Shown: positions 1-64,000, counted from the stretch's first letter. The stretch is 64,000 nt of DNA from Candidatus Latescibacterota bacterium (GCA_022822725.1 JAJEAN010000007.1:9435-73434); one strand, 5' to 3'. Made by a program: numbers and translations. The notes: a model not told the origin generated them from the letters alone.

Positions 1-1107
1 AGCGGGATTGATCCGAAACGAGGTGGAGGGTCACGCCTTCGGGCAGCGTCGAAACAATGGTGGCTGTCTCCACCCCCATTACGACCCCGCCGGGCCCGGC
101 GCCCGCCTCCTCCGGCCCTGCACCGGCGGCCGTTTCTTCCGGTGTCCCGTCTGCTTCTTTCTGTCCTTCGGGAACATCCGCTACCTCGTCCCCCGTATCG
201 ACGTCGCCGAGACGTTCCCGGATCGCCCGGGCGACGGTCACCGTGTTCGCGTCGGCTTCCTTGAACAGCGCGATTTCCACGCTCTCGCGGCCGTTGATCC
301 TCGTGAGGGTCTTCCGTTCCTTGAAGTGTCTCCGCACCGTTGCCACGTCGTGCAGCCGTACCGGCGCCTCCCCCCGGCTCGAAATGATGATTTCGCCGAT
401 TTCCTCGACGGACCGGAATTCGTTGACCGCCCGGACGATCAGTTCTTCGTCGCCATCCTGGAGCTGGCCGCCGGCCTGGTTGATGTTCTCCGCGGCGAGG
501 CGCTGGTTGATCTGACCGAAGGTGAGACCCAGCCTGGTCAGCTGGGCTTCGTTGATTTCCACCTGGATCTCTTCGACCAGTCCGCCCTTGATGCGTACCG
601 AAGCGACGCCCGGAACCGTTTCCAGCTGCCGCCTGATTTCCCAGTCCGCCAGGTTGCGCAGCATGATCAGGTCGTCACCGGACAGCCCCAGGCGCATGAT
701 GGGATCGAGTTCCGGGTTGTACCGCAGGAGAATCGGACGCTCGGCGTGCTCGGGCAGGAAGACGCGGTCCACCCGTTCCCGCACGTCCATGATGGCCAGG
801 TTCATATCGGTGTCCCAGTCGAACTCGAGTACCACGTCGGAGACGCCCGCCCGGGAAATGGAACTGACTTCCACCAGGCCGGTAATGACCCCCACGTCCT
901 CTTCGATCCGGCGGGATATGAGGTTCTCGACCTCCTGGGGTGCGGCGCCTTCGTACTCCGTGCGGACCGTGAGCGACGGGTAGGAGATGTCAGGCAGGAG
1001 ATTGACCGCCAGTCGCTCAAAGGACACGTATCCGAAGATCAACGCGGCCAGCACCAGCATCGTGATGGTGACGGGCTTGCGAATGGCGAAGTCAACGATG
1101 TTCATGG
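1..1107 (-). CDS. RND (AcrB/CzcA-type) efflux permease, N-terminal part; gene continues past the window start
   Basis: Manual minus-strand translation from ATG at 1105-1107 gives MNIVDFAIRKPVTITMLVLAALIFGYVSFERLAVNLLPDISYPSLTVRTEYEGAAPQEVENLISRRIEE..., a canonical RND N-terminus (TM1 then the first periplasmic loop). It is absent from the ORF track because its stop lies outside the window. The plus-strand ORF 8..1171 is its antisense shadow. Confidence 0.8.
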
Positions 1108-1110
1108 AGG

Positions 1111-2238
1111 TTATTCCGGTGCGTCAGGCGCGACGATCTTTACCCGGGTACTGTCTTTCATGCTGCGATGACCGGCAATCACGACCAGATCCCCGGGCGT
1201 GAGCCCGTCCCGGATCTCGGTGAAATCGGCATCCTGAAGGCCCGTGGTGAGGGCGACGCGGGTCGCGACGCTGTCCTGCACGGTAAAGACTTCGTCGTCT
1301 TCCAGCAGGGCGATCTTGGGGATCAACAGTACGTCTTCGTGCTGGTCGGCGAGGACTTTGACGCGGACGAACATGCCGGGCTTGAGACGCCGGCCGGGGT
1401 CGCCGATCTTTATCGTGACCTTGAAAGTGCCGTTCTGCGGGTTTATGATGGAACTCACGCGGTGTACCGTGCCATTGAACAGGCCGTCCGGCAGGGTCTC
1501 CGTTTCCAGGATGACCTGCTGGCCCACGGCCACGCGCGACCACTCCAGTTCGGGGAGATGGGTGTAGATCAGCAGCGTGTTCAGGTCGACCAGCGTGAAA
1601 AGCGCGTCCCCGGGCCGGGCCATGTTTCCGACATTCTGATGACGTTCCGTGATGGTTCCGCTGAAAGGCGCGCGGATGGTGGTCTTGTCGAAGGCAACCC
1701 TGGCCGATTCCCAGTCCGCCCTGGCCATGATATACTCCCGCTCCTTGACCTCGTGGTCCACTTCGCTGATGAGCTGACCCTGCAGCATGGCCTCGGAACG
1801 CTCGAATTCCTGCTTCCGGGCTTCCCGTATGGCTTCCGCGCGGCCCAGGGCGACTTCTTCCTCGTCGTTTTCCAGCATGGCAAGGACATCGCCCCGATTC
1901 ACGTAAGCGCCTTCCTCAACCCGCATCTCTTCGATCATGGCGGTCGTCCGCGGGAAGATCTGGGCATCGCGGTCCGCCTCGATCGTTGCCGTCGTCAGGA
2001 TTACATCGGAAATGGTGCCAAGGGAAGCCTCGATCACGTTTACCGGGACCGGCGGCACCTCCGTGGTGTCGACTTCGGCCTCGCCGACCTTGCCGACGAC
2101 CTTCTTGTCGTCGGTTTCACCATCGGCGGTATCTGAACTGGCGTCTCCGCAACCGGCCGCGATGAGCGCCGCGAAAGCCACGGTGACGAGTGACCAGGAA
2201 AGTAGTTTCACGAGGTGTGGAACGCGGTCGCGGCTCAT
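1111..2238 (-). CDS. RND efflux periplasmic adaptor (membrane fusion protein, HlyD family) lipoprotein
   Basis: ORF 1111..2274 has a lipobox LIAAGCGD and the typical adaptor biotin-lipoyl/beta-barrel region (TTIRAPFSGTITER..., LIPKIALLEDDEVFTV). It lies immediately upstream of the RND permease, co-oriented with a 3-nt spacer. Start is probably ATG 2238 (MSRDRV) or GTG 2211 (VKLLSWSL... signal peptide). Confidence 0.85.
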   Translation of the reverse strand: MSRDRVPHLVKLLSWSLVTVAFAALIAAGCGDASSDTADGETDDKKVVGKVGEAEVDTTEVPPVPVNVIEASLGTISDVILTTATIEADRDAQIFPRTTAMIEEMRVEEGAYVNRGDVLAMLENDEEEVALGRAEAIREARKQEFERSEAMLQGQLISEVDHEVKEREYIMARADWESARVAFDKTTIRAPFSGTITERHQNVGNMARPGDALFTLVDLNTLLIYTHLPELEWSRVAVGQQVILETETLPDGLFNGTVHRVSSIINPQNGTFKVTIKIGDPGRRLKPGMFVRVKVLADQHEDVLLIPKIALLEDDEVFTVQDSVATRVALTTGLQDADFTEIRDGLTPGDLVVIAGHRSMKDSTRVKIVAPDAPE

Positions 2239-2503
2239 GCCTGTTCCCTTGATCCTGCCTGTTGGACGTCTCATGCCGGCTTTGCCTTGCGAACGACACT
2301 AACTATCAATATACACTAATTACCTTCTCTTATTCACGAGAAGTGTCGGCCCGTCTGCCCAATTAGACGGCGGGAATGGGATTAAGGTTTCTTCGAAATC
2401 GAATCGGGATGGTGGCATGCCCGGATCCGGCGTACATCCGCGCGAGGCGGGAACCATGCGGTCTAAGCTCATCCGTCAGGCAGGGGCGAAACACCAGCCG
2501 TTC

Positions 2504-3343
2504 TCATCCCGCCGCCGCCAGCAGACGCGCCATGTTCCCGCCCAGGACGAGGTCCATATCCGCATCCGCGATGAAGGAACAGTGGGTCCGCACGGCTTCG
2601 AGCGAATGCCGGTACGTGCTCGCCCGCGCGACGGGCGGATAGTTGGACGCCCAGCAGAGGCGGTCGGCCCCGTAGTATTCGTAGAGCTTGCGGACGATCC
2701 ACATGCAGTCCGAATAGGGATATTCCCAGGCGGTCTCCGAGACGTATTGGAAACCGGAAAGCTTGATGTGGATGTTGGGCACGTCTGCCGACGCCAGGAC
2801 CTCACGGAGCATGGGCCGGGGCGGCGGCTCGCCCACCTTGACGCCGGCCATGTGATGGCAGAGGAAGGGCGTGTCCGGAAACCGTCGTGCGAGCTTGCGC
2901 AGCGCGGGCATCCAGGCCGGACCCAGGGCCAGGGAAGCGATCTGGTTGAGTTCCGCCCCTTTCTCGAAGAACGCGAGGCCCTCTCTCGATTCGAACCAGT
3001 CGGTATCGCCCTTGAGATAGTGGGTGAACCCCTTCAGCCGGTACTTTTCCACGGCCTCGGCCAGCCTGTCGGCACCGCCAGGTACGTGATAGGTGTCGGA
3101 CCACGAGCAGTCCACGTCGGCAAACTGGATGAACCGGTCCGGGTATCGGCGGACGCACTCGGCCCCGTAGTCGTTGTTATTGGGATTGTGAGTAATCCGG
3201 GCACAGACCAGCACCGCCTGGTCCACCCCTGTAACGTCCATCTCGTGCAGCAGCATCTCCGCCCGGCCCCAGTTCTCCGGATCCGGAACTTCCGGTTCGT
3301 AGGGCCAGTAATCCCACGCGTGGGCATGGCAGTCGATGATCAT
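2504..3343 (-). CDS. amidohydrolase-2 family metal-dependent hydrolase (TIM barrel)
   Basis: Starts MIIDCHAHAW (HxH metal-binding start typical of PF04909). The 279-aa length and conserved Asp/His positions fit the family. Confidence 0.7.
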   Translation of the reverse strand: MIIDCHAHAWDYWPYEPEVPDPENWGRAEMLLHEMDVTGVDQAVLVCARITHNPNNNDYGAECVRRYPDRFIQFADVDCSWSDTYHVPGGADRLAEAVEKYRLKGFTHYLKGDTDWFESREGLAFFEKGAELNQIASLALGPAWMPALRKLARRFPDTPFLCHHMAGVKVGEPPPRPMLREVLASADVPNIHIKLSGFQYVSETAWEYPYSDCMWIVRKLYEYYGADRLCWASNYPPVARASTYRHSLEAVRTHCSFIADADMDLVLGGNMARLLAAAG

Positions 3344-3411
3344 CGTCTAATCTCCTTTTCTCGGTTGCGGGGTTTATTCGCATGCGTTCGATTACGCGGC
3401 GCTTGCCCTTT

Positions 3412-4245
3412 CTAATACCGGTTGACCACCCAGAGTCCGGCCGCCAGCAGCACCAGGCCGCCCGTGAGGTAGGTGGTCACCTGGTCGCCCAGGATCAGCC
3501 AGCTAAGCAGGACGCCGAAAAGCGGCGTCGTGAAGAAGAAGGCGCTGATCTGGGTGGCGCTGTGCCGCTGCAGCAGCCGGATCCATACGAGAAAGCAGAA
3601 TCCGGCGACGATGGCGCCCTGGTACAGGACCGCGGCGATGATGGCCGGGTTGATCGTTACCGGAAGGTCCCATTCGGTCAGTGCCCAGAGCAGGGTGAAA
3701 ACCGGAAATACGACCACCTGCTGCCAGAAGATCACCGCCACGGGGGAAATGCGCCGGACCAGGATCTTGTTGAACATGATCTGAATGGCCAGGGAGATGG
3801 AGCTGAACAGGACCAGCACGTCGCCCAGGGGTGTCGACGGCCCGCCTGCCTCGTCGTAGATGGTCAGCGCCATGCCGGCGCCGGCCAGGACCAGGCCGAC
3901 GTTTTTCATCAGCGTGAGGCGGTCGCCCGGGAAGATATAGTGAGAGATGGCGGCAACGACGAAGGGGTAGGTCTGCATGAAGAGCACGGCGTGGCTGCCC
4001 GAGGTTCGCTCCGCACCGATGTTAAGGAAGAGGATCTGTGCGGCCATGACGAGGGCGGGCACCGCGATGATCAGGCGGTCGCCCCGCGCCACGTGGAGCG
4101 AGACGCCGGCCAGGCGCGTCCAGGCATAGACGCACACCAGGGCTACCCCGAACCGCAGGACCGCCAGGAGGATCGGCGGTATGCCCTGCAACCCCACTTT
4201 GACCGATACGACCAGGCCGCCCCAGAGCGTGCAGAGCATCAGCAC
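3412..4245 (-). CDS. DMT-superfamily (EamA-like) transporter
   Basis: About 10 TM helices with a duplicated EamA-like pattern. The listed start at 4377 is a TTG followed by a 46-aa non-hydrophobic leader. A GTG at 4245 or ATG at 4239 just before TM1 (MLCTLWGGLVV) is more plausible. Confidence 0.6.
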   Translation of the reverse strand: MLMLCTLWGGLVVSVKVGLQGIPPILLAVLRFGVALVCVYAWTRLAGVSLHVARGDRLIIAVPALVMAAQILFLNIGAERTSGSHAVLFMQTYPFVVAAISHYIFPGDRLTLMKNVGLVLAGAGMALTIYDEAGGPSTPLGDVLVLFSSISLAIQIMFNKILVRRISPVAVIFWQQVVVFPVFTLLWALTEWDLPVTINPAIIAAVLYQGAIVAGFCFLVWIRLLQRHSATQISAFFFTTPLFGVLLSWLILGDQVTTYLTGGLVLLAAGLWVVNRY

Positions 4246-4398
4246 GAGGAGGACGGACCTCGTCGTCAATGGCTGGTTTTCATCGATGTGGGTCACCCTG
4301 GCCGGCCTTTGTGGGACGTGGTGGGCAAGAGAAAACGGCAGGGCGAGATTATACGATCCGGAAAGGCCCGGTGGCAATGTTAAAGTTCAAGGCACGGC

Positions 4399-4498
4399 GC
4401 GGGACGACGTGCCGGTTTCGCGGGACGCCGTGTCGGTTTTGCGGGACGCCGTGCCGGTATCGCGGGACGCCGTGTCGGTTTCGCGGAACCCGTGTCAG
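4399..4498. repeat. tandem direct repeat, 21-bp unit x about 4.7 (GCGGGACGCCGTGYCGGTWTC)
   Basis: The motif GCGGGAC recurs at 4399, 4420, 4441, 4462 and 4483 with an exact 21-bp period. The array ends 1 nt from the acr3 stop codon (4500-4502). Confidence 0.9.
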
Positions 4499-4499
4499 C

Positions 4500-5540
4500 T
4501 TATTTGTAATACATGGCCTGGAAACGCAGGGCCACGTTGACCAGCGCGATCATGACCGGCACTTCGACGAGGGGTCCGATGACCGCCGCGAAGGCCACGC
4601 CGGATTCAATGCCGAAGACCGCCACGGCCACGGCGATGGCCAGTTCGAAATTGTTGCTCGCGGCGGTAAAGGAAAGCGTGGCGTTCTTCGAGTAGTCCGC
4701 GCCGATCTTCCTTCCCATCCAGAAGGTAATCAGGAACATGAGCACGAAGTAGACCAGGAGGGGCAGGGCGATGCGGACCACGTCCAGGGGGATGGCCACG
4801 ATCGTATCGGCTTTGAGGCTGAACATGACCACGATGGTGAACAGCAATGCCGCCAGCGTAATGGGGCTGATGCGGGGAATGAAGGTCGATTCGTACCAGT
4901 GCCGCCCCTTGATCCGCAACAGGACCAGGCGGGTCGCCATGCCGCCGAAGAAGGGGATGCCCAGGTAGATAAGCACGCTCTCCGCGATCTGCGCGATCGT
5001 AACCGGCACGACGCTGCCTTCCAGTCCGAAATAAGGCGGAAGCACCGTGATGAAGACGTAGGCGTACACGCTGTAGAAGAACACCTGGAACAGGCTGTTG
5101 AAGGCCACGAGGCCGGCGGCGTACTCCGTGTTCCCTTTCGCCAGTTCGTTCCACACGATGACCATGGCGATGCACCGGGCCAGGCCGATGAGGATGAGGC
5201 CCGTCATGTACTCGGGATGCCCGGAAAGGAAGAGCGCGGCGAGTCCGAACATCAGGATGGGGCCGACGACCCAGTTCAGGAAAAGGGACGCGCCGAGTAT
5301 GCGCACGTTGCGGAACACGTCCCACAGTTCCTCGTACTTCACCTTAGCGAGCGGGGGATACATCATCAGAATGAGCCCGATGGCGATGGGCAGATTGGTC
5401 GTGCCCACCTGTCCCATCTGGATCAGGGCGGGAACGGCCGGCGCCCAGACGCCGAGTGCGACGCCTACGCCCATGGCCAGGAAAATCCACAGGGTCAGGT
5501 ACCGGTCTCGTGCCGACAGCCGTTTCGTCGTTGTATCCAT
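4500..5540 (-). CDS. acr3: arsenite efflux transporter, ACR3 family
   Basis: The 346-aa polytopic protein has the ACR3 signature region ([53 protein letters not shown]). ATG start with a GAGAGGA Shine-Dalgarno (SD) sequence. It follows arsR-arsC. Confidence 0.9.
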
Positions 5541-5605
5541 TGTATCCTCTCAGGCGGTGTTCATCGTGACTGATCAATGGTTTTGTGCGGTGAACCGCAA
5601 AGGAG

Positions 5606-6253
5606 TCACTCGGCGCCGATCCGGGCGAACAGCCAGATCATCTCCCGGCATATCTCCCGGCATCTGTCGTCGTAGACATCTGTTTCCAGGCCCGTTCCAT
5701 CGGAGGATCCCGGATCCTCGTAGGGCAGGAGCACACGCTTGTCGGCGCCGGTAATCACCGGACAGTCGCGGTCCGCGCTCGAACAGGTCATGACCGCGCA
5801 GAATCCGTCTCCCGGGTTCGCAGGGTCCTGGAAAGTCTTGGAGTACGCGCGTATCGGCGGCAGTCCGTTCCCTGCATGAACGACGTAGACCAGGTTGTCC
5901 GCCTGGGCGTGCCTGTCGATCCGGAAACCCGCCCGTTCGATTGCCGATACGGCCGGCGGAGCGAAAGCGCTGGCTTCCGTGCCTCCGGAGAAGGCGCATA
6001 CCCGCGGGACACCGAAAAAACGCGCCGCGGTCTGTGCCAAGACCTGGGCCATCTGGCTTCTGCGGGCGTTGTGCGTGCAGATAAAGGTGAGGTGGGCCGA
6101 TTCGCCGCTTCCGACCCGCTCCGCGATGTAGGCCGAGATGGACGCCAGGGTCTCTCTGCGGTCCGGTGGAATCAGGCTGGATTCGGCCACGCGCGCCTTA
6201 AAATAGCGATCGAGTACCGGGTAGAATGCGGTATCGTGGCTGGCCTGTATCAC
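5606..6253 (-). CDS. arsC: arsenate reductase, LMW-PTP-fold ArsC with about 55-aa N-terminal extension
   Basis: CX5R P-loop CTHNARRS and downstream Cys residues typical of thioredoxin-coupled ArsC. GTG at 6251-6253 forms a GTGA overlap with the arsR stop. The longer listed ORF (to 6487) overlaps arsR and is rejected. Confidence 0.75.
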   Translation of the reverse strand: MIQASHDTAFYPVLDRYFKARVAESSLIPPDRRETLASISAYIAERVGSGESAHLTFICTHNARRSQMAQVLAQTAARFFGVPRVCAFSGGTEASAFAPPAVSAIERAGFRIDRHAQADNLVYVVHAGNGLPPIRAYSKTFQDPANPGDGFCAVMTCSSADRDCPVITGADKRVLLPYEDPGSSDGTGLETDVYDDRCREICREMIWLFARIGAE

Positions 6254-6678
6254 CGCACGTCCCCCGGCAGCAAGACCTGGCCATGCAGGACCGTATCGTC
6301 GCGATCGTCGGCCTGGAGCGCGGCAATGGAGGGCTGAGGCACACAGATCTTGCCCTGGCCGGCCAGTCCGCGCAATCGGTCGAGGTCGGCCAGGACCCGC
6401 TCGTGAACCTGGCGGGCCGAGACCAGGTAGACTGTCACGTATTTCAGGGCGATCGAGGAGTCTGTGGCCAATGCATAGTAGATCCATACCCCGTCACGGC
6501 GGGTTGTGAGCAAACCGCCCTGTTTCATCACCGCCAGGTGCCGGGAGATTTTGCCCTGGGGCATGTCCAAAACCGCCATGATCTCGCACACGCACAGTTC
6601 CCGCTCGGTCAGCAGGAACAGGATGCGGAGGCGCGTGGCGTCCGAACAGGCCTTGAATACGGCAAGATCCTTGTCCAA
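6250..6678 (-). CDS. arsR: ArsR/SmtB-family metalloregulator
   Basis: HTH with metal-site motif ELCVCEI, and DATRLRILFLL. TTG start preceded by AGGAGA SD with a 7-nt spacer. Confidence 0.85.
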   Translation of the reverse strand: MDKDLAVFKACSDATRLRILFLLTERELCVCEIMAVLDMPQGKISRHLAVMKQGGLLTTRRDGVWIYYALATDSSIALKYVTVYLVSARQVHERVLADLDRLRGLAGQGKICVPQPSIAALQADDRDDTVLHGQVLLPGDVR

Positions 6679-6708
6679 ACCGGTTTCTCCTGTGCTGAAC
6701 GATGGAAT

Positions 6709-6738
6709 TATATCCTAATATTCGAATATAAGGATATA
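6709..6738. promoter_or_regulatory. 30-bp near-perfect palindrome, candidate ArsR operator
   Basis: TATATCCTAATATTC|GAATATAAGGATATA has one mismatch between the 15-bp arms. It sits 31-60 bp upstream of the arsR start in an AT-rich divergent promoter region shared with the sulfatase gene. Confidence 0.55.
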
Positions 6739-6868
6739 GATCGATTTGTCAAGAGAAACGATGTCATCGGCATCCGTCTGTATGGGTGGACATCGGGCGA
6801 CAAGTGTTGTATATTGAACATGTCATTCCGCAACTTGTTTAATGCAGAGCCCGCCATCCGGGAGAAAC

Positions 6869-8356
6869 ATGCCGACCGGACCGCCACCGCCCCGTCCCCA
6901 CGTACTGCTCGTCTGTACCGATCACTGGCCGGGACGGTTGTTCGGCCACGCGGGACATCCGGTGATTCAGACGCCCACCCTTGACACCCTGGCACGGAGC
7001 GGCGTGCGTTTTCCCCGGGCCTACAGCGAGTGTCCGGTGTGCATCCCCGCCCGCAGGACGCTCATGACCGGCACGACCACGGCCACCCACGGCGACCGGG
7101 TGTTCAAGGTCGACAACCCCATGCCGCCGGTCCCCACCGTGGCCCAGACCTTCCGAGACAACGGATACCAGGCATACGCCGTGGGCAAGCTGCACGTTTA
7201 CCCGCAGCGGGACCGGATCGGGTTCGACGATGTGATTCTGGCCGAAGAGGGCCGTCCGCATCTCGGCGCCGTGGACGATTACGAGGTGTTTCTGGGCGAG
7301 AACGGCCACGCCGGGGAGGGATTCACCCACGGCATGAGCAACAACGAATACGGTCAGCGTCCCTGGCACCTGTCCGAGGCCATGCACGTGACCAACTGGA
7401 CCACGCGCCAGATGGCCCGGATGATCCGCCGCCGCGATCCTGCACGGCCGGGATTCTGGTACCTGTCCTACTGCCATCCCCATCCCCCGCTGACCCCGCT
7501 GCAGTGCTACCTGGACCTGTATCGCGACGAGGATCCGGGCGAGCCGTACCACGGCGACTGGGCAGAGAACCCCGACGGCCTGCCCTATGCGCTGAAGGCG
7601 GTCCGGGGCAATACCTGCGGGATGAACGACGCCCAGATCGCATGGGCGAGAAGGGCGTTCTACGCGTTATGCACCCACATCGACCACCAGCTGCGCGTGG
7701 TGATCGGCACGTTGCGGGAGGAAGGCCTGATCGACGATACCATCGTGCTCTTCACGGCCGACCACGGGGACATGCTGGGCGATCACGGTCTCTGGGCGAA
7801 ACGCCTGTATTACGAGCAGTCGGCCAACGTGCCCATGATCCTCGTGGGCCGGGCCGGCGACGACCGGGTCGGGCACAACCGCACCGACGACCGGCTCGTG
7901 GGCTGGCAGGACGTGATGCCCACGCTCCTCGATCTCGCGGGGATCGACGTGCCGGATACGGTGGATGGAATCTCCATGACGGGTGACGAGAAACGGGAAT
8001 ACCTTTACGGCGAGTGCGGCGAAAACCATCAGGCCACGCGCATGATGCACGACGGGCGGTACAAGCTGATCTACTACCCCGTGGGCAACCGGACGCAGTT
8101 ATTCGACCTCGAGCTTGACCCCGAAGAACGCCGCGATCTTTCCGGATCGTCGGAACACGCAGGGACCATGGACCGGCTGAAGGCACGGCTGGTGGACCGG
8201 ATGGCCAGCCTGGACCCGGCGTGGATTCATAACGGCGAACTGACCGGTCTGCCCGACCGGGACTACACGTTGCCGCCCAACCGGGGCCTTTCCGGCCAGC
8301 GGGGATTGCACTGGCCGCCACCGCCCACGGATCCCGGCACGTCCTATGTGCCCTGA
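6869..8356 (+). CDS. sulfatase (arylsulfatase family, Cys-type formylglycine motif)
   Basis: CIPAR (C-x-P-x-R) formylglycine motif within SECPVCIPARRTLMTG, and GKLH, ADHGDMLGDHG. ATG 6869 is preceded by GGGAG SD. No signal peptide is detected. Confidence 0.85.
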   Translation: MPTGPPPPRPHVLLVCTDHWPGRLFGHAGHPVIQTPTLDTLARSGVRFPRAYSECPVCIPARRTLMTGTTTATHGDRVFKVDNPMPPVPTVAQTFRDNGYQAYAVGKLHVYPQRDRIGFDDVILAEEGRPHLGAVDDYEVFLGENGHAGEGFTHGMSNNEYGQRPWHLSEAMHVTNWTTRQMARMIRRRDPARPGFWYLSYCHPHPPLTPLQCYLDLYRDEDPGEPYHGDWAENPDGLPYALKAVRGNTCGMNDAQIAWARRAFYALCTHIDHQLRVVIGTLREEGLIDDTIVLFTADHGDMLGDHGLWAKRLYYEQSANVPMILVGRAGDDRVGHNRTDDRLVGWQDVMPTLLDLAGIDVPDTVDGISMTGDEKREYLYGECGENHQATRMMHDGRYKLIYYPVGNRTQLFDLELDPEERRDLSGSSEHAGTMDRLKARLVDRMASLDPAWIHNGELTGLPDRDYTLPPNRGLSGQRGLHWPPPPTDPGTSYVP

Positions 8357-8377
8357 AAAAACGCGGGAGAGCTACCT

Positions 8378-9172
8378 ATGCACGCTACACGTATCCTGAT
8401 TGCGTCGGTCTTCATGTTGTGCTGGTCTCCGGCCGTTGCGGCATGGGGGCCGAACGGCCACCGCATCATAGGCCAGATCGCCGAAAACAATCTGACGGAC
8501 GCGGCCCACAAGGGCATCGCGGAACTGGTGGGACGCGCTTCGCTGGCCCAGATCGGCACCTGGGCCGACGAGATCAAGTCCGATCCTGCCTGGCGCCACG
8601 CCTCGCCCTGGCACTACGTCAACGCGCCGCCGGGTCAGGACATTGAAACGGCGAGCAAAAGTCCGCGAGGCGACGTGATCGAGGCCATTCTGCGTTTCGA
8701 GCGGGTCTTGAGGGACCCGGAGGCGGACCGGAAGGAACGGGCGGAGGCGCTTAAATTCCTGGTGCACTTCGTGGCCGACGTACATCAACCGCTTCACGTG
8801 GGTTACGCCAGCGACCGGGGCGGCAACGATATCCGGGTCCGCTGGTTCGGCGAGAGCACGAACCTTCACGCCGTATGGGACGAGCACCTCATCGAGCACC
8901 AGCGGCTGAGCTTCACGGAGTGGGTGCGTTTCTTCGGCCACGCGGAACCCGGCGAGATCGAAGCATGGCGCCGCTCGACGGTGTGGGACTGGGCCAGGGA
9001 ATCGCGCAGCATGCTGCCTGCGGTGTATGATCACGGCGGATCCCGTTCCGACAGGACGCCCTACCTGGGATACGACTACATCTTCAAACACCACGACGGC
9101 GTCAAGAAGCGTCTTCTGCAGGCCGGCATCCGGCTGAGCGGAATGTTGAACGATATATTCGCCTCGCCCTGA
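8378..9172 (+). CDS. S1/P1 family nuclease, secreted
   Basis: Signal peptide followed by the mature N-terminus AWGPNGHRIIG (Trp1 zinc ligand), and HQPLHVGY, NLHAVWD zinc-ligand motifs. Confidence 0.85.
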   Translation: MHATRILIASVFMLCWSPAVAAWGPNGHRIIGQIAENNLTDAAHKGIAELVGRASLAQIGTWADEIKSDPAWRHASPWHYVNAPPGQDIETASKSPRGDVIEAILRFERVLRDPEADRKERAEALKFLVHFVADVHQPLHVGYASDRGGNDIRVRWFGESTNLHAVWDEHLIEHQRLSFTEWVRFFGHAEPGEIEAWRRSTVWDWARESRSMLPAVYDHGGSRSDRTPYLGYDYIFKHHDGVKKRLLQAGIRLSGMLNDIFASP

Positions 9173-9181
9173 TCCTCTTCG

Positions 9182-10033
9182 TCAACCTCCTGTCAGCATG
9201 ATCAATCCCGCAACCAGCACCAGCCCCGTGATGGTGATCTGAAGGTAGCGTTCCGGGAGCCTGCGGGACATCCGCACGCCCACGGGCACGCCCACCAGCG
9301 ATCCGGCGGCCATGGTCACGGCGATGGCGAGATCCAGCTGGCCGCTGCCTGCGTAGATGATCGAACTCGTGAAGGTCAGCGCCAGCGCGATGAAGATCGA
9401 GGAGCCCACCGTGTCCACCGCGGTGAGGCGGAAGATGATGATCATCAGCGGTACGATCAGGATGCCGCTCCCCACCGAGGTGGAGGCGATCAACCCCCCG
9501 ATGACGGCGCCCAGCGCCACCGCAATGCCGATCTTCGCACCCCTGACCCGGGCGGAAATCCGTTGGCCTGCCTGCCCCGCCTGGCCCGTCCGGCCCTTTA
9601 CCGCGCGGGAAACCGGCCACAGGAACATGTGCCACAGGATCAGCAGGCCCGAGAGAATGACCACCGCCGCGATGAACTGGCGAAGATTCGTCTGAAGTTC
9701 GCGCCAGGCCGGGTCGGCCGGGTCCATGTCCCCGGCGTACCCCGAGATCCAGAGGGCGACGGCCACGGAGACGGGCACCGCGCCCGCCAGGAAATACGCC
9801 GAAGTGCGGAACCGGATGGTCCCCTGCCTGAAATGGAAGAACACGGCCGGGAGCTTGCTGAGGCAGGAATAGAGATGGGCGGTGCCCACCGCCACCGTGG
9901 ACGGCAGGCCGAATCCCAGCGTCAGAACGGGCAGCAGGAGGACCCCGCCACCGATGCCGGTCATGCCGATGCAGGCGCCGATCAGCGCGCCGGACACGAG
10001 TTGTACGACGGTATTCAGGACATCCAGGTCCAT
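9182..10033 (-). CDS. TauE/SafE-family sulfite/anion exporter
   Basis: The 283-aa, about 8-TM protein has two TauE repeats (GIGGGVLLLPVLTLGF and GSGILIVPLMIIIF). Confidence 0.7.
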   Translation of the reverse strand: MDLDVLNTVVQLVSGALIGACIGMTGIGGGVLLLPVLTLGFGLPSTVAVGTAHLYSCLSKLPAVFFHFRQGTIRFRTSAYFLAGAVPVSVAVALWISGYAGDMDPADPAWRELQTNLRQFIAAVVILSGLLILWHMFLWPVSRAVKGRTGQAGQAGQRISARVRGAKIGIAVALGAVIGGLIASTSVGSGILIVPLMIIIFRLTAVDTVGSSIFIALALTFTSSIIYAGSGQLDLAIAVTMAAGSLVGVPVGVRMSRRLPERYLQITITGLVLVAGLIMLTGG

Positions 10034-10146
10034 AGAAGGCGTAACGGCTCCCTATCGCGCGGGCACTAACCGCTCCCGATTACCTTGCGCTCCCACCCAT
10101 TTTTTTCTTGCCACGCCCCTGCAAACGATGCAAACATGACCTTGCG

Positions 10147-10806
10147 ATGATTCCGACCAAACCATACGCGGCCACGGACCTCGGCATCTTCCGGTTTCTC
10201 GACGGGAAGTTGCTCGTATACCTGGTCGAGTTGAAGATCGAACCCTTCGTGGGTCGTTATTCGCTGCCCGGCACCCTGGTGCTCGAGACAGAAGACCTGG
10301 AGGCGGCGGTGCGGCGCGCCTACCGCGAGGCAACTGGCCGGTCGGGCGCCTACTTCGAGCAGGTCTACACCTTCTCCGCCATCGACCGGGATCCCGGGAG
10401 ACGAACGATCTCGACGGCCTACATGGGGTTTCCCGACCGCCCGGGCGAGCCCTTTGAACCGGTAGACAAGTACCGCGCGGGGGAATGGTTCTACGTCAAT
10501 GACACCCCGTCGCTGGCATATGATCACAATGAGATTCTGAAGGTGTGCACGGACAGGATCGCGGCAAAACTGAATTACACCAATATCGCGCTGCTGCTGC
10601 TTCCCGGTGAATTCACGATGGCGGAACTGCAGTGCGTGTATGAACAGGGGCTGGGTGAAAGGCTGGAATCGGGGAGTTTCAGCGACAAGGTCCTGTCACT
10701 GGATATGATCAAAGCCACCGGCGGGGAACGTACCGCAGAGAACACCCAGCCGGTTCCCCTCTACCGCGCCGTGCACCGGGAACTGCAGGAAATCCCCTTC
10801 ATCTGA
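10147..10806 (+). CDS. NrtR-like transcriptional regulator (degenerate Nudix domain plus C-terminal winged helix)
   Basis: The Nudix box is degenerate (GTLVLETEDLEAAVRRAYREATG, lacking the catalytic EE). The C-terminus FTMAELQCVYEQGLGERLESGSFSDKVLSLDMI matches the NrtR wHTH. ATG 10147 is chosen because the listed start 10108 is TTG. Confidence 0.7.
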   Translation: MIPTKPYAATDLGIFRFLDGKLLVYLVELKIEPFVGRYSLPGTLVLETEDLEAAVRRAYREATGRSGAYFEQVYTFSAIDRDPGRRTISTAYMGFPDRPGEPFEPVDKYRAGEWFYVNDTPSLAYDHNEILKVCTDRIAAKLNYTNIALLLLPGEFTMAELQCVYEQGLGERLESGSFSDKVLSLDMIKATGGERTAENTQPVPLYRAVHRELQEIPFI

Positions 10807-10816
10807 TACGCGGCTT

Positions 10817-10858
10817 CATCCCGCGCGTCGTCTCAACCCGCGCGTCGTCTCATCCCGC
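10817..10858. repeat. tandem direct repeat, 17-bp unit x 2.4 (CAYCCCGCGCGTCGTCT)
   Basis: It fills the spacer between the convergent stops of the NrtR-like gene (10806) and korB (10858-10860). Confidence 0.85.
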
Positions 10859-11778
10859 TACATCATGCGCTTGATGATCCGGTCGGACTGCTCGACGGTG
10901 ATCCCCAGTTCGCGACGGGCGATTGCGCCGCCTTCGTCCAGCACCGGTTCCTGGTCGCCCAGCGTGGGCGCGCCCTTCTTCTGGAAGAACAGGCCCGTGT
11001 AGATCTCATCTCCCCAGATCATGGCCTTCTCGCAGGCGGCCTTCCAGTCGCCCGGATCGTGCCCTTCGTCCTCCAGCTTCTTGACGCGCTGCTTGAAGAA
11101 GGGGTAGTCGTTGTCCTTGTTGAAGGTGACGCAGGGACTGAATACGTCGATCAGGGCAAAGCCTCTGTGCTGGACGGCCTGTTCGATGAGCCCGGTCAGG
11201 TGGCGGGCGTCGCCGCTGAAGGCCCGGGCCACGAAGGTCGCGCCGTTCATGATCGCCGCCGTGATGGGATTGATCGGGGCCTCCACGCTTCCGAAGGGCG
11301 TGCTCTTGGTCCGCATGTCGATGCTGCTCGTGGGGGACACCTGTCCCGTGGTCAACCCATAGATCTGGTTGTCCATGACGATGTAGGTCAGGTCGACGTT
11401 CCGCCGCGCCGTGTGGGTGAAGTGGTTCCCGCCGATCCCGTAGCCGTCGCCGTCGCCGCCCGTGACGAACACGGTGAGTTCGTGGTTCGCCATCTGTGCG
11501 CCCGTGGCCACGGCGAGGGCACGCCCGTGCAGCGTGTGCATGCCGTAGGAGTTGAAGAATCCCGGGAAATTCGAGGAGCAGCCGATCCCGCTGATCGTGA
11601 GGATCTCGTGGGGCCGGAGACCCAGGTTCACGCATGCCCGCTGCAGGCTGCTCAGCACGCCGAAATCGCCGCATCCCGGGCACCAGTCCGGATCCACCTT
11701 GCCCTTGAAGTCCTTTGCTTTCAATGGCGCTACCGGCTTCGCTTCCACTTCCTCGCGTGGTAAAGTTTCCACTGACAT
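10858..11778 (-). CDS. korB: 2-oxoglutarate:ferredoxin oxidoreductase, beta (TPP-binding) subunit
   Basis: CPGCGDFG, GIGCSS, TGGDGD TPP-binding motifs. ATG with GGAG SD. Immediately downstream of korA. Confidence 0.9.
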   Translation of the reverse strand: MSVETLPREEVEAKPVAPLKAKDFKGKVDPDWCPGCGDFGVLSSLQRACVNLGLRPHEILTISGIGCSSNFPGFFNSYGMHTLHGRALAVATGAQMANHELTVFVTGGDGDGYGIGGNHFTHTARRNVDLTYIVMDNQIYGLTTGQVSPTSSIDMRTKSTPFGSVEAPINPITAAIMNGATFVARAFSGDARHLTGLIEQAVQHRGFALIDVFSPCVTFNKDNDYPFFKQRVKKLEDEGHDPGDWKAACEKAMIWGDEIYTGLFFQKKGAPTLGDQEPVLDEGGAIARRELGITVEQSDRIIKRMM

Positions 11779-11790
11779 GTTGAAGACTCC

Positions 11791-13641
11791 TTAGACGATG
11801 ACTTCTTGATAGGGCACGTAGATGTCCGTCGTTCCGGCCAGCAGCTCCCTTACGCCATCCACGATATGATGGGGCATGAATGGTTCGCCGTCGTACTTCC
11901 GGATGTGGCCGTCGGCCGAAAGCCCGGTCTCGCTGCGCAAATACCGGTGGAACTGGCCGGAATGATTGTTCTCAACGATCACGGTCTTTTTCGCGTTGTC
12001 GAAGACTTCCCGGATGGCGTCCGCGTGCAGGGGGACGATCCACTTTATCGGAAGGTGGTTTACGGCGACGCCTTCACGGTTCAGGGTCTCCACCGCTTCC
12101 CTGATCACGCCGTGGGTCGAACCCCAGCCGATGAGCGTGATCTCGGCGTCTTCGGCACTCGATCCCAAAAGCGCCGGCGGTTCAATGCTTTCGGCGATGT
12201 TCCTGAACTTACGGGCCCGCTTTTCCACCATCTTGCGCCGCTTGTGGGGATTGGTGAACTCGTCGCTGACCAGGACGCCGTCTTCATCGTGCTCGTCGGT
12301 GGCCACCACGTGGGCGTGTCCCTCCACGCCCGGAAGCGCGCGGGGAGAAATACCGCTCTCCGTATTCTCGTACCGCAGGTAACCATTGCTCGGCGCGCCG
12401 ATGAGGCCGTGCCCGTTGGCCAGTTGCGAACCCGTCGGGATGTCGCTCGCGCCGTTATTGGACTCGGTGATCAGTTCGCCCCGGTCTATTCCGGGCTGCA
12501 TGTCGATGGCGTCCGGGTCGACGCTGAAGGTGCCTTCGGAGATCAGCAGATCCGAAATCACGATGCCCGGGCACTGGAACCGGTCCACCAGGTTGAACAG
12601 TTCGGGCACGGTATGGAAGGCGTCCAGCGCATCGGTCGGCGCCACGATGAACCGTTCGAAATCGCCCTGGCTCGCTCCGAGGATCTGCCAGAGATCGCCC
12701 TGTTCCGTCTTGGTGGGCACGCCCGTGGAAGGACCGGCGCGCTGCACGTCGATGAAGACGACAGGGATTTCCATCATGGCCGCGCTGCCCACGGCCTCGG
12801 TCATCAGGGCGAATCCGCCGCCCGATGTGGCGCACATGGACCGGCAGCCCACGTGGGCGGCGCCGATGGCCATGTTGGCCACGCCGATCTCGTCCTCGAC
12901 CTGTCGCACCATGATGCCCAGTTCCCGCGCGTTTTGGGCCATCCAGTGGAGTACGCCCGTGGAGGGGCTCATGGGATAAGCGCAGTAGAACTTGACGCCC
13001 GCCGCCGCGCCGCCCATGGCCAGTGCATCGTTGCCGGTCCATACCGCCTGCGGCTTGCCGCCGGAGGGCAGGGACTGCGCGAAGGGTTCGAAATGCGCCG
13101 CGGCATAGTCGTATCCCGCGCGGGCCACGCCCACGTTCTCGTCGACCACTTCCTGCCCCTTGCGCTGGAACTGCATGGTGATGATGTCTTCCAGGATCTG
13201 GAAGTCCACGTCGAGCATGTAGAGTATCGTCCCGAGCGCCACGGTGTTCTGTACGAGCTTGTTGCGGTTGTTGTCGGTCAGTTCGTTGATGGGCAGCGGG
13301 CAGAGGTGCACGCCGTCTTCCGGGGTGCCTGGCGTGATCGTGTCGCTGTTGTAGATCACCCGCGTGCCGGATCCCATGAGGCACAGGTGCCGGTCCATCG
13401 TATCCTGGTTCAGACAGACCAGCAGGTCGAGTTTATCGCCGTGGTTGTGGACCGGCTGATCGCAAATCCTCATCGTGAGGAAGATATGGCCGCCCCGGAT
13501 GATCGACTGATAGGCATTGTAGGCGTTGAGATGCAGTCCGCGGCGGATGAAGATCCGGGCGAGCACGTTGCCCGGCGTGGCGATACCCTGACCCGCGGCG
13601 CCGCCTATGGCAATGGCAAAGTCGAATCTTTCTGAACTCAT
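11791..13641 (-). CDS. korA: 2-oxoglutarate:ferredoxin oxidoreductase, alpha subunit (fused gamma-alpha)
   Basis: N-terminal gamma-like domain (FAIAIGGAAGQGI) and alpha domain (YCAYPMSPSTGV...). ATG 13641 with AGGAG SD is preferred over the listed TTG at 13671. Confidence 0.9.
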   Translation of the reverse strand: MSSERFDFAIAIGGAAGQGIATPGNVLARIFIRRGLHLNAYNAYQSIIRGGHIFLTMRICDQPVHNHGDKLDLLVCLNQDTMDRHLCLMGSGTRVIYNSDTITPGTPEDGVHLCPLPINELTDNNRNKLVQNTVALGTILYMLDVDFQILEDIITMQFQRKGQEVVDENVGVARAGYDYAAAHFEPFAQSLPSGGKPQAVWTGNDALAMGGAAAGVKFYCAYPMSPSTGVLHWMAQNARELGIMVRQVEDEIGVANMAIGAAHVGCRSMCATSGGGFALMTEAVGSAAMMEIPVVFIDVQRAGPSTGVPTKTEQGDLWQILGASQGDFERFIVAPTDALDAFHTVPELFNLVDRFQCPGIVISDLLISEGTFSVDPDAIDMQPGIDRGELITESNNGASDIPTGSQLANGHGLIGAPSNGYLRYENTESGISPRALPGVEGHAHVVATDEHDEDGVLVSDEFTNPHKRRKMVEKRARKFRNIAESIEPPALLGSSAEDAEITLIGWGSTHGVIREAVETLNREGVAVNHLPIKWIVPLHADAIREVFDNAKKTVIVENNHSGQFHRYLRSETGLSADGHIRKYDGEPFMPHHIVDGVRELLAGTTDIYVPYQEVIV

Positions 13642-13781
13642 CGGTATCTCCTGTCTGACCGTCGTTGACAACCCGGTTCTACTGGTCGGGAATGCGTATT
13701 TTCGTCAGATGTCGTATTGAAGTAACGGGAACTTACAAAATAAACAGCCCGCCCGGTGATGTCAACCATTCTAGTTTGGAA

Positions 13782-13880
13782 TTGACGCTTGGCGCCGCGA
13801 CGATGAATCGGGATTTGACGCTTGACGCCGCGACGATAAAACGGGATTTGACGCTTGACGCCGCGACGAAGGTGACGTAC
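13782..13880. repeat. tandem direct repeat, 33-bp unit x 3, each unit carrying TTGACGCTTGACG
   Basis: Unit starts at 13782, 13815 and 13848. Each copy has a TTGACG-N16-TAAAAC promoter-like spacing on the plus strand. Confidence 0.9.
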
Positions 13881-13983
13881 CTTTAATACGAAGGTTAGGA
13901 AACGGCTCGCGGTTAGCTACGTGCTTCGAGTCGGCATTCGTTAACCGGTTTCCCGGTCTTCGCCTTTTTTGTTTTTTTATACA

Positions 13984-14016
13984 GGACCCCGGTTCCGGCC
14001 GGGGTCTTGTTTTTTT
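13984..14016 (+). terminator. intrinsic terminator (GC hairpin plus U-tract), plus strand
   Basis: GGACCCCGG-ttcc-GGCCGGGGTC followed by TTGTTTTTTT. A weaker hairpin plus T-run lies at 13944-13980. No plus-strand CDS precedes it. Confidence 0.6.
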
Positions 14017-14077
14017 GAGTCAAACTGCTCCGGCAACAGCCCCGCCCCCGGACTCCTGCTGCCGGGAAAAAGACCGG

Positions 14078-14106
14078 TTGACGCTACAGCAATTGCGGGG
14101 TAATTA
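14078..14106 (+). promoter_or_regulatory. sigma70-like promoter candidate (TTGACG-N17-TAATTA) upstream of the PhyH gene
   Basis: Spacing and hexamers are as stated. It uses the same -35 hexamer as the 33-bp repeat. Confidence 0.3.
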
Positions 14107-14280
14107 CATAAACAGTATATGAAGGCGGCGGCGGGCGAATCCCGGCCTGTCTTTCGATACTTTTGAGCGAGGGCCGCTCATTTCCTCCGATCGGATAAGG
14201 TCCATGTTCAAGCACCAGATCGGCGTTGTGGGCCGCGCCTTGCGAAAACACCTTGAACACGAACAGCGGGGAGGTGCGGA

Positions 14281-15054
14281 TTGAACGGCGCCGATATCGT
14301 AAGCAAATACCGGGACGACGGCTACGTGGTCCTGCCCGGGGTCCTCGACGGCGGCCTGACCGCCGAGGCCCAGGGCCATATCGAGTGGATGGGAAAGAAG
14401 TACCCCGACGTCCGGCCCGAGCAGTACCATCACCACCTCATCGTGGACGATCCGTTCTGGATCCGCCTCTGCACCGACCCCCGGCTCATCGACGTCATCG
14501 AACCTTTTCTTGGGCCCGACATCGCACTCTTCGCGGCACATTACATCAGCAAGCCGCCCGGGGACGGGCAGCCGGTGCTCTGGCACCAGGACGGAAACTA
14601 CTGGCCGCTTGAGCCCATGAAGGTCATTACCATCTGGCTGGCCGTGGACGACTCGACCCCGGAGAACGGATGCATGCGGGTCATCCCCGGCAGCCACAAG
14701 GACCAGGAACTGCACCGGCACCGTAGATCCGAAGGGGGAAACGTATTGAGTTCGGAGCTTGATTTGAAGGTGGATGAATCCAGGGCGGTCGATGTCGTCG
14801 TGCCGGCGGGCGGCGTATCCCTGCACGATCCCTACCTGATACACGGTTCGAAGGCCAACCTTTCCGACCGGCGCCGGTGCGGACTGACCCTCCGGTACAT
14901 TCCCACGACCACGCGCATCAAGCGCGAGAACTTCCCCGCCTACCTGTGCCGGGGCAAGGCCGTGGACGGAATCAACCACTACCCTCCGCTTCCCCGGTTC
15001 AGGCCCGGCGATCACTACCCGTTCGAGGGGTGCGACCGGCCTCCCTGGCAGTGA
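14281..15054 (+). CDS. phytanoyl-CoA dioxygenase (PhyH) family Fe(II)/2OG oxygenase
   Basis: WHQDGNYW (HxD) and LIHGSKAN (distal His) facial-triad motifs. TTG start 5 nt after a GGGGAGGTG SD. Confidence 0.8.
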   Translation: MNGADIVSKYRDDGYVVLPGVLDGGLTAEAQGHIEWMGKKYPDVRPEQYHHHLIVDDPFWIRLCTDPRLIDVIEPFLGPDIALFAAHYISKPPGDGQPVLWHQDGNYWPLEPMKVITIWLAVDDSTPENGCMRVIPGSHKDQELHRHRRSEGGNVLSSELDLKVDESRAVDVVVPAGGVSLHDPYLIHGSKANLSDRRRCGLTLRYIPTTTRIKRENFPAYLCRGKAVDGINHYPPLPRFRPGDHYPFEGCDRPPWQ

Positions 15055-15094
15055 CGCCGCTCGGTACTGGTGGCCTCCCTGGCAATGACGCCGC
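15036..15094. repeat. direct repeat (23-bp copies, 36-bp period); first copy contains the PhyH stop codon
   Basis: GGCCTCCCTGGCAGTGACGCCGC at 15036-15058 and GGCCTCCCTGGCAATGACGCCGC at 15072-15094. In the second copy the TGA has become AAT-GAC. Confidence 0.85.
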
Positions 15095-15100
15095 CCGCGC

Positions 15101-16459
15101 TCAGATGATCCCCATGTCCCGCAGTTCCCGCCTTACCGCGTACATGGCGCCTTCGGTGGCCAAAACCCACAGGCGGTCACCCCGAGCGAGCCGACGCATG
15201 ATGTCGTGAAACACGTCGCTGACGTCCGCCGCGGTGGCCATGTCCTCCGCGTCCATCTGTTCGTCCATCAGGGCCAGGTGCGCGCCTCCCGCGCCGGCCA
15301 CGTGCACGGACCTCGAAAGGTCCGCCATGCCTTCCAGGTCTTCGTCCACGATCCACGGACCGTTGCGACCGCCCCGTACGGCTTCGTCCAGCAAAAACAG
15401 GAAATGGCCCTGCCGCTGGTCCAGCCGGCAGGTCCTGAGCGCTTCGTGGAGCGAAGTCCTGTTCTTGATCGTTATCAGACGGGCTTCCCGATCGTGAATC
15501 ACCACCCGTTCGTCCCGTCCCGCGGAGGCCCTTACCGATTCCAGGCCCTTGCGTATCGTCACGGGACTCAGGCCGAGGGACAACGCGGCCGCCGCGGCCG
15601 CCACGGCGTTGTACACGTTATGCAGCCCGGACAGGCGGAGGCGCACGTCCAGGGGACCCCGCGGCGTGATGATCCGGAAATTGGATTCATCCGGTCCCAG
15701 ATCCACATCAATCGCGTAGACGGTGGGCAGCGGCCTTTCCCAACCGCAGCCTTCGCAGGCGTAGTCGCCCAGGTGGGCCAGGCTGGTGATGCGGTAGGCC
15801 AGGGGAGCGCCGCACCGGGGGCATGGTACTTCGGGCTTGGCCGCATCCGCCAGGTGCAGGCTTTCATCCTCCACGCCGTAATAGGTCAACCGGGGCGGCA
15901 CGCCGCGCGTGAATCCGCCGCAGAGGACCGGATCGTCGGCATTGACGAGGATGTGCTGTCCGGCGGACATGTTGCCGAACCAGTCGCACCACTTTTCGAT
16001 CAGGGCAGCGCGGTCTACCCCCTGGACCGATTCATCGTCGTAAAGGTTGCTCAGTACGAGCGTGCCGGGACTGCACACCCTGATCGCCCGGTCGAGCATG
16101 CCGGTCTCGAAACCGAACACGCCGTAGTCCGCATGGATCCTGCCGCGGCGGTCGGTCGCCCGGACCAGGGTGGAGACCACTTCGTCGATGGATGGGACGA
16201 TGTCTTCGGGGTAGAGCGTCCGGGCATCGGCCTGCCGCAGAATCGCGGCCAGGATACGGCAGGTCGTGTGCTTGCCGTTCGTTCCGGTAACCCCGGCCAC
16301 GCCTTGACTGAACTGGCGCACCAGGGACCGGACCAGGCCCGGCCAGAACGCGGCGGTGAGGGTGCCGGGCGGGACGCGTCCACGGGAGAAATCAAACAAC
16401 TCGGCCGCCCTCGCGACGGACTTGTCAATGGAAAGGGCGGCCGATTTGAGCATACGCAT
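15101..16459 (-). CDS. murT: MurT-like Mur-ligase family protein (lipid II isoglutaminyl synthase ligase-subunit homologue)
   Basis: GVTGTNGKHTT P-loop, NADDP, and a Cys4 ribbon CPRCGAPLAYRITSLAHLGDYACEGCGW. C-terminal DUF1727-like region (GPWIVDEDLE). It aligns position-by-position with S. aureus MurT from memory. Confidence 0.75.
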   Translation of the reverse strand: MRMLKSAALSIDKSVARAAELFDFSRGRVPPGTLTAAFWPGLVRSLVRQFSQGVAGVTGTNGKHTTCRILAAILRQADARTLYPEDIVPSIDEVVSTLVRATDRRGRIHADYGVFGFETGMLDRAIRVCSPGTLVLSNLYDDESVQGVDRAALIEKWCDWFGNMSAGQHILVNADDPVLCGGFTRGVPPRLTYYGVEDESLHLADAAKPEVPCPRCGAPLAYRITSLAHLGDYACEGCGWERPLPTVYAIDVDLGPDESNFRIITPRGPLDVRLRLSGLHNVYNAVAAAAAALSLGLSPVTIRKGLESVRASAGRDERVVIHDREARLITIKNRTSLHEALRTCRLDQRQGHFLFLLDEAVRGGRNGPWIVDEDLEGMADLSRSVHVAGAGGAHLALMDEQMDAEDMATAADVSDVFHDIMRRLARGDRLWVLATEGAMYAVRRELRDMGII

Positions 16460-16494
16460 AGGAGGTTGATCGATACCGGGGAATCAACCTTTGG

Positions 16495-16902
16495 TCATAT
16501 CTTTACGCCGCGCCATTCGTCCCGGTCACCGGAGATGTCGACGATGTTACCGTCGGGATCGATGGCCTTGAAAGCGATCTCCGGCGGCGTATCGGAGGAG
16601 ATGGCGTCCCGGCCCTTCACGGTCTTCGGCGCTTCGGCCCCCCAGTTCCGGACCCGGTGCCAGGCGGCGTGCAGGTCGTCCACCAGCACGCCGAAATGGA
16701 TATACTCCTCGCCTTCCTCGAGCGTCGGCCGCGATGGATCGTCATGGGGCAGCAGGGTGATGTTGGCGGTGCCGTCGCTGAGATCGACGGCCTCGCCGTT
16801 ACCCCGCCGGCCGACAAAGGTAAAACCGATCACATCCTCGTAGAAACGCTGCGAGACCGCCACGTCTCTACAACGCAGTGCGAGGTGACGCAGATAGGCC
16901 AT
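16495..16902 (-). CDS. VOC/glyoxalase-bleomycin resistance family protein
   Basis: Paired beta-alpha-beta-beta-beta modules (MAYLRHLALRCRDVAVSQRFYEDVIGF... HFGVLVDD). Start at MAYLRH (16902). Confidence 0.7.
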   Translation of the reverse strand: MAYLRHLALRCRDVAVSQRFYEDVIGFTFVGRRGNGEAVDLSDGTANITLLPHDDPSRPTLEEGEEYIHFGVLVDDLHAAWHRVRNWGAEAPKTVKGRDAISSDTPPEIAFKAIDPDGNIVDISGDRDEWRGVKI

Positions 16903-16983
16903 TACGCCTCCTATCGGGGCTGATCGTTCAAACGCGTTCAATGGCTGGGAAGCCACCACCGGGGAAAACCGGATAACGCCGGA

Positions 16984-18408
16984 TTACAGGCGCTTCTCCT
17001 TCGCTATCTCCTCGATGGCCCCGATGAACTGGTCGGTCTGCGCGTCGGTGACCATGATATGCATCGAAGTCCGGTTGGCGTCCCAGTTGATCTCGTCGTG
17101 CGTGACGTTCCGGATGTAGATACGATGGCGGTCCCACAGCATGTCGTTGAGATCGCGCGTACCCACGCCGATGACCTTGAACGAGACGAGTGCCGCACTC
17201 ATGCGGGGGTCGGGCGAACTGTAGACTTCCACGCCGTCCATATTGCGCAGGGCGTTGGCCACGCGCGTAGCCTGGTAGCGGTTCCGGCTCTCGATGGCGG
17301 CCGGGCCGATCATGTTGTGGAAATCCAGCGCCGCGTCGATGGCGACCCGCGCCGGCGCATTGGAGGAACCCCGCAATTCGAACTTGGAGGCGCCCGCCAG
17401 GTACTCTTCGTAGAACACCTTGGCGAAGCCCGTGGGTTCCTGCCCGTACATGGTCAGGCCGTTCACCGGACCGGCGTACAGGGTCGGCCATACCTGATCC
17501 ACGATATCCTCTTTCACGTAGAAGAAGCCCGTGTACATGGACGCCATCATCCACTTGTGGCACGGCCCCGCGTACATGTCGCATCCCAGGTCGTGCATGT
17601 TCAGGTCGAGCATGCCCGGAGGTTGTGCCCCGTCGACCAGCGTGATGATGCCCTTCGAACGGGCCATCTCGCAGATTTCCTTCACGGGGAGAACGAGCCC
17701 GTCTCCGTAGTTGATGTGGCAGAAGCTGAGCATCTTCGTTCGCGGCGTGATGGCGGCCTCGAAGGCCTTGAGCAGCGCGTCGGGACTGTCGGGCGGGTGG
17801 TATTCGGGAGAAGAGAGGTCGATCATGACGGTCTTCGTTCCCTGGCGGACGGCCCGGAGGTTGATCGGCTGCACGCCGCTGGAATGATCGTGATTGGTGG
17901 TCACGATCTCGTCGCCCGGCTCCATGTCGATGCCGAAGGTGCCGAAGACCATGCCCTCGGTCGTGTTGTTGGTGAAGGCGACCTCGTTCGATTTACAGCC
18001 GAGGTAATTCGCCATCTTCTCCCGCATCTGTGCCCGGAAGTCGCTGTTGTAGACGTAACTGGTGTAGCTTTTGTAATCCGAGTTCGCGCCTTCCAGGGCG
18101 GCGATCTGCGCCCGGTGTACCGGACCCGGGGACGGACCGCGCGTCCCGGTGTTCATGAAGGAAACGCCGTCGCGGATGATGTACTGGTCGGCCACCCAGT
18201 TCCAGTAGGCCACGTCGTCGGGTTCCGGGAGGTGGTCTTCGGGCATCGGCGGCTTCGCCCCGGCCTTCCCGGCCATGGACAGGAGGGCCGTCCCGGCGGC
18301 GAGACCTCCCGCGATCCGACCGATAAACCCGCGCCGGGACAACGCTTTCAGCTTTTCGGGATCCTCGAATTTCGGATCGAAGTTGATTCCGGTCTCTTCC
18401 GTGATCAT
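16984..18408 (-). CDS. class V PLP-dependent aminotransferase with twin-arginine (TAT) signal peptide
   Basis: SRRGFIGRIAGGLAAGTALLSMAGKAGA TAT motif, then an aminotransferase-V fold (HKWM pyridoxal-lysine region). Confidence 0.75.
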   Translation of the reverse strand: MITEETGINFDPKFEDPEKLKALSRRGFIGRIAGGLAAGTALLSMAGKAGAKPPMPEDHLPEPDDVAYWNWVADQYIIRDGVSFMNTGTRGPSPGPVHRAQIAALEGANSDYKSYTSYVYNSDFRAQMREKMANYLGCKSNEVAFTNNTTEGMVFGTFGIDMEPGDEIVTTNHDHSSGVQPINLRAVRQGTKTVMIDLSSPEYHPPDSPDALLKAFEAAITPRTKMLSFCHINYGDGLVLPVKEICEMARSKGIITLVDGAQPPGMLDLNMHDLGCDMYAGPCHKWMMASMYTGFFYVKEDIVDQVWPTLYAGPVNGLTMYGQEPTGFAKVFYEEYLAGASKFELRGSSNAPARVAIDAALDFHNMIGPAAIESRNRYQATRVANALRNMDGVEVYSSPDPRMSAALVSFKVIGVGTRDLNDMLWDRHRIYIRNVTHDEINWDANRTSMHIMVTDAQTDQFIGAIEEIAKEKRL

Positions 18409-18669
18409 GGTGTATCTCCTGGAAAATACCTCCGGCATGCTCCGACGGAATATGCGGTGCGAGCCACCGCGCCGGACCGTGCCGGGGGTCTGGAAAAACA
18501 GCGAATTGTGTATTAGGTTCTGTAAACAGAGTATACAGAGGACACAAGAGGGTCTTCAAGTAAAAACTGCATTTGGAGGGTTTGCGGTCTGCGGCGCCGA
18601 TTTCTGGTTGCGGGGTGGATGAAACACCGCTTACTTGGTAGGGGTCGATCCGAACGAAAGGCATCCGAC

Positions 18670-19797
18670 ATGAAAATAGAAGACATCACCTCGTATTTCA
18701 TCGGCGGCGGATACGTCATCCGCGTCAGGACCGACAACGGGCTCACCGGGGTCGGACAGACGGCCTGCTGGGGGTATCCGGAAGCCGTGCACCAGATCGT
18801 GGAGCGGTTCAAAGACTACCTGGTGGGACAGAATCCTTTCCGCATCGAACATCACTGGCAGTATCTCTACCGCATGTCGCCCTTCCGGGGAAGCGCCCTG
18901 TCCGGGGCGGTCAGCGCCGTCGACATCGCCCTATGGGACATCAAGGGCAAGCACTTCGGGGTTCCGGTCTGGGAACTGCTCGGCGGAAACTGCCGGGACC
19001 GGGTCAGGCTGCACCTGCTGGGCGGCGGCGGCACCCCGGAGGCCATGCTCGAATCGGCCCGCAACGCGGCGTCGGAGGGCTTCACGGCCCTCAAGTTCGA
19101 TCCCCTGCCGGGCGGCTACCAGGACATGGCCCTCGACCGGATGATACGCACCGCCCGGGATCTCGTCGCGGCAGCGCGCGAAGGCGGCGGGCCCGACATG
19201 GACCTCATCGTGGAGGTCCACCGCAAGCTGACGCCGCTGACCGCCATGCCCCTGGCCAACGCGCTGACCGAATTCAACCTCTATTTCATCGAGGACCCCA
19301 TACAGATCGACAGCATCATGGCCCAGGGTGAAATCGCCCGGCGGATCGGGATCCCCGTCGGCAACGGGGAACGCCTGAACACCATCTGGGAGTTCCAGGA
19401 GCTCCTTGCCCACGGCGGACCGCAGTACGTGCGGCCGGACGTGGCCCTCGCCGGCGGCCTGACCCACTGCAAGAAGATCGCGGCCATCGCCGAGGCCCAC
19501 CACTGCGCCGTCGTGACGCACAACTTCCTGACCCCCCTGATCACCGCCGCTTCCGTACACCTGGATACCAGTATTCCCAACTTCGTTACGCAGGAATACA
19601 GCATGGGCGACGAATCGGAAGCCAGCAGGATTTATCGGACCAACATACGCCGGGAAGGCGGGTACATCCCGATACCCCGGGACCCGGGACTGGGCGTGGA
19701 ACTGGACGACGAACGGCTGGAGGGAGCGGTCTTCACGCCGATGAATACCGCGAATACGCTGCTCAGGTCGGATGGCTCGGTAGCCAACTCGGTCTAG
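18670..19797 (+). CDS. enolase-superfamily enzyme (mandelate racemase/muconate lactonizing family; sugar-acid dehydratase-like)
   Basis: MKIEDITSYFIGG capping domain, and the KxK/D-E-D metal-ligand pattern (EVHRKL, IEDP, GERL). Confidence 0.8.
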   Translation: MKIEDITSYFIGGGYVIRVRTDNGLTGVGQTACWGYPEAVHQIVERFKDYLVGQNPFRIEHHWQYLYRMSPFRGSALSGAVSAVDIALWDIKGKHFGVPVWELLGGNCRDRVRLHLLGGGGTPEAMLESARNAASEGFTALKFDPLPGGYQDMALDRMIRTARDLVAAAREGGGPDMDLIVEVHRKLTPLTAMPLANALTEFNLYFIEDPIQIDSIMAQGEIARRIGIPVGNGERLNTIWEFQELLAHGGPQYVRPDVALAGGLTHCKKIAAIAEAHHCAVVTHNFLTPLITAASVHLDTSIPNFVTQEYSMGDESEASRIYRTNIRREGGYIPIPRDPGLGVELDDERLEGAVFTPMNTANTLLRSDGSVANSV

Positions 19798-19798
19798 G

Positions 19799-20653
19799 AT
19801 GTCAAGTCAGGATTTCACGCCGGGACGCGCGGACGGGAGGATGAAAGGGCACATGCGTCGATTCAGTCTGTTGCATCCGCTCTGGATGGCCTTCTACGAA
19901 GGGGCCATTTACGAGGATGCGGCCCGGCACTGGCGAAACCGAACCTTTCTTTACCTCCTATTGCTGCTGGCGCTGACCTGGATCCCCTTCACCATCCAGA
20001 TGCAGAACGAGGTGGACGACTGGGTCAGCCGGGAAGCGCCTTTCTATATCGACCAGGTCCCTGATCTCAGCCTCTCCGGCGGCGAACTCACCTCGTCCTC
20101 ATCCGCGCCGACGCTCCTGCGTGACCGGGAAGGGACGGTGCTGGCCGTCATCGACCCGACCGGGCAGTACACCAGCCTGGATGACACCGAGGCGCCGGTG
20201 CTGGTAACGCGCACCCAGATCTTCATCCGCGGAGAGGGCGACCTGGTCGACGTAACGAACCTGCCGGAAGGACCTCCGGAGACGCTGACCCGGGAGGACC
20301 TGTACGTGATCGCCGACTGGACCCGGTCCCTGGTCAATACGCTGCTCTTTCCCGTCCTGCTCGTGCTGTCCTACGCGTACCGGACCGTCCAGACGCTGCT
20401 GTACGCCTACGTGGCTTCCTTTTTCACGGCGTCCGCCGGAGCGTCCGCCGGAGGAGTGCTGCCGTACCGTACGCTCCTGAACCTGGCCATCATCGCCATT
20501 ACGCCGGCCGTCGTGCTGGACACCGTGCACATGCTCATGGAATCTCCACTCCCGGACTGGTTCTGGTGGCCGGCATGCGTACTGCTTTCCCTGGGCTATC
20601 TGCGGTTCGGCATCCGGGTCACGCTGGACGCCGAAAGGCAGGCGGCAGCCTGA
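19799..20653 (+). CDS. hypothetical membrane protein (DUF1189-like)
   Basis: The 284-aa protein has an N-terminal TM, a soluble middle region and C-terminal TMs. The stop is embedded in the heptamer repeat. Confidence 0.5.
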   Translation: MSSQDFTPGRADGRMKGHMRRFSLLHPLWMAFYEGAIYEDAARHWRNRTFLYLLLLLALTWIPFTIQMQNEVDDWVSREAPFYIDQVPDLSLSGGELTSSSSAPTLLRDREGTVLAVIDPTGQYTSLDDTEAPVLVTRTQIFIRGEGDLVDVTNLPEGPPETLTREDLYVIADWTRSLVNTLLFPVLLVLSYAYRTVQTLLYAYVASFFTASAGASAGGVLPYRTLLNLAIIAITPAVVLDTVHMLMESPLPDWFWWPACVLLSLGYLRFGIRVTLDAERQAAA

Positions 20654-20677
20654 AGCCTGAAGCCTGAAGCCTGAAGC
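20647..20677. repeat. heptamer tandem repeat (AGCCTGA) x 4.3
   Basis: The first unit contains the stop codon (TGA 20651-20653) of the upstream membrane-protein gene. Confidence 0.9.
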
Positions 20678-20794
20678 GTACGCAAGGAACGAAACGAGGA
20701 AACGGCTTCGGGGAAAAGAAGCCTTGCCGCATCGCAGGATCGTCGAAACGTGTGAAAACCTTCCTATCTTCCACCCGTCGATGAAGGGACCGCC

Positions 20795-22459
20795 GTGAAA
20801 CGCATACTGCTCTTGATCAACGCGCACAGTCCGCCGTTCAGCCAGTTCGCCGCCATGTTCGACCGGCTCGTGAATGGCGCTTCGCAGTTCACCCTGGACG
20901 TAACCGACGACCGCAACGCGCTCTGCGACCCGTCGGGTTACGATGCCGTGGCGCTCTACATCGCGTCCGGAGAACTGACCCCTGACCAGGAAAGGGGGAT
21001 CACAGGCTACGTGCGGAACGGCGGCGGGCTGCTGGCCGTGCACACCGCAAACGCGGGGCTGGCGCAGTACGCCGATTACATCGAGATGATCGGCACCGAG
21101 TTCATCGGCCACGATCCGCTGGGCGACTTCGACGTGGAAGTCGATTCCGCCTTCGACGAGATACTGCCGCGCATGAGCCGGAGCTTCCGCGTCCAGGACG
21201 AATGCTACAACATGGACATCAAGACGGAAGCGCCACTCAGGTGGTTCCAGCACGGCGTATGGAAACTCGAACGCAAGCCGTTGGGCTACCTGCGGGATTA
21301 CGGAAAGGGACGCGTATTCTACACCGCCCTAGGCCACGACAACCGCACCTTCGTCCATCCCGATTTCCAGGACCAGTTGGTCAAGGGGCTCCGTTACGTG
21401 TGCGGGATGACCGACGGGTCGCCAGTCCGGATCGGGCTGGTGGGATACGGACCGCTGTTCGGCATGGGGAGGCACCACAGCGAGCAGATCGCCGCGACGC
21501 GGGGATTCGAACTGGGGGCGGTCTGCGACCGGGACCCCGCCCGGCTGGAAGCGGCGCGGGAGGAACAGGGCGAGGACGTGCCCATGTTCGAGGATGCCGT
21601 GGAAATGGCCGGAAGCGGGCTAGTCGATCTCGCCATCGTCATCGTGCCCCACGCCTACCATGCGCCGGTCGCGAAGCCGCTGCTTGAAGCGGGCCTTCAC
21701 GTGATTACAGAGAAACCCTTCACGGTCAAGGTCTCCGAGGCGGACGAACTGATCGGCCTTGCCAGGGACCGGGGCGTCATGATCTCGGTGTACCACAACC
21801 GGCACTGGGACCCGGACATCCTTTCGATGAAGGAGATCGTCGATCGGGGCGATATCGGCGAGGTGTACTCGGTCGAAAGCGCCCTGGTGGGGTACGGCCT
21901 GCCGGGCCAGGCGTGGCGGACCCACAAGCCGGTCTCCGGCGGGGCGATGTACGACTGGGGCGCCCATAATTTCGAAAAGATCCTGCAACTGGTGCCGCGG
22001 TACGACGGACAGGGCAACCGGATAAACAAGCGGGCGACACTCTACGGGAACTACATGAAGCGGGTCTGGCACAGCAGTACCAACGAGGATTACTGCCGGG
22101 CCTACGCCCGTTTCGACGCGGGCGTCGAGGCGCAGTTCATGACCTCGTCCATCCATGCGTCCCGCAGGCCCATGTGGACCGTCCAGGGAACCGCCGGATC
22201 GATTGTCATGGAAGGCGGGGACGGGGCGGGGACGGTGACCATGGCCTCGCCCGACGGCCGCCACCGCGTCGTCGAGGTGAAACCCTACGACCGGGGACAT
22301 AACTGGCACGGCTATTACAAGAACGTGGCCGATCACCTGCTCGCCGGCCTCCCCCTGGAGATCACGGGGGAATGGGCAAAAGGTCCGATACAGCTCATCG
22401 AGGGTTGTGAAACGGCCTCGAGAGAAAACCGGCTGGTGGAAGTGGAATTCGATTTCTGA
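20795..22459 (+). CDS. ThuA-like (class-I glutamine amidotransferase-fold) domain fused to a Gfo/Idh/MocA oxidoreductase
   Basis: The N-terminal roughly 210 aa are ThuA-like (YTALGHD). The C-terminus has a Rossmann motif IGLVGYGPLFGMG, EKP, and a Gfo/Idh/MocA C-terminal domain. GTG start with AAGGGA SD. Confidence 0.75.
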   Translation: MKRILLLINAHSPPFSQFAAMFDRLVNGASQFTLDVTDDRNALCDPSGYDAVALYIASGELTPDQERGITGYVRNGGGLLAVHTANAGLAQYADYIEMIGTEFIGHDPLGDFDVEVDSAFDEILPRMSRSFRVQDECYNMDIKTEAPLRWFQHGVWKLERKPLGYLRDYGKGRVFYTALGHDNRTFVHPDFQDQLVKGLRYVCGMTDGSPVRIGLVGYGPLFGMGRHHSEQIAATRGFELGAVCDRDPARLEAAREEQGEDVPMFEDAVEMAGSGLVDLAIVIVPHAYHAPVAKPLLEAGLHVITEKPFTVKVSEADELIGLARDRGVMISVYHNRHWDPDILSMKEIVDRGDIGEVYSVESALVGYGLPGQAWRTHKPVSGGAMYDWGAHNFEKILQLVPRYDGQGNRINKRATLYGNYMKRVWHSSTNEDYCRAYARFDAGVEAQFMTSSIHASRRPMWTVQGTAGSIVMEGGDGAGTVTMASPDGRHRVVEVKPYDRGHNWHGYYKNVADHLLAGLPLEITGEWAKGPIQLIEGCETASRENRLVEVEFDF

Positions 22460-22501
22460 TTGGCCGCGGACCCGAAAGAGTTGGCCGCGGACCCGAAAGA
22501 G
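22460..22501. repeat. tandem direct repeat, 21-bp x 2 (TTGGCCGCGGACCCGAAAGAG)
   Basis: It starts on the nucleotide after the ThuA-Gfo stop codon. Confidence 0.9.
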
Positions 22502-22512
22502 ATACGCCGGAT

Positions 22513-22752
22513 ATGACGACTAGAGAAAAACTCGAAGCGGGCTTCACCATCCTCGCCATTTTCGCGCTCTGGCCGGTTATTCTGGGCTGGGACAATCCAG
22601 CCTACCAGGTCGTCCTGGGCGTGATCCTGGTGGTGTTCATCGCGCTCGTCGCGCAGAAGTTCCGCCGCATTCGAGCCATTTACAACGCCACCCGGGTGGA
22701 AGCGAAGAAACGCAAACCGCCCGCCGGGAACCGGGACGAGCCCTTCGGCTGA
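22513..22752 (+). CDS. small 2-TM membrane protein (79 aa), hypothetical
   Basis: Two clear hydrophobic helices and a basic C-terminal tail. No homology is recognised. Confidence 0.35.
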   Translation: MTTREKLEAGFTILAIFALWPVILGWDNPAYQVVLGVILVVFIALVAQKFRRIRAIYNATRVEAKKRKPPAGNRDEPFG

Positions 22753-22784
22753 CGGGCCGGTGCGGTAACGGGTGTGCCGTCCGC

Positions 22785-23765
22785 TCAGGCGTATTTGCCC
22801 GGAAGGTCCGGAGCGGAGACCTCGTCCAGCAAGGCGCGGTCCTCCGGGTCCAGCACCCATCCCACGGCCCCCAGTGATTCCTCGACCTGCTCGGGGAAGT
22901 CCGGACCGATGATGGGCGCGGTCACCTCTTCGTGGTCCAGGATCCAGGCCAGCGCCACCTGCGCCGGCGTCTTCCCGTACTTGTCCCCCACGTCGATCAG
23001 CGTCTGCACGATGCGGTCCAGCTTATCGGTCATGGCCTCGTCGAAGGGATAGAACTGGCGGCTCAGGCCCGGTCGGGGGTCCTTCCCCCACGGGCTGTTT
23101 TCGGGCGGCACGGCTCCTCGTCGGAACTGGCCGGTCAGCAGGCCGATGGCGAGTGGGCTGTAGCACATGAGGCCCAGTCCGAGATCTTTGGCCATGGGCA
23201 TGAGTTCGAGCTCGGTCTCCCACCGGGCCAGCAGGCTGTAGTTGTACTGCAGGCATACGAAGGGTTCCAGGCTGCGCCGGTCACTGGTCCAGAGCGCTTC
23301 CACCACCTTGTACACCGGCCAGTTGCTGCAGCCGATGTACCGGACCTTGCCCTGGCGGACGAGGTCGTCGAAGGTCGAAAGAGTTTCCTCCAGGGGCGTG
23401 ACCGGGTCGAAGCTGTGGGCCAGGTAGAGGTCGATGTAGTCGGTCTGCAGTCGTTTCAGGCTTTCTTCCACGCCCTGCATCAGGTTGAACCGTGACAACC
23501 CGGTGAAGTTGGGCCCCTTCCCCGCCGTGCCGAAAATCTTGGTGCATAGCACGACGTGTTCGCGCCTTCCCTTGAGCGCTTTCCCGATGATCTTCTCGGA
23601 CCTTCCCTCACCATAGAACGCCGAGTCGATGAAGTTGCATCCCAGGTCGAGGGCCGTCTCGATCACCCGGATGCCTGCGTGCTCGTCGATCTCTCCCCGG
23701 AAGGCCGTGCCGAGGCAGATCGGCGACACCTGCAGACCGGTTTTGCCCAGATAGCGGTATACCAT
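22785..23765 (-). CDS. aldo/keto reductase
   Basis: YRYLGKTGLQVSPICLGT start, DSAFYGEG, and the catalytic tetrad region. Confidence 0.85.
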   Translation of the reverse strand: MVYRYLGKTGLQVSPICLGTAFRGEIDEHAGIRVIETALDLGCNFIDSAFYGEGRSEKIIGKALKGRREHVVLCTKIFGTAGKGPNFTGLSRFNLMQGVEESLKRLQTDYIDLYLAHSFDPVTPLEETLSTFDDLVRQGKVRYIGCSNWPVYKVVEALWTSDRRSLEPFVCLQYNYSLLARWETELELMPMAKDLGLGLMCYSPLAIGLLTGQFRRGAVPPENSPWGKDPRPGLSRQFYPFDEAMTDKLDRIVQTLIDVGDKYGKTPAQVALAWILDHEEVTAPIIGPDFPEQVEESLGAVGWVLDPEDRALLDEVSAPDLPGKYA

Positions 23766-23874
23766 GATCTTCCTCTCATTTGCGGGTGCTCTTCTGACCC
23801 GCCACGTGATCGCAATTCCCGGAATGTACTTATACTGGCTACTAAATCCTGGCTACTTTGCACGAAGGCGCCGC

Positions 23875-24717
23875 TCACGGCCGGGGCACGCCGGCTTCGA
23901 CGAAGGCTTTTTCCAGGGTCCGGTAACACAGGGCGGCCGCTTCGAAGGGGTCGTATCCCGGTTTCTTCTGCACCATGTTGCTGACCTCCGCGGTTATCGA
24001 TCCCTCGTATCCGGCGGCATGCATGGCCTGAAGGTAGGCCGTGAAGTCGAAGTCGCCTTCCCCGGGCACGAGGAACTCGAAATCGGGCACGCGGCCGCGC
24101 TGGTCCTTGACGTGGGTGTGCACCGCGTGTGGCGCCATGAGCCGGACCGCTTCCTCGATGGGCATGCCCAGGACGTCGAAGTGGCTGATGTCGAAATTGA
24201 GCCCCAGGTGGGGCGAGTCCATGGTCTCTACGAGTTGGACTGATTTCTCCGCGGTGTCCAGGGCGCATCCGACGTGGGCTTCCATGCCGATCACCACGCC
24301 TCTGTCCGCGGCGTAATCCACCAGTTTCCGGACCCGTTCCAGGATGAAGTCCAGCCTGGTTTCCCAGTCTTCCGGCGCACCGCCCAGCACCGTGTCCAGG
24401 ACCGGTGCACCGCGGCCGTCGCTCCATTCCGCGCACAGGTCGACGGCCCGCTTCAGCAGGCGCATGTTCTCTCGATGCGCATCGGGGTCCTCTTCGAGGA
24501 GCGAGCGGTGGGCGGCGACGGCGGGCATGGCCAGGCCGTATCCGGAACAGAGCGCCTTGATGCGGCGCCGTTCACGGCCGTCCAGTCCGTCCACGGCCGT
24601 CGTGTAGTTCGGCAGGACCGTCAGTTCCACCGCGTCGAATCCCACGTCGTGCAGGAACGCAAGGGCCTGGTCCACGGGGACTTCGGGCATGCCCCAGGTG
24701 GTATAGCCAATCTGCAT
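23875..24717 (-). CDS. sugar phosphate isomerase/epimerase (xylose-isomerase-like TIM barrel)
   Basis: Start placed at MQIGYTTWGM. The upstream 144 aa of the listed ORF are Arg-rich GC artefact. Conserved metal-binding E/D/H pattern (IGMEAHVG, HVKD). Confidence 0.75.
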   Translation of the reverse strand: MQIGYTTWGMPEVPVDQALAFLHDVGFDAVELTVLPNYTTAVDGLDGRERRRIKALCSGYGLAMPAVAAHRSLLEEDPDAHRENMRLLKRAVDLCAEWSDGRGAPVLDTVLGGAPEDWETRLDFILERVRKLVDYAADRGVVIGMEAHVGCALDTAEKSVQLVETMDSPHLGLNFDISHFDVLGMPIEEAVRLMAPHAVHTHVKDQRGRVPDFEFLVPGEGDFDFTAYLQAMHAAGYEGSITAEVSNMVQKKPGYDPFEAAALCYRTLEKAFVEAGVPRP

Positions 24718-24797
24718 GGTCAGGTCTTCTCCAGTCTTATTGAAGGCGGTAAGTGACAGGCCTCGAAGGTCGTACTGCGCGAGGACCGTCGTAACCG

Positions 24798-25706
24798 TTA
24801 CAGCATGCCGCCGTCCACGAGGAAAGCCTTCAGCCGCTCCATCTCCTCGACAGAGAGATCGGGCAGTGGGCTCCTGCGCCAGCGGCCGCAGATGCCGGCC
24901 AGTTCCAGGACGGCGTGCTGCGCCGCGTCGCCGCCGGCCGGAAAGGTGTTGTACAGGAAGTCGAAAAAGGGCATGTCGAAGCGCGCGATGACGTCCGTGG
25001 CCGCATCGATGTCTCCGCGCTCGATGGCGGCCCGGTAGGCGTGAGCCACGTCGGGCTTGAACTTGATGAAGGTCGACATGTACCCGTCGCAGCCATAGGG
25101 CAGCATGTCCATGTGGGTCTGCTTCTGGCCGCCGGCGAAGATCACCCACTTCTCGTGGGCCCTGGCGCAGGCCCCTCGGGCGAAATCGGGACCGAAGTCC
25201 TCCTTGAATCCCACGACGCCCGGTACCTCGTCCAGGAGCCGTTCGACGGTTTCCAGCGCGCCCCGGACCCCCACGCTCACCAGTCCGGCGCTCAGGATGA
25301 AGGCTGGCAGCGCCCGCGACACCGCATCGTAGTACGCCACGAGCCCGTCCACCGTCATCCCGCGGTCGGGCGGCGCAACGATCACCGCGTCCGCGCCGCG
25401 GTCCCGGGCATATTCCGCGAAGGCGGCGGTCTGCGGCGTGGACCAGAACCCCGCGCTCGCGATGAACAGCGCCCGTTTGTCCACGATGCCGGCGGTAAAG
25501 GCCGTCAGTTCGGCGATCTCCGCTTCGGTGAGCACCGGGTAGAGACTGTCCCCGGGCGTGAACAGGACGCTTCCCGCCCCCGCTTCGATGCAGAAATCCA
25601 CGAAACGGCGCAATCCTTCGTAATCGATGTCGTCATTTTCGAGAAAGGGGGTGTTGATCGAGGCGACGGGTCCGGCCAGATGGTGCCGGAAGCGATCCAT
25701 GTCCAT
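24798..25706 (-). CDS. dihydrodipicolinate synthase/N-acetylneuraminate lyase family protein
   Basis: DapA-like TIM barrel with the Schiff-base lysine region (VVGFKEDFG). Confidence 0.7.
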   Translation of the reverse strand: MDMDRFRHHLAGPVASINTPFLENDDIDYEGLRRFVDFCIEAGAGSVLFTPGDSLYPVLTEAEIAELTAFTAGIVDKRALFIASAGFWSTPQTAAFAEYARDRGADAVIVAPPDRGMTVDGLVAYYDAVSRALPAFILSAGLVSVGVRGALETVERLLDEVPGVVGFKEDFGPDFARGACARAHEKWVIFAGGQKQTHMDMLPYGCDGYMSTFIKFKPDVAHAYRAAIERGDIDAATDVIARFDMPFFDFLYNTFPAGGDAAQHAVLELAGICGRWRRSPLPDLSVEEMERLKAFLVDGGML

Positions 25707-26807
25707 CTAGGCCCGCCCTTCTTCCGTCCAGGTGTCGAAGGGGTTGCCTGTTTCGGCAAAGGGGAGGGCTACCCGCGCTCCCGTGATGTGGGAACGGTGC
25801 GCCGCCATGGCCATTTCGATGTGGCGGCGGGCCGTGCGCGCGTGGCATAGTTCGTATTCGGGTTCCCTGCCCTCGATGAGATCCATCATGGACCTCGCCA
25901 TGCGGTGGTGGGCGTTGATCCATTTCTGCCCGCCCGATACCCGCTCATGGGCGAGCACTTCCCAGCGGTCGTCGTCGAAGGGCTTTGGGTTCGAATGGGG
26001 ATGAAAATAGATGTCCGGACCGTCCTGCGTGGGACCGGGCAGGACGAGCGTGCCGGCGGTCCCGTGGATGTCGATGCGATAGGGATTCTCGATGCCGTCG
26101 CCGGCGAAGGATTCAAATTCCGCGTTGAATCCGTCGAACTGGTAGTGCGCCCACATGCCGTTCCCCGCCGAGGTGCCCATGCCGAACAGCCCTTCCTTCC
26201 GGTCCGACGGGCGGACCGGGCGGCCGTCCTGGGTGATGATCGCCTGGCACCACGACGGTTCGCCGAAGAGCTGCCACAGGAAATCGAAGAAATGGGGATA
26301 GAGATCGATGAACCACTGGTCTCCCCCGTTCTCGCCGCCGAAACCGTACATGCGGGCCCAGCGCGGTTCCCCGATCCCGCCCTCCCGGATCATGGGGATG
26401 GCCTGGCGCTGGATTTCCGGCCGTCCCCGCCAGGGGTGGGCCATGATCAAGAGGACGCCGGACCGGTCGCAGGCTTCCACCATGGCGTCCACTTCGGCCG
26501 GGGTACGGGCCAGCGGCTTTTCCGCGTACACGTGGACCCCCTGTTCGGCGGCGGCCAGCACCATGGCGAGATGGTTGCTCATCTCGTGGGTGGCCAGGAC
26601 GACGATGTCCAGCTTCTCCTGATCCAGCATGTCCGTGTACCGGGCATAACCCTTCGCGGCGCCCGTGCGTTGCAACGCTGATTGCCTGCCCTCCTCGACC
26701 GGATCGGCCAGGGCGGCGATCTCGGCGCCTTCCACGCCCACGAATGCCTGGTCAAGGGAATGCCCGTAATCTCCACAGCCGGTGTGGCCGATGATGCCGA
26801 TTTTCAA
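25707..26807 (-). CDS. Gfo/Idh/MocA-family oxidoreductase
   Basis: MKIGIIGHTGCGDYG Rossmann start, and EKPLA motif. Confidence 0.8.
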   Translation of the reverse strand: MKIGIIGHTGCGDYGHSLDQAFVGVEGAEIAALADPVEEGRQSALQRTGAAKGYARYTDMLDQEKLDIVVLATHEMSNHLAMVLAAAEQGVHVYAEKPLARTPAEVDAMVEACDRSGVLLIMAHPWRGRPEIQRQAIPMIREGGIGEPRWARMYGFGGENGGDQWFIDLYPHFFDFLWQLFGEPSWCQAIITQDGRPVRPSDRKEGLFGMGTSAGNGMWAHYQFDGFNAEFESFAGDGIENPYRIDIHGTAGTLVLPGPTQDGPDIYFHPHSNPKPFDDDRWEVLAHERVSGGQKWINAHHRMARSMMDLIEGREPEYELCHARTARRHIEMAMAAHRSHITGARVALPFAETGNPFDTWTEEGRA

Positions 26808-26824
26808 TGCTTTGCTCCTGTTCC

Positions 26825-26915
26825 GGCAGCCCGGTCAGCCCGGACAGCTCAATCAGCCTGGCAGCCCGGATAGCCCGGACAGCCCGGACAGCCCGGACAG
26901 CTCGATCAGCCCGGA
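26825..26915. repeat. degenerate 12-bp tandem repeat (CAGCCCGGACAG-like) x about 7
   Basis: It lies 3' of the darA stop and upstream of the Gfo/Idh/MocA operon. Confidence 0.7.
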
Positions 26916-26933
26916 TATGGGAAGGGTACGCCC

Positions 26934-27263
26934 TCAGACGACCACCATGCGTTCGGTCTGGATGATGAACACCTGCGCGCCGCCCACCATGGTCGTTACC
27001 GCCTCGCCCAGCCCGAGGGCGTCGAGATGGGTGCCGATCTGCGCGACGTCGATGGCTTCTTCCCGGGCGTGGCAGTGGTTCTGGATGAGTTCGAGCACGG
27101 GAGGCACGCGCTCGTCGTCCACCCCGATCAACAGGGTGACGTTGCCGGCGCGCAGGAAACCGCCCGTGCTGCCGATTTCGGTGAATCGGAAATCGTTGTC
27201 GATCAGTGCATCGGAAAGATGCCGGATGTCCCTTTTGTTGACGATTGCGATGAGGAGTTTCAT
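26934..27263 (-). CDS. darA: c-di-AMP receptor DarA/PstA (PII-like, DUF970)
   Basis: MKLLIAIVNKRD...TGGFLRAGNVTLLIGVDDERV...GGAQVFI aligns with B. subtilis DarA (MKLIVAIVQDQD...TGGFLKSGNTTFLIGVEDDKV...GGATVFV). Start at MKLL (27263). Confidence 0.75.
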   Translation of the reverse strand: MKLLIAIVNKRDIRHLSDALIDNDFRFTEIGSTGGFLRAGNVTLLIGVDDERVPPVLELIQNHCHAREEAIDVAQIGTHLDALGLGEAVTTMVGGAQVFIIQTERMVVV

Positions 27264-27291
27264 GGCACGCCTCCTGGTCCCTGTGTCCACT

Positions 27292-28638
27292 TCAGGCCGT
27301 AACCGATTCAATGGCCTCTCCGGCTACGTTAATCATCCGGTCCAGCTCTTCGGCGGTGACGACGAAGGGGGGAGCGAAGTTGACGCTGTCTCCCCGGCAA
27401 CGGGTATAGACGCCGTTCTCAAGCATCTTCTTCACGATGCGTCCGCCGACCTTCAAAGCGGGATCGTAGGGTTTGCGGGATGCGGGGTCTTCCACCACCT
27501 CCACGGCGGCCATCAGCCCGATACCGCGGATATCGCCCACGTGCGGCAGCGTCCGCAGCGTCCGCAGGCCCTCCATCAGCTTCTCGCCCATGGTCCTGCT
27601 TCGCTCGATGAGGCCTTCGTGCTCCAGCAGATCGAGATTCGCCAGGCCGACGGCACAGCAGGTCGGATGCCCGGAGTAGGTGAAGGAGTGGTTCCATTTG
27701 CGGTCCCCGGGAGCGTTCTGGATGCAGTCGTGTATCTCGTCCGAGACGATGATGCCCCCAAGCGGCACGTATCCGCTGGTGAGGCCCTTGGCGAAAGTGA
27801 CAATGTCCGGTTCGATATTCCAGCAGGACACGCCGAACCAGTGCCCGATGCGGCCGAACCCGGTGATTACTTCGTCGGCGATCAGGAGCACGTCGTACTT
27901 CGTGCAGATTTCCCGCACCCGCGGCCAGTAGTCCTCCGGCGGGACGATGACGCCCGCCGCGCCTTGCACGGGTTCTCCGATGAACGCGGCCACCGTGTCC
28001 GGGCCCTCCTGCAATATCGCTTCCTCCAGCGCCCGGGCGCTCGCTTCGCCGCATCCCACCCCGGGGTCCTCCGGCCTGTAGTGATAGGGATAGGGCGCGT
28101 CGATATGGACGTATCCGGGCAGGCTGGATCCGAAATCCTCCCAGTAGGCCTCCAGCCCGGTGGCGTTCATGGCGCCGATGGTCACGCCGTGGTAGGCGTG
28201 TTTCCTGGATATGATCCTGGTCTTGTCCGGCCGGCCGGCCCGTTGCCAGAAATACCGCGCCGTCTTGATCGCGCTGTCGTTGGAAACGGCGCCGCCGGAC
28301 GTGAAAAAAGTATGGTTCAGCGCTCCCGGCGCCCGTTCCTTCAGGCGGGTGGCCAGGCGTATGGCCGGAATATTCGTCGCTCCCGCGTAGCAGGAAAAGA
28401 AACCCAGTGCTCCAATCTGGTCCGCGGCGGCCGCCGCCAGCTCGTGCCGGCCGTGGCCCACGTTTACGTTCCAGAGGCTCGAAAGCCCGTCGATGTAGCG
28501 CTTGCCCTCGATGTCGACGAGCGTGGAGCCCTCGGCGCGTACGCAGATCAGGGGCTCGTCATGGTCGTCGCGGTGCTGCAGGGGATGGATCAGGTATGCG
28601 TCGTCCCTCAGCAGTTGGTCACGGTCGCCGTAGGTCAT
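27292..28638 (-). CDS. class III (omega) aminotransferase
   Basis: 448-aa aspartate aminotransferase fold type I with TFAKGLTSGY (PLP lysine), and DEVITGFGR. Confidence 0.85.
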   Translation of the reverse strand: MTYGDRDQLLRDDAYLIHPLQHRDDHDEPLICVRAEGSTLVDIEGKRYIDGLSSLWNVNVGHGRHELAAAAADQIGALGFFSCYAGATNIPAIRLATRLKERAPGALNHTFFTSGGAVSNDSAIKTARYFWQRAGRPDKTRIISRKHAYHGVTIGAMNATGLEAYWEDFGSSLPGYVHIDAPYPYHYRPEDPGVGCGEASARALEEAILQEGPDTVAAFIGEPVQGAAGVIVPPEDYWPRVREICTKYDVLLIADEVITGFGRIGHWFGVSCWNIEPDIVTFAKGLTSGYVPLGGIIVSDEIHDCIQNAPGDRKWNHSFTYSGHPTCCAVGLANLDLLEHEGLIERSRTMGEKLMEGLRTLRTLPHVGDIRGIGLMAAVEVVEDPASRKPYDPALKVGGRIVKKMLENGVYTRCRGDSVNFAPPFVVTAEELDRMINVAGEAIESVTA

Positions 28639-28785
28639 CGCGTGGTACTTTCCATCGTATGTGTAACGGGAAGTCGGTTATTGGGAAATTGACAGGATGC
28701 CGGGCACCGGTTATGGTATACTATCGGTTTTGTATATTATACGGAGCACAAGGCATACAATCAAGTTGAATGAAAGGCGGATCCC

Positions 28786-29559
28786 ATGACCGGCGGGCAC
28801 CCCCATCCCTGGCGGGAAGGATGTGAAGGCGCCGTCTCCCTGACCTTTGACGACGGGATGCCGTCCCAGCTCGACCGGGCCCTGCCGATTCTGTCCGAAA
28901 ACGGCCTTCACGGCACGTTCTATGTCAATCCCCGCGGACCGGACTGGCGTGGGATGCTCGCGCCATGGAATGCCGTGGCGGACGCCGGGCACGAGGTGGG
29001 CAACCACACGGTGAATCACCCCTGTTCCTGCGCGTTCAAAGAGACCCGCACGGACTGCCTGGAGACGATGACCCTCGACGACATGGAGTGGGAGATCGGC
29101 GAGGGCCGGCGGCGCATCTCCGAAGCCATCCCGGGACAGGTGGATTTCACTTTCTGCTATCCCTGCTACCATGCCCACGTGGGCGAGGGGCCGGCCCGCC
29201 GGAGCTACGTTCCGGTCGTGGCCCGTCACCATATCGCCGGCCGGGGCAAAGGGGACTTCGCCAATCACCCCCTGACCGCCGATCTGCATCACCTCTATTC
29301 CTTTCCCGTGGAGCGTCAGGCCCGTTCCGGGATGATCGGTTTGGTCGAGGAGGCAATGCACCGGGGACAGTGGGCCGTGTTGACCTTTCACGGGATCTCG
29401 GAAGGGCATCTGTCCGTGACGGAGGCCGATTTCAGCGGGTTGTGCGGCTATCTGCGGGAACACCGCGACCGCATCTGGACCGCCCCGGTCGTCGCAGTCG
29501 CCCGGGCGGTGCGCGACTGGCGGTCCGCCGCGTCAGAGCAGTCCGGGAACGCATCGTGA
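28786..29559 (+). CDS. polysaccharide deacetylase (NodB homology domain)
   Basis: LTFDDG, HTVNHP, and FHGI motifs. Confidence 0.8.
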   Translation: MTGGHPHPWREGCEGAVSLTFDDGMPSQLDRALPILSENGLHGTFYVNPRGPDWRGMLAPWNAVADAGHEVGNHTVNHPCSCAFKETRTDCLETMTLDDMEWEIGEGRRRISEAIPGQVDFTFCYPCYHAHVGEGPARRSYVPVVARHHIAGRGKGDFANHPLTADLHHLYSFPVERQARSGMIGLVEEAMHRGQWAVLTFHGISEGHLSVTEADFSGLCGYLREHRDRIWTAPVVAVARAVRDWRSAASEQSGNAS

Positions 29560-29570
29560 CCTCCCGTCCG

Positions 29571-30521
29571 ATGGAATCCGGCACCGCCGATACCCGCCCC
29601 CTGCCGGTGCTCGTGGGTCCCACCGGCGTGGGAAAGACCGCCGTGGGCATTGAGCTGGCCCGGCGCTTCGGTGCGGAAATCATCTCGGCGGATTCCCGCC
29701 AGATATACCGGTACATGGATATCGGCACGGCCAAGCCCACCGCGGAAGAGCGGGCCGCGGCCCCCCATCACCTCATAGACGTCGTCGATCCCGATGTGCG
29801 GTTCAGCGCCGGCGAATACGGCCGCCTGGCCCGGGAAGCGATCCGGAAGCTTGCGGTGCGCGACGTGCCGGCCCTCGCGGTCGGAGGCGCGGGGCTGTAC
29901 ATTAAGGCGCTAGCCGGCGGACTGTTCGACGCGCCGGAAATCCCGCCGGCACTCAGGAGGCGCCTGGCGAACGAATACCGATCGGCGACCACCGCCGCGC
30001 TCCATGGAAGGCTGAGCGCTGTCGATCCGGCGTCCGCCGAGCGTATCCACGTGAACGACAGGCAACGTATCGAAAGGGCGCTGGAGGTCCACGACGCGAC
30101 GGGCGCGACCCTGACGTCATGGTTCGAAAGGCCCGTTCAGGCCCGATCCCGGGGGACGCGACTGATCGGGTTGCGCCGTGACCGCGCCGCACTTTATGCG
30201 CGTATTGACGCCAGGGTCGAGCAGATGATCGAATCGGGCTTGGAAGCGGAGGTCCGCGGACTGTCGGACCGGGGGTATGGTCCCGGGACCCATGCCATGT
30301 CGACGTTCGGATACGCGGAAATGCTGCGGTGCATCGGGGGCGAGCTGGAATTGGGGGAAGCAGTTTCTGCCATTCAGCAACGGTCCAGGCAGTACGCGAA
30401 GCGCCAGTTGACCTGGTTCAGGCAGACCGGGGGCATCGAATGGATCTCAGTAGACGAAGGAGAAAACCCGGCCGTCACCTGCGAGAAGATCATCCGGTCC
30501 TTCCCGGATAAGCTATTTTAG
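29571..30521 (+). CDS. miaA: tRNA dimethylallyltransferase
   Basis: LVGPTGVGKT P-loop and IISADSRQIYRYMDIGTAKP. A GTG at 29556 (GTGA overlap) is the alternative start. Confidence 0.9.
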   Translation: MESGTADTRPLPVLVGPTGVGKTAVGIELARRFGAEIISADSRQIYRYMDIGTAKPTAEERAAAPHHLIDVVDPDVRFSAGEYGRLAREAIRKLAVRDVPALAVGGAGLYIKALAGGLFDAPEIPPALRRRLANEYRSATTAALHGRLSAVDPASAERIHVNDRQRIERALEVHDATGATLTSWFERPVQARSRGTRLIGLRRDRAALYARIDARVEQMIESGLEAEVRGLSDRGYGPGTHAMSTFGYAEMLRCIGGELELGEAVSAIQQRSRQYAKRQLTWFRQTGGIEWISVDEGENPAVTCEKIIRSFPDKLF

Positions 30522-32327
30522 GAACAGCATCTTGCGCGTTACTTCGGAACGCTCCGCCGCCTCTCCGGTTGTCATCCGGCAAAGATAGACCCCGCTCGCA
30601 ACCCTTTTCCCTGCATCGTCTTTCCCGTCCCACGTGGTGGTGAACGTGCCCTCCGCATGGACGCCGTCCACCAGCGTGCGGACCTTCCGGCCCAGCACGT
30701 TGTACAGGGTGAGCTGAACCTCCCCCGGCCGTCCGACTTCGTACCGGACGGTGGCGGGTCCGCTATCCTGGTAGAAAGGATTGGGATACGTGGTGAGGGA
30801 CGCGGCGATCGGCCGACCTGCACGGTCGTCGCCCGTGAGACCGGGATCGAAGGCGGCTGTGTAAGCGTATTCGAAACCGTCTCCGGTGCGTTCGAGTGAC
30901 GCCACCACGAGCATGACGGTCTCGTACCGCGTCCAGTCGGGTATCTCGATGGTCACGCCTCCCCTGGTCGCGGGAACCGTCATCACCGTGTCGACCTCGC
31001 CGCTGGCCGCCACGGAGACACCCCACTCCCCGGTGATGCCCGTGAAGTCGATGCGCAGTCCGCCGGGAAGCGAGGGATCCGGGACGAAGCGTGTGTAATT
31101 GGCCGCGAGATGGGCCGGATACTGGTGGGCGGGGATACGGGGGCCGTCGAATACATACGTGCCCGATGCACCCTGGGGCACGGGCTCGTGCAGGCCGCTC
31201 AGCTCGACCGGGGGATAGGCGGCGCCTTCTTCGTGGAACCGGTCCGCGTTGGCCCGGTCCCCGGTAAAGACGTTCCAGGTGGTGAATTCCTGGAAGGCGG
31301 ACGCCAGGTCGCTGCCGACGCTGCGCAGTGCCTCGTCTATGGCGTCCAGCGCCCGGCTCGACCTGGCCCGTTCCCAGATGCTGCGGATCAGGTCCCTGTC
31401 GTGCCGCTTTTCCAGGTACAGCGGCCAGAGCACTCCCGCGTATTCGTGCTCCCCGTTCGAGGCATCGAGGGCGATCCAGGGTTCCGTCAGGAAACCGCTG
31501 AACGCAGGCAGGTAGGTCAGGTAATCGTCGACCTCGTCATAGACCTGCTCTTCCATCCACACGGCGCTTTGTTCCAGCCAGAAGGCCTCTTCCCCCGCGT
31601 CGTAGCCGAATTGCACGGCGTGGAAGTACTCGTGGGCGACGGTGATCCGCAGCAGGTCGAGCGCCTTCTCCACCGTCCTCCGGGACTCGGCGAAATCGTT
31701 GTCCACGACGATGTACGAAGGGAGGGACGCCCCGGTCGTGACCGCTTCCGGGCGGGTATAGCCACTGAACTGACTCGGGAGATCGGTTATATAGACGTCG
31801 TATAGCCCGTCCCCGCCATCGTCCGAATCCATCGCCACGTATCGATCGTGATGATCGTAGTCCACGGGCGGCGGACGGTATCCCAGTTCATCCACGATGA
31901 CGCGGCGGGATTCATCCAGGAATACCGCGCAGTGCCGGACATATTCGGGAACGTCGCCGTCCGCTCCGTCTTCGAGTTCTGGCCAGCCCGCGCCGGGCCG
32001 GTCGTCAGTCGTGGTGACGTACCAGATCTTGAAGTGGCCGCTGGGACTTACGTAGGAATCGGGTTCGGCCGTATAGGTATGCCCAAGGTTGTTCGTCCGG
32101 TCCGCTTCGCCGGGTACCGTGGGACGTCCCGGGCCGACCTGGTCGGGCCGGTGGGCCCGGGCGGCGAGCCCGCCCTGCGGTGGCTGGACGAAGGGATGAA
32201 GGTGCAGCGTACCGCAAATTGGCCTGGCAGGTTCCTGGGCGGATACGCCGGCGTGGGCGACCGCACCGGCGATACAGGCCAGGAAAAGACGCTTGAAGAA
32301 CGGAAAGGCAGGAGAACTACGATCCAT
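30513..32327 (-). CDS. secreted gluzincin metallopeptidase (HEYFH...E) with T9SS C-terminal sorting domain
   Basis: Signal peptide MDRSSPAFPFFKRLFLACIAGAVAHAGVSA, then HEYFHAVQFGY plus a downstream Glu. The C-terminal roughly 80 aa (YPNPFY...LTLYNVLGRKV...SGVYLCRM...KMLFLK) match the T9SS type-A CTD. Confidence 0.75.
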   Translation of the reverse strand: MDRSSPAFPFFKRLFLACIAGAVAHAGVSAQEPARPICGTLHLHPFVQPPQGGLAARAHRPDQVGPGRPTVPGEADRTNNLGHTYTAEPDSYVSPSGHFKIWYVTTTDDRPGAGWPELEDGADGDVPEYVRHCAVFLDESRRVIVDELGYRPPPVDYDHHDRYVAMDSDDGGDGLYDVYITDLPSQFSGYTRPEAVTTGASLPSYIVVDNDFAESRRTVEKALDLLRITVAHEYFHAVQFGYDAGEEAFWLEQSAVWMEEQVYDEVDDYLTYLPAFSGFLTEPWIALDASNGEHEYAGVLWPLYLEKRHDRDLIRSIWERARSSRALDAIDEALRSVGSDLASAFQEFTTWNVFTGDRANADRFHEEGAAYPPVELSGLHEPVPQGASGTYVFDGPRIPAHQYPAHLAANYTRFVPDPSLPGGLRIDFTGITGEWGVSVAASGEVDTVMTVPATRGGVTIEIPDWTRYETVMLVVASLERTGDGFEYAYTAAFDPGLTGDDRAGRPIAASLTTYPNPFYQDSGPATVRYEVGRPGEVQLTLYNVLGRKVRTLVDGVHAEGTFTTTWDGKDDAGKRVASGVYLCRMTTGEAAERSEVTRKMLFLK

Positions 32328-32396
32328 GTGCTTCGGCCGGTGCGGCACAAACCGCCGGCCGCCAGATGGAGGGGAGGACTCGGGGCGTCCCGGCGA

Positions 32397-33188
32397 TCAG
32401 CTTCCCGATGCCTCCTCGCGCTGGTGCTTGGGTGGAATGGGGAAGCGTTCCGCGTAATGGGACAGATCCTTGCCCGCGATCAGGTCTTCCAGGATATCGT
32501 CGTGCTGGTCCCAGTGTTGGTCGTTGGGGTGGACGTCCAGCTTGATGCGCCCCTCGCTGTCGATCAGATAGGTGACGGGAATGCCGTACCGCTGGTTGGT
32601 CTTGGCACGGAACTGGCGTTCCCAGTAGCCGCGGAAATCGAAAAGGGAGGTCGGGCTGGTCATATAATACGCGATGACATCTTCGTTCCGCGCCGCGACC
32701 CCGGCCATTTTCTCCGGATCGTTCTTTTCCGATTCGTCGGAGGGTCGAACCAGCCTGGCCGCCTGAAGTCCTTGCTGGAATCGCTCCAGTCCGGGACCGA
32801 AGCCTGCCTCGAATTCCGCGGGATCGAGCGGTTCTTCATCCCTGTAGAATCTATTTACGCCGACGAACAGAAAGTCGATTCGTCCTTCGTATTTCGCCGC
32901 GATGTGCATAAAGGGTTCCGCATCCCTGATGCAGGGCGGGCACCACCAGGCCCAGAAGTTCACGAACAGGGGCCGACCCCGAAAGTCCTCCAGGGTTACC
33001 TTCGATCCATCCATGGCATACACTTCGAAGTTGGGTGCCGTCTGCCCGATCTCCGTACCGATCATTTCGGTGCTGACGGCCGGGGCTTCCTCCTCGACGG
33101 ACGTCCCGCTGCATGCGATTCCGAGCATTCCGGCAAGCAGGCCCGACATCAGGAGCGTTCGATTCATTTCTTTTATTATGCGCCGCAT
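32397..33188 (-). CDS. TlpA/ResA-family thiol-disulfide oxidoreductase lipoprotein
   Basis: Lipobox GIACSG and thioredoxin motif WAWWCPPC. Confidence 0.8.
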   Translation of the reverse strand: MRRIIKEMNRTLLMSGLLAGMLGIACSGTSVEEEAPAVSTEMIGTEIGQTAPNFEVYAMDGSKVTLEDFRGRPLFVNFWAWWCPPCIRDAEPFMHIAAKYEGRIDFLFVGVNRFYRDEEPLDPAEFEAGFGPGLERFQQGLQAARLVRPSDESEKNDPEKMAGVAARNEDVIAYYMTSPTSLFDFRGYWERQFRAKTNQRYGIPVTYLIDSEGRIKLDVHPNDQHWDQHDDILEDLIAGKDLSHYAERFPIPPKHQREEASGS

Positions 33189-33313
33189 ACGTTCGCCTCA
33201 CTCTGGGATAAAGTAAGCGGAAGGCTTTGGAAATATCCGAATGTCGATGGTTCCCGATTAACTTCAGTAAGTTTACCGGAATTGTCAACAACTATTTTAA
33301 TTGCCGCGAACGG

Positions 33314-33937
33314 TCACAGGCCGCCGAGGGCCTTTTCGAACTTTCCGACGGCCGCGGGTATATCGGGTCTTGAAAGCACCGCCGAGATCGCGGCGACGCC
33401 GTGGGCACCCGCTTCCATGCACTCCTTCGTGCGGCCGGGGGTCACGCCACCCAGGGCAAACACCGGGATCGTTACCGAGCCGGCGGCTTCCGCGAGCGCC
33501 TGAATCCCCCGGGGTGGACCATATCCGGCCTTCGACGGCGTATCGTATACCGGTCCGTACGTGACGAAGTCGGCCCCTTCCGCCTCCGCGGCGCGTGCGC
33601 TTTCCGTGCCGTGGGTCGATCTGCCGATCAGGATGCCGGCGGGGAGCGCTTCGCGTGCCTCGCGGACCGGCATGGCGCTTTCCGGCAGGTGGACGCCCTG
33701 CGCTCCGCAGGCCGCGGCGACCTCCAGATTGCCGTTGACCATCAATACGGGCCGAAGCGGTCCGAGCTCCGCCTGCACCTCCCTGGTCAATGCCAGAAGG
33801 TCCGGGGTCTTCAGGTCTTTCTCCCTGATCTGGACAGCGCGGACGCCCGCGTGGCAGGCCTGGCGCAACGCCGACGGGAGCGATCGTCCCGCGCACAGGG
33901 TCCGATCGCCGATCAGATAGAACCTGAAGTCAACCAT
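33314..33937 (-). CDS. thiE: thiamine-phosphate synthase
   Basis: MVDFRFYLIGDR start. The upstream 115 aa of the listed ORF are artefact. Confidence 0.85.
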   Translation of the reverse strand: MVDFRFYLIGDRTLCAGRSLPSALRQACHAGVRAVQIREKDLKTPDLLALTREVQAELGPLRPVLMVNGNLEVAAACGAQGVHLPESAMPVREAREALPAGILIGRSTHGTESARAAEAEGADFVTYGPVYDTPSKAGYGPPRGIQALAEAAGSVTIPVFALGGVTPGRTKECMEAGAHGVAAISAVLSRPDIPAAVGKFEKALGGL

Positions 33938-33942
33938 GGAGG

Positions 33943-34725
<783 letters not shown>

Positions 34726-34790
34726 GTTGGTCTGCTCCTTTGCCTGTACGGTCCACTGCCTGTACGGTCCACGACCGCTGTGTATAGCCG

Positions 34791-34991
34791 TCACCCACCC
34801 GCTACCGCCCGGATCACCTCGACCACGTCATCATCGACGAGTATGGCCGTGCCGTGGTCCTTCCTCGGGACGACCGCTCCGTTGAGGGCCACGGCGGTCC
34901 CTTCGGAAGGCACGCCCAGTTCCTTCAGCAGGTCGGCGATGCTCATTTCTCCGGACAGTTTCCTGTTCGTTCCGTTAACGGTCACGTTCAT
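34791..34991 (-). CDS. thiS: sulfur carrier protein ThiS
   Basis: 66 aa ending in GG. Confidence 0.85.
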
Positions 34992-36150
34992 CGCTGGTCT
35001 CTCCGTCTCTGGCGGGGTAAAACCGGTCGGGCAGAAAGGGCCGCATGATGGAAGGAACCCGGTCGTGCAGAATGGTCTCGGCGAGCAGGTCTCCGGTCAG
35101 CGGCGCCAGTAGTATGCCGTTCCGGCCATGCCCCGTGGCCGCGAACAGGCCGGGCGTCCCCGTGGCGCCTAGCACGGGCCATCCGTCCCGCGTCACCGGC
35201 CGCAGTCCCGACCAGGTGGAATCCAGGGCCCAGGACTTCAGGCCGGGCGCAAGTTCGAGAGCGTCGCGGAACAATTGCATGACGCCGCCCAGCGTGACTT
35301 CGTCCCGGAATCCGGTTTCCTCCACGGTAGCGCCGATGATCAACCGCCCGTCCGATCGGGGCACAAGGTATGCGCCGCTGGTATAGATCGTATGATGGAA
35401 CGGCGGCGCGGTGCCTGCCTTCAGCGCGAGGATCTGCCCACGAACCGGTCGGACGGGGATACGGTCGGTGGGCGCTATGCCGTCCAGGTAGCGCGCCCGG
35501 CAACCCATGGCGTTCACCACCGTATGAGCTTTCCAGATGCCTTCGGAGGTATCTACTCCAGAGACACGGTGGCCCTCCAGCAGGATCTTCCGCGCGGCAA
35601 CGCCTTCACGGATCACGCCGCCGCCCCGCTGGACCGATTGCGCAAGGGCCGTAACGACGTCCCGGTTTTCGACCTGGTGGTCGTCCGGGTAGCGCAGCGC
35701 CATGCGGATTCCGTTCGTCAGATTCGGCTCGAGGCGCCGCGCTTCCCGTACGTTCAAGCGCTCCACGGGTACGCCGTCGCAGCGATGCCGTTCATATCGC
35801 GTTTCCAGTTGCGCCTGTCCCCGGTCGCTCAATGCCGGAAGCATCGCACCGGCCGCGTTGTACTCGATCGGGCATCCGGTTTCTTCCCTGAGCGTTTCGA
35901 TGAAACCGGCGTAGCGTGCCAGTCCGGTCCTGCACAGTTCGAAATAGGGATCGGGTTCATCGAATTCGCAGTGGGGCGCGAGCATGCCCGCGGCGGCCCA
36001 GGACGCACCGCGGCCGGTCCGGTGCCGTTCCAATACCGTGACCGCGTTGCCGGCAAGACACAGCCGTCTCGCCACGGCCAGACCGATGATCCCGCCGCCG
36101 ATGACCACAATGTCCGATCGCTGCGCCACGGGACTCCGCCACTTCCTCAC
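34975..36150 (-). CDS. thiO: glycine oxidase (FAD-dependent)
   Basis: DIVVIGGGIIGLAVA dinucleotide-binding motif. GTG start. Confidence 0.85.
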   Translation of the reverse strand: MRKWRSPVAQRSDIVVIGGGIIGLAVARRLCLAGNAVTVLERHRTGRGASWAAAGMLAPHCEFDEPDPYFELCRTGLARYAGFIETLREETGCPIEYNAAGAMLPALSDRGQAQLETRYERHRCDGVPVERLNVREARRLEPNLTNGIRMALRYPDDHQVENRDVVTALAQSVQRGGGVIREGVAARKILLEGHRVSGVDTSEGIWKAHTVVNAMGCRARYLDGIAPTDRIPVRPVRGQILALKAGTAPPFHHTIYTSGAYLVPRSDGRLIIGATVEETGFRDEVTLGGVMQLFRDALELAPGLKSWALDSTWSGLRPVTRDGWPVLGATGTPGLFAATGHGRNGILLAPLTGDLLAETILHDRVPSIMRPFLPDRFYPARDGETSDERDR

Positions 36151-36159
36151 CGCAAAAAG

Positions 36160-36272
36160 AAAAAGCCGCTTCTTGGCGAAACGGCCTCATTCAGCCGTTT
36201 CCCTACGCTGGCATAACCCAGGTCAGGTTCGAAGGGTCGTGATTCTCAGGCTCGCGAGGAGCCGCCCCTAAC
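36160..36272 (-). ncRNA. TPP riboswitch (THI element) with terminator-type expression platform
   Basis: The minus strand reads GGGGCGGCUCCUCGCGAGCCUGAGAAUCACGACCCUUCGAACCUGACCUGGGUUAUGCCAGCGUAGGGAAACGG. It carries the CUGAGA, ACCCUU-GAACCUGA-CUGG-UAAUGCCAGCG-AGGGAA consensus blocks, followed by a hairpin and a UUUUUCUUUUU run just before the thiO GTG. Confidence 0.9.
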
Positions 36273-36358
36273 GGTAACAGGAAGTGTATGGAAAGTGGGC
36301 GGCCGTGTCAACGGAATCTTCCGCATGCGCGATTCCGCCGCCCGCCCGGGCCGCCCGG

Positions 36359-38548
36359 TCAGACCAACCCTAGGTACCTCCGGTAGAACCATTCCGCCGC
36401 GAGCAGGCAGACCAGCAACGCCAGCACGCCGGGATGGTTCCACAGCGGGACGGTGCGCGTCTCCTGCACGGTGACCTCGTCCAGCTCGATATCGCCGGCC
36501 ATGCGATCGATCTCCGACGGCAGGTAGAAACCGCCGCCCGTCATATCGGCCAGCCGGACCAGCAGTTCCCTGTTCATGCGGGTTCTCTCGAATTCGGCGC
36601 CGGCCTCACCCACGACGAATCCCCCCTGGTCGGTCCCGATCGGCAGTCCGTTCAGCGCGGCGGTCGCTTCGAACGTATATGCGCCCGCGGGCAGAAACTG
36701 GAGGCGTCCCGCATATCGGCCGAACCCCTGGCCCGTCGAAGTAAGGTTTATCTGGAGCGCCTCCGCTTCATCCTGCGACGGCCGAACGAACACGGTCAGT
36801 TCGGCCCCTTCGACCGGTCGGTAGTTCTCATCGTAGAGCTGACCGTCGAAGCGGATCGTCTCACCGCCGCGGTACTGAAGCTTGTCCGAAACGACGCGTA
36901 TCCTGCGACTGCCCTCGCGCACGGTAATCCACCTTACGGCGTTGTTCCAGAATCGCTCGTACGCCGCGTTTGTCCCGGCGCTGCCCCACATCATCAGGTC
37001 CCAGCGCCACAGGCCCTGGGCGGCGATACCGAGTACCCGGCCCTGCCCGAAACGATGCTCGGCGATGACCGGCGTGCGCTCGTCTTCGGTCCGCCAGGTC
37101 GGATGCCTGGCGAGTACCGTCGCACCGGGTTTCGCGCGTCCGACCTGGTTCATGCCGGGCAGTGGCGGCAGTTCCAGCCAGCGCCGCTCCGATTCGGCCG
37201 GGTCATCATCCAGACGGGTGATCGGATGGGTGCGGCCGTCTGCCGTCAGGTCCGGAACGAAGGCCTCTTCGGAAAGGCCCCTGGCCATCGTTCCGATGCC
37301 AAAGGGCATCAGGTCTCCGACGGGCGTTCCGGCGTACCCGCCCATTTCAAAACTGTGCGGTCCGCCGAGGGCGATCAGTCCGCCGCCCCTTTCCTCGACG
37401 AAGGCCACCAGGAATGGCGCCCACGGCCGGATGCGTTCATAGTCCACGCTGCCCAGGATGACGAGGTCATAGGAGAACCATTCTGTCCGCGAAGCGGGCA
37501 TGGGTTCCGGAAAGGTCCGTCCGTCGGGCCGGAGCAGGATGCTGGACACTTCCAGATTGGCGTCCTTTTCCATCGAGCGCCTCAGGAAGCCCATGTCGGC
37601 GCGGGATGCGCCTTCGATATACAGCACCCGCAACCGGGATTTCAGCACCTTGATCGCGAATTCACGGCGGTTGTTCTCTGCGGTGATCTCGCCATCCAGT
37701 TCGGGTACTTCCACCTGGTAACGGTGAACGCCTTCGGTCTCGGGGACGACGTGGAAAACTACGGTCCATTCCTCTTCCCGACCATCGAGCGTGACTTCCT
37801 CGCTGCGGAGGATGCGGCCCTCTTCCCGCAGGGTGACGGGTATGCGCACGCTGCCGTACCCCCTGCCGCGCACGCCGATTTCCACGGGGACGTTGCTCCT
37901 GGTGTATACCACTTCGTTAACCGCCAAATGGGCTACGCTGATATCCCGGACGCCCAGCGTGTCGCCGATGCCGACCGTGTATACGGGCATATCGAGATCA
38001 TCGGCGACGCTGAGCGGATCGCGCCCGGCGGTGAAATTCCCGTCGGTGACCAGGATGGCGGCAGAGTAACGGTCGGCGCCGGAACCGCCCTCGAGAAAGG
38101 ACATGGCGCCACCGATGTCGGTGCCCGTGCCGTCTGCGGCCAGCGAATCGGTCACGCTTTCGGGCAGAGGTGCAAGGTCTTCCGCGAACCGGTAGCGATG
38201 GACGCGGTGGCGGGTTTCCAGGATATGCATCGCGTCACCGGAAAGGACCGAGGCCAGGACTTCGCTCCGCCTGCCCATCCGGTCCGTCAGGCCCATGCTC
38301 GCCGAGGTGTCGACAAGCACGGCCAGGCGAGGCGACTCGGTCCTTTCCAGCACCATTCTCGAGACAGGATCGCTCAGGACAGCCAGCGCCACGGCGGCCG
38401 CCGCGATCCGCAGGGCGATGAGACCCCAGGCCGCGGACGGCGACAGCAGGCTGAACAGCCGCCGGGAAAGCCCGTAGATCAGGATCCCGGCGAGGACGAA
38501 GGCGATGAGGATCCAGATAAGGGAATCCGTCTGGATATCCACGGGCAT
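36359..38548 (-). CDS. von Willebrand factor A (VWA) domain membrane protein with N-terminal double-TM anchor and C-terminal TM
   Basis: Two N-terminal TM helices, a MIDAS motif DTSASM, and a C-terminal TM (GVLALLVCLLAAEWFY). Confidence 0.65.
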   Translation of the reverse strand: MPVDIQTDSLIWILIAFVLAGILIYGLSRRLFSLLSPSAAWGLIALRIAAAAVALAVLSDPVSRMVLERTESPRLAVLVDTSASMGLTDRMGRRSEVLASVLSGDAMHILETRHRVHRYRFAEDLAPLPESVTDSLAADGTGTDIGGAMSFLEGGSGADRYSAAILVTDGNFTAGRDPLSVADDLDMPVYTVGIGDTLGVRDISVAHLAVNEVVYTRSNVPVEIGVRGRGYGSVRIPVTLREEGRILRSEEVTLDGREEEWTVVFHVVPETEGVHRYQVEVPELDGEITAENNRREFAIKVLKSRLRVLYIEGASRADMGFLRRSMEKDANLEVSSILLRPDGRTFPEPMPASRTEWFSYDLVILGSVDYERIRPWAPFLVAFVEERGGGLIALGGPHSFEMGGYAGTPVGDLMPFGIGTMARGLSEEAFVPDLTADGRTHPITRLDDDPAESERRWLELPPLPGMNQVGRAKPGATVLARHPTWRTEDERTPVIAEHRFGQGRVLGIAAQGLWRWDLMMWGSAGTNAAYERFWNNAVRWITVREGSRRIRVVSDKLQYRGGETIRFDGQLYDENYRPVEGAELTVFVRPSQDEAEALQINLTSTGQGFGRYAGRLQFLPAGAYTFEATAALNGLPIGTDQGGFVVGEAGAEFERTRMNRELLVRLADMTGGGFYLPSEIDRMAGDIELDEVTVQETRTVPLWNHPGVLALLVCLLAAEWFYRRYLGLV

Positions 38549-38580
38549 AGAGGAGTTCCGGTGTTAACGATCGGGTTTGT

Positions 38581-39942
38581 TTACTTTCCCAGGGCACCGT
38601 CCAGCGTGGCCTGCGCGATCAGGTAGTCGTACTGTGCGCCGGCCAGGTCGGATTTCGCCCGGACCAGGGCCTCCTGTGCCGTAAATACCTCCAGCAGCGT
38701 GCCGGAACCTACCCGGTACCGTTCCTCCGCCAGCCGAAGACTCTCCTCCGAGGCCACGATGTTGTCGTTGCTCAGTGTGATGACTTCCCGGGCCGTCTCC
38801 AGGTCGAGCAAGGCGTTCCGGATGGTCAGCGAGGTCGTCCTGCGCGTCTGGCGCAGCGTTTCCTCCGCGATTAACTGCTGCGCCTGCGCCCGCGAGATAT
38901 CGGCGTAGGTCTGCGTGCCATTCAGGATCGGCAGGCTCAGATTCACGCCGAAAGACAGGCGCCAGTTCTTGTCATAGGTGCCGTACACGTCCTCGAACCG
39001 GGCACCGGACCGGCTGTAGCCTATGCTGCCGGTCACCGTGGGCCAGAGTGATCCCCTGGCCACCCTGGTCCCGATCATCGCGGAACGTATGCGTCCCTCG
39101 TCACGCTGGATGGAGGGATTGGTGAGGTTGGCCATCCGAAGCGCGTCCTGCAGGGACATGAGCGCCGTGGTGTCGAGCGTCCCGTCTTCCAGGGGATCTA
39201 CGATATCGAATGTTTCGCTGGATCCGACGCCCATGACGTTGGCCAGCTGGGCCCGGGCCTGTAACACGGCGTTTTCCTGGTTACGCAGGTTGATCCGCGC
39301 CGCACCGAGCTGGGCCGTGGTCTGGAGCACCTCCACGCGGGCCACGGATCCGATCTCGTACATACTCTGGGTCCGGCGCAGCTGTTCCTCGTTCAGCCGG
39401 ACGTTTTCTTCCGTTACTTCCTTGAGCCGCAGGGCCCGAAGGAGGCCGTAATATCCGGTCTTCACATTCACGACGACCTGGTTCTCGGTACTGTTTTGAG
39501 CGAACTCCTCGCTTTCGGAATCCTGCCTGGCCTGCCGGATCGAGTTCCAGTTTCTCCCGCCGTTGTACAGGTCCATATTCAGGAACACGCTATTCCGGTA
39601 GTCCGTACGTGTACTGCCCGGCGCTTCCCGGAGCACAACGCCTTCGACGATGACCTGGGTATCGCCCGACGTCGTCCGGTTGGCGCCCATGATGGTGGCG
39701 TTGACCCGGGGCATGACGCCGGTATAGGTTCCGAAGAGAGCCGCCTGTTGCACCTCCACCTGTTTCCGGGCGATTTCGATCTGGGGGTTGTTCTGCAGTG
39801 CGATCTGAATGCACTGCTCCATGGTGTACGGTCCGCCCGTGCCGCCGGCGGACCCGGAGACCTGCCCGAGTGCCGCTCCTCCATGGGTGAGCAGGCCGGC
39901 CGCGATCAGGACGGCCCAGCCGATGCCGTATCGTGTCTTCAT
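38581..39942 (-). CDS. TolC-family outer-membrane efflux protein
   Basis: Signal peptide, and two structural repeats of coiled-coil/beta-barrel segments typical of OEP/TolC. Confidence 0.8.
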   Translation of the reverse strand: MKTRYGIGWAVLIAAGLLTHGGAALGQVSGSAGGTGGPYTMEQCIQIALQNNPQIEIARKQVEVQQAALFGTYTGVMPRVNATIMGANRTTSGDTQVIVEGVVLREAPGSTRTDYRNSVFLNMDLYNGGRNWNSIRQARQDSESEEFAQNSTENQVVVNVKTGYYGLLRALRLKEVTEENVRLNEEQLRRTQSMYEIGSVARVEVLQTTAQLGAARINLRNQENAVLQARAQLANVMGVGSSETFDIVDPLEDGTLDTTALMSLQDALRMANLTNPSIQRDEGRIRSAMIGTRVARGSLWPTVTGSIGYSRSGARFEDVYGTYDKNWRLSFGVNLSLPILNGTQTYADISRAQAQQLIAEETLRQTRRTTSLTIRNALLDLETAREVITLSNDNIVASEESLRLAEERYRVGSGTLLEVFTAQEALVRAKSDLAGAQYDYLIAQATLDGALGK

Positions 39943-40111
39943 GGAATTGCTCCTTGTTACGGTGATGAAGAAGTTCCTTAAAATGATCCCTATACTTGAT
40001 TAGACGGAATTCCAACCGAAAACCCGCGCAACAGATCGGTTTATCTGTTAGACCACAGATAACGTGGAAGGTTTCCGGGTAACAAAGCAGGAGAGGAAGG
40101 GCCGGCACCCG

Positions 40112-41251
40112 TCACATGCGGCGTCGCCAGAGGATCCACAGGCCGACCGCGAGGAGGCCCGCGCCCGCACCGATCCACGAGGAGTAGCCTGCGGGAGCGG
40201 GGGATGCGGCGACCGTCGGGTTGATCGTGCAGAGCGAAGTGAGCAGTTCGACGGATTCGCTTACCGCCACGTCACCGATCACCGTGAAGAGCTTTCCGTC
40301 GTAATACCGGCGCAGAATGGAATAGGGGCCACGGTTCCACACGCGCACGTCGCCGTGGACTTCGGGGGTGCCCCGTGGAGACCTGTGCGTCTCGTCGGCT
40401 GAAGCGATCCGCTGGAAGAGCGAGATGCGTGAAAGGCCGTCGCTGTACATGAAATGCACGAGCGGTTCGTCATGGTGCTGGATGACGCGGCGTTGCTGGA
40501 GGGCGAACCCCGGTGGAACGTAGACCGGAGCGTTCAACTTGAACTCCGCCTCCTTCTGCACTTCGCCGATGGATCCGCAGGCAATGACCTGGTTGGTCTC
40601 GACGGACTTGCCCGTCCATTCCTCCGTATCGAAGAGGTCCGGGGAAATCCGCGGATCCTGCTCGAATTCCGACAGGAAGACTTCTTCGACCAGCACGCCC
40701 GCCTCGTTGCGTTCTTCCGTGCGCATCACGAGGCCCGTCTCCTCGTCGATCCAGGCCGTTATGGTCATCCTGCCGGGATGACGGGGCTTGAAAGCGAGGA
40801 CGGCCACCGGACGGTCGAGCAGCCGGTCGGCGGCGGTAATCTCGAGCTCGTAGTTGGTCTGAAGCAGGTCGAGGCTGCTGAACTCCAGGTTCATGTCGAG
40901 TACGTTCGAGTTCGACTGGCGGCGATGTGAGTAGAAAATCGAATCCCCCGAGGCGGTACGCCGGTATATATCATGGTCGACGCGGATGATGACCTCGCGG
41001 GTCCGGCCATCGGCATCGGGGATGTCTATACGGTCGCGGTCCGGACGCTGATGGGTGATGATCTGGACGTAGCGGGTGGTGTCCCCGTCCGCGCTGAACC
41101 GCTGTTTCGTCAGCGTGGCGCGGTAGCTCACCCGGTCCGGGGCTTCCATGATCTTCTGGTAGGTGATGTCCGGATCGACGCCGCGGGCCGGCGAGGTCAT
41201 CGCGATACACGCCGTCGTGACGAAACAAAGGAATACAGGCCGTAACCACAT
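40112..41251 (-). CDS. MucB/RseB-like periplasmic sigma-E regulatory protein with C-terminal TM plus RRRM tail
   Basis: Signal peptide. PPGFALQQRRV...YSDGLSRISLFQRI matches E. coli RseB PQGFSEVSSS...YSDGLFSFSVNVNR. The C-terminus is SPAPAG-[20-aa TM]-RRRM. Confidence 0.6.
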   Translation of the reverse strand: MWLRPVFLCFVTTACIAMTSPARGVDPDITYQKIMEAPDRVSYRATLTKQRFSADGDTTRYVQIITHQRPDRDRIDIPDADGRTREVIIRVDHDIYRRTASGDSIFYSHRRQSNSNVLDMNLEFSSLDLLQTNYELEITAADRLLDRPVAVLAFKPRHPGRMTITAWIDEETGLVMRTEERNEAGVLVEEVFLSEFEQDPRISPDLFDTEEWTGKSVETNQVIACGSIGEVQKEAEFKLNAPVYVPPGFALQQRRVIQHHDEPLVHFMYSDGLSRISLFQRIASADETHRSPRGTPEVHGDVRVWNRGPYSILRRYYDGKLFTVIGDVAVSESVELLTSLCTINPTVAASPAPAGYSSWIGAGAGLLAVGLWILWRRRM

Positions 41252-41261
41252 CTCGAACCAC

Positions 41262-41753
41262 CTATTCCTTGTAGTTGACCATGACGGAACCCAGGGTACC
41301 GCTGGTAAACACGCTTTGGTCCTCGATCAGGGCGTGTTCCTGCAGAATGAAGAACATATCGTCGTCCGAAATCGTACGCTGGACGGACGGCGGCTCGGCC
41401 GGCTGGATCGACTGCCAGATCAGCCCTCCGGCCACCAGTAAAAGCACGGCCGCCGCAGCGATGAACCGGCCGGGCTGCTCGCGAGCTGGCCCGCCCTTTC
41501 CCTTCATGCCCGGCACCATATGGGCATGCGTCGTGCGCTCGAGTACCGCGGTCTGGACTTCCGCTACGGCTACCGCCTCGGGTTTCATCGGACGGCAGCT
41601 GCGCAACATGCCGCGGACGGACTGCAATCCGCGCAATTCCCGCGCGCAATCGGGGCAGGATTCGATATGGCGTGCAATCTCGGCAACTTCCTGGTTGCTG
41701 CACATGCGTTCCAGGTACCGGGTAAGCCGCTTCTTTATCTGATTGCAGTTCAT
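41262..41753 (-). CDS. anti-sigma factor (zf-HC2, single TM)
   Basis: HIESCPDCARELRGL zinc-finger motif. One TM (FIAAAAVLLLVAGGLIW). Confidence 0.8.
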   Translation of the reverse strand: MNCNQIKKRLTRYLERMCSNQEVAEIARHIESCPDCARELRGLQSVRGMLRSCRPMKPEAVAVAEVQTAVLERTTHAHMVPGMKGKGGPAREQPGRFIAAAAVLLLVAGGLIWQSIQPAEPPSVQRTISDDDMFFILQEHALIEDQSVFTSGTLGSVMVNYKE

Positions 41754-41763
41754 GGCGCGTATC

Positions 41764-42435
41764 CTATAAATCGAGATATCCGGCCAGTCGCTTGGACAGC
41801 ACGCGCTTCAACTTGAGCCGTCCGTGATGGAGCCGGGACATCACCGTACCCTCGGGACACTTGAGGATTTCAGCGATCTGCCTGTGTGAGAGGCCTTCCA
41901 GGTCGAACAGCACGACAACGGTCCTGTGCCGCTCCGACAGGGTATCCAGCGCGGCCATGATGGACCGCTTCAGTTCATCGCTTTCCAGCACCTCGTGCGG
42001 GTTCTTCTCGGAAGAGGCCAGGTTGCTTATGAGAAACTGTTGACCGGCGCCGCCGTTCCGCGTGCCGTAATCCGTAAAGGAGAACATGCGGCGACGGGCT
42101 TCCCGCTTGCGGAAGTTGATGCACTTGTTGATCAATATGCGGTATAACCAGGTCGAAAACCTGTACTGCGTGTTGAACCGTTCCCGCGTCCTGAATACTT
42201 CGAGGAATGCGTCCTGGACCAGATCGCGTGCGTCATCGTGACTCGCGAGCATCTGGTACGCGACGGAATAGGCCTTCTCACTGTAGCGCCTCGTCATTTC
42301 GTCGAAGGCAGGGCCGTCACCCGCTTTGGCCCGTTCCATCAACCCGCGTTCTTCCTCGCGCCGATCTTCGCCTGCGCCGTGCGCAACCGGTTTTTTTCTT
42401 TCCTCGACCGAATGTACGTTTTTGACGGTATTCAT
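41764..42435 (-). CDS. ECF-subfamily sigma-70 factor
   Basis: Region 2 (AYSVAYQML...DLVQDAFLEVF) and region 4 (LSHRQIAEILKCPEGTVMSRLHHGRLKL). The true start may be the internal MERAKAGD. Confidence 0.85.
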   Translation of the reverse strand: MNTVKNVHSVEERKKPVAHGAGEDRREEERGLMERAKAGDGPAFDEMTRRYSEKAYSVAYQMLASHDDARDLVQDAFLEVFRTRERFNTQYRFSTWLYRILINKCINFRKREARRRMFSFTDYGTRNGGAGQQFLISNLASSEKNPHEVLESDELKRSIMAALDTLSERHRTVVVLFDLEGLSHRQIAEILKCPEGTVMSRLHHGRLKLKRVLSKRLAGYLDL

Positions 42436-42554
42436 CCGGTTACAGACCCTCCTGATCCGTCACTTCCGTGCCCGTTAATTAAACCCGTATACATATTTTG
42501 GTTCGTTATCTTCAACAATTAAGCCTGCCCAAAGCCCTTCTGAGGTACCGAAAA

Positions 42555-43532
42555 TCAGGCCAGTCCGATCTCGTTGGATTTCCGATACATCTCGAGCGCC
42601 TTGTCGGCCTGTTTGCTTTTGTCGTAGATTGTGCCGAGATACCGGTATGCCTGCTCGTTGCGCGGGTCATGGCGCAGCAGGGCTTCGAAGTGCTCGATCG
42701 CTTCCTCGTGCTTTTCCACGTGACAATAAGCCTTGCCCAGTTGAAGGTGTACCTCGGCCTTCGTCCGGTCCACGTCCAGCGCACGGGAGAGCACCCTGAT
42801 CGCGTCGTCGTACGTACCGATGGTGATGTAGAGCACACCGAGCAGGTAGCAGGCCCGAAAGGAATAGGGGTCGTGTTCCAGGACGCGATGCAGGTCGGCC
42901 CTGGCATCCTCGTATTGTCCCATCTCCACGAACAGTTCCGCCCGGTCGACCAGCGTCTCCAGGTGGCCGGGATCGTTTCCCAGTGCGCGGTTGTAGTGGT
43001 CGAGGGCGGTTTCCTGGGCGCCGAGGCGAAAGTGCATCCTGCCCAGGCAGCCTGTGGCGGTGACATGTCTCGGTTGCCGTTCGAGTATACGCTTGTACTG
43101 CTGGATCGCCTGTTCGATTTTGCCTTTATTCGCCAGGACTTCCGCCCTGGCCAGCATGGCCGACAGATCGTCGGACCGCTCTCTGGGCGTTTCTTCGACC
43201 TGTCTTACCTCCGGGTCGACGGCTACCGGTCCGGTTTGCTCTTCGGATACGGGAGACTGCCGGGCGACGATGTCCTTCAACGTATCGAAGGGATTGAAGT
43301 GGGGGAGGTGGCGGTCGTCCAGTCGCAGTTCCACGTTGGTATTCAGGTCGCGGGCCGTGCGCGCTTTTCGGATCTTCACGTTGAAGGCGCCGAAACGGTG
43401 CAGATTCACCCGCTCGTCCCGGTGCATCGCCTCGGTAACCTCCGACAGGAACCCGTTCAGCACGACTCTTACCTTTCGCCGGGATACCTGCAGACTGGAT
43501 GCCACTTCATTTACAAGCGAATCCCTGTTCAT
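42555..43532 (-). CDS. HU/IHF-family DNA-binding domain fused to C-terminal TPR repeats
   Basis: MNRDSLVNEVASSL...RFGAFNVKIRKARTARDLNTN...FNPFDTLK has the HU fold signature (FG-F, R-x-x-RN arm). Then about 5 TPR units follow (AIQQYKRILERQPRH..., AIEHFEALLRHDPRN...). The listed 82-aa N-terminal extension is rejected. Confidence 0.7.
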   Translation of the reverse strand: MNRDSLVNEVASSLQVSRRKVRVVLNGFLSEVTEAMHRDERVNLHRFGAFNVKIRKARTARDLNTNVELRLDDRHLPHFNPFDTLKDIVARQSPVSEEQTGPVAVDPEVRQVEETPRERSDDLSAMLARAEVLANKGKIEQAIQQYKRILERQPRHVTATGCLGRMHFRLGAQETALDHYNRALGNDPGHLETLVDRAELFVEMGQYEDARADLHRVLEHDPYSFRACYLLGVLYITIGTYDDAIRVLSRALDVDRTKAEVHLQLGKAYCHVEKHEEAIEHFEALLRHDPRNEQAYRYLGTIYDKSKQADKALEMYRKSNEIGLA

Positions 43533-43777
43533 GATGCTCCGATTACGCTGGGGCAAAGCCGCGAACGCTTCCGGAATGCCCGTTACCGACGTGCCAAATT
43601 CTGCGTGCCGTCTCCGACGTGCCCGTTTCCCGATGCCCGTCGCTGCTGATCGGCGGCCGACGCACGGCGAAGTCCGCCGGCGTGGTTCCACGGATGCAGG
43701 ATACGCAAGCGCTTGCCTGAATCGTTTGGCTGTGAGGTGAATCAGTCCTGACACCGAAAATCGGCCGATACCGGCCA

Positions 43778-43815
43778 CATGTCAAGCAAGAATGAGCATG
43801 TCAAGCAAGAATGAC
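43778..43815. repeat. tandem direct repeat, 19-bp x 2 (CATGTCAAGCAAGAATGAS)
   Basis: It lies 32 nt 3' of the PmoA-like gene stop. Confidence 0.85.
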
Positions 43816-43847
43816 AAGAAAGAACGAACAGTACGCGCACATATGCG

Positions 43848-44780
43848 TTACGCCGGGGATCGCTCTTCGGATGCGGACACGTAGGAAAGGTACAGGTCTT
43901 CGATTTCCGCTGCGCCGGCAACCTCGTCTAGCACCAGGAATCCGTAACGGAGATGAAGGCTGTCCGACGCGCTGATCGTAAGGTCTTCTTCCATGAGCGG
44001 CCCGGTGCCCAGGAGATTGCGTCGGGTAAACCAGTGCACCGGGTGGCGAAGGTTCCGCGGATGGTCCATCATCGCCACCATGCCCCCGCGGGCCCCTGCT
44101 GCGGCGACCCACCGGTCCCGCGTTCTCATGATGGCTTCGTGGCCGCTGCGGCCGCTGGCGCTGGTATGGTGCGCATCGGCGAACGGCGGCCCCATGCGCA
44201 GGATCAGCCCGCTGTAACGGGCGGCGCGCGACGCGCCCAGGGTGACTGCTCCCTCCACGGGGGTGATCACCGAGTCGATGAGCCAGAGGCAGCCGCTGAC
44301 CGAGGCGGTCTCCAGGAAATTGAACCGGCGTGCTTCCCTGATTACCGGGCGGCCGTTGCGGTCCAGCCAGGTCAGGCACTCGTCGACGGCGACGCCGGAC
44401 GCGAGGTCGGATACCTCCGTGAATCCATCGTGGCGCTGAATGCCGTGGCTGCCGGGTACGGGAACGTACTTTCCCTGTTCCGGAAGGTACCAGGAACCGC
44501 CCCAGAAGTTCGAATCGTTTACGTGTACCCAGCCGAAATACAACCCCGTGTGCCAGGTGTGGTCTTCGGGCCGGTATTCGCTGATCAAGCCGCCGGAGGG
44601 GGTGTAAACCGGATGAAAACAGGGTTTGGGCGATTCGTCTTCCGGCACCGGGTCGGTCGCGGCGTTGTATCGGCCGAGCAGCTGACGGCCGGTCCCGCCC
44701 GTGAAAACTTCGAAGCCCTTCCCTTCGTTGACTTCGAGACGAAGATGGCTTAGGTTTCTCTTGAATGCGTCCCGGGGCAT
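43848..44780 (-). CDS. PmoA-like (DUF6807) family protein, hypothetical
   Basis: 310 aa, no signal peptide. WHTGLYFGW and the overall pattern recall the DUF6807 family often found next to Gfo/Idh/MocA genes. Recognised at low resolution only. Confidence 0.45.
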   Translation of the reverse strand: MPRDAFKRNLSHLRLEVNEGKGFEVFTGGTGRQLLGRYNAATDPVPEDESPKPCFHPVYTPSGGLISEYRPEDHTWHTGLYFGWVHVNDSNFWGGSWYLPEQGKYVPVPGSHGIQRHDGFTEVSDLASGVAVDECLTWLDRNGRPVIREARRFNFLETASVSGCLWLIDSVITPVEGAVTLGASRAARYSGLILRMGPPFADAHHTSASGRSGHEAIMRTRDRWVAAAGARGGMVAMMDHPRNLRHPVHWFTRRNLLGTGPLMEEDLTISASDSLHLRYGFLVLDEVAGAAEIEDLYLSYVSASEERSPA

Positions 44781-44880
44781 GGCTGGTCCTGTTGAATGGC
44801 TGGGCCGGTGAAATGGCTGGTCCGGTCACCTGGCTGGTCCGGTCACCTGGCTGGACCGCTGAAATTACTGGTCCGGTTTA
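44779..44880. repeat. 17-bp tandem repeat x about 6 (ATGGCTGGTCCGGTCAC-like) in the divergent promoter region
   Basis: It begins at the PmoA-like start codon and ends 47 bp before the TonB-receptor start. Confidence 0.8.
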
Positions 44881-44927
44881 GCCGACATAATGAATCGACG
44901 AACCTGGTGCAGGTCCGATCGGCATTT

Positions 44928-47159
44928 ATGAAGTTCTGCGCGGTACTGTTTTCCCTGCTGTTGATCCCCGCCTCGGCGCAAGCCGCCACGATCAGCGGAT
45001 TCGTCACCGACCGCGACAGCGGCGAGTACCTGCTTGCCGCCAACGTGTTCCTGACCGGCACGTCCCTCGGCGCCCTGAGCAACGATAACGGCTACTACGC
45101 GATTACCGGGATTCCCGAGGGTTCCTACGTGCTCGCCGTGTCCTACATCGGATACGAGACGTACCGGGACACGCTCAGTATCGGTCCCGACGACTATCTC
45201 CAGCGGGACGTGGAACTCGTACCGACCCTGCTGATCGGCGAGGCGGCCGTGGTCGAAGCGGACCGGAACAGAGACGAACGGCTCGCGCAGCCCGGTTTCG
45301 TCGCCCTCCAGGCCGCGGTGCTGAAGGAACTGCCCGCCATCGGCGAGACCGATCTGTTGCGCAGCCTTCAACTCCTCCCGGGCATCCAGGCCTCCTCGGA
45401 CATCAGCAGCGGCCTGTACATACGGGGAGGCGGACCCGACCAGACCCAGATCCTGCTCGACCAGATCCCCCTTTACAACCCCTCCCACGCCTTCGGTTTT
45501 TTCTCCATCTTCAATCCGGAATCCATTAAGGACATGCGCCTGCACAAGAGCGCCTATCCGGCCCACTACGGCGGCGCACTCGGCGCGGTGCTCGACGTGA
45601 CGAACCGCGACGGAAACCGAAACAGCCTCGGCGGATCGGGCGGGATCAGCCTCATCTCGGCGCGCACCATGGTCGAAGGTCCCATCGGGAGCGGATCCTT
45701 CATGGTCTCGGGACGGCGTACGTACCTGGAACCGATCCTGGCCTATATCCGGTCGCGCGTCGAGGACATCCCGGGATACTATTTCTATGATGTAAACGCA
45801 AAAATCAACCAGAATCTGTCCTACTCCGACAACCTGGTCCTGAGCGGATACTTCGGCCGGGACGATCTCAACCTCGAGACTGGCGAGAACAATCTCTTCA
45901 ACGTCCGATGGGGGAATTCGGCGTTTACGGGCAAATGGACGCACCTGTTCTCGCCGACGCTTTTCGGCAATTTCATGGTGTCCGGCAGTGACTACGCGAG
46001 CCGGCTTTCGGCGGATTTCGACGGAACGGAGATCCTGTTCAGGAACAGCATAAGAGACATCAGCGTCAAGGGCGACCTGGACTACGTCGCCGATGGAGAA
46101 CACACGCTGAAGGGAGGTTTCCGCGGCACGTCATACCGGTTCAGATTCACCAGAAGCTTCAACCAGGATGACCAGCTCGACCTCAGGCAGCAACCTTATG
46201 TGATCTCGGCATATGCCCAGGATCAATGGCAGGCGCGGGCTTCCACTTCGGTACGTCTCGGGCTGCGCGCGAACTATTACAGCGAGCGCGAATCGATCGA
46301 CCTGGAGCCGCGCATGTCCATCAGTCATCGGCTGTCCGACGGATTGCGCCTGCAGGTCGGCGGCGGGCGGTACCACCAGTATCTTCAGCTGATTACGACG
46401 GAAGGCTTCAGCGGCGGTGATTTCTGGGTGCCGCTCGACGGGAGCGTGTCCCCCGGACAGGCGTGGCACTTCGTGATCGGCACGAGCTGGGATCCGGCAC
46501 CGAGCTACCGTCTCTCGCTCGAGTCCTACTATCAGCGGCTGCGTAACCTGGTGGTCGTGGACAACACGCGGGCGGTGGGCGGCGAAGAAACCCGGTCGGA
46601 GGATGTGTTCATTACCGGTGGAAGGGGCTATGCCGCGGGCGTGGAGGCGTTCGCGGAGCGCGTGTCGGGCAGGCTGACCGGTTGGATCGGCTATACGCTC
46701 GGATGGACGCGAAGGCAATTCCCGGAAGTGAACCAGGGAAACTGGTTTCCTCCGAAATACGACCGCCGCCACGATCTCGTCGTTTCGGCCAACTACCGGG
46801 CAGGCCGCTGGACATTCGGCGGCAACGTGATCTTCGCGACCGGACAGGCTTTCACGCCTGCCGCCGCCCGTTACGAACTGAGGGAATCGGCGCGAACCGG
46901 CATACGGGAGGACTACTTCCTGCCCACGGACCGCAACACCGCGCGGCTGCTGCCATACCACAGAATGGACCTGAGCGTCAAGCAGGATTTCCGCCTGTTC
47001 GACAGGGATTTTCAGTGGTATCTGCAGGCATTCAACGCATACAACCATCGCAACGAGTGGTTTGTCCAGTATGATACGGAAGAGGAAGGGGTTACGACCG
47101 CGGAAGTCGTGAAGATGCTGCCCATCGTGCCCACTATCGGGCTGAACTACAACTTCTGA
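44928..47159 (+). CDS. TonB-dependent outer-membrane receptor with N-terminal carboxypeptidase-regulatory-like domain
   Basis: Signal peptide MKFCAVLFSLLLIPASAQA, then ISGFVTDRDSGEYLLAANVFL (CarbopepD_reg), a plug domain, and a terminal ...LNYNF. The listed start 44796 lies in the repeat array. Confidence 0.85.
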   Translation: MKFCAVLFSLLLIPASAQAATISGFVTDRDSGEYLLAANVFLTGTSLGALSNDNGYYAITGIPEGSYVLAVSYIGYETYRDTLSIGPDDYLQRDVELVPTLLIGEAAVVEADRNRDERLAQPGFVALQAAVLKELPAIGETDLLRSLQLLPGIQASSDISSGLYIRGGGPDQTQILLDQIPLYNPSHAFGFFSIFNPESIKDMRLHKSAYPAHYGGALGAVLDVTNRDGNRNSLGGSGGISLISARTMVEGPIGSGSFMVSGRRTYLEPILAYIRSRVEDIPGYYFYDVNAKINQNLSYSDNLVLSGYFGRDDLNLETGENNLFNVRWGNSAFTGKWTHLFSPTLFGNFMVSGSDYASRLSADFDGTEILFRNSIRDISVKGDLDYVADGEHTLKGGFRGTSYRFRFTRSFNQDDQLDLRQQPYVISAYAQDQWQARASTSVRLGLRANYYSERESIDLEPRMSISHRLSDGLRLQVGGGRYHQYLQLITTEGFSGGDFWVPLDGSVSPGQAWHFVIGTSWDPAPSYRLSLESYYQRLRNLVVVDNTRAVGGEETRSEDVFITGGRGYAAGVEAFAERVSGRLTGWIGYTLGWTRRQFPEVNQGNWFPPKYDRRHDLVVSANYRAGRWTFGGNVIFATGQAFTPAAARYELRESARTGIREDYFLPTDRNTARLLPYHRMDLSVKQDFRLFDRDFQWYLQAFNAYNHRNEWFVQYDTEEEGVTTAEVVKMLPIVPTIGLNYNF

Positions 47160-47161
47160 CC

Positions 47162-48043
47162 ATGAGGAAAACGATCAGGCTGCCCCGTTGCATTACGTCC
47201 GTTCTCACGGTCGCCCTGCTCGCCGGCCTCGCCACCCATCCGGGTTGTTCGGGGGAGCGGGATCCGTCGACGCTCTTCGGTCCGGCCGAGCGCGAAACCG
47301 TCGTCGTGGACGCCGTGTTGTATGTCGATCATATGCTGCCCGAAATCTTCGTCACCCGCACCCGCACGGCAGACGCGGCGTCGACCGGGGACGCCACCGC
47401 GGTGAACGATGCCGAAGTCACCGTCATACAAGGACTTGCGGAGTACAGGTACGCGAGTGCCGGTCGCCGGGGCCTCTACGTCCCGCCGCACGGCGCGCCT
47501 AGAGTACGGCCCAATACCGAATACCGGCTGCTGGTACGGGCGCTTGGCCGGGAAGTCCGCGGGGTCACTAGAACGCCGGCCCCCCTGGAAATCGACGAGA
47601 TCGCCGTCCTCGAAGAGCCTTCCATGGAGATCATCCGCCGCCTGGATCCCTCATCCTCCGTGGGGAACAGGGTCCCGTACCGGGAGGGGCTGATCGAAGT
47701 CCGTTTCGATCCGCTCGACGTGGAAGCCTACCAGGTGATCGTCCTGGAACCCGGTTCAGACGACGGGGGTTCTCCTCCACTGGAAGCGCGGGACGGTCGG
47801 CTGCTGCTGCCCTGGTTCGCCATCGGATCCTCCGGAGCCCACAAAGTCGAAGTGTACGCGCTGGACCGGAACCTGTTCGATTTCCTTCGAAGCGTGGAGG
47901 CTTCCGGGCAGAACGCCTTCGGCTTCGGCAGCCTGGCGGGCGATACCTTCGAAAGGCCGGTTTTCAATCTCGACGGCGGGATCGGCGTATTCGGTTCGGC
48001 CTCCCTGGATACCTTCGGCTTTTTCGTCATACCGAAAAACTGA
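47162..48043 (+). CDS. DUF4249-family lipoprotein (TonB-receptor companion)
   Basis: Lipobox HPGCSG. Placed 3 nt downstream of the TonB receptor, the usual arrangement for DUF4249. Confidence 0.6.
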   Translation: MRKTIRLPRCITSVLTVALLAGLATHPGCSGERDPSTLFGPAERETVVVDAVLYVDHMLPEIFVTRTRTADAASTGDATAVNDAEVTVIQGLAEYRYASAGRRGLYVPPHGAPRVRPNTEYRLLVRALGREVRGVTRTPAPLEIDEIAVLEEPSMEIIRRLDPSSSVGNRVPYREGLIEVRFDPLDVEAYQVIVLEPGSDDGGSPPLEARDGRLLLPWFAIGSSGAHKVEVYALDRNLFDFLRSVEASGQNAFGFGSLAGDTFERPVFNLDGGIGVFGSASLDTFGFFVIPKN

Positions 48044-48051
48044 AACGGCCC

Positions 48052-48093
48052 GCCCCCGGCTGGCTCGCGCCGCCCCCCGGCTGGCTCGTGCCG
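48052..48093. repeat. tandem direct repeat, 19-20-bp x 2 (CCCGGCTGGCTCGYGCCG)
   Basis: It lies 9 nt 3' of the DUF4249 stop. Confidence 0.8.
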
Positions 48094-48235
48094 TCGAATT
48101 GCGCTGGCCCGACGGGGTGCTGCCCGGCCAAATGCTCCGGCGGGTCCGTTGCTTTGACAAATCCCTCCCCGCCGCCTATCTTCCATTGCCCGGTCCATTC
48201 GTAAATCATCACCTTCCAGCGCACTGTGCGGCTCC

Positions 48236-51127
48236 ATGTCTGCTCGAACGCCAAACAACATCACCGCAACCGAGATACCGTTTCCCTATACCGTTCTGGC
48301 GATCCAACCGGATGACGACCCGTCCTCGGCCGATGGCGAGTTCTATACGGCAGCGTTCTTCAGGCACGATGAAAAACCGGAGGAACGCACCGGCCTGGAC
48401 CTGGAATCGATCGGGGACCTGGCCGCTGCGCACGGCTCCGGATCCCTGCTCGCCGCCTATGGACCGGACGAACAACTGGCCGACCGTCTCTGGCGGATCG
48501 CGGCCGGCATCGACGCCGTTCTGGTGGACGTGCGCCTGCTCGCGCGGATCCTGCTGCCCGGACTGAGAGACTACGAACGCGAGACGGTCGAACGATGCGT
48601 CGACCTGGTTCCTGCGGTGACGGCGGATGGGGCCTTGCGCCCCGTGGAGTCCGAAGCCGAATCCGGCGACGCGCTGAAGACGGCGGTGCTGTGCCGGGTA
48701 TTGCTGGATATGTTGGCGTCCCAGGCAACCGATACCATGGAAACGCTGGTCCTCCTGGCGGAGGGCACCGGGTCCGGTCTGGAACGCCTGCTTGCCCGGA
48801 TGACGGCTCGGGCGCCCCGGACGGCCGGCCACGGTGGTACCGGTTTACCCACGGACCTTACGTCTCGTTCGGCGGGAAATGCGCAGACCGCCCATACCGC
48901 ACTCGGTCCGCCCACGATCGGCGACGGCTCCTGCGACCCGGTCGAAGCGGACGGCGATTTCGATCAGATGGATCCGGAGGAGCTGGCCCGTCTGTTTGAG
49001 ACCGGCGGACTGTTCGCAAGCAGCATGGAAGGTTACGAGCAACGGCCGCAGCAGATATCCATGGTCCGCGGCGTCGCCGGCGCGTTCAACGAAGGCAGGG
49101 TGCTGCTGGTCGAAGCGGGTACGGGCACGGGGAAGTCGCTCTCCTACCTGACGCCGGCCCTGATCTGGGCGGTGCGTAACGATCAGCGGGTCATCATATC
49201 CACCAACACGCGAAACCTGCAGGAACAGCTGTTCTACAAGGACCTGCCGTTCCTGCTGGACAACCTGGGGCTGCCCTTCCGCGCCACCCTGCTCAAGGGC
49301 CGGTCCAACTACCTGTGCCTGGACCGGTGGCGGCAGGTCACCCGGCGGCCCGCGGACCATCTGACCGCGGAAGAACGGGAGGCCGCGCTCCCCCTGGCCG
49401 TGTGGGCAAGTCAAACGCAGACGGGGGACATTTCCGAGCACGCGGGATTCAACCGGGGCGCCGGAGCCGGTCTGTGGGATAAAATAAACGGCGAGGGAAC
49501 CTCCTGCCCCCGGTGCGTGCTCAAGGAAGCGTGTTTCGTCAACCGTGTCCGAAAGTCGGCCATGGCTTCCCACGTGGTCATCATCAACCACGCCCTGCTC
49601 TTTGCCGATCTCCAGTCCGACCATGCCGTGCTGTCCCGGTACAGCCACCTCATCGTCGACGAGGCCCACAACCTGGAGCGCGCCGCCGTACAGCACCTGA
49701 CCCTGGAGGTCGGAGGCTGGCGCATGAGGCGCGTGCTGAGCAGGATGCATGCGCCCGAATGGGGCGGGACCGGTGTGCTGGCGGGGTTGGACCGACTGGC
49801 GTCGAAGGCGGCGGAGAACCTGCAGTGGAAGCCCCAGCTGGCGGCGGGCACCCGAATGGCCATCGACCGGATCACGGAGGTGAACCGCCGGATCGAGGAC
49901 TTCTTCGGTGTCGCCAGCGACGAAGCGTTCGGCCAGTCGGACGACGACTCGGCCGGGCGGACCAAGCTGAGGTACCGGGCCGACGACGAGTATACAAGCA
50001 TCCTGAGGTCGTCGGCGCAGGTACTCATCGAGGGACTTGCCGGCCTGCGCGAGTCCCTGGGCTCGCTTCACGCGACGCTGGACCAGGTCCACGATTCGTG
50101 GCTGGACGACCGGGAGTCGCACGCAAACGCCCTGGAGGCGGCCATGGCCTTCTGCATGGAAATGGAAGAGGCGCTTCACGTGTTGACGGAGGCGAACGAG
50201 GGGGAGCGCGTCTACTGGGTCGAAGCCACCCGATCCAGACCCATGTCCTGCCTTCTGACCGCCGCTCCACTTCGGGTGGCGGACCGGCTGCACGACGACC
50301 TGTTCCGGCCCCTGCGTACGGCCGTGCTCACGTCGGCCACGCTGACGGTCGGGGATCGTTTCGACTACCAGCTCGAACGGCTGGGGCTCGACCGGATCGA
50401 ACCCAGTCGGCTGCAGGTGCGCGGAATCGGTTCGCCCTTCGATTACGGGGACCAGGTGCTGGTCTGCGTGCCCGCCGAGTTTCCGACGCCCAGGTCCGGC
50501 GCTTTTCAGGACGCGATCAGCCGGCTAATCCTGGACCTGGTCGTCTCCACCATGCGGAGCACCCTCGTGCTGTTCACTTCCTACACCCAGTTGAACCGGA
50601 CGTACCAGGACATCGAACCGGACCTTTCGGAGCACGGCGTGGCCGTGCTGGCGCAGGGCACGTCCGGACCGCGCTCGGCGCTGCTGGATCGTTTCCGCAG
50701 GTCCGATACCGCCGTACTGCTGGGTACCGACAGCTTCTGGGAGGGCGTCGATGTGCCGGGGAAGGCGCTGGAGATGGTCATCCTGGTCAAGCTGCCCTTC
50801 GCGGTGCCGACCGAACCGCTGGTCCAGGCGCAGGTGGAACGCCTTGAAGACGCGGGACGCAACAGTTTCTTTGAATTCCAGGTACCGCAGGCCGTCATCA
50901 AGTTCAGGCAGGGATTCGGCCGGCTCATCCGCTCCACCCGGGACTACGGCGTCGTCACGATTCTGGACCAGCGCGTCGTCAGTACGGCGTACGGACGCCT
51001 GTTCCTGGAATCGCTACCGGCGGGCTCGGAGATCTACCCCGACGCGGACGGGCTGGTGGAAGGGGTGACCTACTGGTTCCGCGCGAGAGAAAAGCGCCAC
51101 GCCGAACGCGGCTCCGTCATCAAGTAG
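48236..51127 (+). CDS. dinG: DinG-family ATP-dependent DNA helicase with about 270-aa N-terminal degenerate exonuclease-like domain
   Basis: Walker A GTGTGKS, DEAH (HLIVDEAHNL), a Cys cluster (CPRCVLKEAC), and a C-terminal helicase domain. The N-terminal domain lacks a clean DxE Exo I motif. Confidence 0.8.
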   Translation: MSARTPNNITATEIPFPYTVLAIQPDDDPSSADGEFYTAAFFRHDEKPEERTGLDLESIGDLAAAHGSGSLLAAYGPDEQLADRLWRIAAGIDAVLVDVRLLARILLPGLRDYERETVERCVDLVPAVTADGALRPVESEAESGDALKTAVLCRVLLDMLASQATDTMETLVLLAEGTGSGLERLLARMTARAPRTAGHGGTGLPTDLTSRSAGNAQTAHTALGPPTIGDGSCDPVEADGDFDQMDPEELARLFETGGLFASSMEGYEQRPQQISMVRGVAGAFNEGRVLLVEAGTGTGKSLSYLTPALIWAVRNDQRVIISTNTRNLQEQLFYKDLPFLLDNLGLPFRATLLKGRSNYLCLDRWRQVTRRPADHLTAEEREAALPLAVWASQTQTGDISEHAGFNRGAGAGLWDKINGEGTSCPRCVLKEACFVNRVRKSAMASHVVIINHALLFADLQSDHAVLSRYSHLIVDEAHNLERAAVQHLTLEVGGWRMRRVLSRMHAPEWGGTGVLAGLDRLASKAAENLQWKPQLAAGTRMAIDRITEVNRRIEDFFGVASDEAFGQSDDDSAGRTKLRYRADDEYTSILRSSAQVLIEGLAGLRESLGSLHATLDQVHDSWLDDRESHANALEAAMAFCMEMEEALHVLTEANEGERVYWVEATRSRPMSCLLTAAPLRVADRLHDDLFRPLRTAVLTSATLTVGDRFDYQLERLGLDRIEPSRLQVRGIGSPFDYGDQVLVCVPAEFPTPRSGAFQDAISRLILDLVVSTMRSTLVLFTSYTQLNRTYQDIEPDLSEHGVAVLAQGTSGPRSALLDRFRRSDTAVLLGTDSFWEGVDVPGKALEMVILVKLPFAVPTEPLVQAQVERLEDAGRNSFFEFQVPQAVIKFRQGFGRLIRSTRDYGVVTILDQRVVSTAYGRLFLESLPAGSEIYPDADGLVEGVTYWFRAREKRHAERGSVIK

Positions 51128-51138
51128 GGAGCACGGCG

Positions 51139-51178
51139 TACTCAGGTCGTAAGGTATACTCAGGTCGTAAGGTATACA
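51139..51178. repeat. tandem direct repeat, 18-bp x 2.2 (TACTCAGGTCGTAAGGTA)
   Basis: It lies 12 nt 3' of the dinG stop and just upstream of the ubiA start. Confidence 0.85.
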
Positions 51179-51191
51179 CAGGTTGCACGAT

Positions 51192-52082
51192 ATGAATCCG
51201 AAATCTCCACCGACCAGGTCCGTGATTGGATCCGTGGTCGTATTCGGCAGGATGATCAAGCTCTCCCACAGCGTTTTTGCGCTGCCCTTCGCAATGGCCG
51301 GCGCCGCCCTGGCTGCCCGGAGTCATGGGATCGAAGCGCAACAGCTGGTGTGGATCGTCATCGCCATGGTCACCGCGCGAAGTGCGGCCATGGGATTCAA
51401 TCGGTTCGCAGACCGCGCGATGGACGCGGAGAACCCACGCACGAGGGACCGGGCCCTGCCGAGGGGACGGATCACACCCCGCACCGTCACCATAATCATA
51501 ATAGCGTGTTGCGCGCTGTTCGTCTTTTCCGCCTACCAGCTCAACGAACTGTGCCTCAAGCTTTCGCCGCTCGCCCTGCTGGTGATCCTGTCGTACTCCT
51601 ATTTCAAGCGGTTCACCTGGGCCACCCACCTGGTCCTGGGCCTTGCCCTGGGTATCGCCCCCGTAGGCGCGTGGATCGCCGTGACCGGCACCTTCGATCC
51701 CGCGCCGTTCTGGCTGGCGGCGGCCGTATTGACCTGGGTGGCGGGCTTTGATATAATATACGCCTGCCAGGACTACGAATTCGACGTCGCGCAGGGCGTT
51801 CACTCGTTGCCCCGCCGCATCGGGATCCGGCCGGCTTTACTGGCGGCCCGCCTGCTCCACGCGGCCACGGTCGTGTTCCTCTTGGCCGTTCATCAGGTTT
51901 TCGATCTGCATGCGCTTTACCTGTGCGGCACCGTGCTGGCAACCGGGATGCTGGTTTACGAACACACGCTCGTCAAACCGGACGACCTTTCGAAGATCAA
52001 TGTCGCCTTCTTCAAAACGAATGGCCTGGTCAGCGTCGTCTTTTTCGTTTTCCTGTTAGGCGATATTCTGTGGCCGATATGA
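51192..52082 (+). CDS. ubiA: UbiA-family aromatic prenyltransferase (4-hydroxybenzoate polyprenyltransferase / MqnP-like)
   Basis: NRFADRAMD...RALPRGRI (NDxxDxxxD-type motif) and a second Asp-rich motif (DIIYACQDYEFD). ATG 51192 is used because the listed start is TTG 51183. Confidence 0.75.
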   Translation: MNPKSPPTRSVIGSVVVFGRMIKLSHSVFALPFAMAGAALAARSHGIEAQQLVWIVIAMVTARSAAMGFNRFADRAMDAENPRTRDRALPRGRITPRTVTIIIIACCALFVFSAYQLNELCLKLSPLALLVILSYSYFKRFTWATHLVLGLALGIAPVGAWIAVTGTFDPAPFWLAAAVLTWVAGFDIIYACQDYEFDVAQGVHSLPRRIGIRPALLAARLLHAATVVFLLAVHQVFDLHALYLCGTVLATGMLVYEHTLVKPDDLSKINVAFFKTNGLVSVVFFVFLLGDILWPI

Positions 52083-52792
52083 TTACCGCAGACGAAAAGT
52101 CCCGGCACATCCGACGCATGTTCGACCGCATCGGGCACCGGTACGACCTGCTCAACCGCCTGCTGAGCGGATATGGCGATGTCCTGTGGCGCAGGGCCGC
52201 GGTCCGCACGTTGAATGCGTCTGCGGACGCCCTGCTGCTCGACGTGGGCATCGGCACGGGCGACCTTGCGCTGGAAGCGATGAAGCGCCGGCGGAAGCCG
52301 CGGTTGGTCGTGGGTGTGGACGCGGCGATGGGGATGATGCGGATCGGCCGGAAGAAGTCGGCGCGTCCCGTGGGGCGGACCATACGGTTCGTCGGGGGCA
52401 GCGCCGAAGCCCTTCCCCTTCGGTCCGGGGTTTTCGACGGCGCGATGGTGGCATTCGGCGTGCGCAACTTCACCGACCGCGCCGCGGGTCTGCGGTGCAT
52501 CCGGCGCGTGTTGAAGCCCGGGGGGAGACTGGTGGTGCTGGAGCTTTCCGTGCCCCGGTATCCGGTGATCCGCCAATTGTACCGTCTCTACGCCACGCAT
52601 GCGATACCATGGATCGGCGGCGTGATCTCGAAAGATGCGGACGCTTACCGGTACCTGCAGGTTTCGGTGGAAGCGTTCCCGGAGCGGGAGCGCTTCCGGA
52701 CGCTCATGGAGGACGCGGGTTTCGTGGACACGGGCTGGCGTGACCTTACGCTGGGGGTGGCCACGATCTACTGGGGGGACAAGCGGTCATGA
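52079..52792 (+). CDS. ubiE: demethylmenaquinone/ubiquinone C-methyltransferase
   Basis: YDLLNRLLSGYGDVLWRR, a SAM motif LDVGIGTGD, and AFGVRNF. ATGA overlap with the ubiA stop. Confidence 0.85.
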   Translation: MITADEKSRHIRRMFDRIGHRYDLLNRLLSGYGDVLWRRAAVRTLNASADALLLDVGIGTGDLALEAMKRRRKPRLVVGVDAAMGMMRIGRKKSARPVGRTIRFVGGSAEALPLRSGVFDGAMVAFGVRNFTDRAAGLRCIRRVLKPGGRLVVLELSVPRYPVIRQLYRLYATHAIPWIGGVISKDADAYRYLQVSVEAFPERERFRTLMEDAGFVDTGWRDLTLGVATIYWGDKRS

Positions 52793-53412
52793 AGCATGTC
52801 ATCGTTGCCGTCACCGGCGCCAGCGGCGGATTGTACGCACTCAGGCTCCTGCGCGCGCTGCTGGCCGGCGGCCACCGCGTGAGCGTCGTGATGTCCGCAT
52901 TCGGCCGGTTCGTACTCCGGGAAGAAACCGGCCTGGGGACGGGCGAAGGTCTGCAGGACGGCCTGGCCGGCCTCTACGGCGACCAGGTGAGAAAGGGTAC
53001 GCTCACGGAATTCAAGATCGGCGACCTGGCGGCTTCGATTGCAAGCGGGTCGGTGCGCACCGACGGAATGGTCGTCATACCGTGCTCGATGAAGACGCTT
53101 TCCGCCATCGCTCATGGCACCTCTTCTTCCCTGATCGAAAGGGCCGCGGACGTCACGCTCAAAGAGGGCCGTCCCCTCGTGCTGGTACCCCGGGAAACGC
53201 CGCTGAACGTCATCCACCTGCGCAACCTGCTCGCCGCCGCGGAGGCGGGGGCCCGCATCGTGCCGGCCATGCCGGCGTTCTACCAGAAGCCTTCCAGCTT
53301 CGACGACCTGGCCGACTTCATAGCGGGACGGGTGCTGAACCTGCTCGGCATCGAACAAAGTCTCTTCACCCCCTGGGACGCGCCGTCCGGCGAAGGGGAG
53401 TCCGAGGTATGA
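52789..53412 (+). CDS. ubiX: flavin prenyltransferase UbiX
   Basis: VAVTGASGG and VIPCSMKTLSAIAHG motifs. ATGA overlap with the ubiE stop. Confidence 0.85.
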   Translation: MKHVIVAVTGASGGLYALRLLRALLAGGHRVSVVMSAFGRFVLREETGLGTGEGLQDGLAGLYGDQVRKGTLTEFKIGDLAASIASGSVRTDGMVVIPCSMKTLSAIAHGTSSSLIERAADVTLKEGRPLVLVPRETPLNVIHLRNLLAAAEAGARIVPAMPAFYQKPSSFDDLADFIAGRVLNLLGIEQSLFTPWDAPSGEGESEV

Positions 53413-54068
53413 ATGACCGGGATATACACCGCATGATATCCATCCTGGAGGACGAAACTTCCGGGTGGACCGAAACGGCGTTGACGCTGGTGGCCGAGCA
53501 GACCCGGCGCGATCCGTTCCGCATACTGATCGGCACCGTGCTCAGCCTCCGGACGAAGGACGAGACGACCGCTGCGGCCTGTGAGCGGCTCTTCGGGCTG
53601 GCCGACACGCCCGGGGCCATGCAGGCCCTGCCCGAGGAAACCGTGGACGAAGCCATCTATCCCGTCGGGTTCCATGCCACGAAGGCGCGCAACATCCTGC
53701 AGATCTGCCGAATCCTCATGGAGGAGTACCAGGGTGCCGTGCCCGACGAGATCGACACGCTGGTCACGCTGCCCGGCGTGGGCAGGAAGACCGCGAACCT
53801 CGTGGTCACGATCGGTTACGGCAAACCGGGTATCTGCGTCGACACCCATGTGCACCGCATATCCAACCGTTGGGGGTATATCGCCACCAGGAATCCGGAC
53901 CAGTCGGAATTCGCCTTGAGAGAGAAGTTGCCTTCCGAATACTGGATCCGGTATAATGACCTGCTCGTCATGTATGGCCAGAACCTGTGCAAGCCCGTTT
54001 CGCCCTTCTGCAGCCGCTGCCGCCTGTCACCGTACTGTGAGCGGGTCGGCGTGGAGAAATACAGATGA
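53409..54068 (+). CDS. nth: endonuclease III (HhH-GPD glycosylase with 4Fe-4S cluster)
   Basis: HhH-GPD motif LPGVGRKTANLV. C-X6-C-X2-C-X5-C (CKPVSPFCSRCRLSPYC). ATGA overlap with the ubiX stop. Confidence 0.85.
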   Translation: MNDRDIHRMISILEDETSGWTETALTLVAEQTRRDPFRILIGTVLSLRTKDETTAAACERLFGLADTPGAMQALPEETVDEAIYPVGFHATKARNILQICRILMEEYQGAVPDEIDTLVTLPGVGRKTANLVVTIGYGKPGICVDTHVHRISNRWGYIATRNPDQSEFALREKLPSEYWIRYNDLLVMYGQNLCKPVSPFCSRCRLSPYCERVGVEKYR

Positions 54069-54123
54069 CGGCGAAATCCGTGTATCGGGACTTTAAATCG
54101 AGTCTAATGAAGGAGAGGCATCA

Positions 54124-55092
54124 ATGGAAGCATCACTGAATTCGCCCAGGGGGCTTGGACGCACGCCTCATATGATCGCGGCGTTGTCCGTACCCGTGAG
54201 CGAAGCGGGTGAAATCGACTTCGAAGTTTTCGCCCGGGACCTGGAAAGAACCGCAGGATACGGCATAGAACCCGCGGTGCTCATGGATACCTACCAGATC
54301 AACCACTGCACGCTGGACGATCAGGTCAGGGGACTGGAAACGACGCGGGAAGTCATGAACGGGCGGGCGTTTACGGCGGGCGTGTACGTGGAGGACGAGA
54401 TCCGGGGAGATGGGATCGAGGACATCATCCGTGCGTACCAGGCCAAGATAGAACAATTGGAGAACCGTTATGGTGCGAGCCCGATCGTATTTCAGACCGA
54501 GCGTTTGAAAGACGCGGACGCCGCCACCGTGGTCCGTGTCTACGAGGGGCTGGCCGAAGCCTCACGCGGCGGTCTGAAGGCCTTCGAACTGAGCCCGGTC
54601 TTCGCACCGAACGGCTGGATGTTCCCCGATGACGCGCTGATCGAAATCCTGGCCGGGGACAAGTGGGCGGGCGCAAAACACTCGTCCCTGGATCCGTCCA
54701 TGGAATGGGTGCTGCTTCGTAAGGTCCATCGAATCGGCAAGAAGCTCTACACGGGGAACGACTACGATTTCGCCTCCATGATCTTCAACGGAAGCGACGC
54801 GCTGCTGGGTATCGCGACCTTCATGCCCGACAAGTTCAGAGCGCTTGGGGATGCCTTGCGTGAGGGCGACCTCGCGCGATACCTCGACCTGGGCAGCCGG
54901 ATGGAATTCCTGGGACGGGTCGCGTTCCAGCCGCCCGTGCCGGCCTACAAGCACAGCGCGGCCATGGTGAAGAAGATGCGCGGCTGGTATCCCACGGACT
55001 ACGTGCTGCCCGACAACCCCCTCAGGCGGGACGAGGCGCACCGGGAAGCGCTGCGGGAAGCCCTCGAAAACCTGGACATCACCTGCGGCTGA
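54124..55092 (+). CDS. dihydrodipicolinate-synthase-family-like protein, function unknown
   Basis: 322 aa. MIAALSVPVSE...IDFEVF and WAGAKHSS resemble the DapA-family start and Lys region. Weak assignment; the start may be at 54172. Confidence 0.4.
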   Translation: MEASLNSPRGLGRTPHMIAALSVPVSEAGEIDFEVFARDLERTAGYGIEPAVLMDTYQINHCTLDDQVRGLETTREVMNGRAFTAGVYVEDEIRGDGIEDIIRAYQAKIEQLENRYGASPIVFQTERLKDADAATVVRVYEGLAEASRGGLKAFELSPVFAPNGWMFPDDALIEILAGDKWAGAKHSSLDPSMEWVLLRKVHRIGKKLYTGNDYDFASMIFNGSDALLGIATFMPDKFRALGDALREGDLARYLDLGSRMEFLGRVAFQPPVPAYKHSAAMVKKMRGWYPTDYVLPDNPLRRDEAHREALREALENLDITCG

Positions 55093-55099
55093 GTGGCCG

Positions 55100-55999
55100 C
55101 TACCGCCGGGTGTACCGCGCCAGTAGACTGGAGATCTCCCGGGTCAGTTCGCTCGTCTTGTCGCCGTCGCGCGAAAGCGTGCTTTCAAGGGCGTCCGCCA
55201 GGACGGCGATCTCATCGCAGAAGGCCTTGTGCTCCCGGGCATGCCTTGAAAGCGCGGCGCGCAGGTCCGCGAGTAACTCCGCCGCCCTCACATCGGGTTC
55301 GACGGGATCCGCCACGGCTTCCGCGTGTTCCGCAGGATCGACCGCGGTTTCCTCGCGTTCTCCGGGGTCAACCTCAGCTTCCGCTTGCTCTTCGGGGTGC
55401 ACCTCGGTTTCCACCTCGGAATGCCCGGCGATTTGAAGTTCTTCTTCCTCGGCGTACCCGGCGTCTTGTGGCCGCGCAAATCCCGCCGGCTCCTCGCCTT
55501 TCGCCGTTTCCGCAACGTCCGCCGTTTCCGCGCCTACCGCCGTTTCCTCGCCTTCCGCCGACTCCTCGCCTTTCGACGGCTCTCCACCTACCGCCGCTTC
55601 TCCGTCAACCGCTGCTTCCGCAATTTCGTTAGCCCATCCAGGCGTCTCTTCCATGTGGTATTCGGACTCTGAACCACCGGAGGCATTCGTCTCGTCTGGT
55701 CCATTTACGGGTTGCGCATCGGAAGCAGACTCCGGTGATGTCTCCAATTCGTGGGGCGCCCGGCCGTATTGCCGGCGCGGCATACCGTTCGAATCAGGAT
55801 TCGCCTCAGGATTCGCCGGAGCCGGCCGGACGATCGGCGGATGCATGAACAGGTCGATGGACTCCCGGGACACGAAGTACCTGCCGCCCTCCATGTAGTA
55901 CTCCAGCTTGCCGTCTTCGCACATCCGCGTCACCTGGTTGGGCAACCTCTTCATCATTTCCGCCGTTTCCGTCAAGGACATCCACTGCGTCTCCGGCAT
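55100..55999 (-). CDS. excisionase-type HTH (HTH_17-like) DNA-binding protein with long acidic Glu/Ala repeat region
   Basis: N-terminal MSLTETAEMMKRLPNQVTRMCEDGKLEYYMEGGRYFVSRESIDLF. Central ETAVGAETADVAETAKGEE repeats, visible as DNA repeats at 55480-55620. C-terminal coiled-coil. Confidence 0.55.
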   Translation of the reverse strand: MPETQWMSLTETAEMMKRLPNQVTRMCEDGKLEYYMEGGRYFVSRESIDLFMHPPIVRPAPANPEANPDSNGMPRRQYGRAPHELETSPESASDAQPVNGPDETNASGGSESEYHMEETPGWANEIAEAAVDGEAAVGGEPSKGEESAEGEETAVGAETADVAETAKGEEPAGFARPQDAGYAEEEELQIAGHSEVETEVHPEEQAEAEVDPGEREETAVDPAEHAEAVADPVEPDVRAAELLADLRAALSRHAREHKAFCDEIAVLADALESTLSRDGDKTSELTREISSLLARYTRR

Positions 56000-56101
56000 C
56001 TTCTCCTCCCGCGCTTATTTACATTCTTGCTCTCAAGCCCGCTTTTCGGCCCAATTCCGGATACGATCGGGCCAGTTTCGATCACGGATCGTCCGCTTTA
56101 A

Positions 56102-56377
56102 CTAGAAAACTTCTCCGGCTACCTGCCTGCCGTCAATTCGCAACTGTAATCTAACGCTCAACAACGCTTTGGCAAACACTTCCACGTGGTATTCGTCATT
56201 TCCGATCCGCAGATTCGTGCTCAGGATGCGCGTTTTCCGCAGCGACACGCGACGGATGCTGCGGTCCCGGCAGACTCCGTCGACGTACAGCCGGGCTTCC
56301 TGGGTCCAGGAGCTGAATGCCCTGATTTCATGGCCTTTGAATTCCATCCTGCATTCGACGCCTTCCGGGTTCTGCAT
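56102..56377 (-). CDS. hypothetical small protein (91 aa)
   Basis: ORF between the DUF2851 gene and the HTH-acidic gene, co-oriented with a 7-nt gap to the DUF2851 stop. No recognisable motif. Confidence 0.35.
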   Translation of the reverse strand: MQNPEGVECRMEFKGHEIRAFSSWTQEARLYVDGVCRDRSIRRVSLRKTRILSTNLRIGNDEYHVEVFAKALLSVRLQLRIDGRQVAGEVF

Positions 56378-56383
56378 ATTCGT

Positions 56384-57823
56384 TCAACTCCGTGTGAAGT
56401 GCGTCGAACCGTTCATCACGCATTGGCCGCAGTCCTTGTTGCGGCAGGTCTCGAGGTCGATCTGCAACAGGCCCTGTTGAAGGACGGCCCGGTTGATGGA
56501 TGCCTTCTTTTCAGGCGTATCGATGAAAAGCAGGTTCGTCATCGCCTGGATCACGCTGTTGTTGGCCTGCCTGCCGTATCCGGTGTACATTTCCCGGACG
56601 AGATTCATTCGTTCCGGCTGGCTGTCCCGGTCGGCAAGGGCGTAGATGAATGGAAGGACCACGTCGACCATCATGCCCCGCTGCCGGTCGCGGCCGATCA
56701 GCGCGTTGCGGGCCGTTCGCGATGTTTCCCCGAACACCGTATGCTTCAACCAGTAGTCGCCGGGCAGCGGCCGCATCATTTCCTCGAGCTTACGCGCGGT
56801 CTGCCGCAGCAAGGCGACGGGGCCCCGGTCGGCTCCGGCGTTCATCGGGCCGGCGATCAGCCTATCCAGTCCATCCCTCAGGCCCGACGCGATGAAATAA
56901 CTCATGGCTGCAAGTCGGACCGTGGGGAAGTTAAAGGGCCTGAGCCGGAAAAACAACCAGTCATGTTCCTGCATGGGCCGCGCGGGAATGGACGGCCGGA
57001 GGGCTTCCCAGCGCGTTTCTATATCCCGGACGTACGGGTCGTCCGGGACTTCACCGCTGTATGAGAGCCGCTGTGAGGGCAGCAGGCCGGCTGCCCCGAA
57101 AAGCAAGGCCTGAAGATCTATGATTCGATGGCCGCCCCCCGTGCCGATCAGGGTGCGGATCGTCGCCAGGGGAAGGCGACGGGCAAGCGTCTGACTGGCA
57201 TCGGTATTCTTCGTATATCCCGCGGCCCGCATGGCGAACTCATAAAGTGTCTGTTCTGCCGAAACCTGTTTCATCCTTCCGGACATTTCTGTCGCCTTCT
57301 TCCGAAACCGGTCGGATCCCTTTCGGTCCAGCAACGCGTGAACCCGTTCGACCGACAGCCGTTTCACCAGGCTTTGGCAAGGGTAGCCGGAAGGAGGCGG
57401 TTCCTCCGATTTGCGACGGTATTGTTTATGTATCCGGTCCAGGCCGTGCCTGAGATGCTCGGATAACACCAGTGTGGGGACGTACTGCCCGTTCTGCTTC
57501 CTGACGGCCGGAAGCTTCTCGTCGTGCCACAGGACGACGTGCAGCATTACATTGTTGTAAAGCGGGTCGCTCGTATGGTCGTGCCGCCGCCAGTCGGCGG
57601 GTCTGATATGGATTTCCACGTCGCCCCTGAGGCGCTTCCCGGGACCGAAGGACAGGACCGCCTGGAGGAAATCGGGGCCGTTGTCGGGATTCAAGGTACC
57701 GGGATGGTGTACCCTGAGCGTCCGGCCGTCGGTAAGCCGGAGCCTTCCCGTCCGCGGCAGTCCCTTTTGCCACAGATGCCAGATGAGCGCTTCCGCGATA
57801 TCCGAATCGGCGATTTGAAACAT
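56384..57823 (-). CDS. DUF2851-family protein
   Basis: 479 aa. Cys/His cluster CRNKDCGQC at the C-terminus. Overall it resembles DUF2851 proteins of the Bacteroidetes/Chlorobi group. Confidence 0.5.
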   Translation of the reverse strand: MFQIADSDIAEALIWHLWQKGLPRTGRLRLTDGRTLRVHHPGTLNPDNGPDFLQAVLSFGPGKRLRGDVEIHIRPADWRRHDHTSDPLYNNVMLHVVLWHDEKLPAVRKQNGQYVPTLVLSEHLRHGLDRIHKQYRRKSEEPPPSGYPCQSLVKRLSVERVHALLDRKGSDRFRKKATEMSGRMKQVSAEQTLYEFAMRAAGYTKNTDASQTLARRLPLATIRTLIGTGGGHRIIDLQALLFGAAGLLPSQRLSYSGEVPDDPYVRDIETRWEALRPSIPARPMQEHDWLFFRLRPFNFPTVRLAAMSYFIASGLRDGLDRLIAGPMNAGADRGPVALLRQTARKLEEMMRPLPGDYWLKHTVFGETSRTARNALIGRDRQRGMMVDVVLPFIYALADRDSQPERMNLVREMYTGYGRQANNSVIQAMTNLLFIDTPEKKASINRAVLQQGLLQIDLETCRNKDCGQCVMNGSTHFTRS

Positions 57824-58042
57824 GTTAACTGGCCGTAGTGTTTCCTGATGCCTGTTCTATAATCCAATAGTCGGAAGAAGATCATCGATCTCGCACGCTG
57901 CCGTCCGAAGTCGCTGCGCAACCCTTCGTTTGTCCGGAACATCAGACAAATCGCACTGGTTTTTTCCGACGATTGGGTTATAATCCGGTTTAAAGCCGGT
58001 AGTCGCCCGAGATATTCCAGAAACCACGAGTTCGGTGCAAGC

Positions 58043-58762
58043 GTGACCGCAGCGTATTCCATCCTGCAGATCATCAGCGTATTGGTCTTCACCCTGCTGT
58101 TCGGGATGTCGGCCATGTTGCTGTCTCCGTTCAATCCTTCGGGCCGGCTGGTACACTGGTTCGCCCGTTGGTGGGCGCGAACCCTGTTATGGGTAGGCCG
58201 CGTGCCGGTCCGCCTCGAAGGGCTGGAAAACATCCCCGGGGGGCAGCCGTGTGTGCTGGTCTCCAATCATGCCAGTGCGGCGGACATACCCATCCTGTTC
58301 GGTTCGCTGCCCATCCAGTTCAGGATCATCGCCAAGGACTCCCTCTTCCACATACCGATCCTGGGATGGTGCATGCGCCTGGCAGGGTACATCAGCATCA
58401 ACCGTACTAATCCGAAGAAAGCCATGCGGAGTCTGCGGAAAGCGGCACGGCAGATCAGGGACGGATATCCCGCCGTGGTCTTCCCGGAAGGCACGAGATC
58501 GAGGACCGGTGAACTGCAGCCGTTCAAGGCCGGCGCATTCCTGCTGGCCATTGAATCGGGCGTGCCCGTCGTGCCGGTGGGGATTTCAGGCAGCTTCGAC
58601 ATCCTCGTGCGCGGCAGCATGAGAATCCGGCCGGATGCACGGGTCGCCGTGCGCATCGGTCCACCCATAAAAACCAACGGATACACCTCGAAGGACCGGC
58701 GCGGGTTGGCCGAAAAGGCCCGGATGGCCGTTGAAGACTGCCTGCAGCCGGATGGACCGTAG
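58043..58762 (+). CDS. plsC: 1-acyl-sn-glycerol-3-phosphate acyltransferase
   Basis: NHASAAD (HX4D) and FPEGTRS motifs. N-terminal TM. GTG start. Confidence 0.85.
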   Translation: MTAAYSILQIISVLVFTLLFGMSAMLLSPFNPSGRLVHWFARWWARTLLWVGRVPVRLEGLENIPGGQPCVLVSNHASAADIPILFGSLPIQFRIIAKDSLFHIPILGWCMRLAGYISINRTNPKKAMRSLRKAARQIRDGYPAVVFPEGTRSRTGELQPFKAGAFLLAIESGVPVVPVGISGSFDILVRGSMRIRPDARVAVRIGPPIKTNGYTSKDRRGLAEKARMAVEDCLQPDGP

Positions 58763-58988
58763 GGATGGCGCGCCAGGTCGATTCGGTGTGTTGGATATGG
58801 ATGAATCCCTGTGCGACATGGTCGTCTCCGACTTGAGAGCGTTGTCGGACCGGGTGATCGGACTGGAAGTCTGACGGTCGGAAGATCAGTGGGAAACCGG
58901 CTGTCGAATCAATATCGGGAAGAGATCCGGGTTTCGTCCTGCTGATCGAAGGCGATCAATCACTACCAACCCTATAAGGAGCTGTGCC

Positions 58989-59528
58989 ATGAAACGACGT
59001 CTTGTCACGTGGATTCCGGGTATGTTCATCGCCGTCTTCGCCCTGGGCTGTACGGAGAGCGTCCCGCCAGCCGAGGAAGCATCTCCCGCTATGGATGCGG
59101 CCACGACCGAGAGCGATATGGAGCACAGCCTGCTGGCGGAGCACATGGCCGCGGAAGCCATGCTGACGGCGCACTTCGTGGCCGCCGCGGTCAAGGCGGG
59201 CATGAGTGTGGAAGAGATTAACGGCGTGCTGGCCTCGGTCGCCGACGGATCCGCCATCAGTGAATTCTGGGTCAGCGACGAGAACGGTGCGGTAGTTTAC
59301 ACGAATATAACCGGGATGGAATTCGCCTTCCCCACCGACCCTGAGGCCGATTCCCAGGCGGCGCCGTTCTCGACGCTGCTGACCGGCGAACAGTCTGTCG
59401 TCGACCAGGATTTCATGCCCCGCGCAGTGGACGGCATGGTCTATAAGTACGTTGGCGCGGCCGGGGTGGACCAGGCGCGCATCGTGCAGGTGGGGGTGGC
59501 CGCGCCGACCGCGTCGGATTCGCCCTGA
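58989..59528 (+). CDS. hypothetical lipoprotein
   Basis: Signal peptide with lipobox ALGCTE. 179 aa, acidic. Confidence 0.5.
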   Translation: MKRRLVTWIPGMFIAVFALGCTESVPPAEEASPAMDAATTESDMEHSLLAEHMAAEAMLTAHFVAAAVKAGMSVEEINGVLASVADGSAISEFWVSDENGAVVYTNITGMEFAFPTDPEADSQAAPFSTLLTGEQSVVDQDFMPRAVDGMVYKYVGAAGVDQARIVQVGVAAPTASDSP

Positions 59529-59586
59529 TCGTCCGGCACGCCCTGCCCTGATCGTCCGGCACGTCCTGCCCTGATCGTCCGGCACG
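59523..59586. repeat. tandem direct repeat, 23-bp x 2.8 (CCCTGATCGTCCGGCACGNCCTG)
   Basis: The first unit contains the lipoprotein stop codon (TGA 59526-59528). Each copy carries a TGA. Confidence 0.9.
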
Positions 59587-59650
59587 CAAGATTGCTCCAG
59601 GTCCTATTCATACCTGCCGTGTTACTTCCAGGAAGCGAACGGAGTCTTTG

Positions 59651-61585
59651 ATGCACACCATTACGGCCCGTATCCATTACGAGATAACGCCCCCCTGGGC
59701 AATTCTCGAGCGGAAGCTCATCGATACAATCAACGAAGCGGTCCATCCCTATATCGAGAAATACACCCGCCCGGACGGGTCGCTGATCTGGGCGGACACC
59801 TGGTCGGGCAGCCGGGACGGGATGGATGATTTCTACGAGGCGTTCACCAATTTCGCCCAGTTCTACAGCCTGGGCGGCGGCAATCATCTGCTGGAAGCGG
59901 CGGACCGGCACTGGGACGCCATAACCCGGCAGCTGACGCGCTTCGGACGGATTTACAGGGAGTACGAACGGGGATACGACCAGTTTCACCAGAGCGAGAG
60001 CTACATCTACTTCTATCATCTCTGCCTTGCCGATCCCACCAATCCCAAGCTTAACGACCGCGCCCGGAGATTCGCCGGTTTCTATCTGAACGAATTCCCC
60101 GACGCGCCGAACTACGATCCGGTCCATCGCATCATCCGGGCGCCCCACACCGGAAGCGGCGGCCCCGCCTGGGGGATGAGCGAGGACGACAGCCAATTAT
60201 CGTATAATCCCGGTTCCGGCAGCATGCGGGTTTACGGCCTGCCGCTGACCGACGTGCCCGGCATTACGCACGTGGACGATCTACAGGACCCCGCGAAGGC
60301 GCGGGCCATGGGCAAGGCTATGGCCGAGCGGTTCCGCGAGGGCGACGTGGGGAACAACCTGAATGTCAACGGACTCATCATGAACGCCTATCTGATGACC
60401 GGCGACGACAAGTACCGGGACTGGTTGCTGGAGTATGTCGGCGCCTGGCTGGACCGCGCCCGGGAAAACGGCGGGCTCATGCCGGACAACGTGGGGCTGG
60501 ACGGACGCGTGGGCGCCCTGCACAATGGGAAATGGTACGGCGGACTCTACGGCTGGACATGGCCTCACGGGTTCCACAGCCTGGGACTCGCCGCCATCAC
60601 AGCGTCCAACAACGCGTATATGCTCTCCGGGGACCCGGGCTTTTTCGAGTTGCCGAGGGGCATGATCGATCGCCTGCTGGAGGAAGGTATCGACGGCCAT
60701 TTCGACGAAATGGCGCCCAAGATGAGCTTGCGGGAACACTACATCGGCGTTGACCGGAGTCTCGGTCCCGGCCGGAGGACTTTTTTCACGCCCTACCGGT
60801 ACGGAGACCAGGGCTGGATGGACTACCAGCCCATGCCCGTGACCTATCCCCTGAACGTGTGGAATGTCTCGGAGGCCGAAGAGGACCGGGCACGCATGGA
60901 CTACCTGCGCGAACGCAGCGGCTATGACTGGTCGGCCGTGGTGCCCTTCAGGGACAAGGGCGACATGCATCACGACGAACCCTGGCTGCTCTACCTGCGG
61001 GGAGAGAACCCGGACTACCCGGAACGGATGCTGGGTGCGGCGCACGCCCAGGTGTGCCACCGGCTGGCGCAGATCCGCGCCGACGATTCGGACCTGGAAG
61101 CCGGGCCGTATATACATCTGTGGCAACAGGTACAGCCCGTGACCACCGAGGCCCTTGTACAGCTCACCATGGGATGTCCCCAGGTCATCTACTACGGCGG
61201 GATCCCCAACGCGCGGCTACGCTACTACGACGCCGACCGCAAACGCCCCGGTCTGCCGGCGGACACGGCCGCCCTCGTCGACCGGATCGAACCGTCCCGC
61301 GTGGGCGTGCACCTGGTCAACCTGCATCACACGGAAACGAGGAGGGTCATCCTGCAGGCCGGCGCCCTGGCCGAGCACGCCTTCCGAAAAGCATCCTACG
61401 ATACGACCGATACGCCGTACCCCGGTGCGACAGGTGCATACGCTGCGACACGGACCTCGGAGCGTACCGAGACCATGCCGGTAGACGGTTCCCGCCTGCT
61501 CGTGGAACTGCCGCCGGCCACCCGGATCCACCTGGACCTGGAGATGGCCCGGTACGTCAACAGGCCGAGGTACGAAACCGCCTGA
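59651..61585 (+). CDS. large uncharacterised cytoplasmic protein (about 645 aa), possibly carbohydrate-active
   Basis: ATG 59651 with GGAG SD. No signal peptide. No confident family match from sequence alone. Convergent with the GH5-like gene. Confidence 0.5.
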   Translation: MHTITARIHYEITPPWAILERKLIDTINEAVHPYIEKYTRPDGSLIWADTWSGSRDGMDDFYEAFTNFAQFYSLGGGNHLLEAADRHWDAITRQLTRFGRIYREYERGYDQFHQSESYIYFYHLCLADPTNPKLNDRARRFAGFYLNEFPDAPNYDPVHRIIRAPHTGSGGPAWGMSEDDSQLSYNPGSGSMRVYGLPLTDVPGITHVDDLQDPAKARAMGKAMAERFREGDVGNNLNVNGLIMNAYLMTGDDKYRDWLLEYVGAWLDRARENGGLMPDNVGLDGRVGALHNGKWYGGLYGWTWPHGFHSLGLAAITASNNAYMLSGDPGFFELPRGMIDRLLEEGIDGHFDEMAPKMSLREHYIGVDRSLGPGRRTFFTPYRYGDQGWMDYQPMPVTYPLNVWNVSEAEEDRARMDYLRERSGYDWSAVVPFRDKGDMHHDEPWLLYLRGENPDYPERMLGAAHAQVCHRLAQIRADDSDLEAGPYIHLWQQVQPVTTEALVQLTMGCPQVIYYGGIPNARLRYYDADRKRPGLPADTAALVDRIEPSRVGVHLVNLHHTETRRVILQAGALAEHAFRKASYDTTDTPYPGATGAYAATRTSERTETMPVDGSRLLVELPPATRIHLDLEMARYVNRPRYETA

Positions 61586-61613
61586 CCGGCGGACCCCACG
61601 GCTGAATCGGCGA

Positions 61614-62606
61614 TCACCCGGTGAATTCGAACCGCCGGATGAGGTCCGGTTCCCCGGGGTCGAGCGGGGTGCCGTCGGGATGCATCATGTCGTGCTGCCA
61701 GATAGCCGGAGTGGGATCGCCCTGCTTCGACTCCCAGGCCAGGTAGGTCTGCGTCCTCCCCGCCACGAGCCCCCAGTTGTACCAGCCGATCCGGTTTTCC
61801 GCGAACACGGGCAGCATCTCCGCGAAGGTGTTGCCGTGGTGCCGCCGCAGCCACTCCGTGCAGATCACGGGCCGGCCGTGCGCACTACACCGGGCAAGGC
61901 TGGGACCGATGTCTTCGGCCGCCCCGTAGTAGTGGAAAGTAACGATGTCGGACAACTCGAACAGCAATGCGGAGAGGTCGTCTTTGAAGGCATTCCAGGT
62001 CCAGGGTCCCGTGGTAAGCGGCTGCGTGGGGCCGGTGGAACGTGCCCATTCGAAGGCGTCCTCGACGAGCGGCTGGCTCCGCAGTTCGTCGTCCGGTTCG
62101 TTGTACAGGTCCCAGGCCAGCACGCGCGGGTCTGATCCGAAACTGCCGACGATGTCCTTCACGTAGCGCTCCAGTCCCGGCCAGGCGCCCCGGTCGGCGA
62201 GGCGCTCGAAACCCGGACTCGGCACCCACTGGCTGTTGTGCACGCCGGCCACCGGGCCGTCCTGGGGACCCAGATAGGGGTCGCGTCCCCCGAAGAAGCA
62301 ATCGCAGAAGAGGATGACCATGGTGCTGACGCCGTGCCGCGACGCAATGGCCAAGAACCTGTCCAGCCGCTCTTTCAGGCCCTCGGGGTCGTGTTCCCAG
62401 ACCAGGTATTGCACGAAGATCCGCACGCTGTTGTAGCCCGCCGCCGCGGCCCACCCCAGTTCCTGGTCGATGGTTTCCGGGTCGAAAGTGGGCGCCTGCC
62501 ACATCTCGGTCATGTTCACGGCCGTTCGCGGCAGGTAGTTGCAGCCGCGGATCACGCCCGTATCGCGGTACCATGCATGGGCTTTTTCTTCTGACCACTT
62601 TCTCAT
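61614..62606 (-). CDS. glycoside hydrolase family 5-like (cellulase-family TIM barrel)
   Basis: WDLYNEPDD (catalytic acid/base NEP) and VICTEW (nucleophile TEW). ATG 62606 with GGAAAGG SD. No signal peptide. Confidence 0.75.
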   Translation of the reverse strand: MRKWSEEKAHAWYRDTGVIRGCNYLPRTAVNMTEMWQAPTFDPETIDQELGWAAAAGYNSVRIFVQYLVWEHDPEGLKERLDRFLAIASRHGVSTMVILFCDCFFGGRDPYLGPQDGPVAGVHNSQWVPSPGFERLADRGAWPGLERYVKDIVGSFGSDPRVLAWDLYNEPDDELRSQPLVEDAFEWARSTGPTQPLTTGPWTWNAFKDDLSALLFELSDIVTFHYYGAAEDIGPSLARCSAHGRPVICTEWLRRHHGNTFAEMLPVFAENRIGWYNWGLVAGRTQTYLAWESKQGDPTPAIWQHDMMHPDGTPLDPGEPDLIRRFEFTG

Positions 62607-62648
62607 GACATGCCTTTCCGGTTCATTCACGTACGTCGGGCTGCGCCG

Positions 62649-63245
62649 TCAGTCCGGAAGGTCCGCAAGCGACTTCAGTACGTCCGCGATCCGTCCAAGC
62701 GCGAGGGCCCGGTGGCTGATCCGGTTTTTCACCCCGGCGTCCAGTTCGGCGAAGGTGTTTTCGTAGCCTGTGGGCGCGAACAGCGGATCGTAGCCGAATC
62801 CCGCGTCGCCCCGCGGCGCCATAAGGATCCTCCCTTCACAGGTTCCTTCCGCGGTCCAGGAGCGCCCGTCGGGGACCACGACCGCCACGACGCATCGAAA
62901 CCGGGCCGTGCGGTCGGCGGCGGAGATCCCGTCCAGGGCGTCTAGCAAGCGTCGCATGTTGTCCTGGTCGGTGGCATCCGTTCCGGCATACCGTGCCGAG
63001 TAGACACCGGGCGACCCGTCCAGGGCATCCACCTCCAGGCCCGAATCGTCCGCCAGCGCCGTCCTTCCGGTGTACCGCGAGACGGCCCGCGCCTTGATGA
63101 GGGCGTTTTCCTCGAAGGTCCGGCCTGTTTCCTCCGGTTCGGGGCAACCGGGAAAAGACGCGGCCGGCACGACCCGCACGCCGGGCAGCAATGCCCTGAT
63201 CTCGGAGATCTTGCCCGGGTTGCGCGTGGCCAGGACGAGGGTCAT
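62649..63245 (-). CDS. rdgB: non-canonical purine NTP pyrophosphatase (RdgB/HAM1)
   Basis: LVLATRNPGKISEI, DDSGLEVDALDGSPGVYSARYAG, and FGYDPLF motifs. Confidence 0.9.
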   Translation of the reverse strand: MTLVLATRNPGKISEIRALLPGVRVVPAASFPGCPEPEETGRTFEENALIKARAVSRYTGRTALADDSGLEVDALDGSPGVYSARYAGTDATDQDNMRRLLDALDGISAADRTARFRCVVAVVVPDGRSWTAEGTCEGRILMAPRGDAGFGYDPLFAPTGYENTFAELDAGVKNRISHRALALGRIADVLKSLADLPD

Positions 63246-63254
63246 GTTCGTAGC

Positions 63255-63986
63255 CTAGTCCCGGGCCAGCGCCTGTTTCTGTAGGTCGATCAACCGGTTT
63301 ACGCCCTGTTTGCCGAGGTCGAGCATGGCGGCCAGTTGGTCGGTAGAGAAGGGGTGGTGTTCGGCGGTGCCCTGGATTTCCACCAGGTCGCCTTCGCCGG
63401 TCATGACGAGGTTCATGTCGACGTCCGCCGTGGAGTCCTCGTCGTAGCACAGATCGAGCATGGGTACGCCGCGGACGATGCCCACGCTGATGGCGGCGAC
63501 CGCGTCCCGTACGGGGTCACGATCGATCAGTCCCTGTCGCAAAAGCCAGGACACCGCGTCGCGAAGGGCCACGTAACTGCCGGTGATCGACGCGGTCCGG
63601 GTTCCCCCGTCGGCTTCGATGACGTCGCAATCGATGAGGATGGACCGTTCACCCAGGCTGTCCAGGTCGAAAACGGCGCGGAGCGACCGCCCGATGAGCC
63701 GCTGGATCTCCTGCGTGCGACCGGAGACGCTGCCGCGCCGGCCGTCGCGGGACACCCGCGTGTTCGTGCTTCGCGGAAGCATGCCGTATTCCGCCGTGAC
63801 CCAGCCCCTGCCGCTTCCTTTGAGGAATGGCGGTACGCTCTCGTCCACACTCGCGGAACAGAGCACGGTCGTGCCGCCCATGGAAATCAGCGCCGATCCT
63901 TCCGCGTGACGAAGGTAGTTGCGCCGGATCTCGACCGGACGCAACTGGTCGGTCCCCCGGCCATCGATTCTGGACGCAGACGCCAC
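63255..63986 (-). CDS. rph: ribonuclease PH
   Basis: [23 protein letters not shown], and [18 protein letters not shown] align with E. coli Rph. Classic rph-rdgB pairing. Confidence 0.9.
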
Positions 63987-64000
63987 GGCTTCTTCCTTTA

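Follow-up and report, generated by a model that had tools for sequence, protein, structure and literature searches.

Short tandem arrays beside stop codons in a Candidatus Latescibacterota genome and its sister species: probable duplication, slippage and selection

A 64,000-nt stretch of a Candidatus Latescibacterota genome (JAJEAN010000007.1:9435-73434; the window) contains 13 intergenic tandem arrays with mutually unrelated units, most of them at or across stop codons. As young tandem repeats of minisatellite type, the arrays represent a familiar class of feature, present here at unusual density. They are best explained, with a probability of about 60%, by spontaneous, GC-favoured tandem duplication and copy-number slippage, with products retained where harmless and no new genetic element involved.

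Arrays were located with TRF (score ≥50) and by direct inspection, and were placed relative to stop codons on a gene map that agrees with database gene calls. All 12 arrays listed in a preliminary description of the window were present; TRF called 11 of these at the coordinates given below and missed the spaced direct repeat at 15036-15094. A 13th intergenic array (34741-34772) was absent from that list. Intergenic arrays are given without strand; percentages are matches between copies.

4398..4494: 21-bp unit x4.7, 87% (TRF, sequence); 5 nt 3' of the stop of an SBF-family transporter gene (4500-5540, minus strand), upstream of a promoter-like site (4377-4348, minus strand) and of the start (4296) of the EamA gene; the ENA scaffold carries an identical array.
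10816..10858: 17-bp unit x2.5, 92% (TRF, sequence, gene map); between the convergent NUDIX/NrtR-like (10147-10806, plus strand) and PFOR-beta-like (10858-11778, minus strand) genes.
13778..13869: 33-bp unit x2.8, 93% (TRF); divergent gap 13642-14280, a 5' region rather than a gene 3' end, directly upstream of a conserved sRNA-like element.
15036..15094: spaced direct repeat, period 35, ~1.7 copies (sequence inspection); spans the PhyH stop in the convergent gap with a MurT-like gene (15101-16459, minus strand).
20647..20677: AGCCTGA x4.4, 100% (TRF, sequence); TGA of the DUF1189 gene (20651-20653) inside the first unit.
22460..22501: 21-bp unit x2.0, 100%, no junction microhomology (TRF, sequence); begins at the first base past the TGA of a ThuA/GFO_IDH gene (20795-22459), 11 nt ahead of the start of a conserved 79-aa ORF.
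26823..26915: 9-bp unit x10.6, 75% (TRF, gene map); between the stop of a CdAMP_rec gene (26934-27263, minus strand) and the start of a GFO_IDH gene (25707-26807, minus strand).
34741..34772: 16-bp unit x2.0, 100% (TRF); thiS-thiG gap, 18 nt past the thiS stop and 15 nt ahead of the thiG start.
43778..43814: 19-bp unit x1.9, 100% (TRF, gene map); 33 nt 3' of the stop of a DUF6807 gene (43848-44780, minus strand).
44779..44877: 17-bp unit x5.8, 79% (TRF, gene map); divergent gap, beginning at the DUF6807 start codon, which is copied in each unit (CAT on the plus strand).
48053..48093: 21-bp unit x2.0, 95% (TRF, gene map); 9 nt past the stop of a DUF4249 gene (47162-48043), in a gap whose 95 nt ahead of the helicase start are conserved.
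51139..51183: 18-bp unit x2.5, 96% (TRF, sequence); in the gap from the DinG-like helicase stop (51127) to the UbiA start (51192); the unit comes from the stop, the spacer, and the start and opening codons of the gene that follows, with ATA in the upstream copies where the start codon has ATG.
59522..59587: 23-bp unit x2.9, 95% (TRF, sequence); TGA (59526-59528) of a 179-aa gene (58989-59528) inside the first unit.
20429..20453, plus strand: in-frame 12-bp duplication x2.1, 100% (TRF), within the DUF1189 gene; a 12-bp insertion relative to sister locus L005.
55483..55575, minus strand: in-frame 36-bp coding repeat x2.6, 75% (TRF), within an HTH_17 protein gene (55100-55999, minus strand).

Ten of the 12 listed arrays, the number given in the preliminary description, either include a stop codon or lie ≤33 nt from one; 13778 and 44779 occupy divergent gaps at gene 5' ends. 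The stops placed inside the AGCCTGA heptamer and the 23-bp unit were located correctly, and the PhyH TGA (15052-15054) is indeed duplicated and mutated, being copied as AATGAC ~35 nt downstream. The claim for the 17-bp array also holds: it takes up most of the 51-bp gap (10807-10857) between two convergent genes. Best pairwise identities between units (all rotations, both strands) were 0.44-0.86, the chance level for short GC-rich units; no dispersed copy of any unit was found within the 64-kb window and no array matched Rfam. The initial view that the arrays do not form one REP or MITE family was upheld.

A second (ENA) assembly aligned to the window over 32.4 kb with zero mismatches, and differed only by two additional heptamers at 20647..20677 (6.4 copies, no other difference nearby) and one additional 21-mer at 22460..22501 (3 copies). 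Copy number at these two arrays excepted, the arrays were identical in two other assemblies. Breaks of the k=31 Logan contigs fall within both arrays (contig L003 ends inside the first), and the exact copy number at each is uncertain because De Bruijn assemblers can merge the copies of short perfect repeats. These breaks and copy-number differences would be expected of assembly or sequencing artefacts, a reading that retains almost no probability and is already refuted as to the existence of the arrays: 11 arrays are identical across independent assemblies, every array is shorter than a read, older arrays carry substitutions between copies, and closed long-read chromosomes (L007, L011, L012 and L014) contain similar, often larger arrays.

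Sister species were compared at 17 syntenic loci from MAGs labelled Gemmatimonadota or Latescibacterota, closed long-read chromosomes included (13 species for region 8.5-30 kb, 6 for region 38-61 kb); these loci are not independent, because the data come from two orthologous regions only. The same gaps carried independent duplications with differing units and copy numbers, or none, and many spanned a stop. The gap orthologous to 10816..10858 is 16-38 bp and repeat-free in most species, with different arrays in L008 (134 bp, 16-bp unit x4.2) and L014 (136 bp). L012 has the 13778 unit twice and L009 once. Several sister species carry 1.1-1.3 kb insertions in the same divergent gap (13641-14281). 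The gap orthologous to 15036..15094 is 9-12 bp in L006, L011, L013 and L015; the PhyH stop is spanned by independent 18-bp units in L005 (x2), L008 (x6) and L012 (x2.7) and by a 35-bp unit in L007 (x2.7), and in L010 the stop of the opposite, MurT-like gene is duplicated. At the 20647 locus, sister species have 1-6 diverged heptamers, with stop-spanning duplications of 22 bp in L014 and 82 bp in L010. The 22460 gap retains its ancestral length of 32 bp in 8 species, and L004, L006 and L008 each have their own distinct duplication. These three also have shorter 9-mer arrays in the 26823 gap, where L014 has a 32-bp unit and L010 (x3.7) and L011 (x2) a stop-including 19-bp unit.

In region 38-61 kb, the 43778 unit is single-copy in 5 of 5 sister loci, and other arrays adjoin the same DUF6807 stop (43848) in L166 (17-bp x2.8) and L168 (67-bp x2.0). 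The 44779 gap is 62 bp with one copy in sister species. The stop-proximal half of the 48053 gap is again the part altered in L169 (43-bp unit x2.1) and L168 (another insertion). Stepwise growth was evident in the 51127-51192 gap: 10 bp (L167, L169), 28 bp (L166), 46 bp (L168, L170) and 64 bp (window). The sister loci lack the 59522 array; in this gap L169 carries an 18-bp unit x2.9, with a roughly 9-bp sub-repeat visible (GTCCGTGTT/GTCCGGTTT), and L168 a roughly 15-bp duplication spanning the stop. HTH_17 orthologues carry other in-frame arrays (L166, 54 bp x2.4; L168, 36 bp x2.2), and a 15-bp array upstream of the HU-TPR gene, a 5'-end array, is present in all sister loci. Between L010 and L011 (575 substitutions in 15.4 kb), 6 of 6 indels ≥6 bp were tandem copy changes, five intergenic (four adjoining stops) and one in frame in a C-terminal tail. 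The recurrent local duplication proposed in the preliminary description is borne out by independent units in the same gaps of sister species and by copy number being the sole assembly difference over 32.4 kb.

Proximity to stops was evaluated by collapsing the arrays, after which non-coding DNA made up 4.7 kb of the 63.5 kb, and simulating uniform duplications that were retained only when sparing coding sequence and start zones. The simulation put 26% of the retained duplications ≤12 nt from a stop and 37% ≤35 nt; in the window 8/13 (62%; p=0.007) and 11/13 (p=0.0006) were observed, above the chance level. The stop-side excess remaining over this simple filter model is ~2-3-fold. In co-directional gaps of this clade the pull towards stops was significant (18:4, stop to start side), whereas stop bias was absent in control Poribacteria (24:23) and distant loci (14:13), for which gene maps came from our own simple gene caller; selection therefore does not produce such a bias universally. 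Recognisable tandem-type indels lay nearest a stop in 19 cases and nearest a start in 3, versus ~35 and 27 for other indels. Arrays per gap in the window were 2/7 (convergent), 2/7 (divergent) and 9/44 (co-directional); across the clade, convergent gaps held 11/30 arrays in 10% of non-coding bases. Young intergenic arrays in region 8.5-30 kb reached ~7x GC-matched controls per non-coding kb and in-frame coding arrays only ~1.5x, a poor fit to a global rate increase. Region 38-61 kb, by contrast, has many coding arrays.

Among coding arrays in L166-L170, 20 of 21 periods were divisible by 3 (p=4e-9), and non-coding periods were mixed. The coding repeat at 55483..55575 is a product of the same duplication process as the intergenic arrays, filtered by reading frame. 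The sole exact out-of-frame coding 'array' (22214-22235) was rejected as a duplication. Start-proximal DNA is AT-richer and length-constrained over the 30-40 nt ahead of the next start: 8% of bases ≤40 nt from starts lay opposite alignment gaps, versus 18-21% elsewhere in non-coding DNA, and arrays in co-directional gaps usually end ~30-38 nt ahead of the next start. Non-coding DNA >40 nt from gene ends had 21% of bases opposite gaps, identity of 0.78 (below the 0.82 of third codon positions) and few arrays. Arrays were the least conserved sequence class (identity 0.68, 40% of bases opposite gaps). GC content was 66% in arrays, 61% on the stop side and 53-55% in start-side and distal non-coding DNA. 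Among sister species, array number followed GC3 (rho 0.64, p 0.018), from 10 arrays in 21 kb in L014 (GC3 0.87) to almost none (0-1) in L013 and L015 (GC3 0.75-0.76). Junction microhomology of the youngest two-copy duplications was 0-5 bp (about half 0-1 bp, some 3-5 bp), in line with the mixture described for tandem duplications in bacteria (bioRxiv 10.64898/2026.02.28.708716), and the in-gene breakpoints of stop-spanning units were spread over 1 to 48 nt without clustering.

Predicted RNA folds showed no excess structure over shuffles in 13 of 14 cases (z -1.9 to +2.2). The outlier and sole array with strong predicted structure, 44779-44880 (z -5.1), is at a gene 5' end, so a terminator or RNA-structure role is unsupported, as is the selection for 3' repeat structures that had been suggested. 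Nor did anything link the duplications to stalled-ribosome or transcription termination sites, where slippage had been proposed. The one clear intrinsic terminator described was found at 13981-14010, followed by a T-run; terminator-like sites in 1-20000 (17, versus 12.8 ± 4.3 expected) were not above shuffled sequence.

We infer a replication-slippage or microhomology mechanism. Short tandem duplications of 7-82 bp would arise spontaneously in replication, with or without short junction microhomology, and the duplicated unit would expand or contract via slippage or unequal exchange. Such events would occur genome-wide, at a raised rate in this GC-rich lineage, and most products would be lost to purifying selection. 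A duplication running from the last codons to past the stop would leave the protein unchanged, because the first copy still terminates at its own stop, and one directly after the stop would disturb nothing. Within genes, in-frame copies alone survive, and the distances between promoter, leader and ribosome site are under constraint directly ahead of starts. Ancestral gaps here are about 9-35 bp; with only ~10-35 bp available, nearly every tolerated duplication touches a stop codon. The GC-richer stop side probably raises the local duplication rate as well. The selection filter is supported by the 20/21 in-frame periods, the scarcity of alignment gaps on the start side and the ATA for ATG in copied start codons.

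Published work has tandem duplication strongly promoted by GC-rich microhomology, and such duplications giving rise to tandem repeats (bioRxiv 10.64898/2026.02.28.708716), with which the rise of array load with GC3 agrees; microhomology-mediated tandem duplications were first described in S. pombe (PMC8639346). The arrays resemble these in that a local single-copy sequence is doubled head to tail and then becomes multi-copy, reversibly and favoured by GC, in the copy-number differences between near-identical genomes and in the 3-5 bp microhomology of some young events, but not in the 0-1 bp of about half of the youngest. The text of that preprint (10.64898/2026.02.28.708716) does not mention intergenic regions or stop codons. 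A DetectRepeats survey of 5374 genomes found prokaryotic tandem repeats enriched intergenically on both sides of genes (PMC12418385). Likewise, repeats here are scarcer in coding DNA and commoner downstream of stops and upstream of starts; the 18:4 stop-side skew, not seen in controls, and the ~7x density set them apart. TAACTGA heptamer direct repeats occur at ~170 loci in Beggiatoaceae, cyanobacteria and Bacteroidetes, mostly directly upstream of start codons, with 13 BOGUAY sets overlapping an upstream stop (PMC4679880). The AGCCTGA array similarly is a stop-carrying heptamer varying in 7-nt steps between assemblies and species, but at a single locus and with an NNCCTGA unit from the gene's own last codons.

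REP/BIME elements of enterobacteria and pseudomonads lie after stop codons, often between convergent genes. MIRUs are found in such places too, and MIRU-VNTRs occupy gaps within operons, where their units can overlap the stop and start codons. REPs belong to a conserved, dispersed family of palindromes able to form hairpins. Arrays here also follow stops, some between convergent genes, and the unit in the 51127-51192 gap overlaps flanking stop and start codons as MIRUs do; minisatellite-size units, short co-directional gaps, a GC-rich genome and variable copy number are shared with MIRU-VNTRs of Mycobacterium tuberculosis (PMC3635867). Such placement, and the 1.1-1.3 kb insertions in the divergent gap, might suggest a mobile or dispersed repeat family (REP/BIME-like or MITEs) or its footprints, including long target-site duplications from insertion-sequence excision. 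This is very improbable and largely refuted. MIRUs form one family (40-100 bp units, ~40 loci), whereas each locus here has its own unit copied from local ancestral sequence, flanking gene ends included; in contrast to REPs, the arrays are mutually unrelated, non-palindromic and unstructured. No unit pair is related or recurs at a second locus in 64 kb, terminal inverted repeats are absent, and heptamer units and up to 10 copies do not fit target-site duplications.

Repeated hits on the same gaps in many species could instead mark selected functional elements, such as terminator substitutes, mRNA 3' stabilisers, insulating spacers between convergent or coupled genes, or copy-number-tuned regulatory sites. 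Promoter-like TTGACG motifs are repeated in the 13778 array, which lies upstream of the sRNA-like element, the 44779 array is strongly structured by prediction and lies between two divergent genes, and intergenic repeats have been suggested as a source of regulatory variation (PMC12418385). Function is nevertheless improbable for units that are unrelated within and between species and form the least conserved class; many species lack an array in a given gap with flanking genes intact, L013 and L015 nearly lack them altogether, and stop-side arrays have neither excess RNA structure nor U-tracts.

Several results count against duplication filtered by selection: the simple simulation gives too few arrays near stops, distal non-coding DNA tolerates indels yet is array-poor, tandem-type indels are far more stop-skewed than other indels, coding arrays in region 8.5-30 kb are raised much less than intergenic ones, and the stop bias is confined to this clade. 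The first three results, the clade-specificity of the bias, the convergent-gap share and the chance-level number of terminator-like sites would favour a true hot spot of mutation at the 3' ends of genes, which we regard as unlikely. There, once the ribosome has left at the stop codon, RNA polymerase would pause, backtrack or await Rho in a genome poor in intrinsic terminators, and replisome collisions or R-loops would provoke template switching, with short duplications as the product. Some repair feature peculiar to the lineage might increase their rate; the adjacent DinG-family helicase, without the recognisable N-terminal exonuclease domain of distant homologues, is a lead only. However, per-gap frequencies in the window are equal, three orthologous gaps supply the whole convergent-gap signal, 5' ends and gene interiors (in frame) have arrays too, in-gene breakpoints are spread, and the GC difference between stop and start sides is a simpler cause.

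The earlier interpretation is partly supported. We infer that selection and composition, rather than a dedicated process, place the arrays at stops; geometry and selection account for the greater part of the stop association. The ~2-3-fold residual may reflect a mutational component at gene 3' ends. The density of the arrays and their stop-side concentration are lineage-specific observations made here.

TRF was run on the window (64 kb, 63% GC) and returned 14 arrays at a score of at least 50, with periods of 7-36 (51 for one) and 1.9-10.6 copies. These arrays, named below by their start coordinate, consist of head-to-tail copies of a unit of ~7-100 bp, as do VNTRs and minisatellites. Eleven of the 12 arrays in the preliminary description were recovered at this score; 15036-15094, a spaced direct repeat of period 35, was seen by reading the sequence. 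An additional intergenic array, absent from that description, was found at 34741-34772 in the thiS-thiG gap (16 bp x2, exact, no junction microhomology). Genes were mapped from codon statistics (59 genes, 91-92% coding), and the mapped stop codons were the same as those of database gene calls on three matching contigs; look-up of the gene at 61617-62630 gave no record. The 11-bp exact x2 'repeat' at 22214-22235 in gene 20795-22459 is no duplication, having arisen by two point substitutions with the same length in sister species, and low-scoring out-of-frame TRF rows in GC-rich coding DNA are therefore best disregarded.

Placement of the 12 previously described arrays on the gene map (window start coordinates)
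15036, 20647, 59522: stop codon inside the array (3 of 12)
10816, 22460: array abutting the stop codon (2 of 12)
4398, 26823, 43778, 48053, 51139: array 5-33 nt from the stop codon (5 of 12)
13778, 44779: array in a divergent gap at a gene 5' end (2 of 12)

The start codon of the 44779 array's own gene is copied within that array. The association of arrays with stop codons proposed in the preliminary description was thus borne out by TRF, sequence reading and the gene map, and is statistically real (see below).

Copy number was compared between independent assemblies. The Logan contig of run SRR16351688 matched window 26359-61127 at 100%, and a second assembly of the window (ENA scaffold ERZ23491617 scaffold_2) covered 1-32438 with 0 mismatches in 32.4 kb and two differences only. 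The sole unstable points between assemblies were the heptamer array 20647 (4.4 copies in the window vs 6.4 in the ENA scaffold) and the 21-mer array 22460 (2 vs 3 copies), and a short Logan contig ended inside both. This break is no proof of heterogeneity, because perfect arrays exceeding k plus one period give loops or breaks in a k=31 graph; the copy difference and contig break may reflect real heterogeneity or assembler collapse, and copy numbers at both loci are uncertain. Assembly artefact as the source of the arrays was ruled out by the ENA and Logan assemblies and by long-read sister genomes.

A genome scan with the MR_MLE protein yielded 12 syntenic species at 82-91% nucleotide identity over window 8.5-30 kb (region 1; loci L004-L015). 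All 12 are MAGs labelled Gemmatimonadetes, Latescibacterota or plain 'bacterium', several being closed chromosomes of 3.7-3.9 Mb, and isolate prefixes common to Poribacteria MAGs of the same projects point to sponge hosts. The same spacers carry independent duplications across these species. The gap at the PhyH stop is 9-12 bp in four species, and elsewhere holds an 18-bp stop-containing unit (x2 in L005, x6 in L008, x2.7 in L012) or a 35-bp unit (x2.7 in L007); in L010 the stop of the opposite gene is duplicated. The gap 3' of gene 20795-22459 is 32 bp in eight species and has received four different duplications (window, L004, L006 and L008). At 20653 the gap contains 1-6 diverged heptamers across sister species, with a 22-bp stop-spanning duplication in L014 and an 82-bp duplication in L010 that copies the gene's last ~50 nt. 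Between L010 and L011 there are 575 substitutions over 15.4 kb and six indels of at least 6 bp, all of them tandem copy changes (3.7 vs 2 copies in one array, plus other cases); five are intergenic, four of these adjoining stops, and the sixth is an in-frame change to a C-terminal tail.

Helicase orthologues led to five further syntenic loci of ~88% identity over window 38-61 kb (region 2; L166-L170). Window arrays 43778, 44779, 48053 and 59522 were single-copy or absent in all five, and at those same stops the species carried arrays of their own (17 bp x2.8 in L166, 67 bp x2.0 in L168, 43 bp x2.1 in L169). Further examples of such arrays are one of 20 bp x2.2 that abuts a stop in L170 and, in L168, a 37-bp duplication across the stop in the 7-bp convergent gap. 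The helicase-UbiA gap widens by 18-bp steps (10, 28, 46 and 64 bp), the unit comprising stop, spacer and start codon, with ATA replacing ATG in upstream copies. Copy number therefore varied within the same flanks, as in VNTRs, at 20647, at 22460, between L010 and L011, and in the 10/28/46/64 bp series. The recurrent local duplication process suggested in the preliminary description is well supported by these independent events in the same gaps. Sites at 5' ends are not immune, since a 15-bp array lies upstream of the HU-TPR gene in all species.

Of 21 coding arrays in the region-2 loci, 20 had a period divisible by 3 (p=4e-9). Species-specific, high-identity in-frame arrays (9-63 bp units) were seen in genes for DUF6807, HTH_17, DUF2851, a HAD hydrolase and a 190-220-aa protein (e.g., L168 20904-20971, L166 21239-21391, L169 19390-19461 and window 55483-55575). 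The HTH_17 gene appears split into shorter ORFs in L169 and L170. The HAD-family hydrolase gene (~250 aa), between the acyltransferase and 179-aa genes, is present in 5/5 sister loci at about 20375-21250; the window has only a 226-bp gap there (58763-58988), and the gene appears deleted.

Positional bias was evaluated against a simulation. Non-coding DNA makes up 8.5% of the window, and confinement of arrays to it is expected because coding DNA cannot hold out-of-frame duplications. Arrays were collapsed and duplications with the observed periods placed uniformly, and each was kept if the gene was uninterrupted and the start zone (0-40 nt) untouched. The simulation expects 16-17% of arrays to cross a stop, 25-26% to fall no more than 12 nt from one and 35-37% no more than 35 nt; the counts observed at these two distances were 8/13 (p=0.007) and 11/13 (p=0.0006), a 2-3-fold underprediction of stop-side arrays by this simple filter. 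In co-directional gaps the array was nearer the stop than the start in 7/9 cases in the window and 11/13 in sister species (total 18/22, sign test p=0.004). Controls had no skew: the stop:start ratio was 24:23 for the Poribacteria loci and 14:13 for those from distant metagenomes. The stop was touched or overlapped by 22/42 arrays here vs 7/94 in controls (p=2e-8). Among tandem-type indels over seven species pairs, 19 were nearest a stop and 3 nearest a start. Distal non-coding DNA tolerates indels, as 21% of its bases lie opposite gaps and its identity is below that of third codon positions, yet it contains few arrays.

Density of arrays (TRF score at least 50; arrays per Mb)
Window: 219
Region-1 sister loci: 152
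Region-2 sister loci: about 297
Poribacteria loci: 79
Distant metagenome loci: 61

The distant metagenome loci came from a contig scan with the helicase, which provided distant relatives only (<=43% identity). Young arrays (>=95% identity) occurred at 0.83 per non-coding kb here vs 0.12 in controls of >=60% GC and 0.11-0.20 in the remaining controls (p=1e-4). In-frame coding arrays (codon-shuffled expectation, 14.5 per Mb) were ~1.5 times as frequent as in controls in region 1 (GC-matched) and ~6 times in region 2; judged by these arrays, the answer as to a global or a 3'-specific rate increase differs by region. Across 13 loci, array count rose with GC3 (rho 0.64, p 0.018), from 0-1 arrays in L013 and L015 (GC3 0.75-0.76) to 10 arrays in 21 kb in L014 (GC3 0.87). 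Arrays are 66% GC, the stop side 61%, and start-side and distal non-coding DNA 53-55%. A propensity rising with GC content is also characteristic of microhomology-mediated tandem duplications (MTDs); the relation here is correlative only.

RNA folding was carried out for each array, taking the strand that is sense for the upstream gene. Folds were no stabler than dinucleotide shuffles in 13/14 (z -1.9 to +2.2), the sole structured array being 44779-44880 (z -5.1) at a gene 5' end, and a T-run or better-than-shuffle fold was found in no stop-side array. Terminator-like sites in 1-20000 were at chance level (17 vs 12.8 +/- 4.3 expected); within the arrays of that interval the scan picked up nothing beyond a weak 5-pair stem in the 4398 array. 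No array matched Rfam 15 at gathering score, the only window match being a TPP riboswitch. Together, folding, terminator scan and Rfam spoke against a terminator or RNA-structure role, and the arrays lack the GC-rich hairpin and U-tract that mark intrinsic terminators at transcription-unit 3' ends. The preliminary suggestion of selected 3' repeat structures was accordingly not supported, nor was a link to ribosome stalling. Unit C-richness (rut-like) on the sense strand, judged by eye, showed no consistent bias, and no sequence class was less conserved than the arrays (identity 0.68, gaps opposite 40% of bases).

The units proved unrelated, as previously described, with no other copies in the window. 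A dispersed REP/BIME or MITE family was ruled out: every unit was compared with every other and further copies were sought, and no unit had a second locus at <=3 mismatches, barring 3 isolated chance matches to 16-17-nt units. REP/BIME and MITE units are palindromic or hairpin-forming or have terminal inverted repeats, and only 44779-44880 is structured here. MIRUs are one related unit family at many operon gaps, whereas these units are locus-specific and derive from local ancestral sequence. In the TAACTGA type one specific heptamer recurs across many intergenic sites, in most cases immediately upstream of starts; here there is a single heptamer array, of another sequence (AGCCTGA), placed at a stop with the following start 117 nt away. 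Literature searches turned up no account of stop-spanning duplications treated as a class.

Junctions of the youngest, exact two-copy arrays (sample ~12) had 0-5 bp of microhomology, with 0-1 bp in about half (e.g., 22460, 34741, L008 15907, L011 15956) and 3-5 bp in others (51139, L005 5942, L005 20636, L014 21036). In MTDs the duplicated segment is flanked by a short direct repeat, so that the array is two units plus one arm. The mix seen here is that reported for bacterial tandem duplications, which have been described as occurring universally, being favoured by GC and seeding multi-copy repeats (bioRxiv 10.64898/2026.02.28.708716). In prokaryotic intergenic DNA, tandem repeats are enriched on both sides of genes (PMC12418385).

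The stop-side pattern is probably accounted for by selection plus composition acting on duplications formed by slippage (probability about 0.6). Three ordinary contributors to the skew are stop-inclusive neutrality, start constraint and GC. A duplication including the stop leaves the protein intact and selection blind to the copy, so each gene end offers about one period length of neutral target at any gap size; ancestral gaps measure just 9-35 bp. Length is constrained over the 30-40 nt that precede a start: 8% of start-proximal bases lie opposite gaps vs 18-21% elsewhere, and arrays stop ~30-38 nt short of the next start. The GC-richer stop side would add the third contribution.

A genuine mutational bias at gene 3' ends, which might arise where polymerase stalls once the ribosome is released or through a repair trait particular to the lineage, would accommodate the 2-3-fold shortfall of the simulation, the scarcity of arrays in indel-tolerant distal DNA and the unskewed controls; we consider it unlikely, in an analysis that covered two orthologous regions. 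Function, mobile elements and artefact taken together are more improbable. A narrower proposal, slightly more doubtful again, is that part of the stop-side excess is mutational, duplications forming preferentially in the first tens of nt past the translation stop. RNA polymerase without a trailing ribosome could stall there and collide with replication, and a lineage-specific repair deficit could act alongside or instead. From its domain content, a candidate for such a deficit is the DinG-family helicase that adjoins two arrays and has no recognisable exonuclease domain.

Other elements in the window
48236-51127 (+): DinG-family helicase, 963 aa, first ~260 residues without a Pfam match
36183-36279 (-): TPP riboswitch (Rfam RF00059, 69.9 bits vs gathering score 54.3) upstream of the thiamine operon at 33314-36150 (DAO/ThiO-like, ThiS, ThiG and TMP-TENI genes)
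13896-14016 (+): conserved non-coding element, ~120 nt, in divergent gap 13642-14280
28716-28731: 16-bp insertion unique to the window, in divergent promoter gap 28639-28785
16460-16494: 35-bp gap between co-directional minus-strand genes

Helicase homologues at <=45% identity have a DnaQ-like exonuclease domain (PF00929) in the N-terminal stretch that lacks a match here, and close relatives (>=48% identity) also lack a match; a helicase of this form may bear on the handling of replication-transcription conflict. The 13896-14016 element contains two hairpins with a U-run after each; the second corresponds to the one clear terminator of the preliminary description, confirmed at 13981-14010. Conservation of the element across six sister species is 81-89%, its terminator stem shows compensatory changes, and Rfam has no match to it; the element has the look of a small RNA, with the 33-bp array as its promoter region. 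The orthologous gap has an extra 1.1-1.3 kb in L007 (3792-5080), L015 (4355-5507), L012 and L014. Gaps at 11778, 16459, 25706, 27263 and 28638 (the divergent promoter gap) are constant in length in all species and look functionally tight. Apart from the window's insertion, gap 28639-28785 is highly conserved and length-invariant (130-133 bp in 12 species). Gap 16460-16494 keeps its exact length in 13/13 species, and the conserved inverted repeat within it (GGTTGATCG...GGGGAATCAACC) may be a signal for coupling or processing.

In this new lineage the arrays are tandem duplications of an ordinary kind, unusually dense and quick to turn over; there is a small chance that part of the pattern stems from a genuine mutational process at gene ends. 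Mutation and selection jointly yield a striking positional pattern: in a compact GC-rich genome, stop-spanning duplications are invisible to the protein and so pile up at gene ends, where they turn over faster than point substitutions. The array loci are ready strain markers for these uncultured bacteria, which, judging by record names and projects in common, appear sponge-associated. At these loci short-read assemblies fragment or get the copy number wrong, and gene-caller errors at starts and stops can stem from arrays. If the residual stop-side excess turns out to be mutational in origin, this lineage would offer a natural system in which to study how duplications form where transcription units end; gene ends would in that case be duplication hot spots in their own right, and the arrays a record of transcription-replication conflict.
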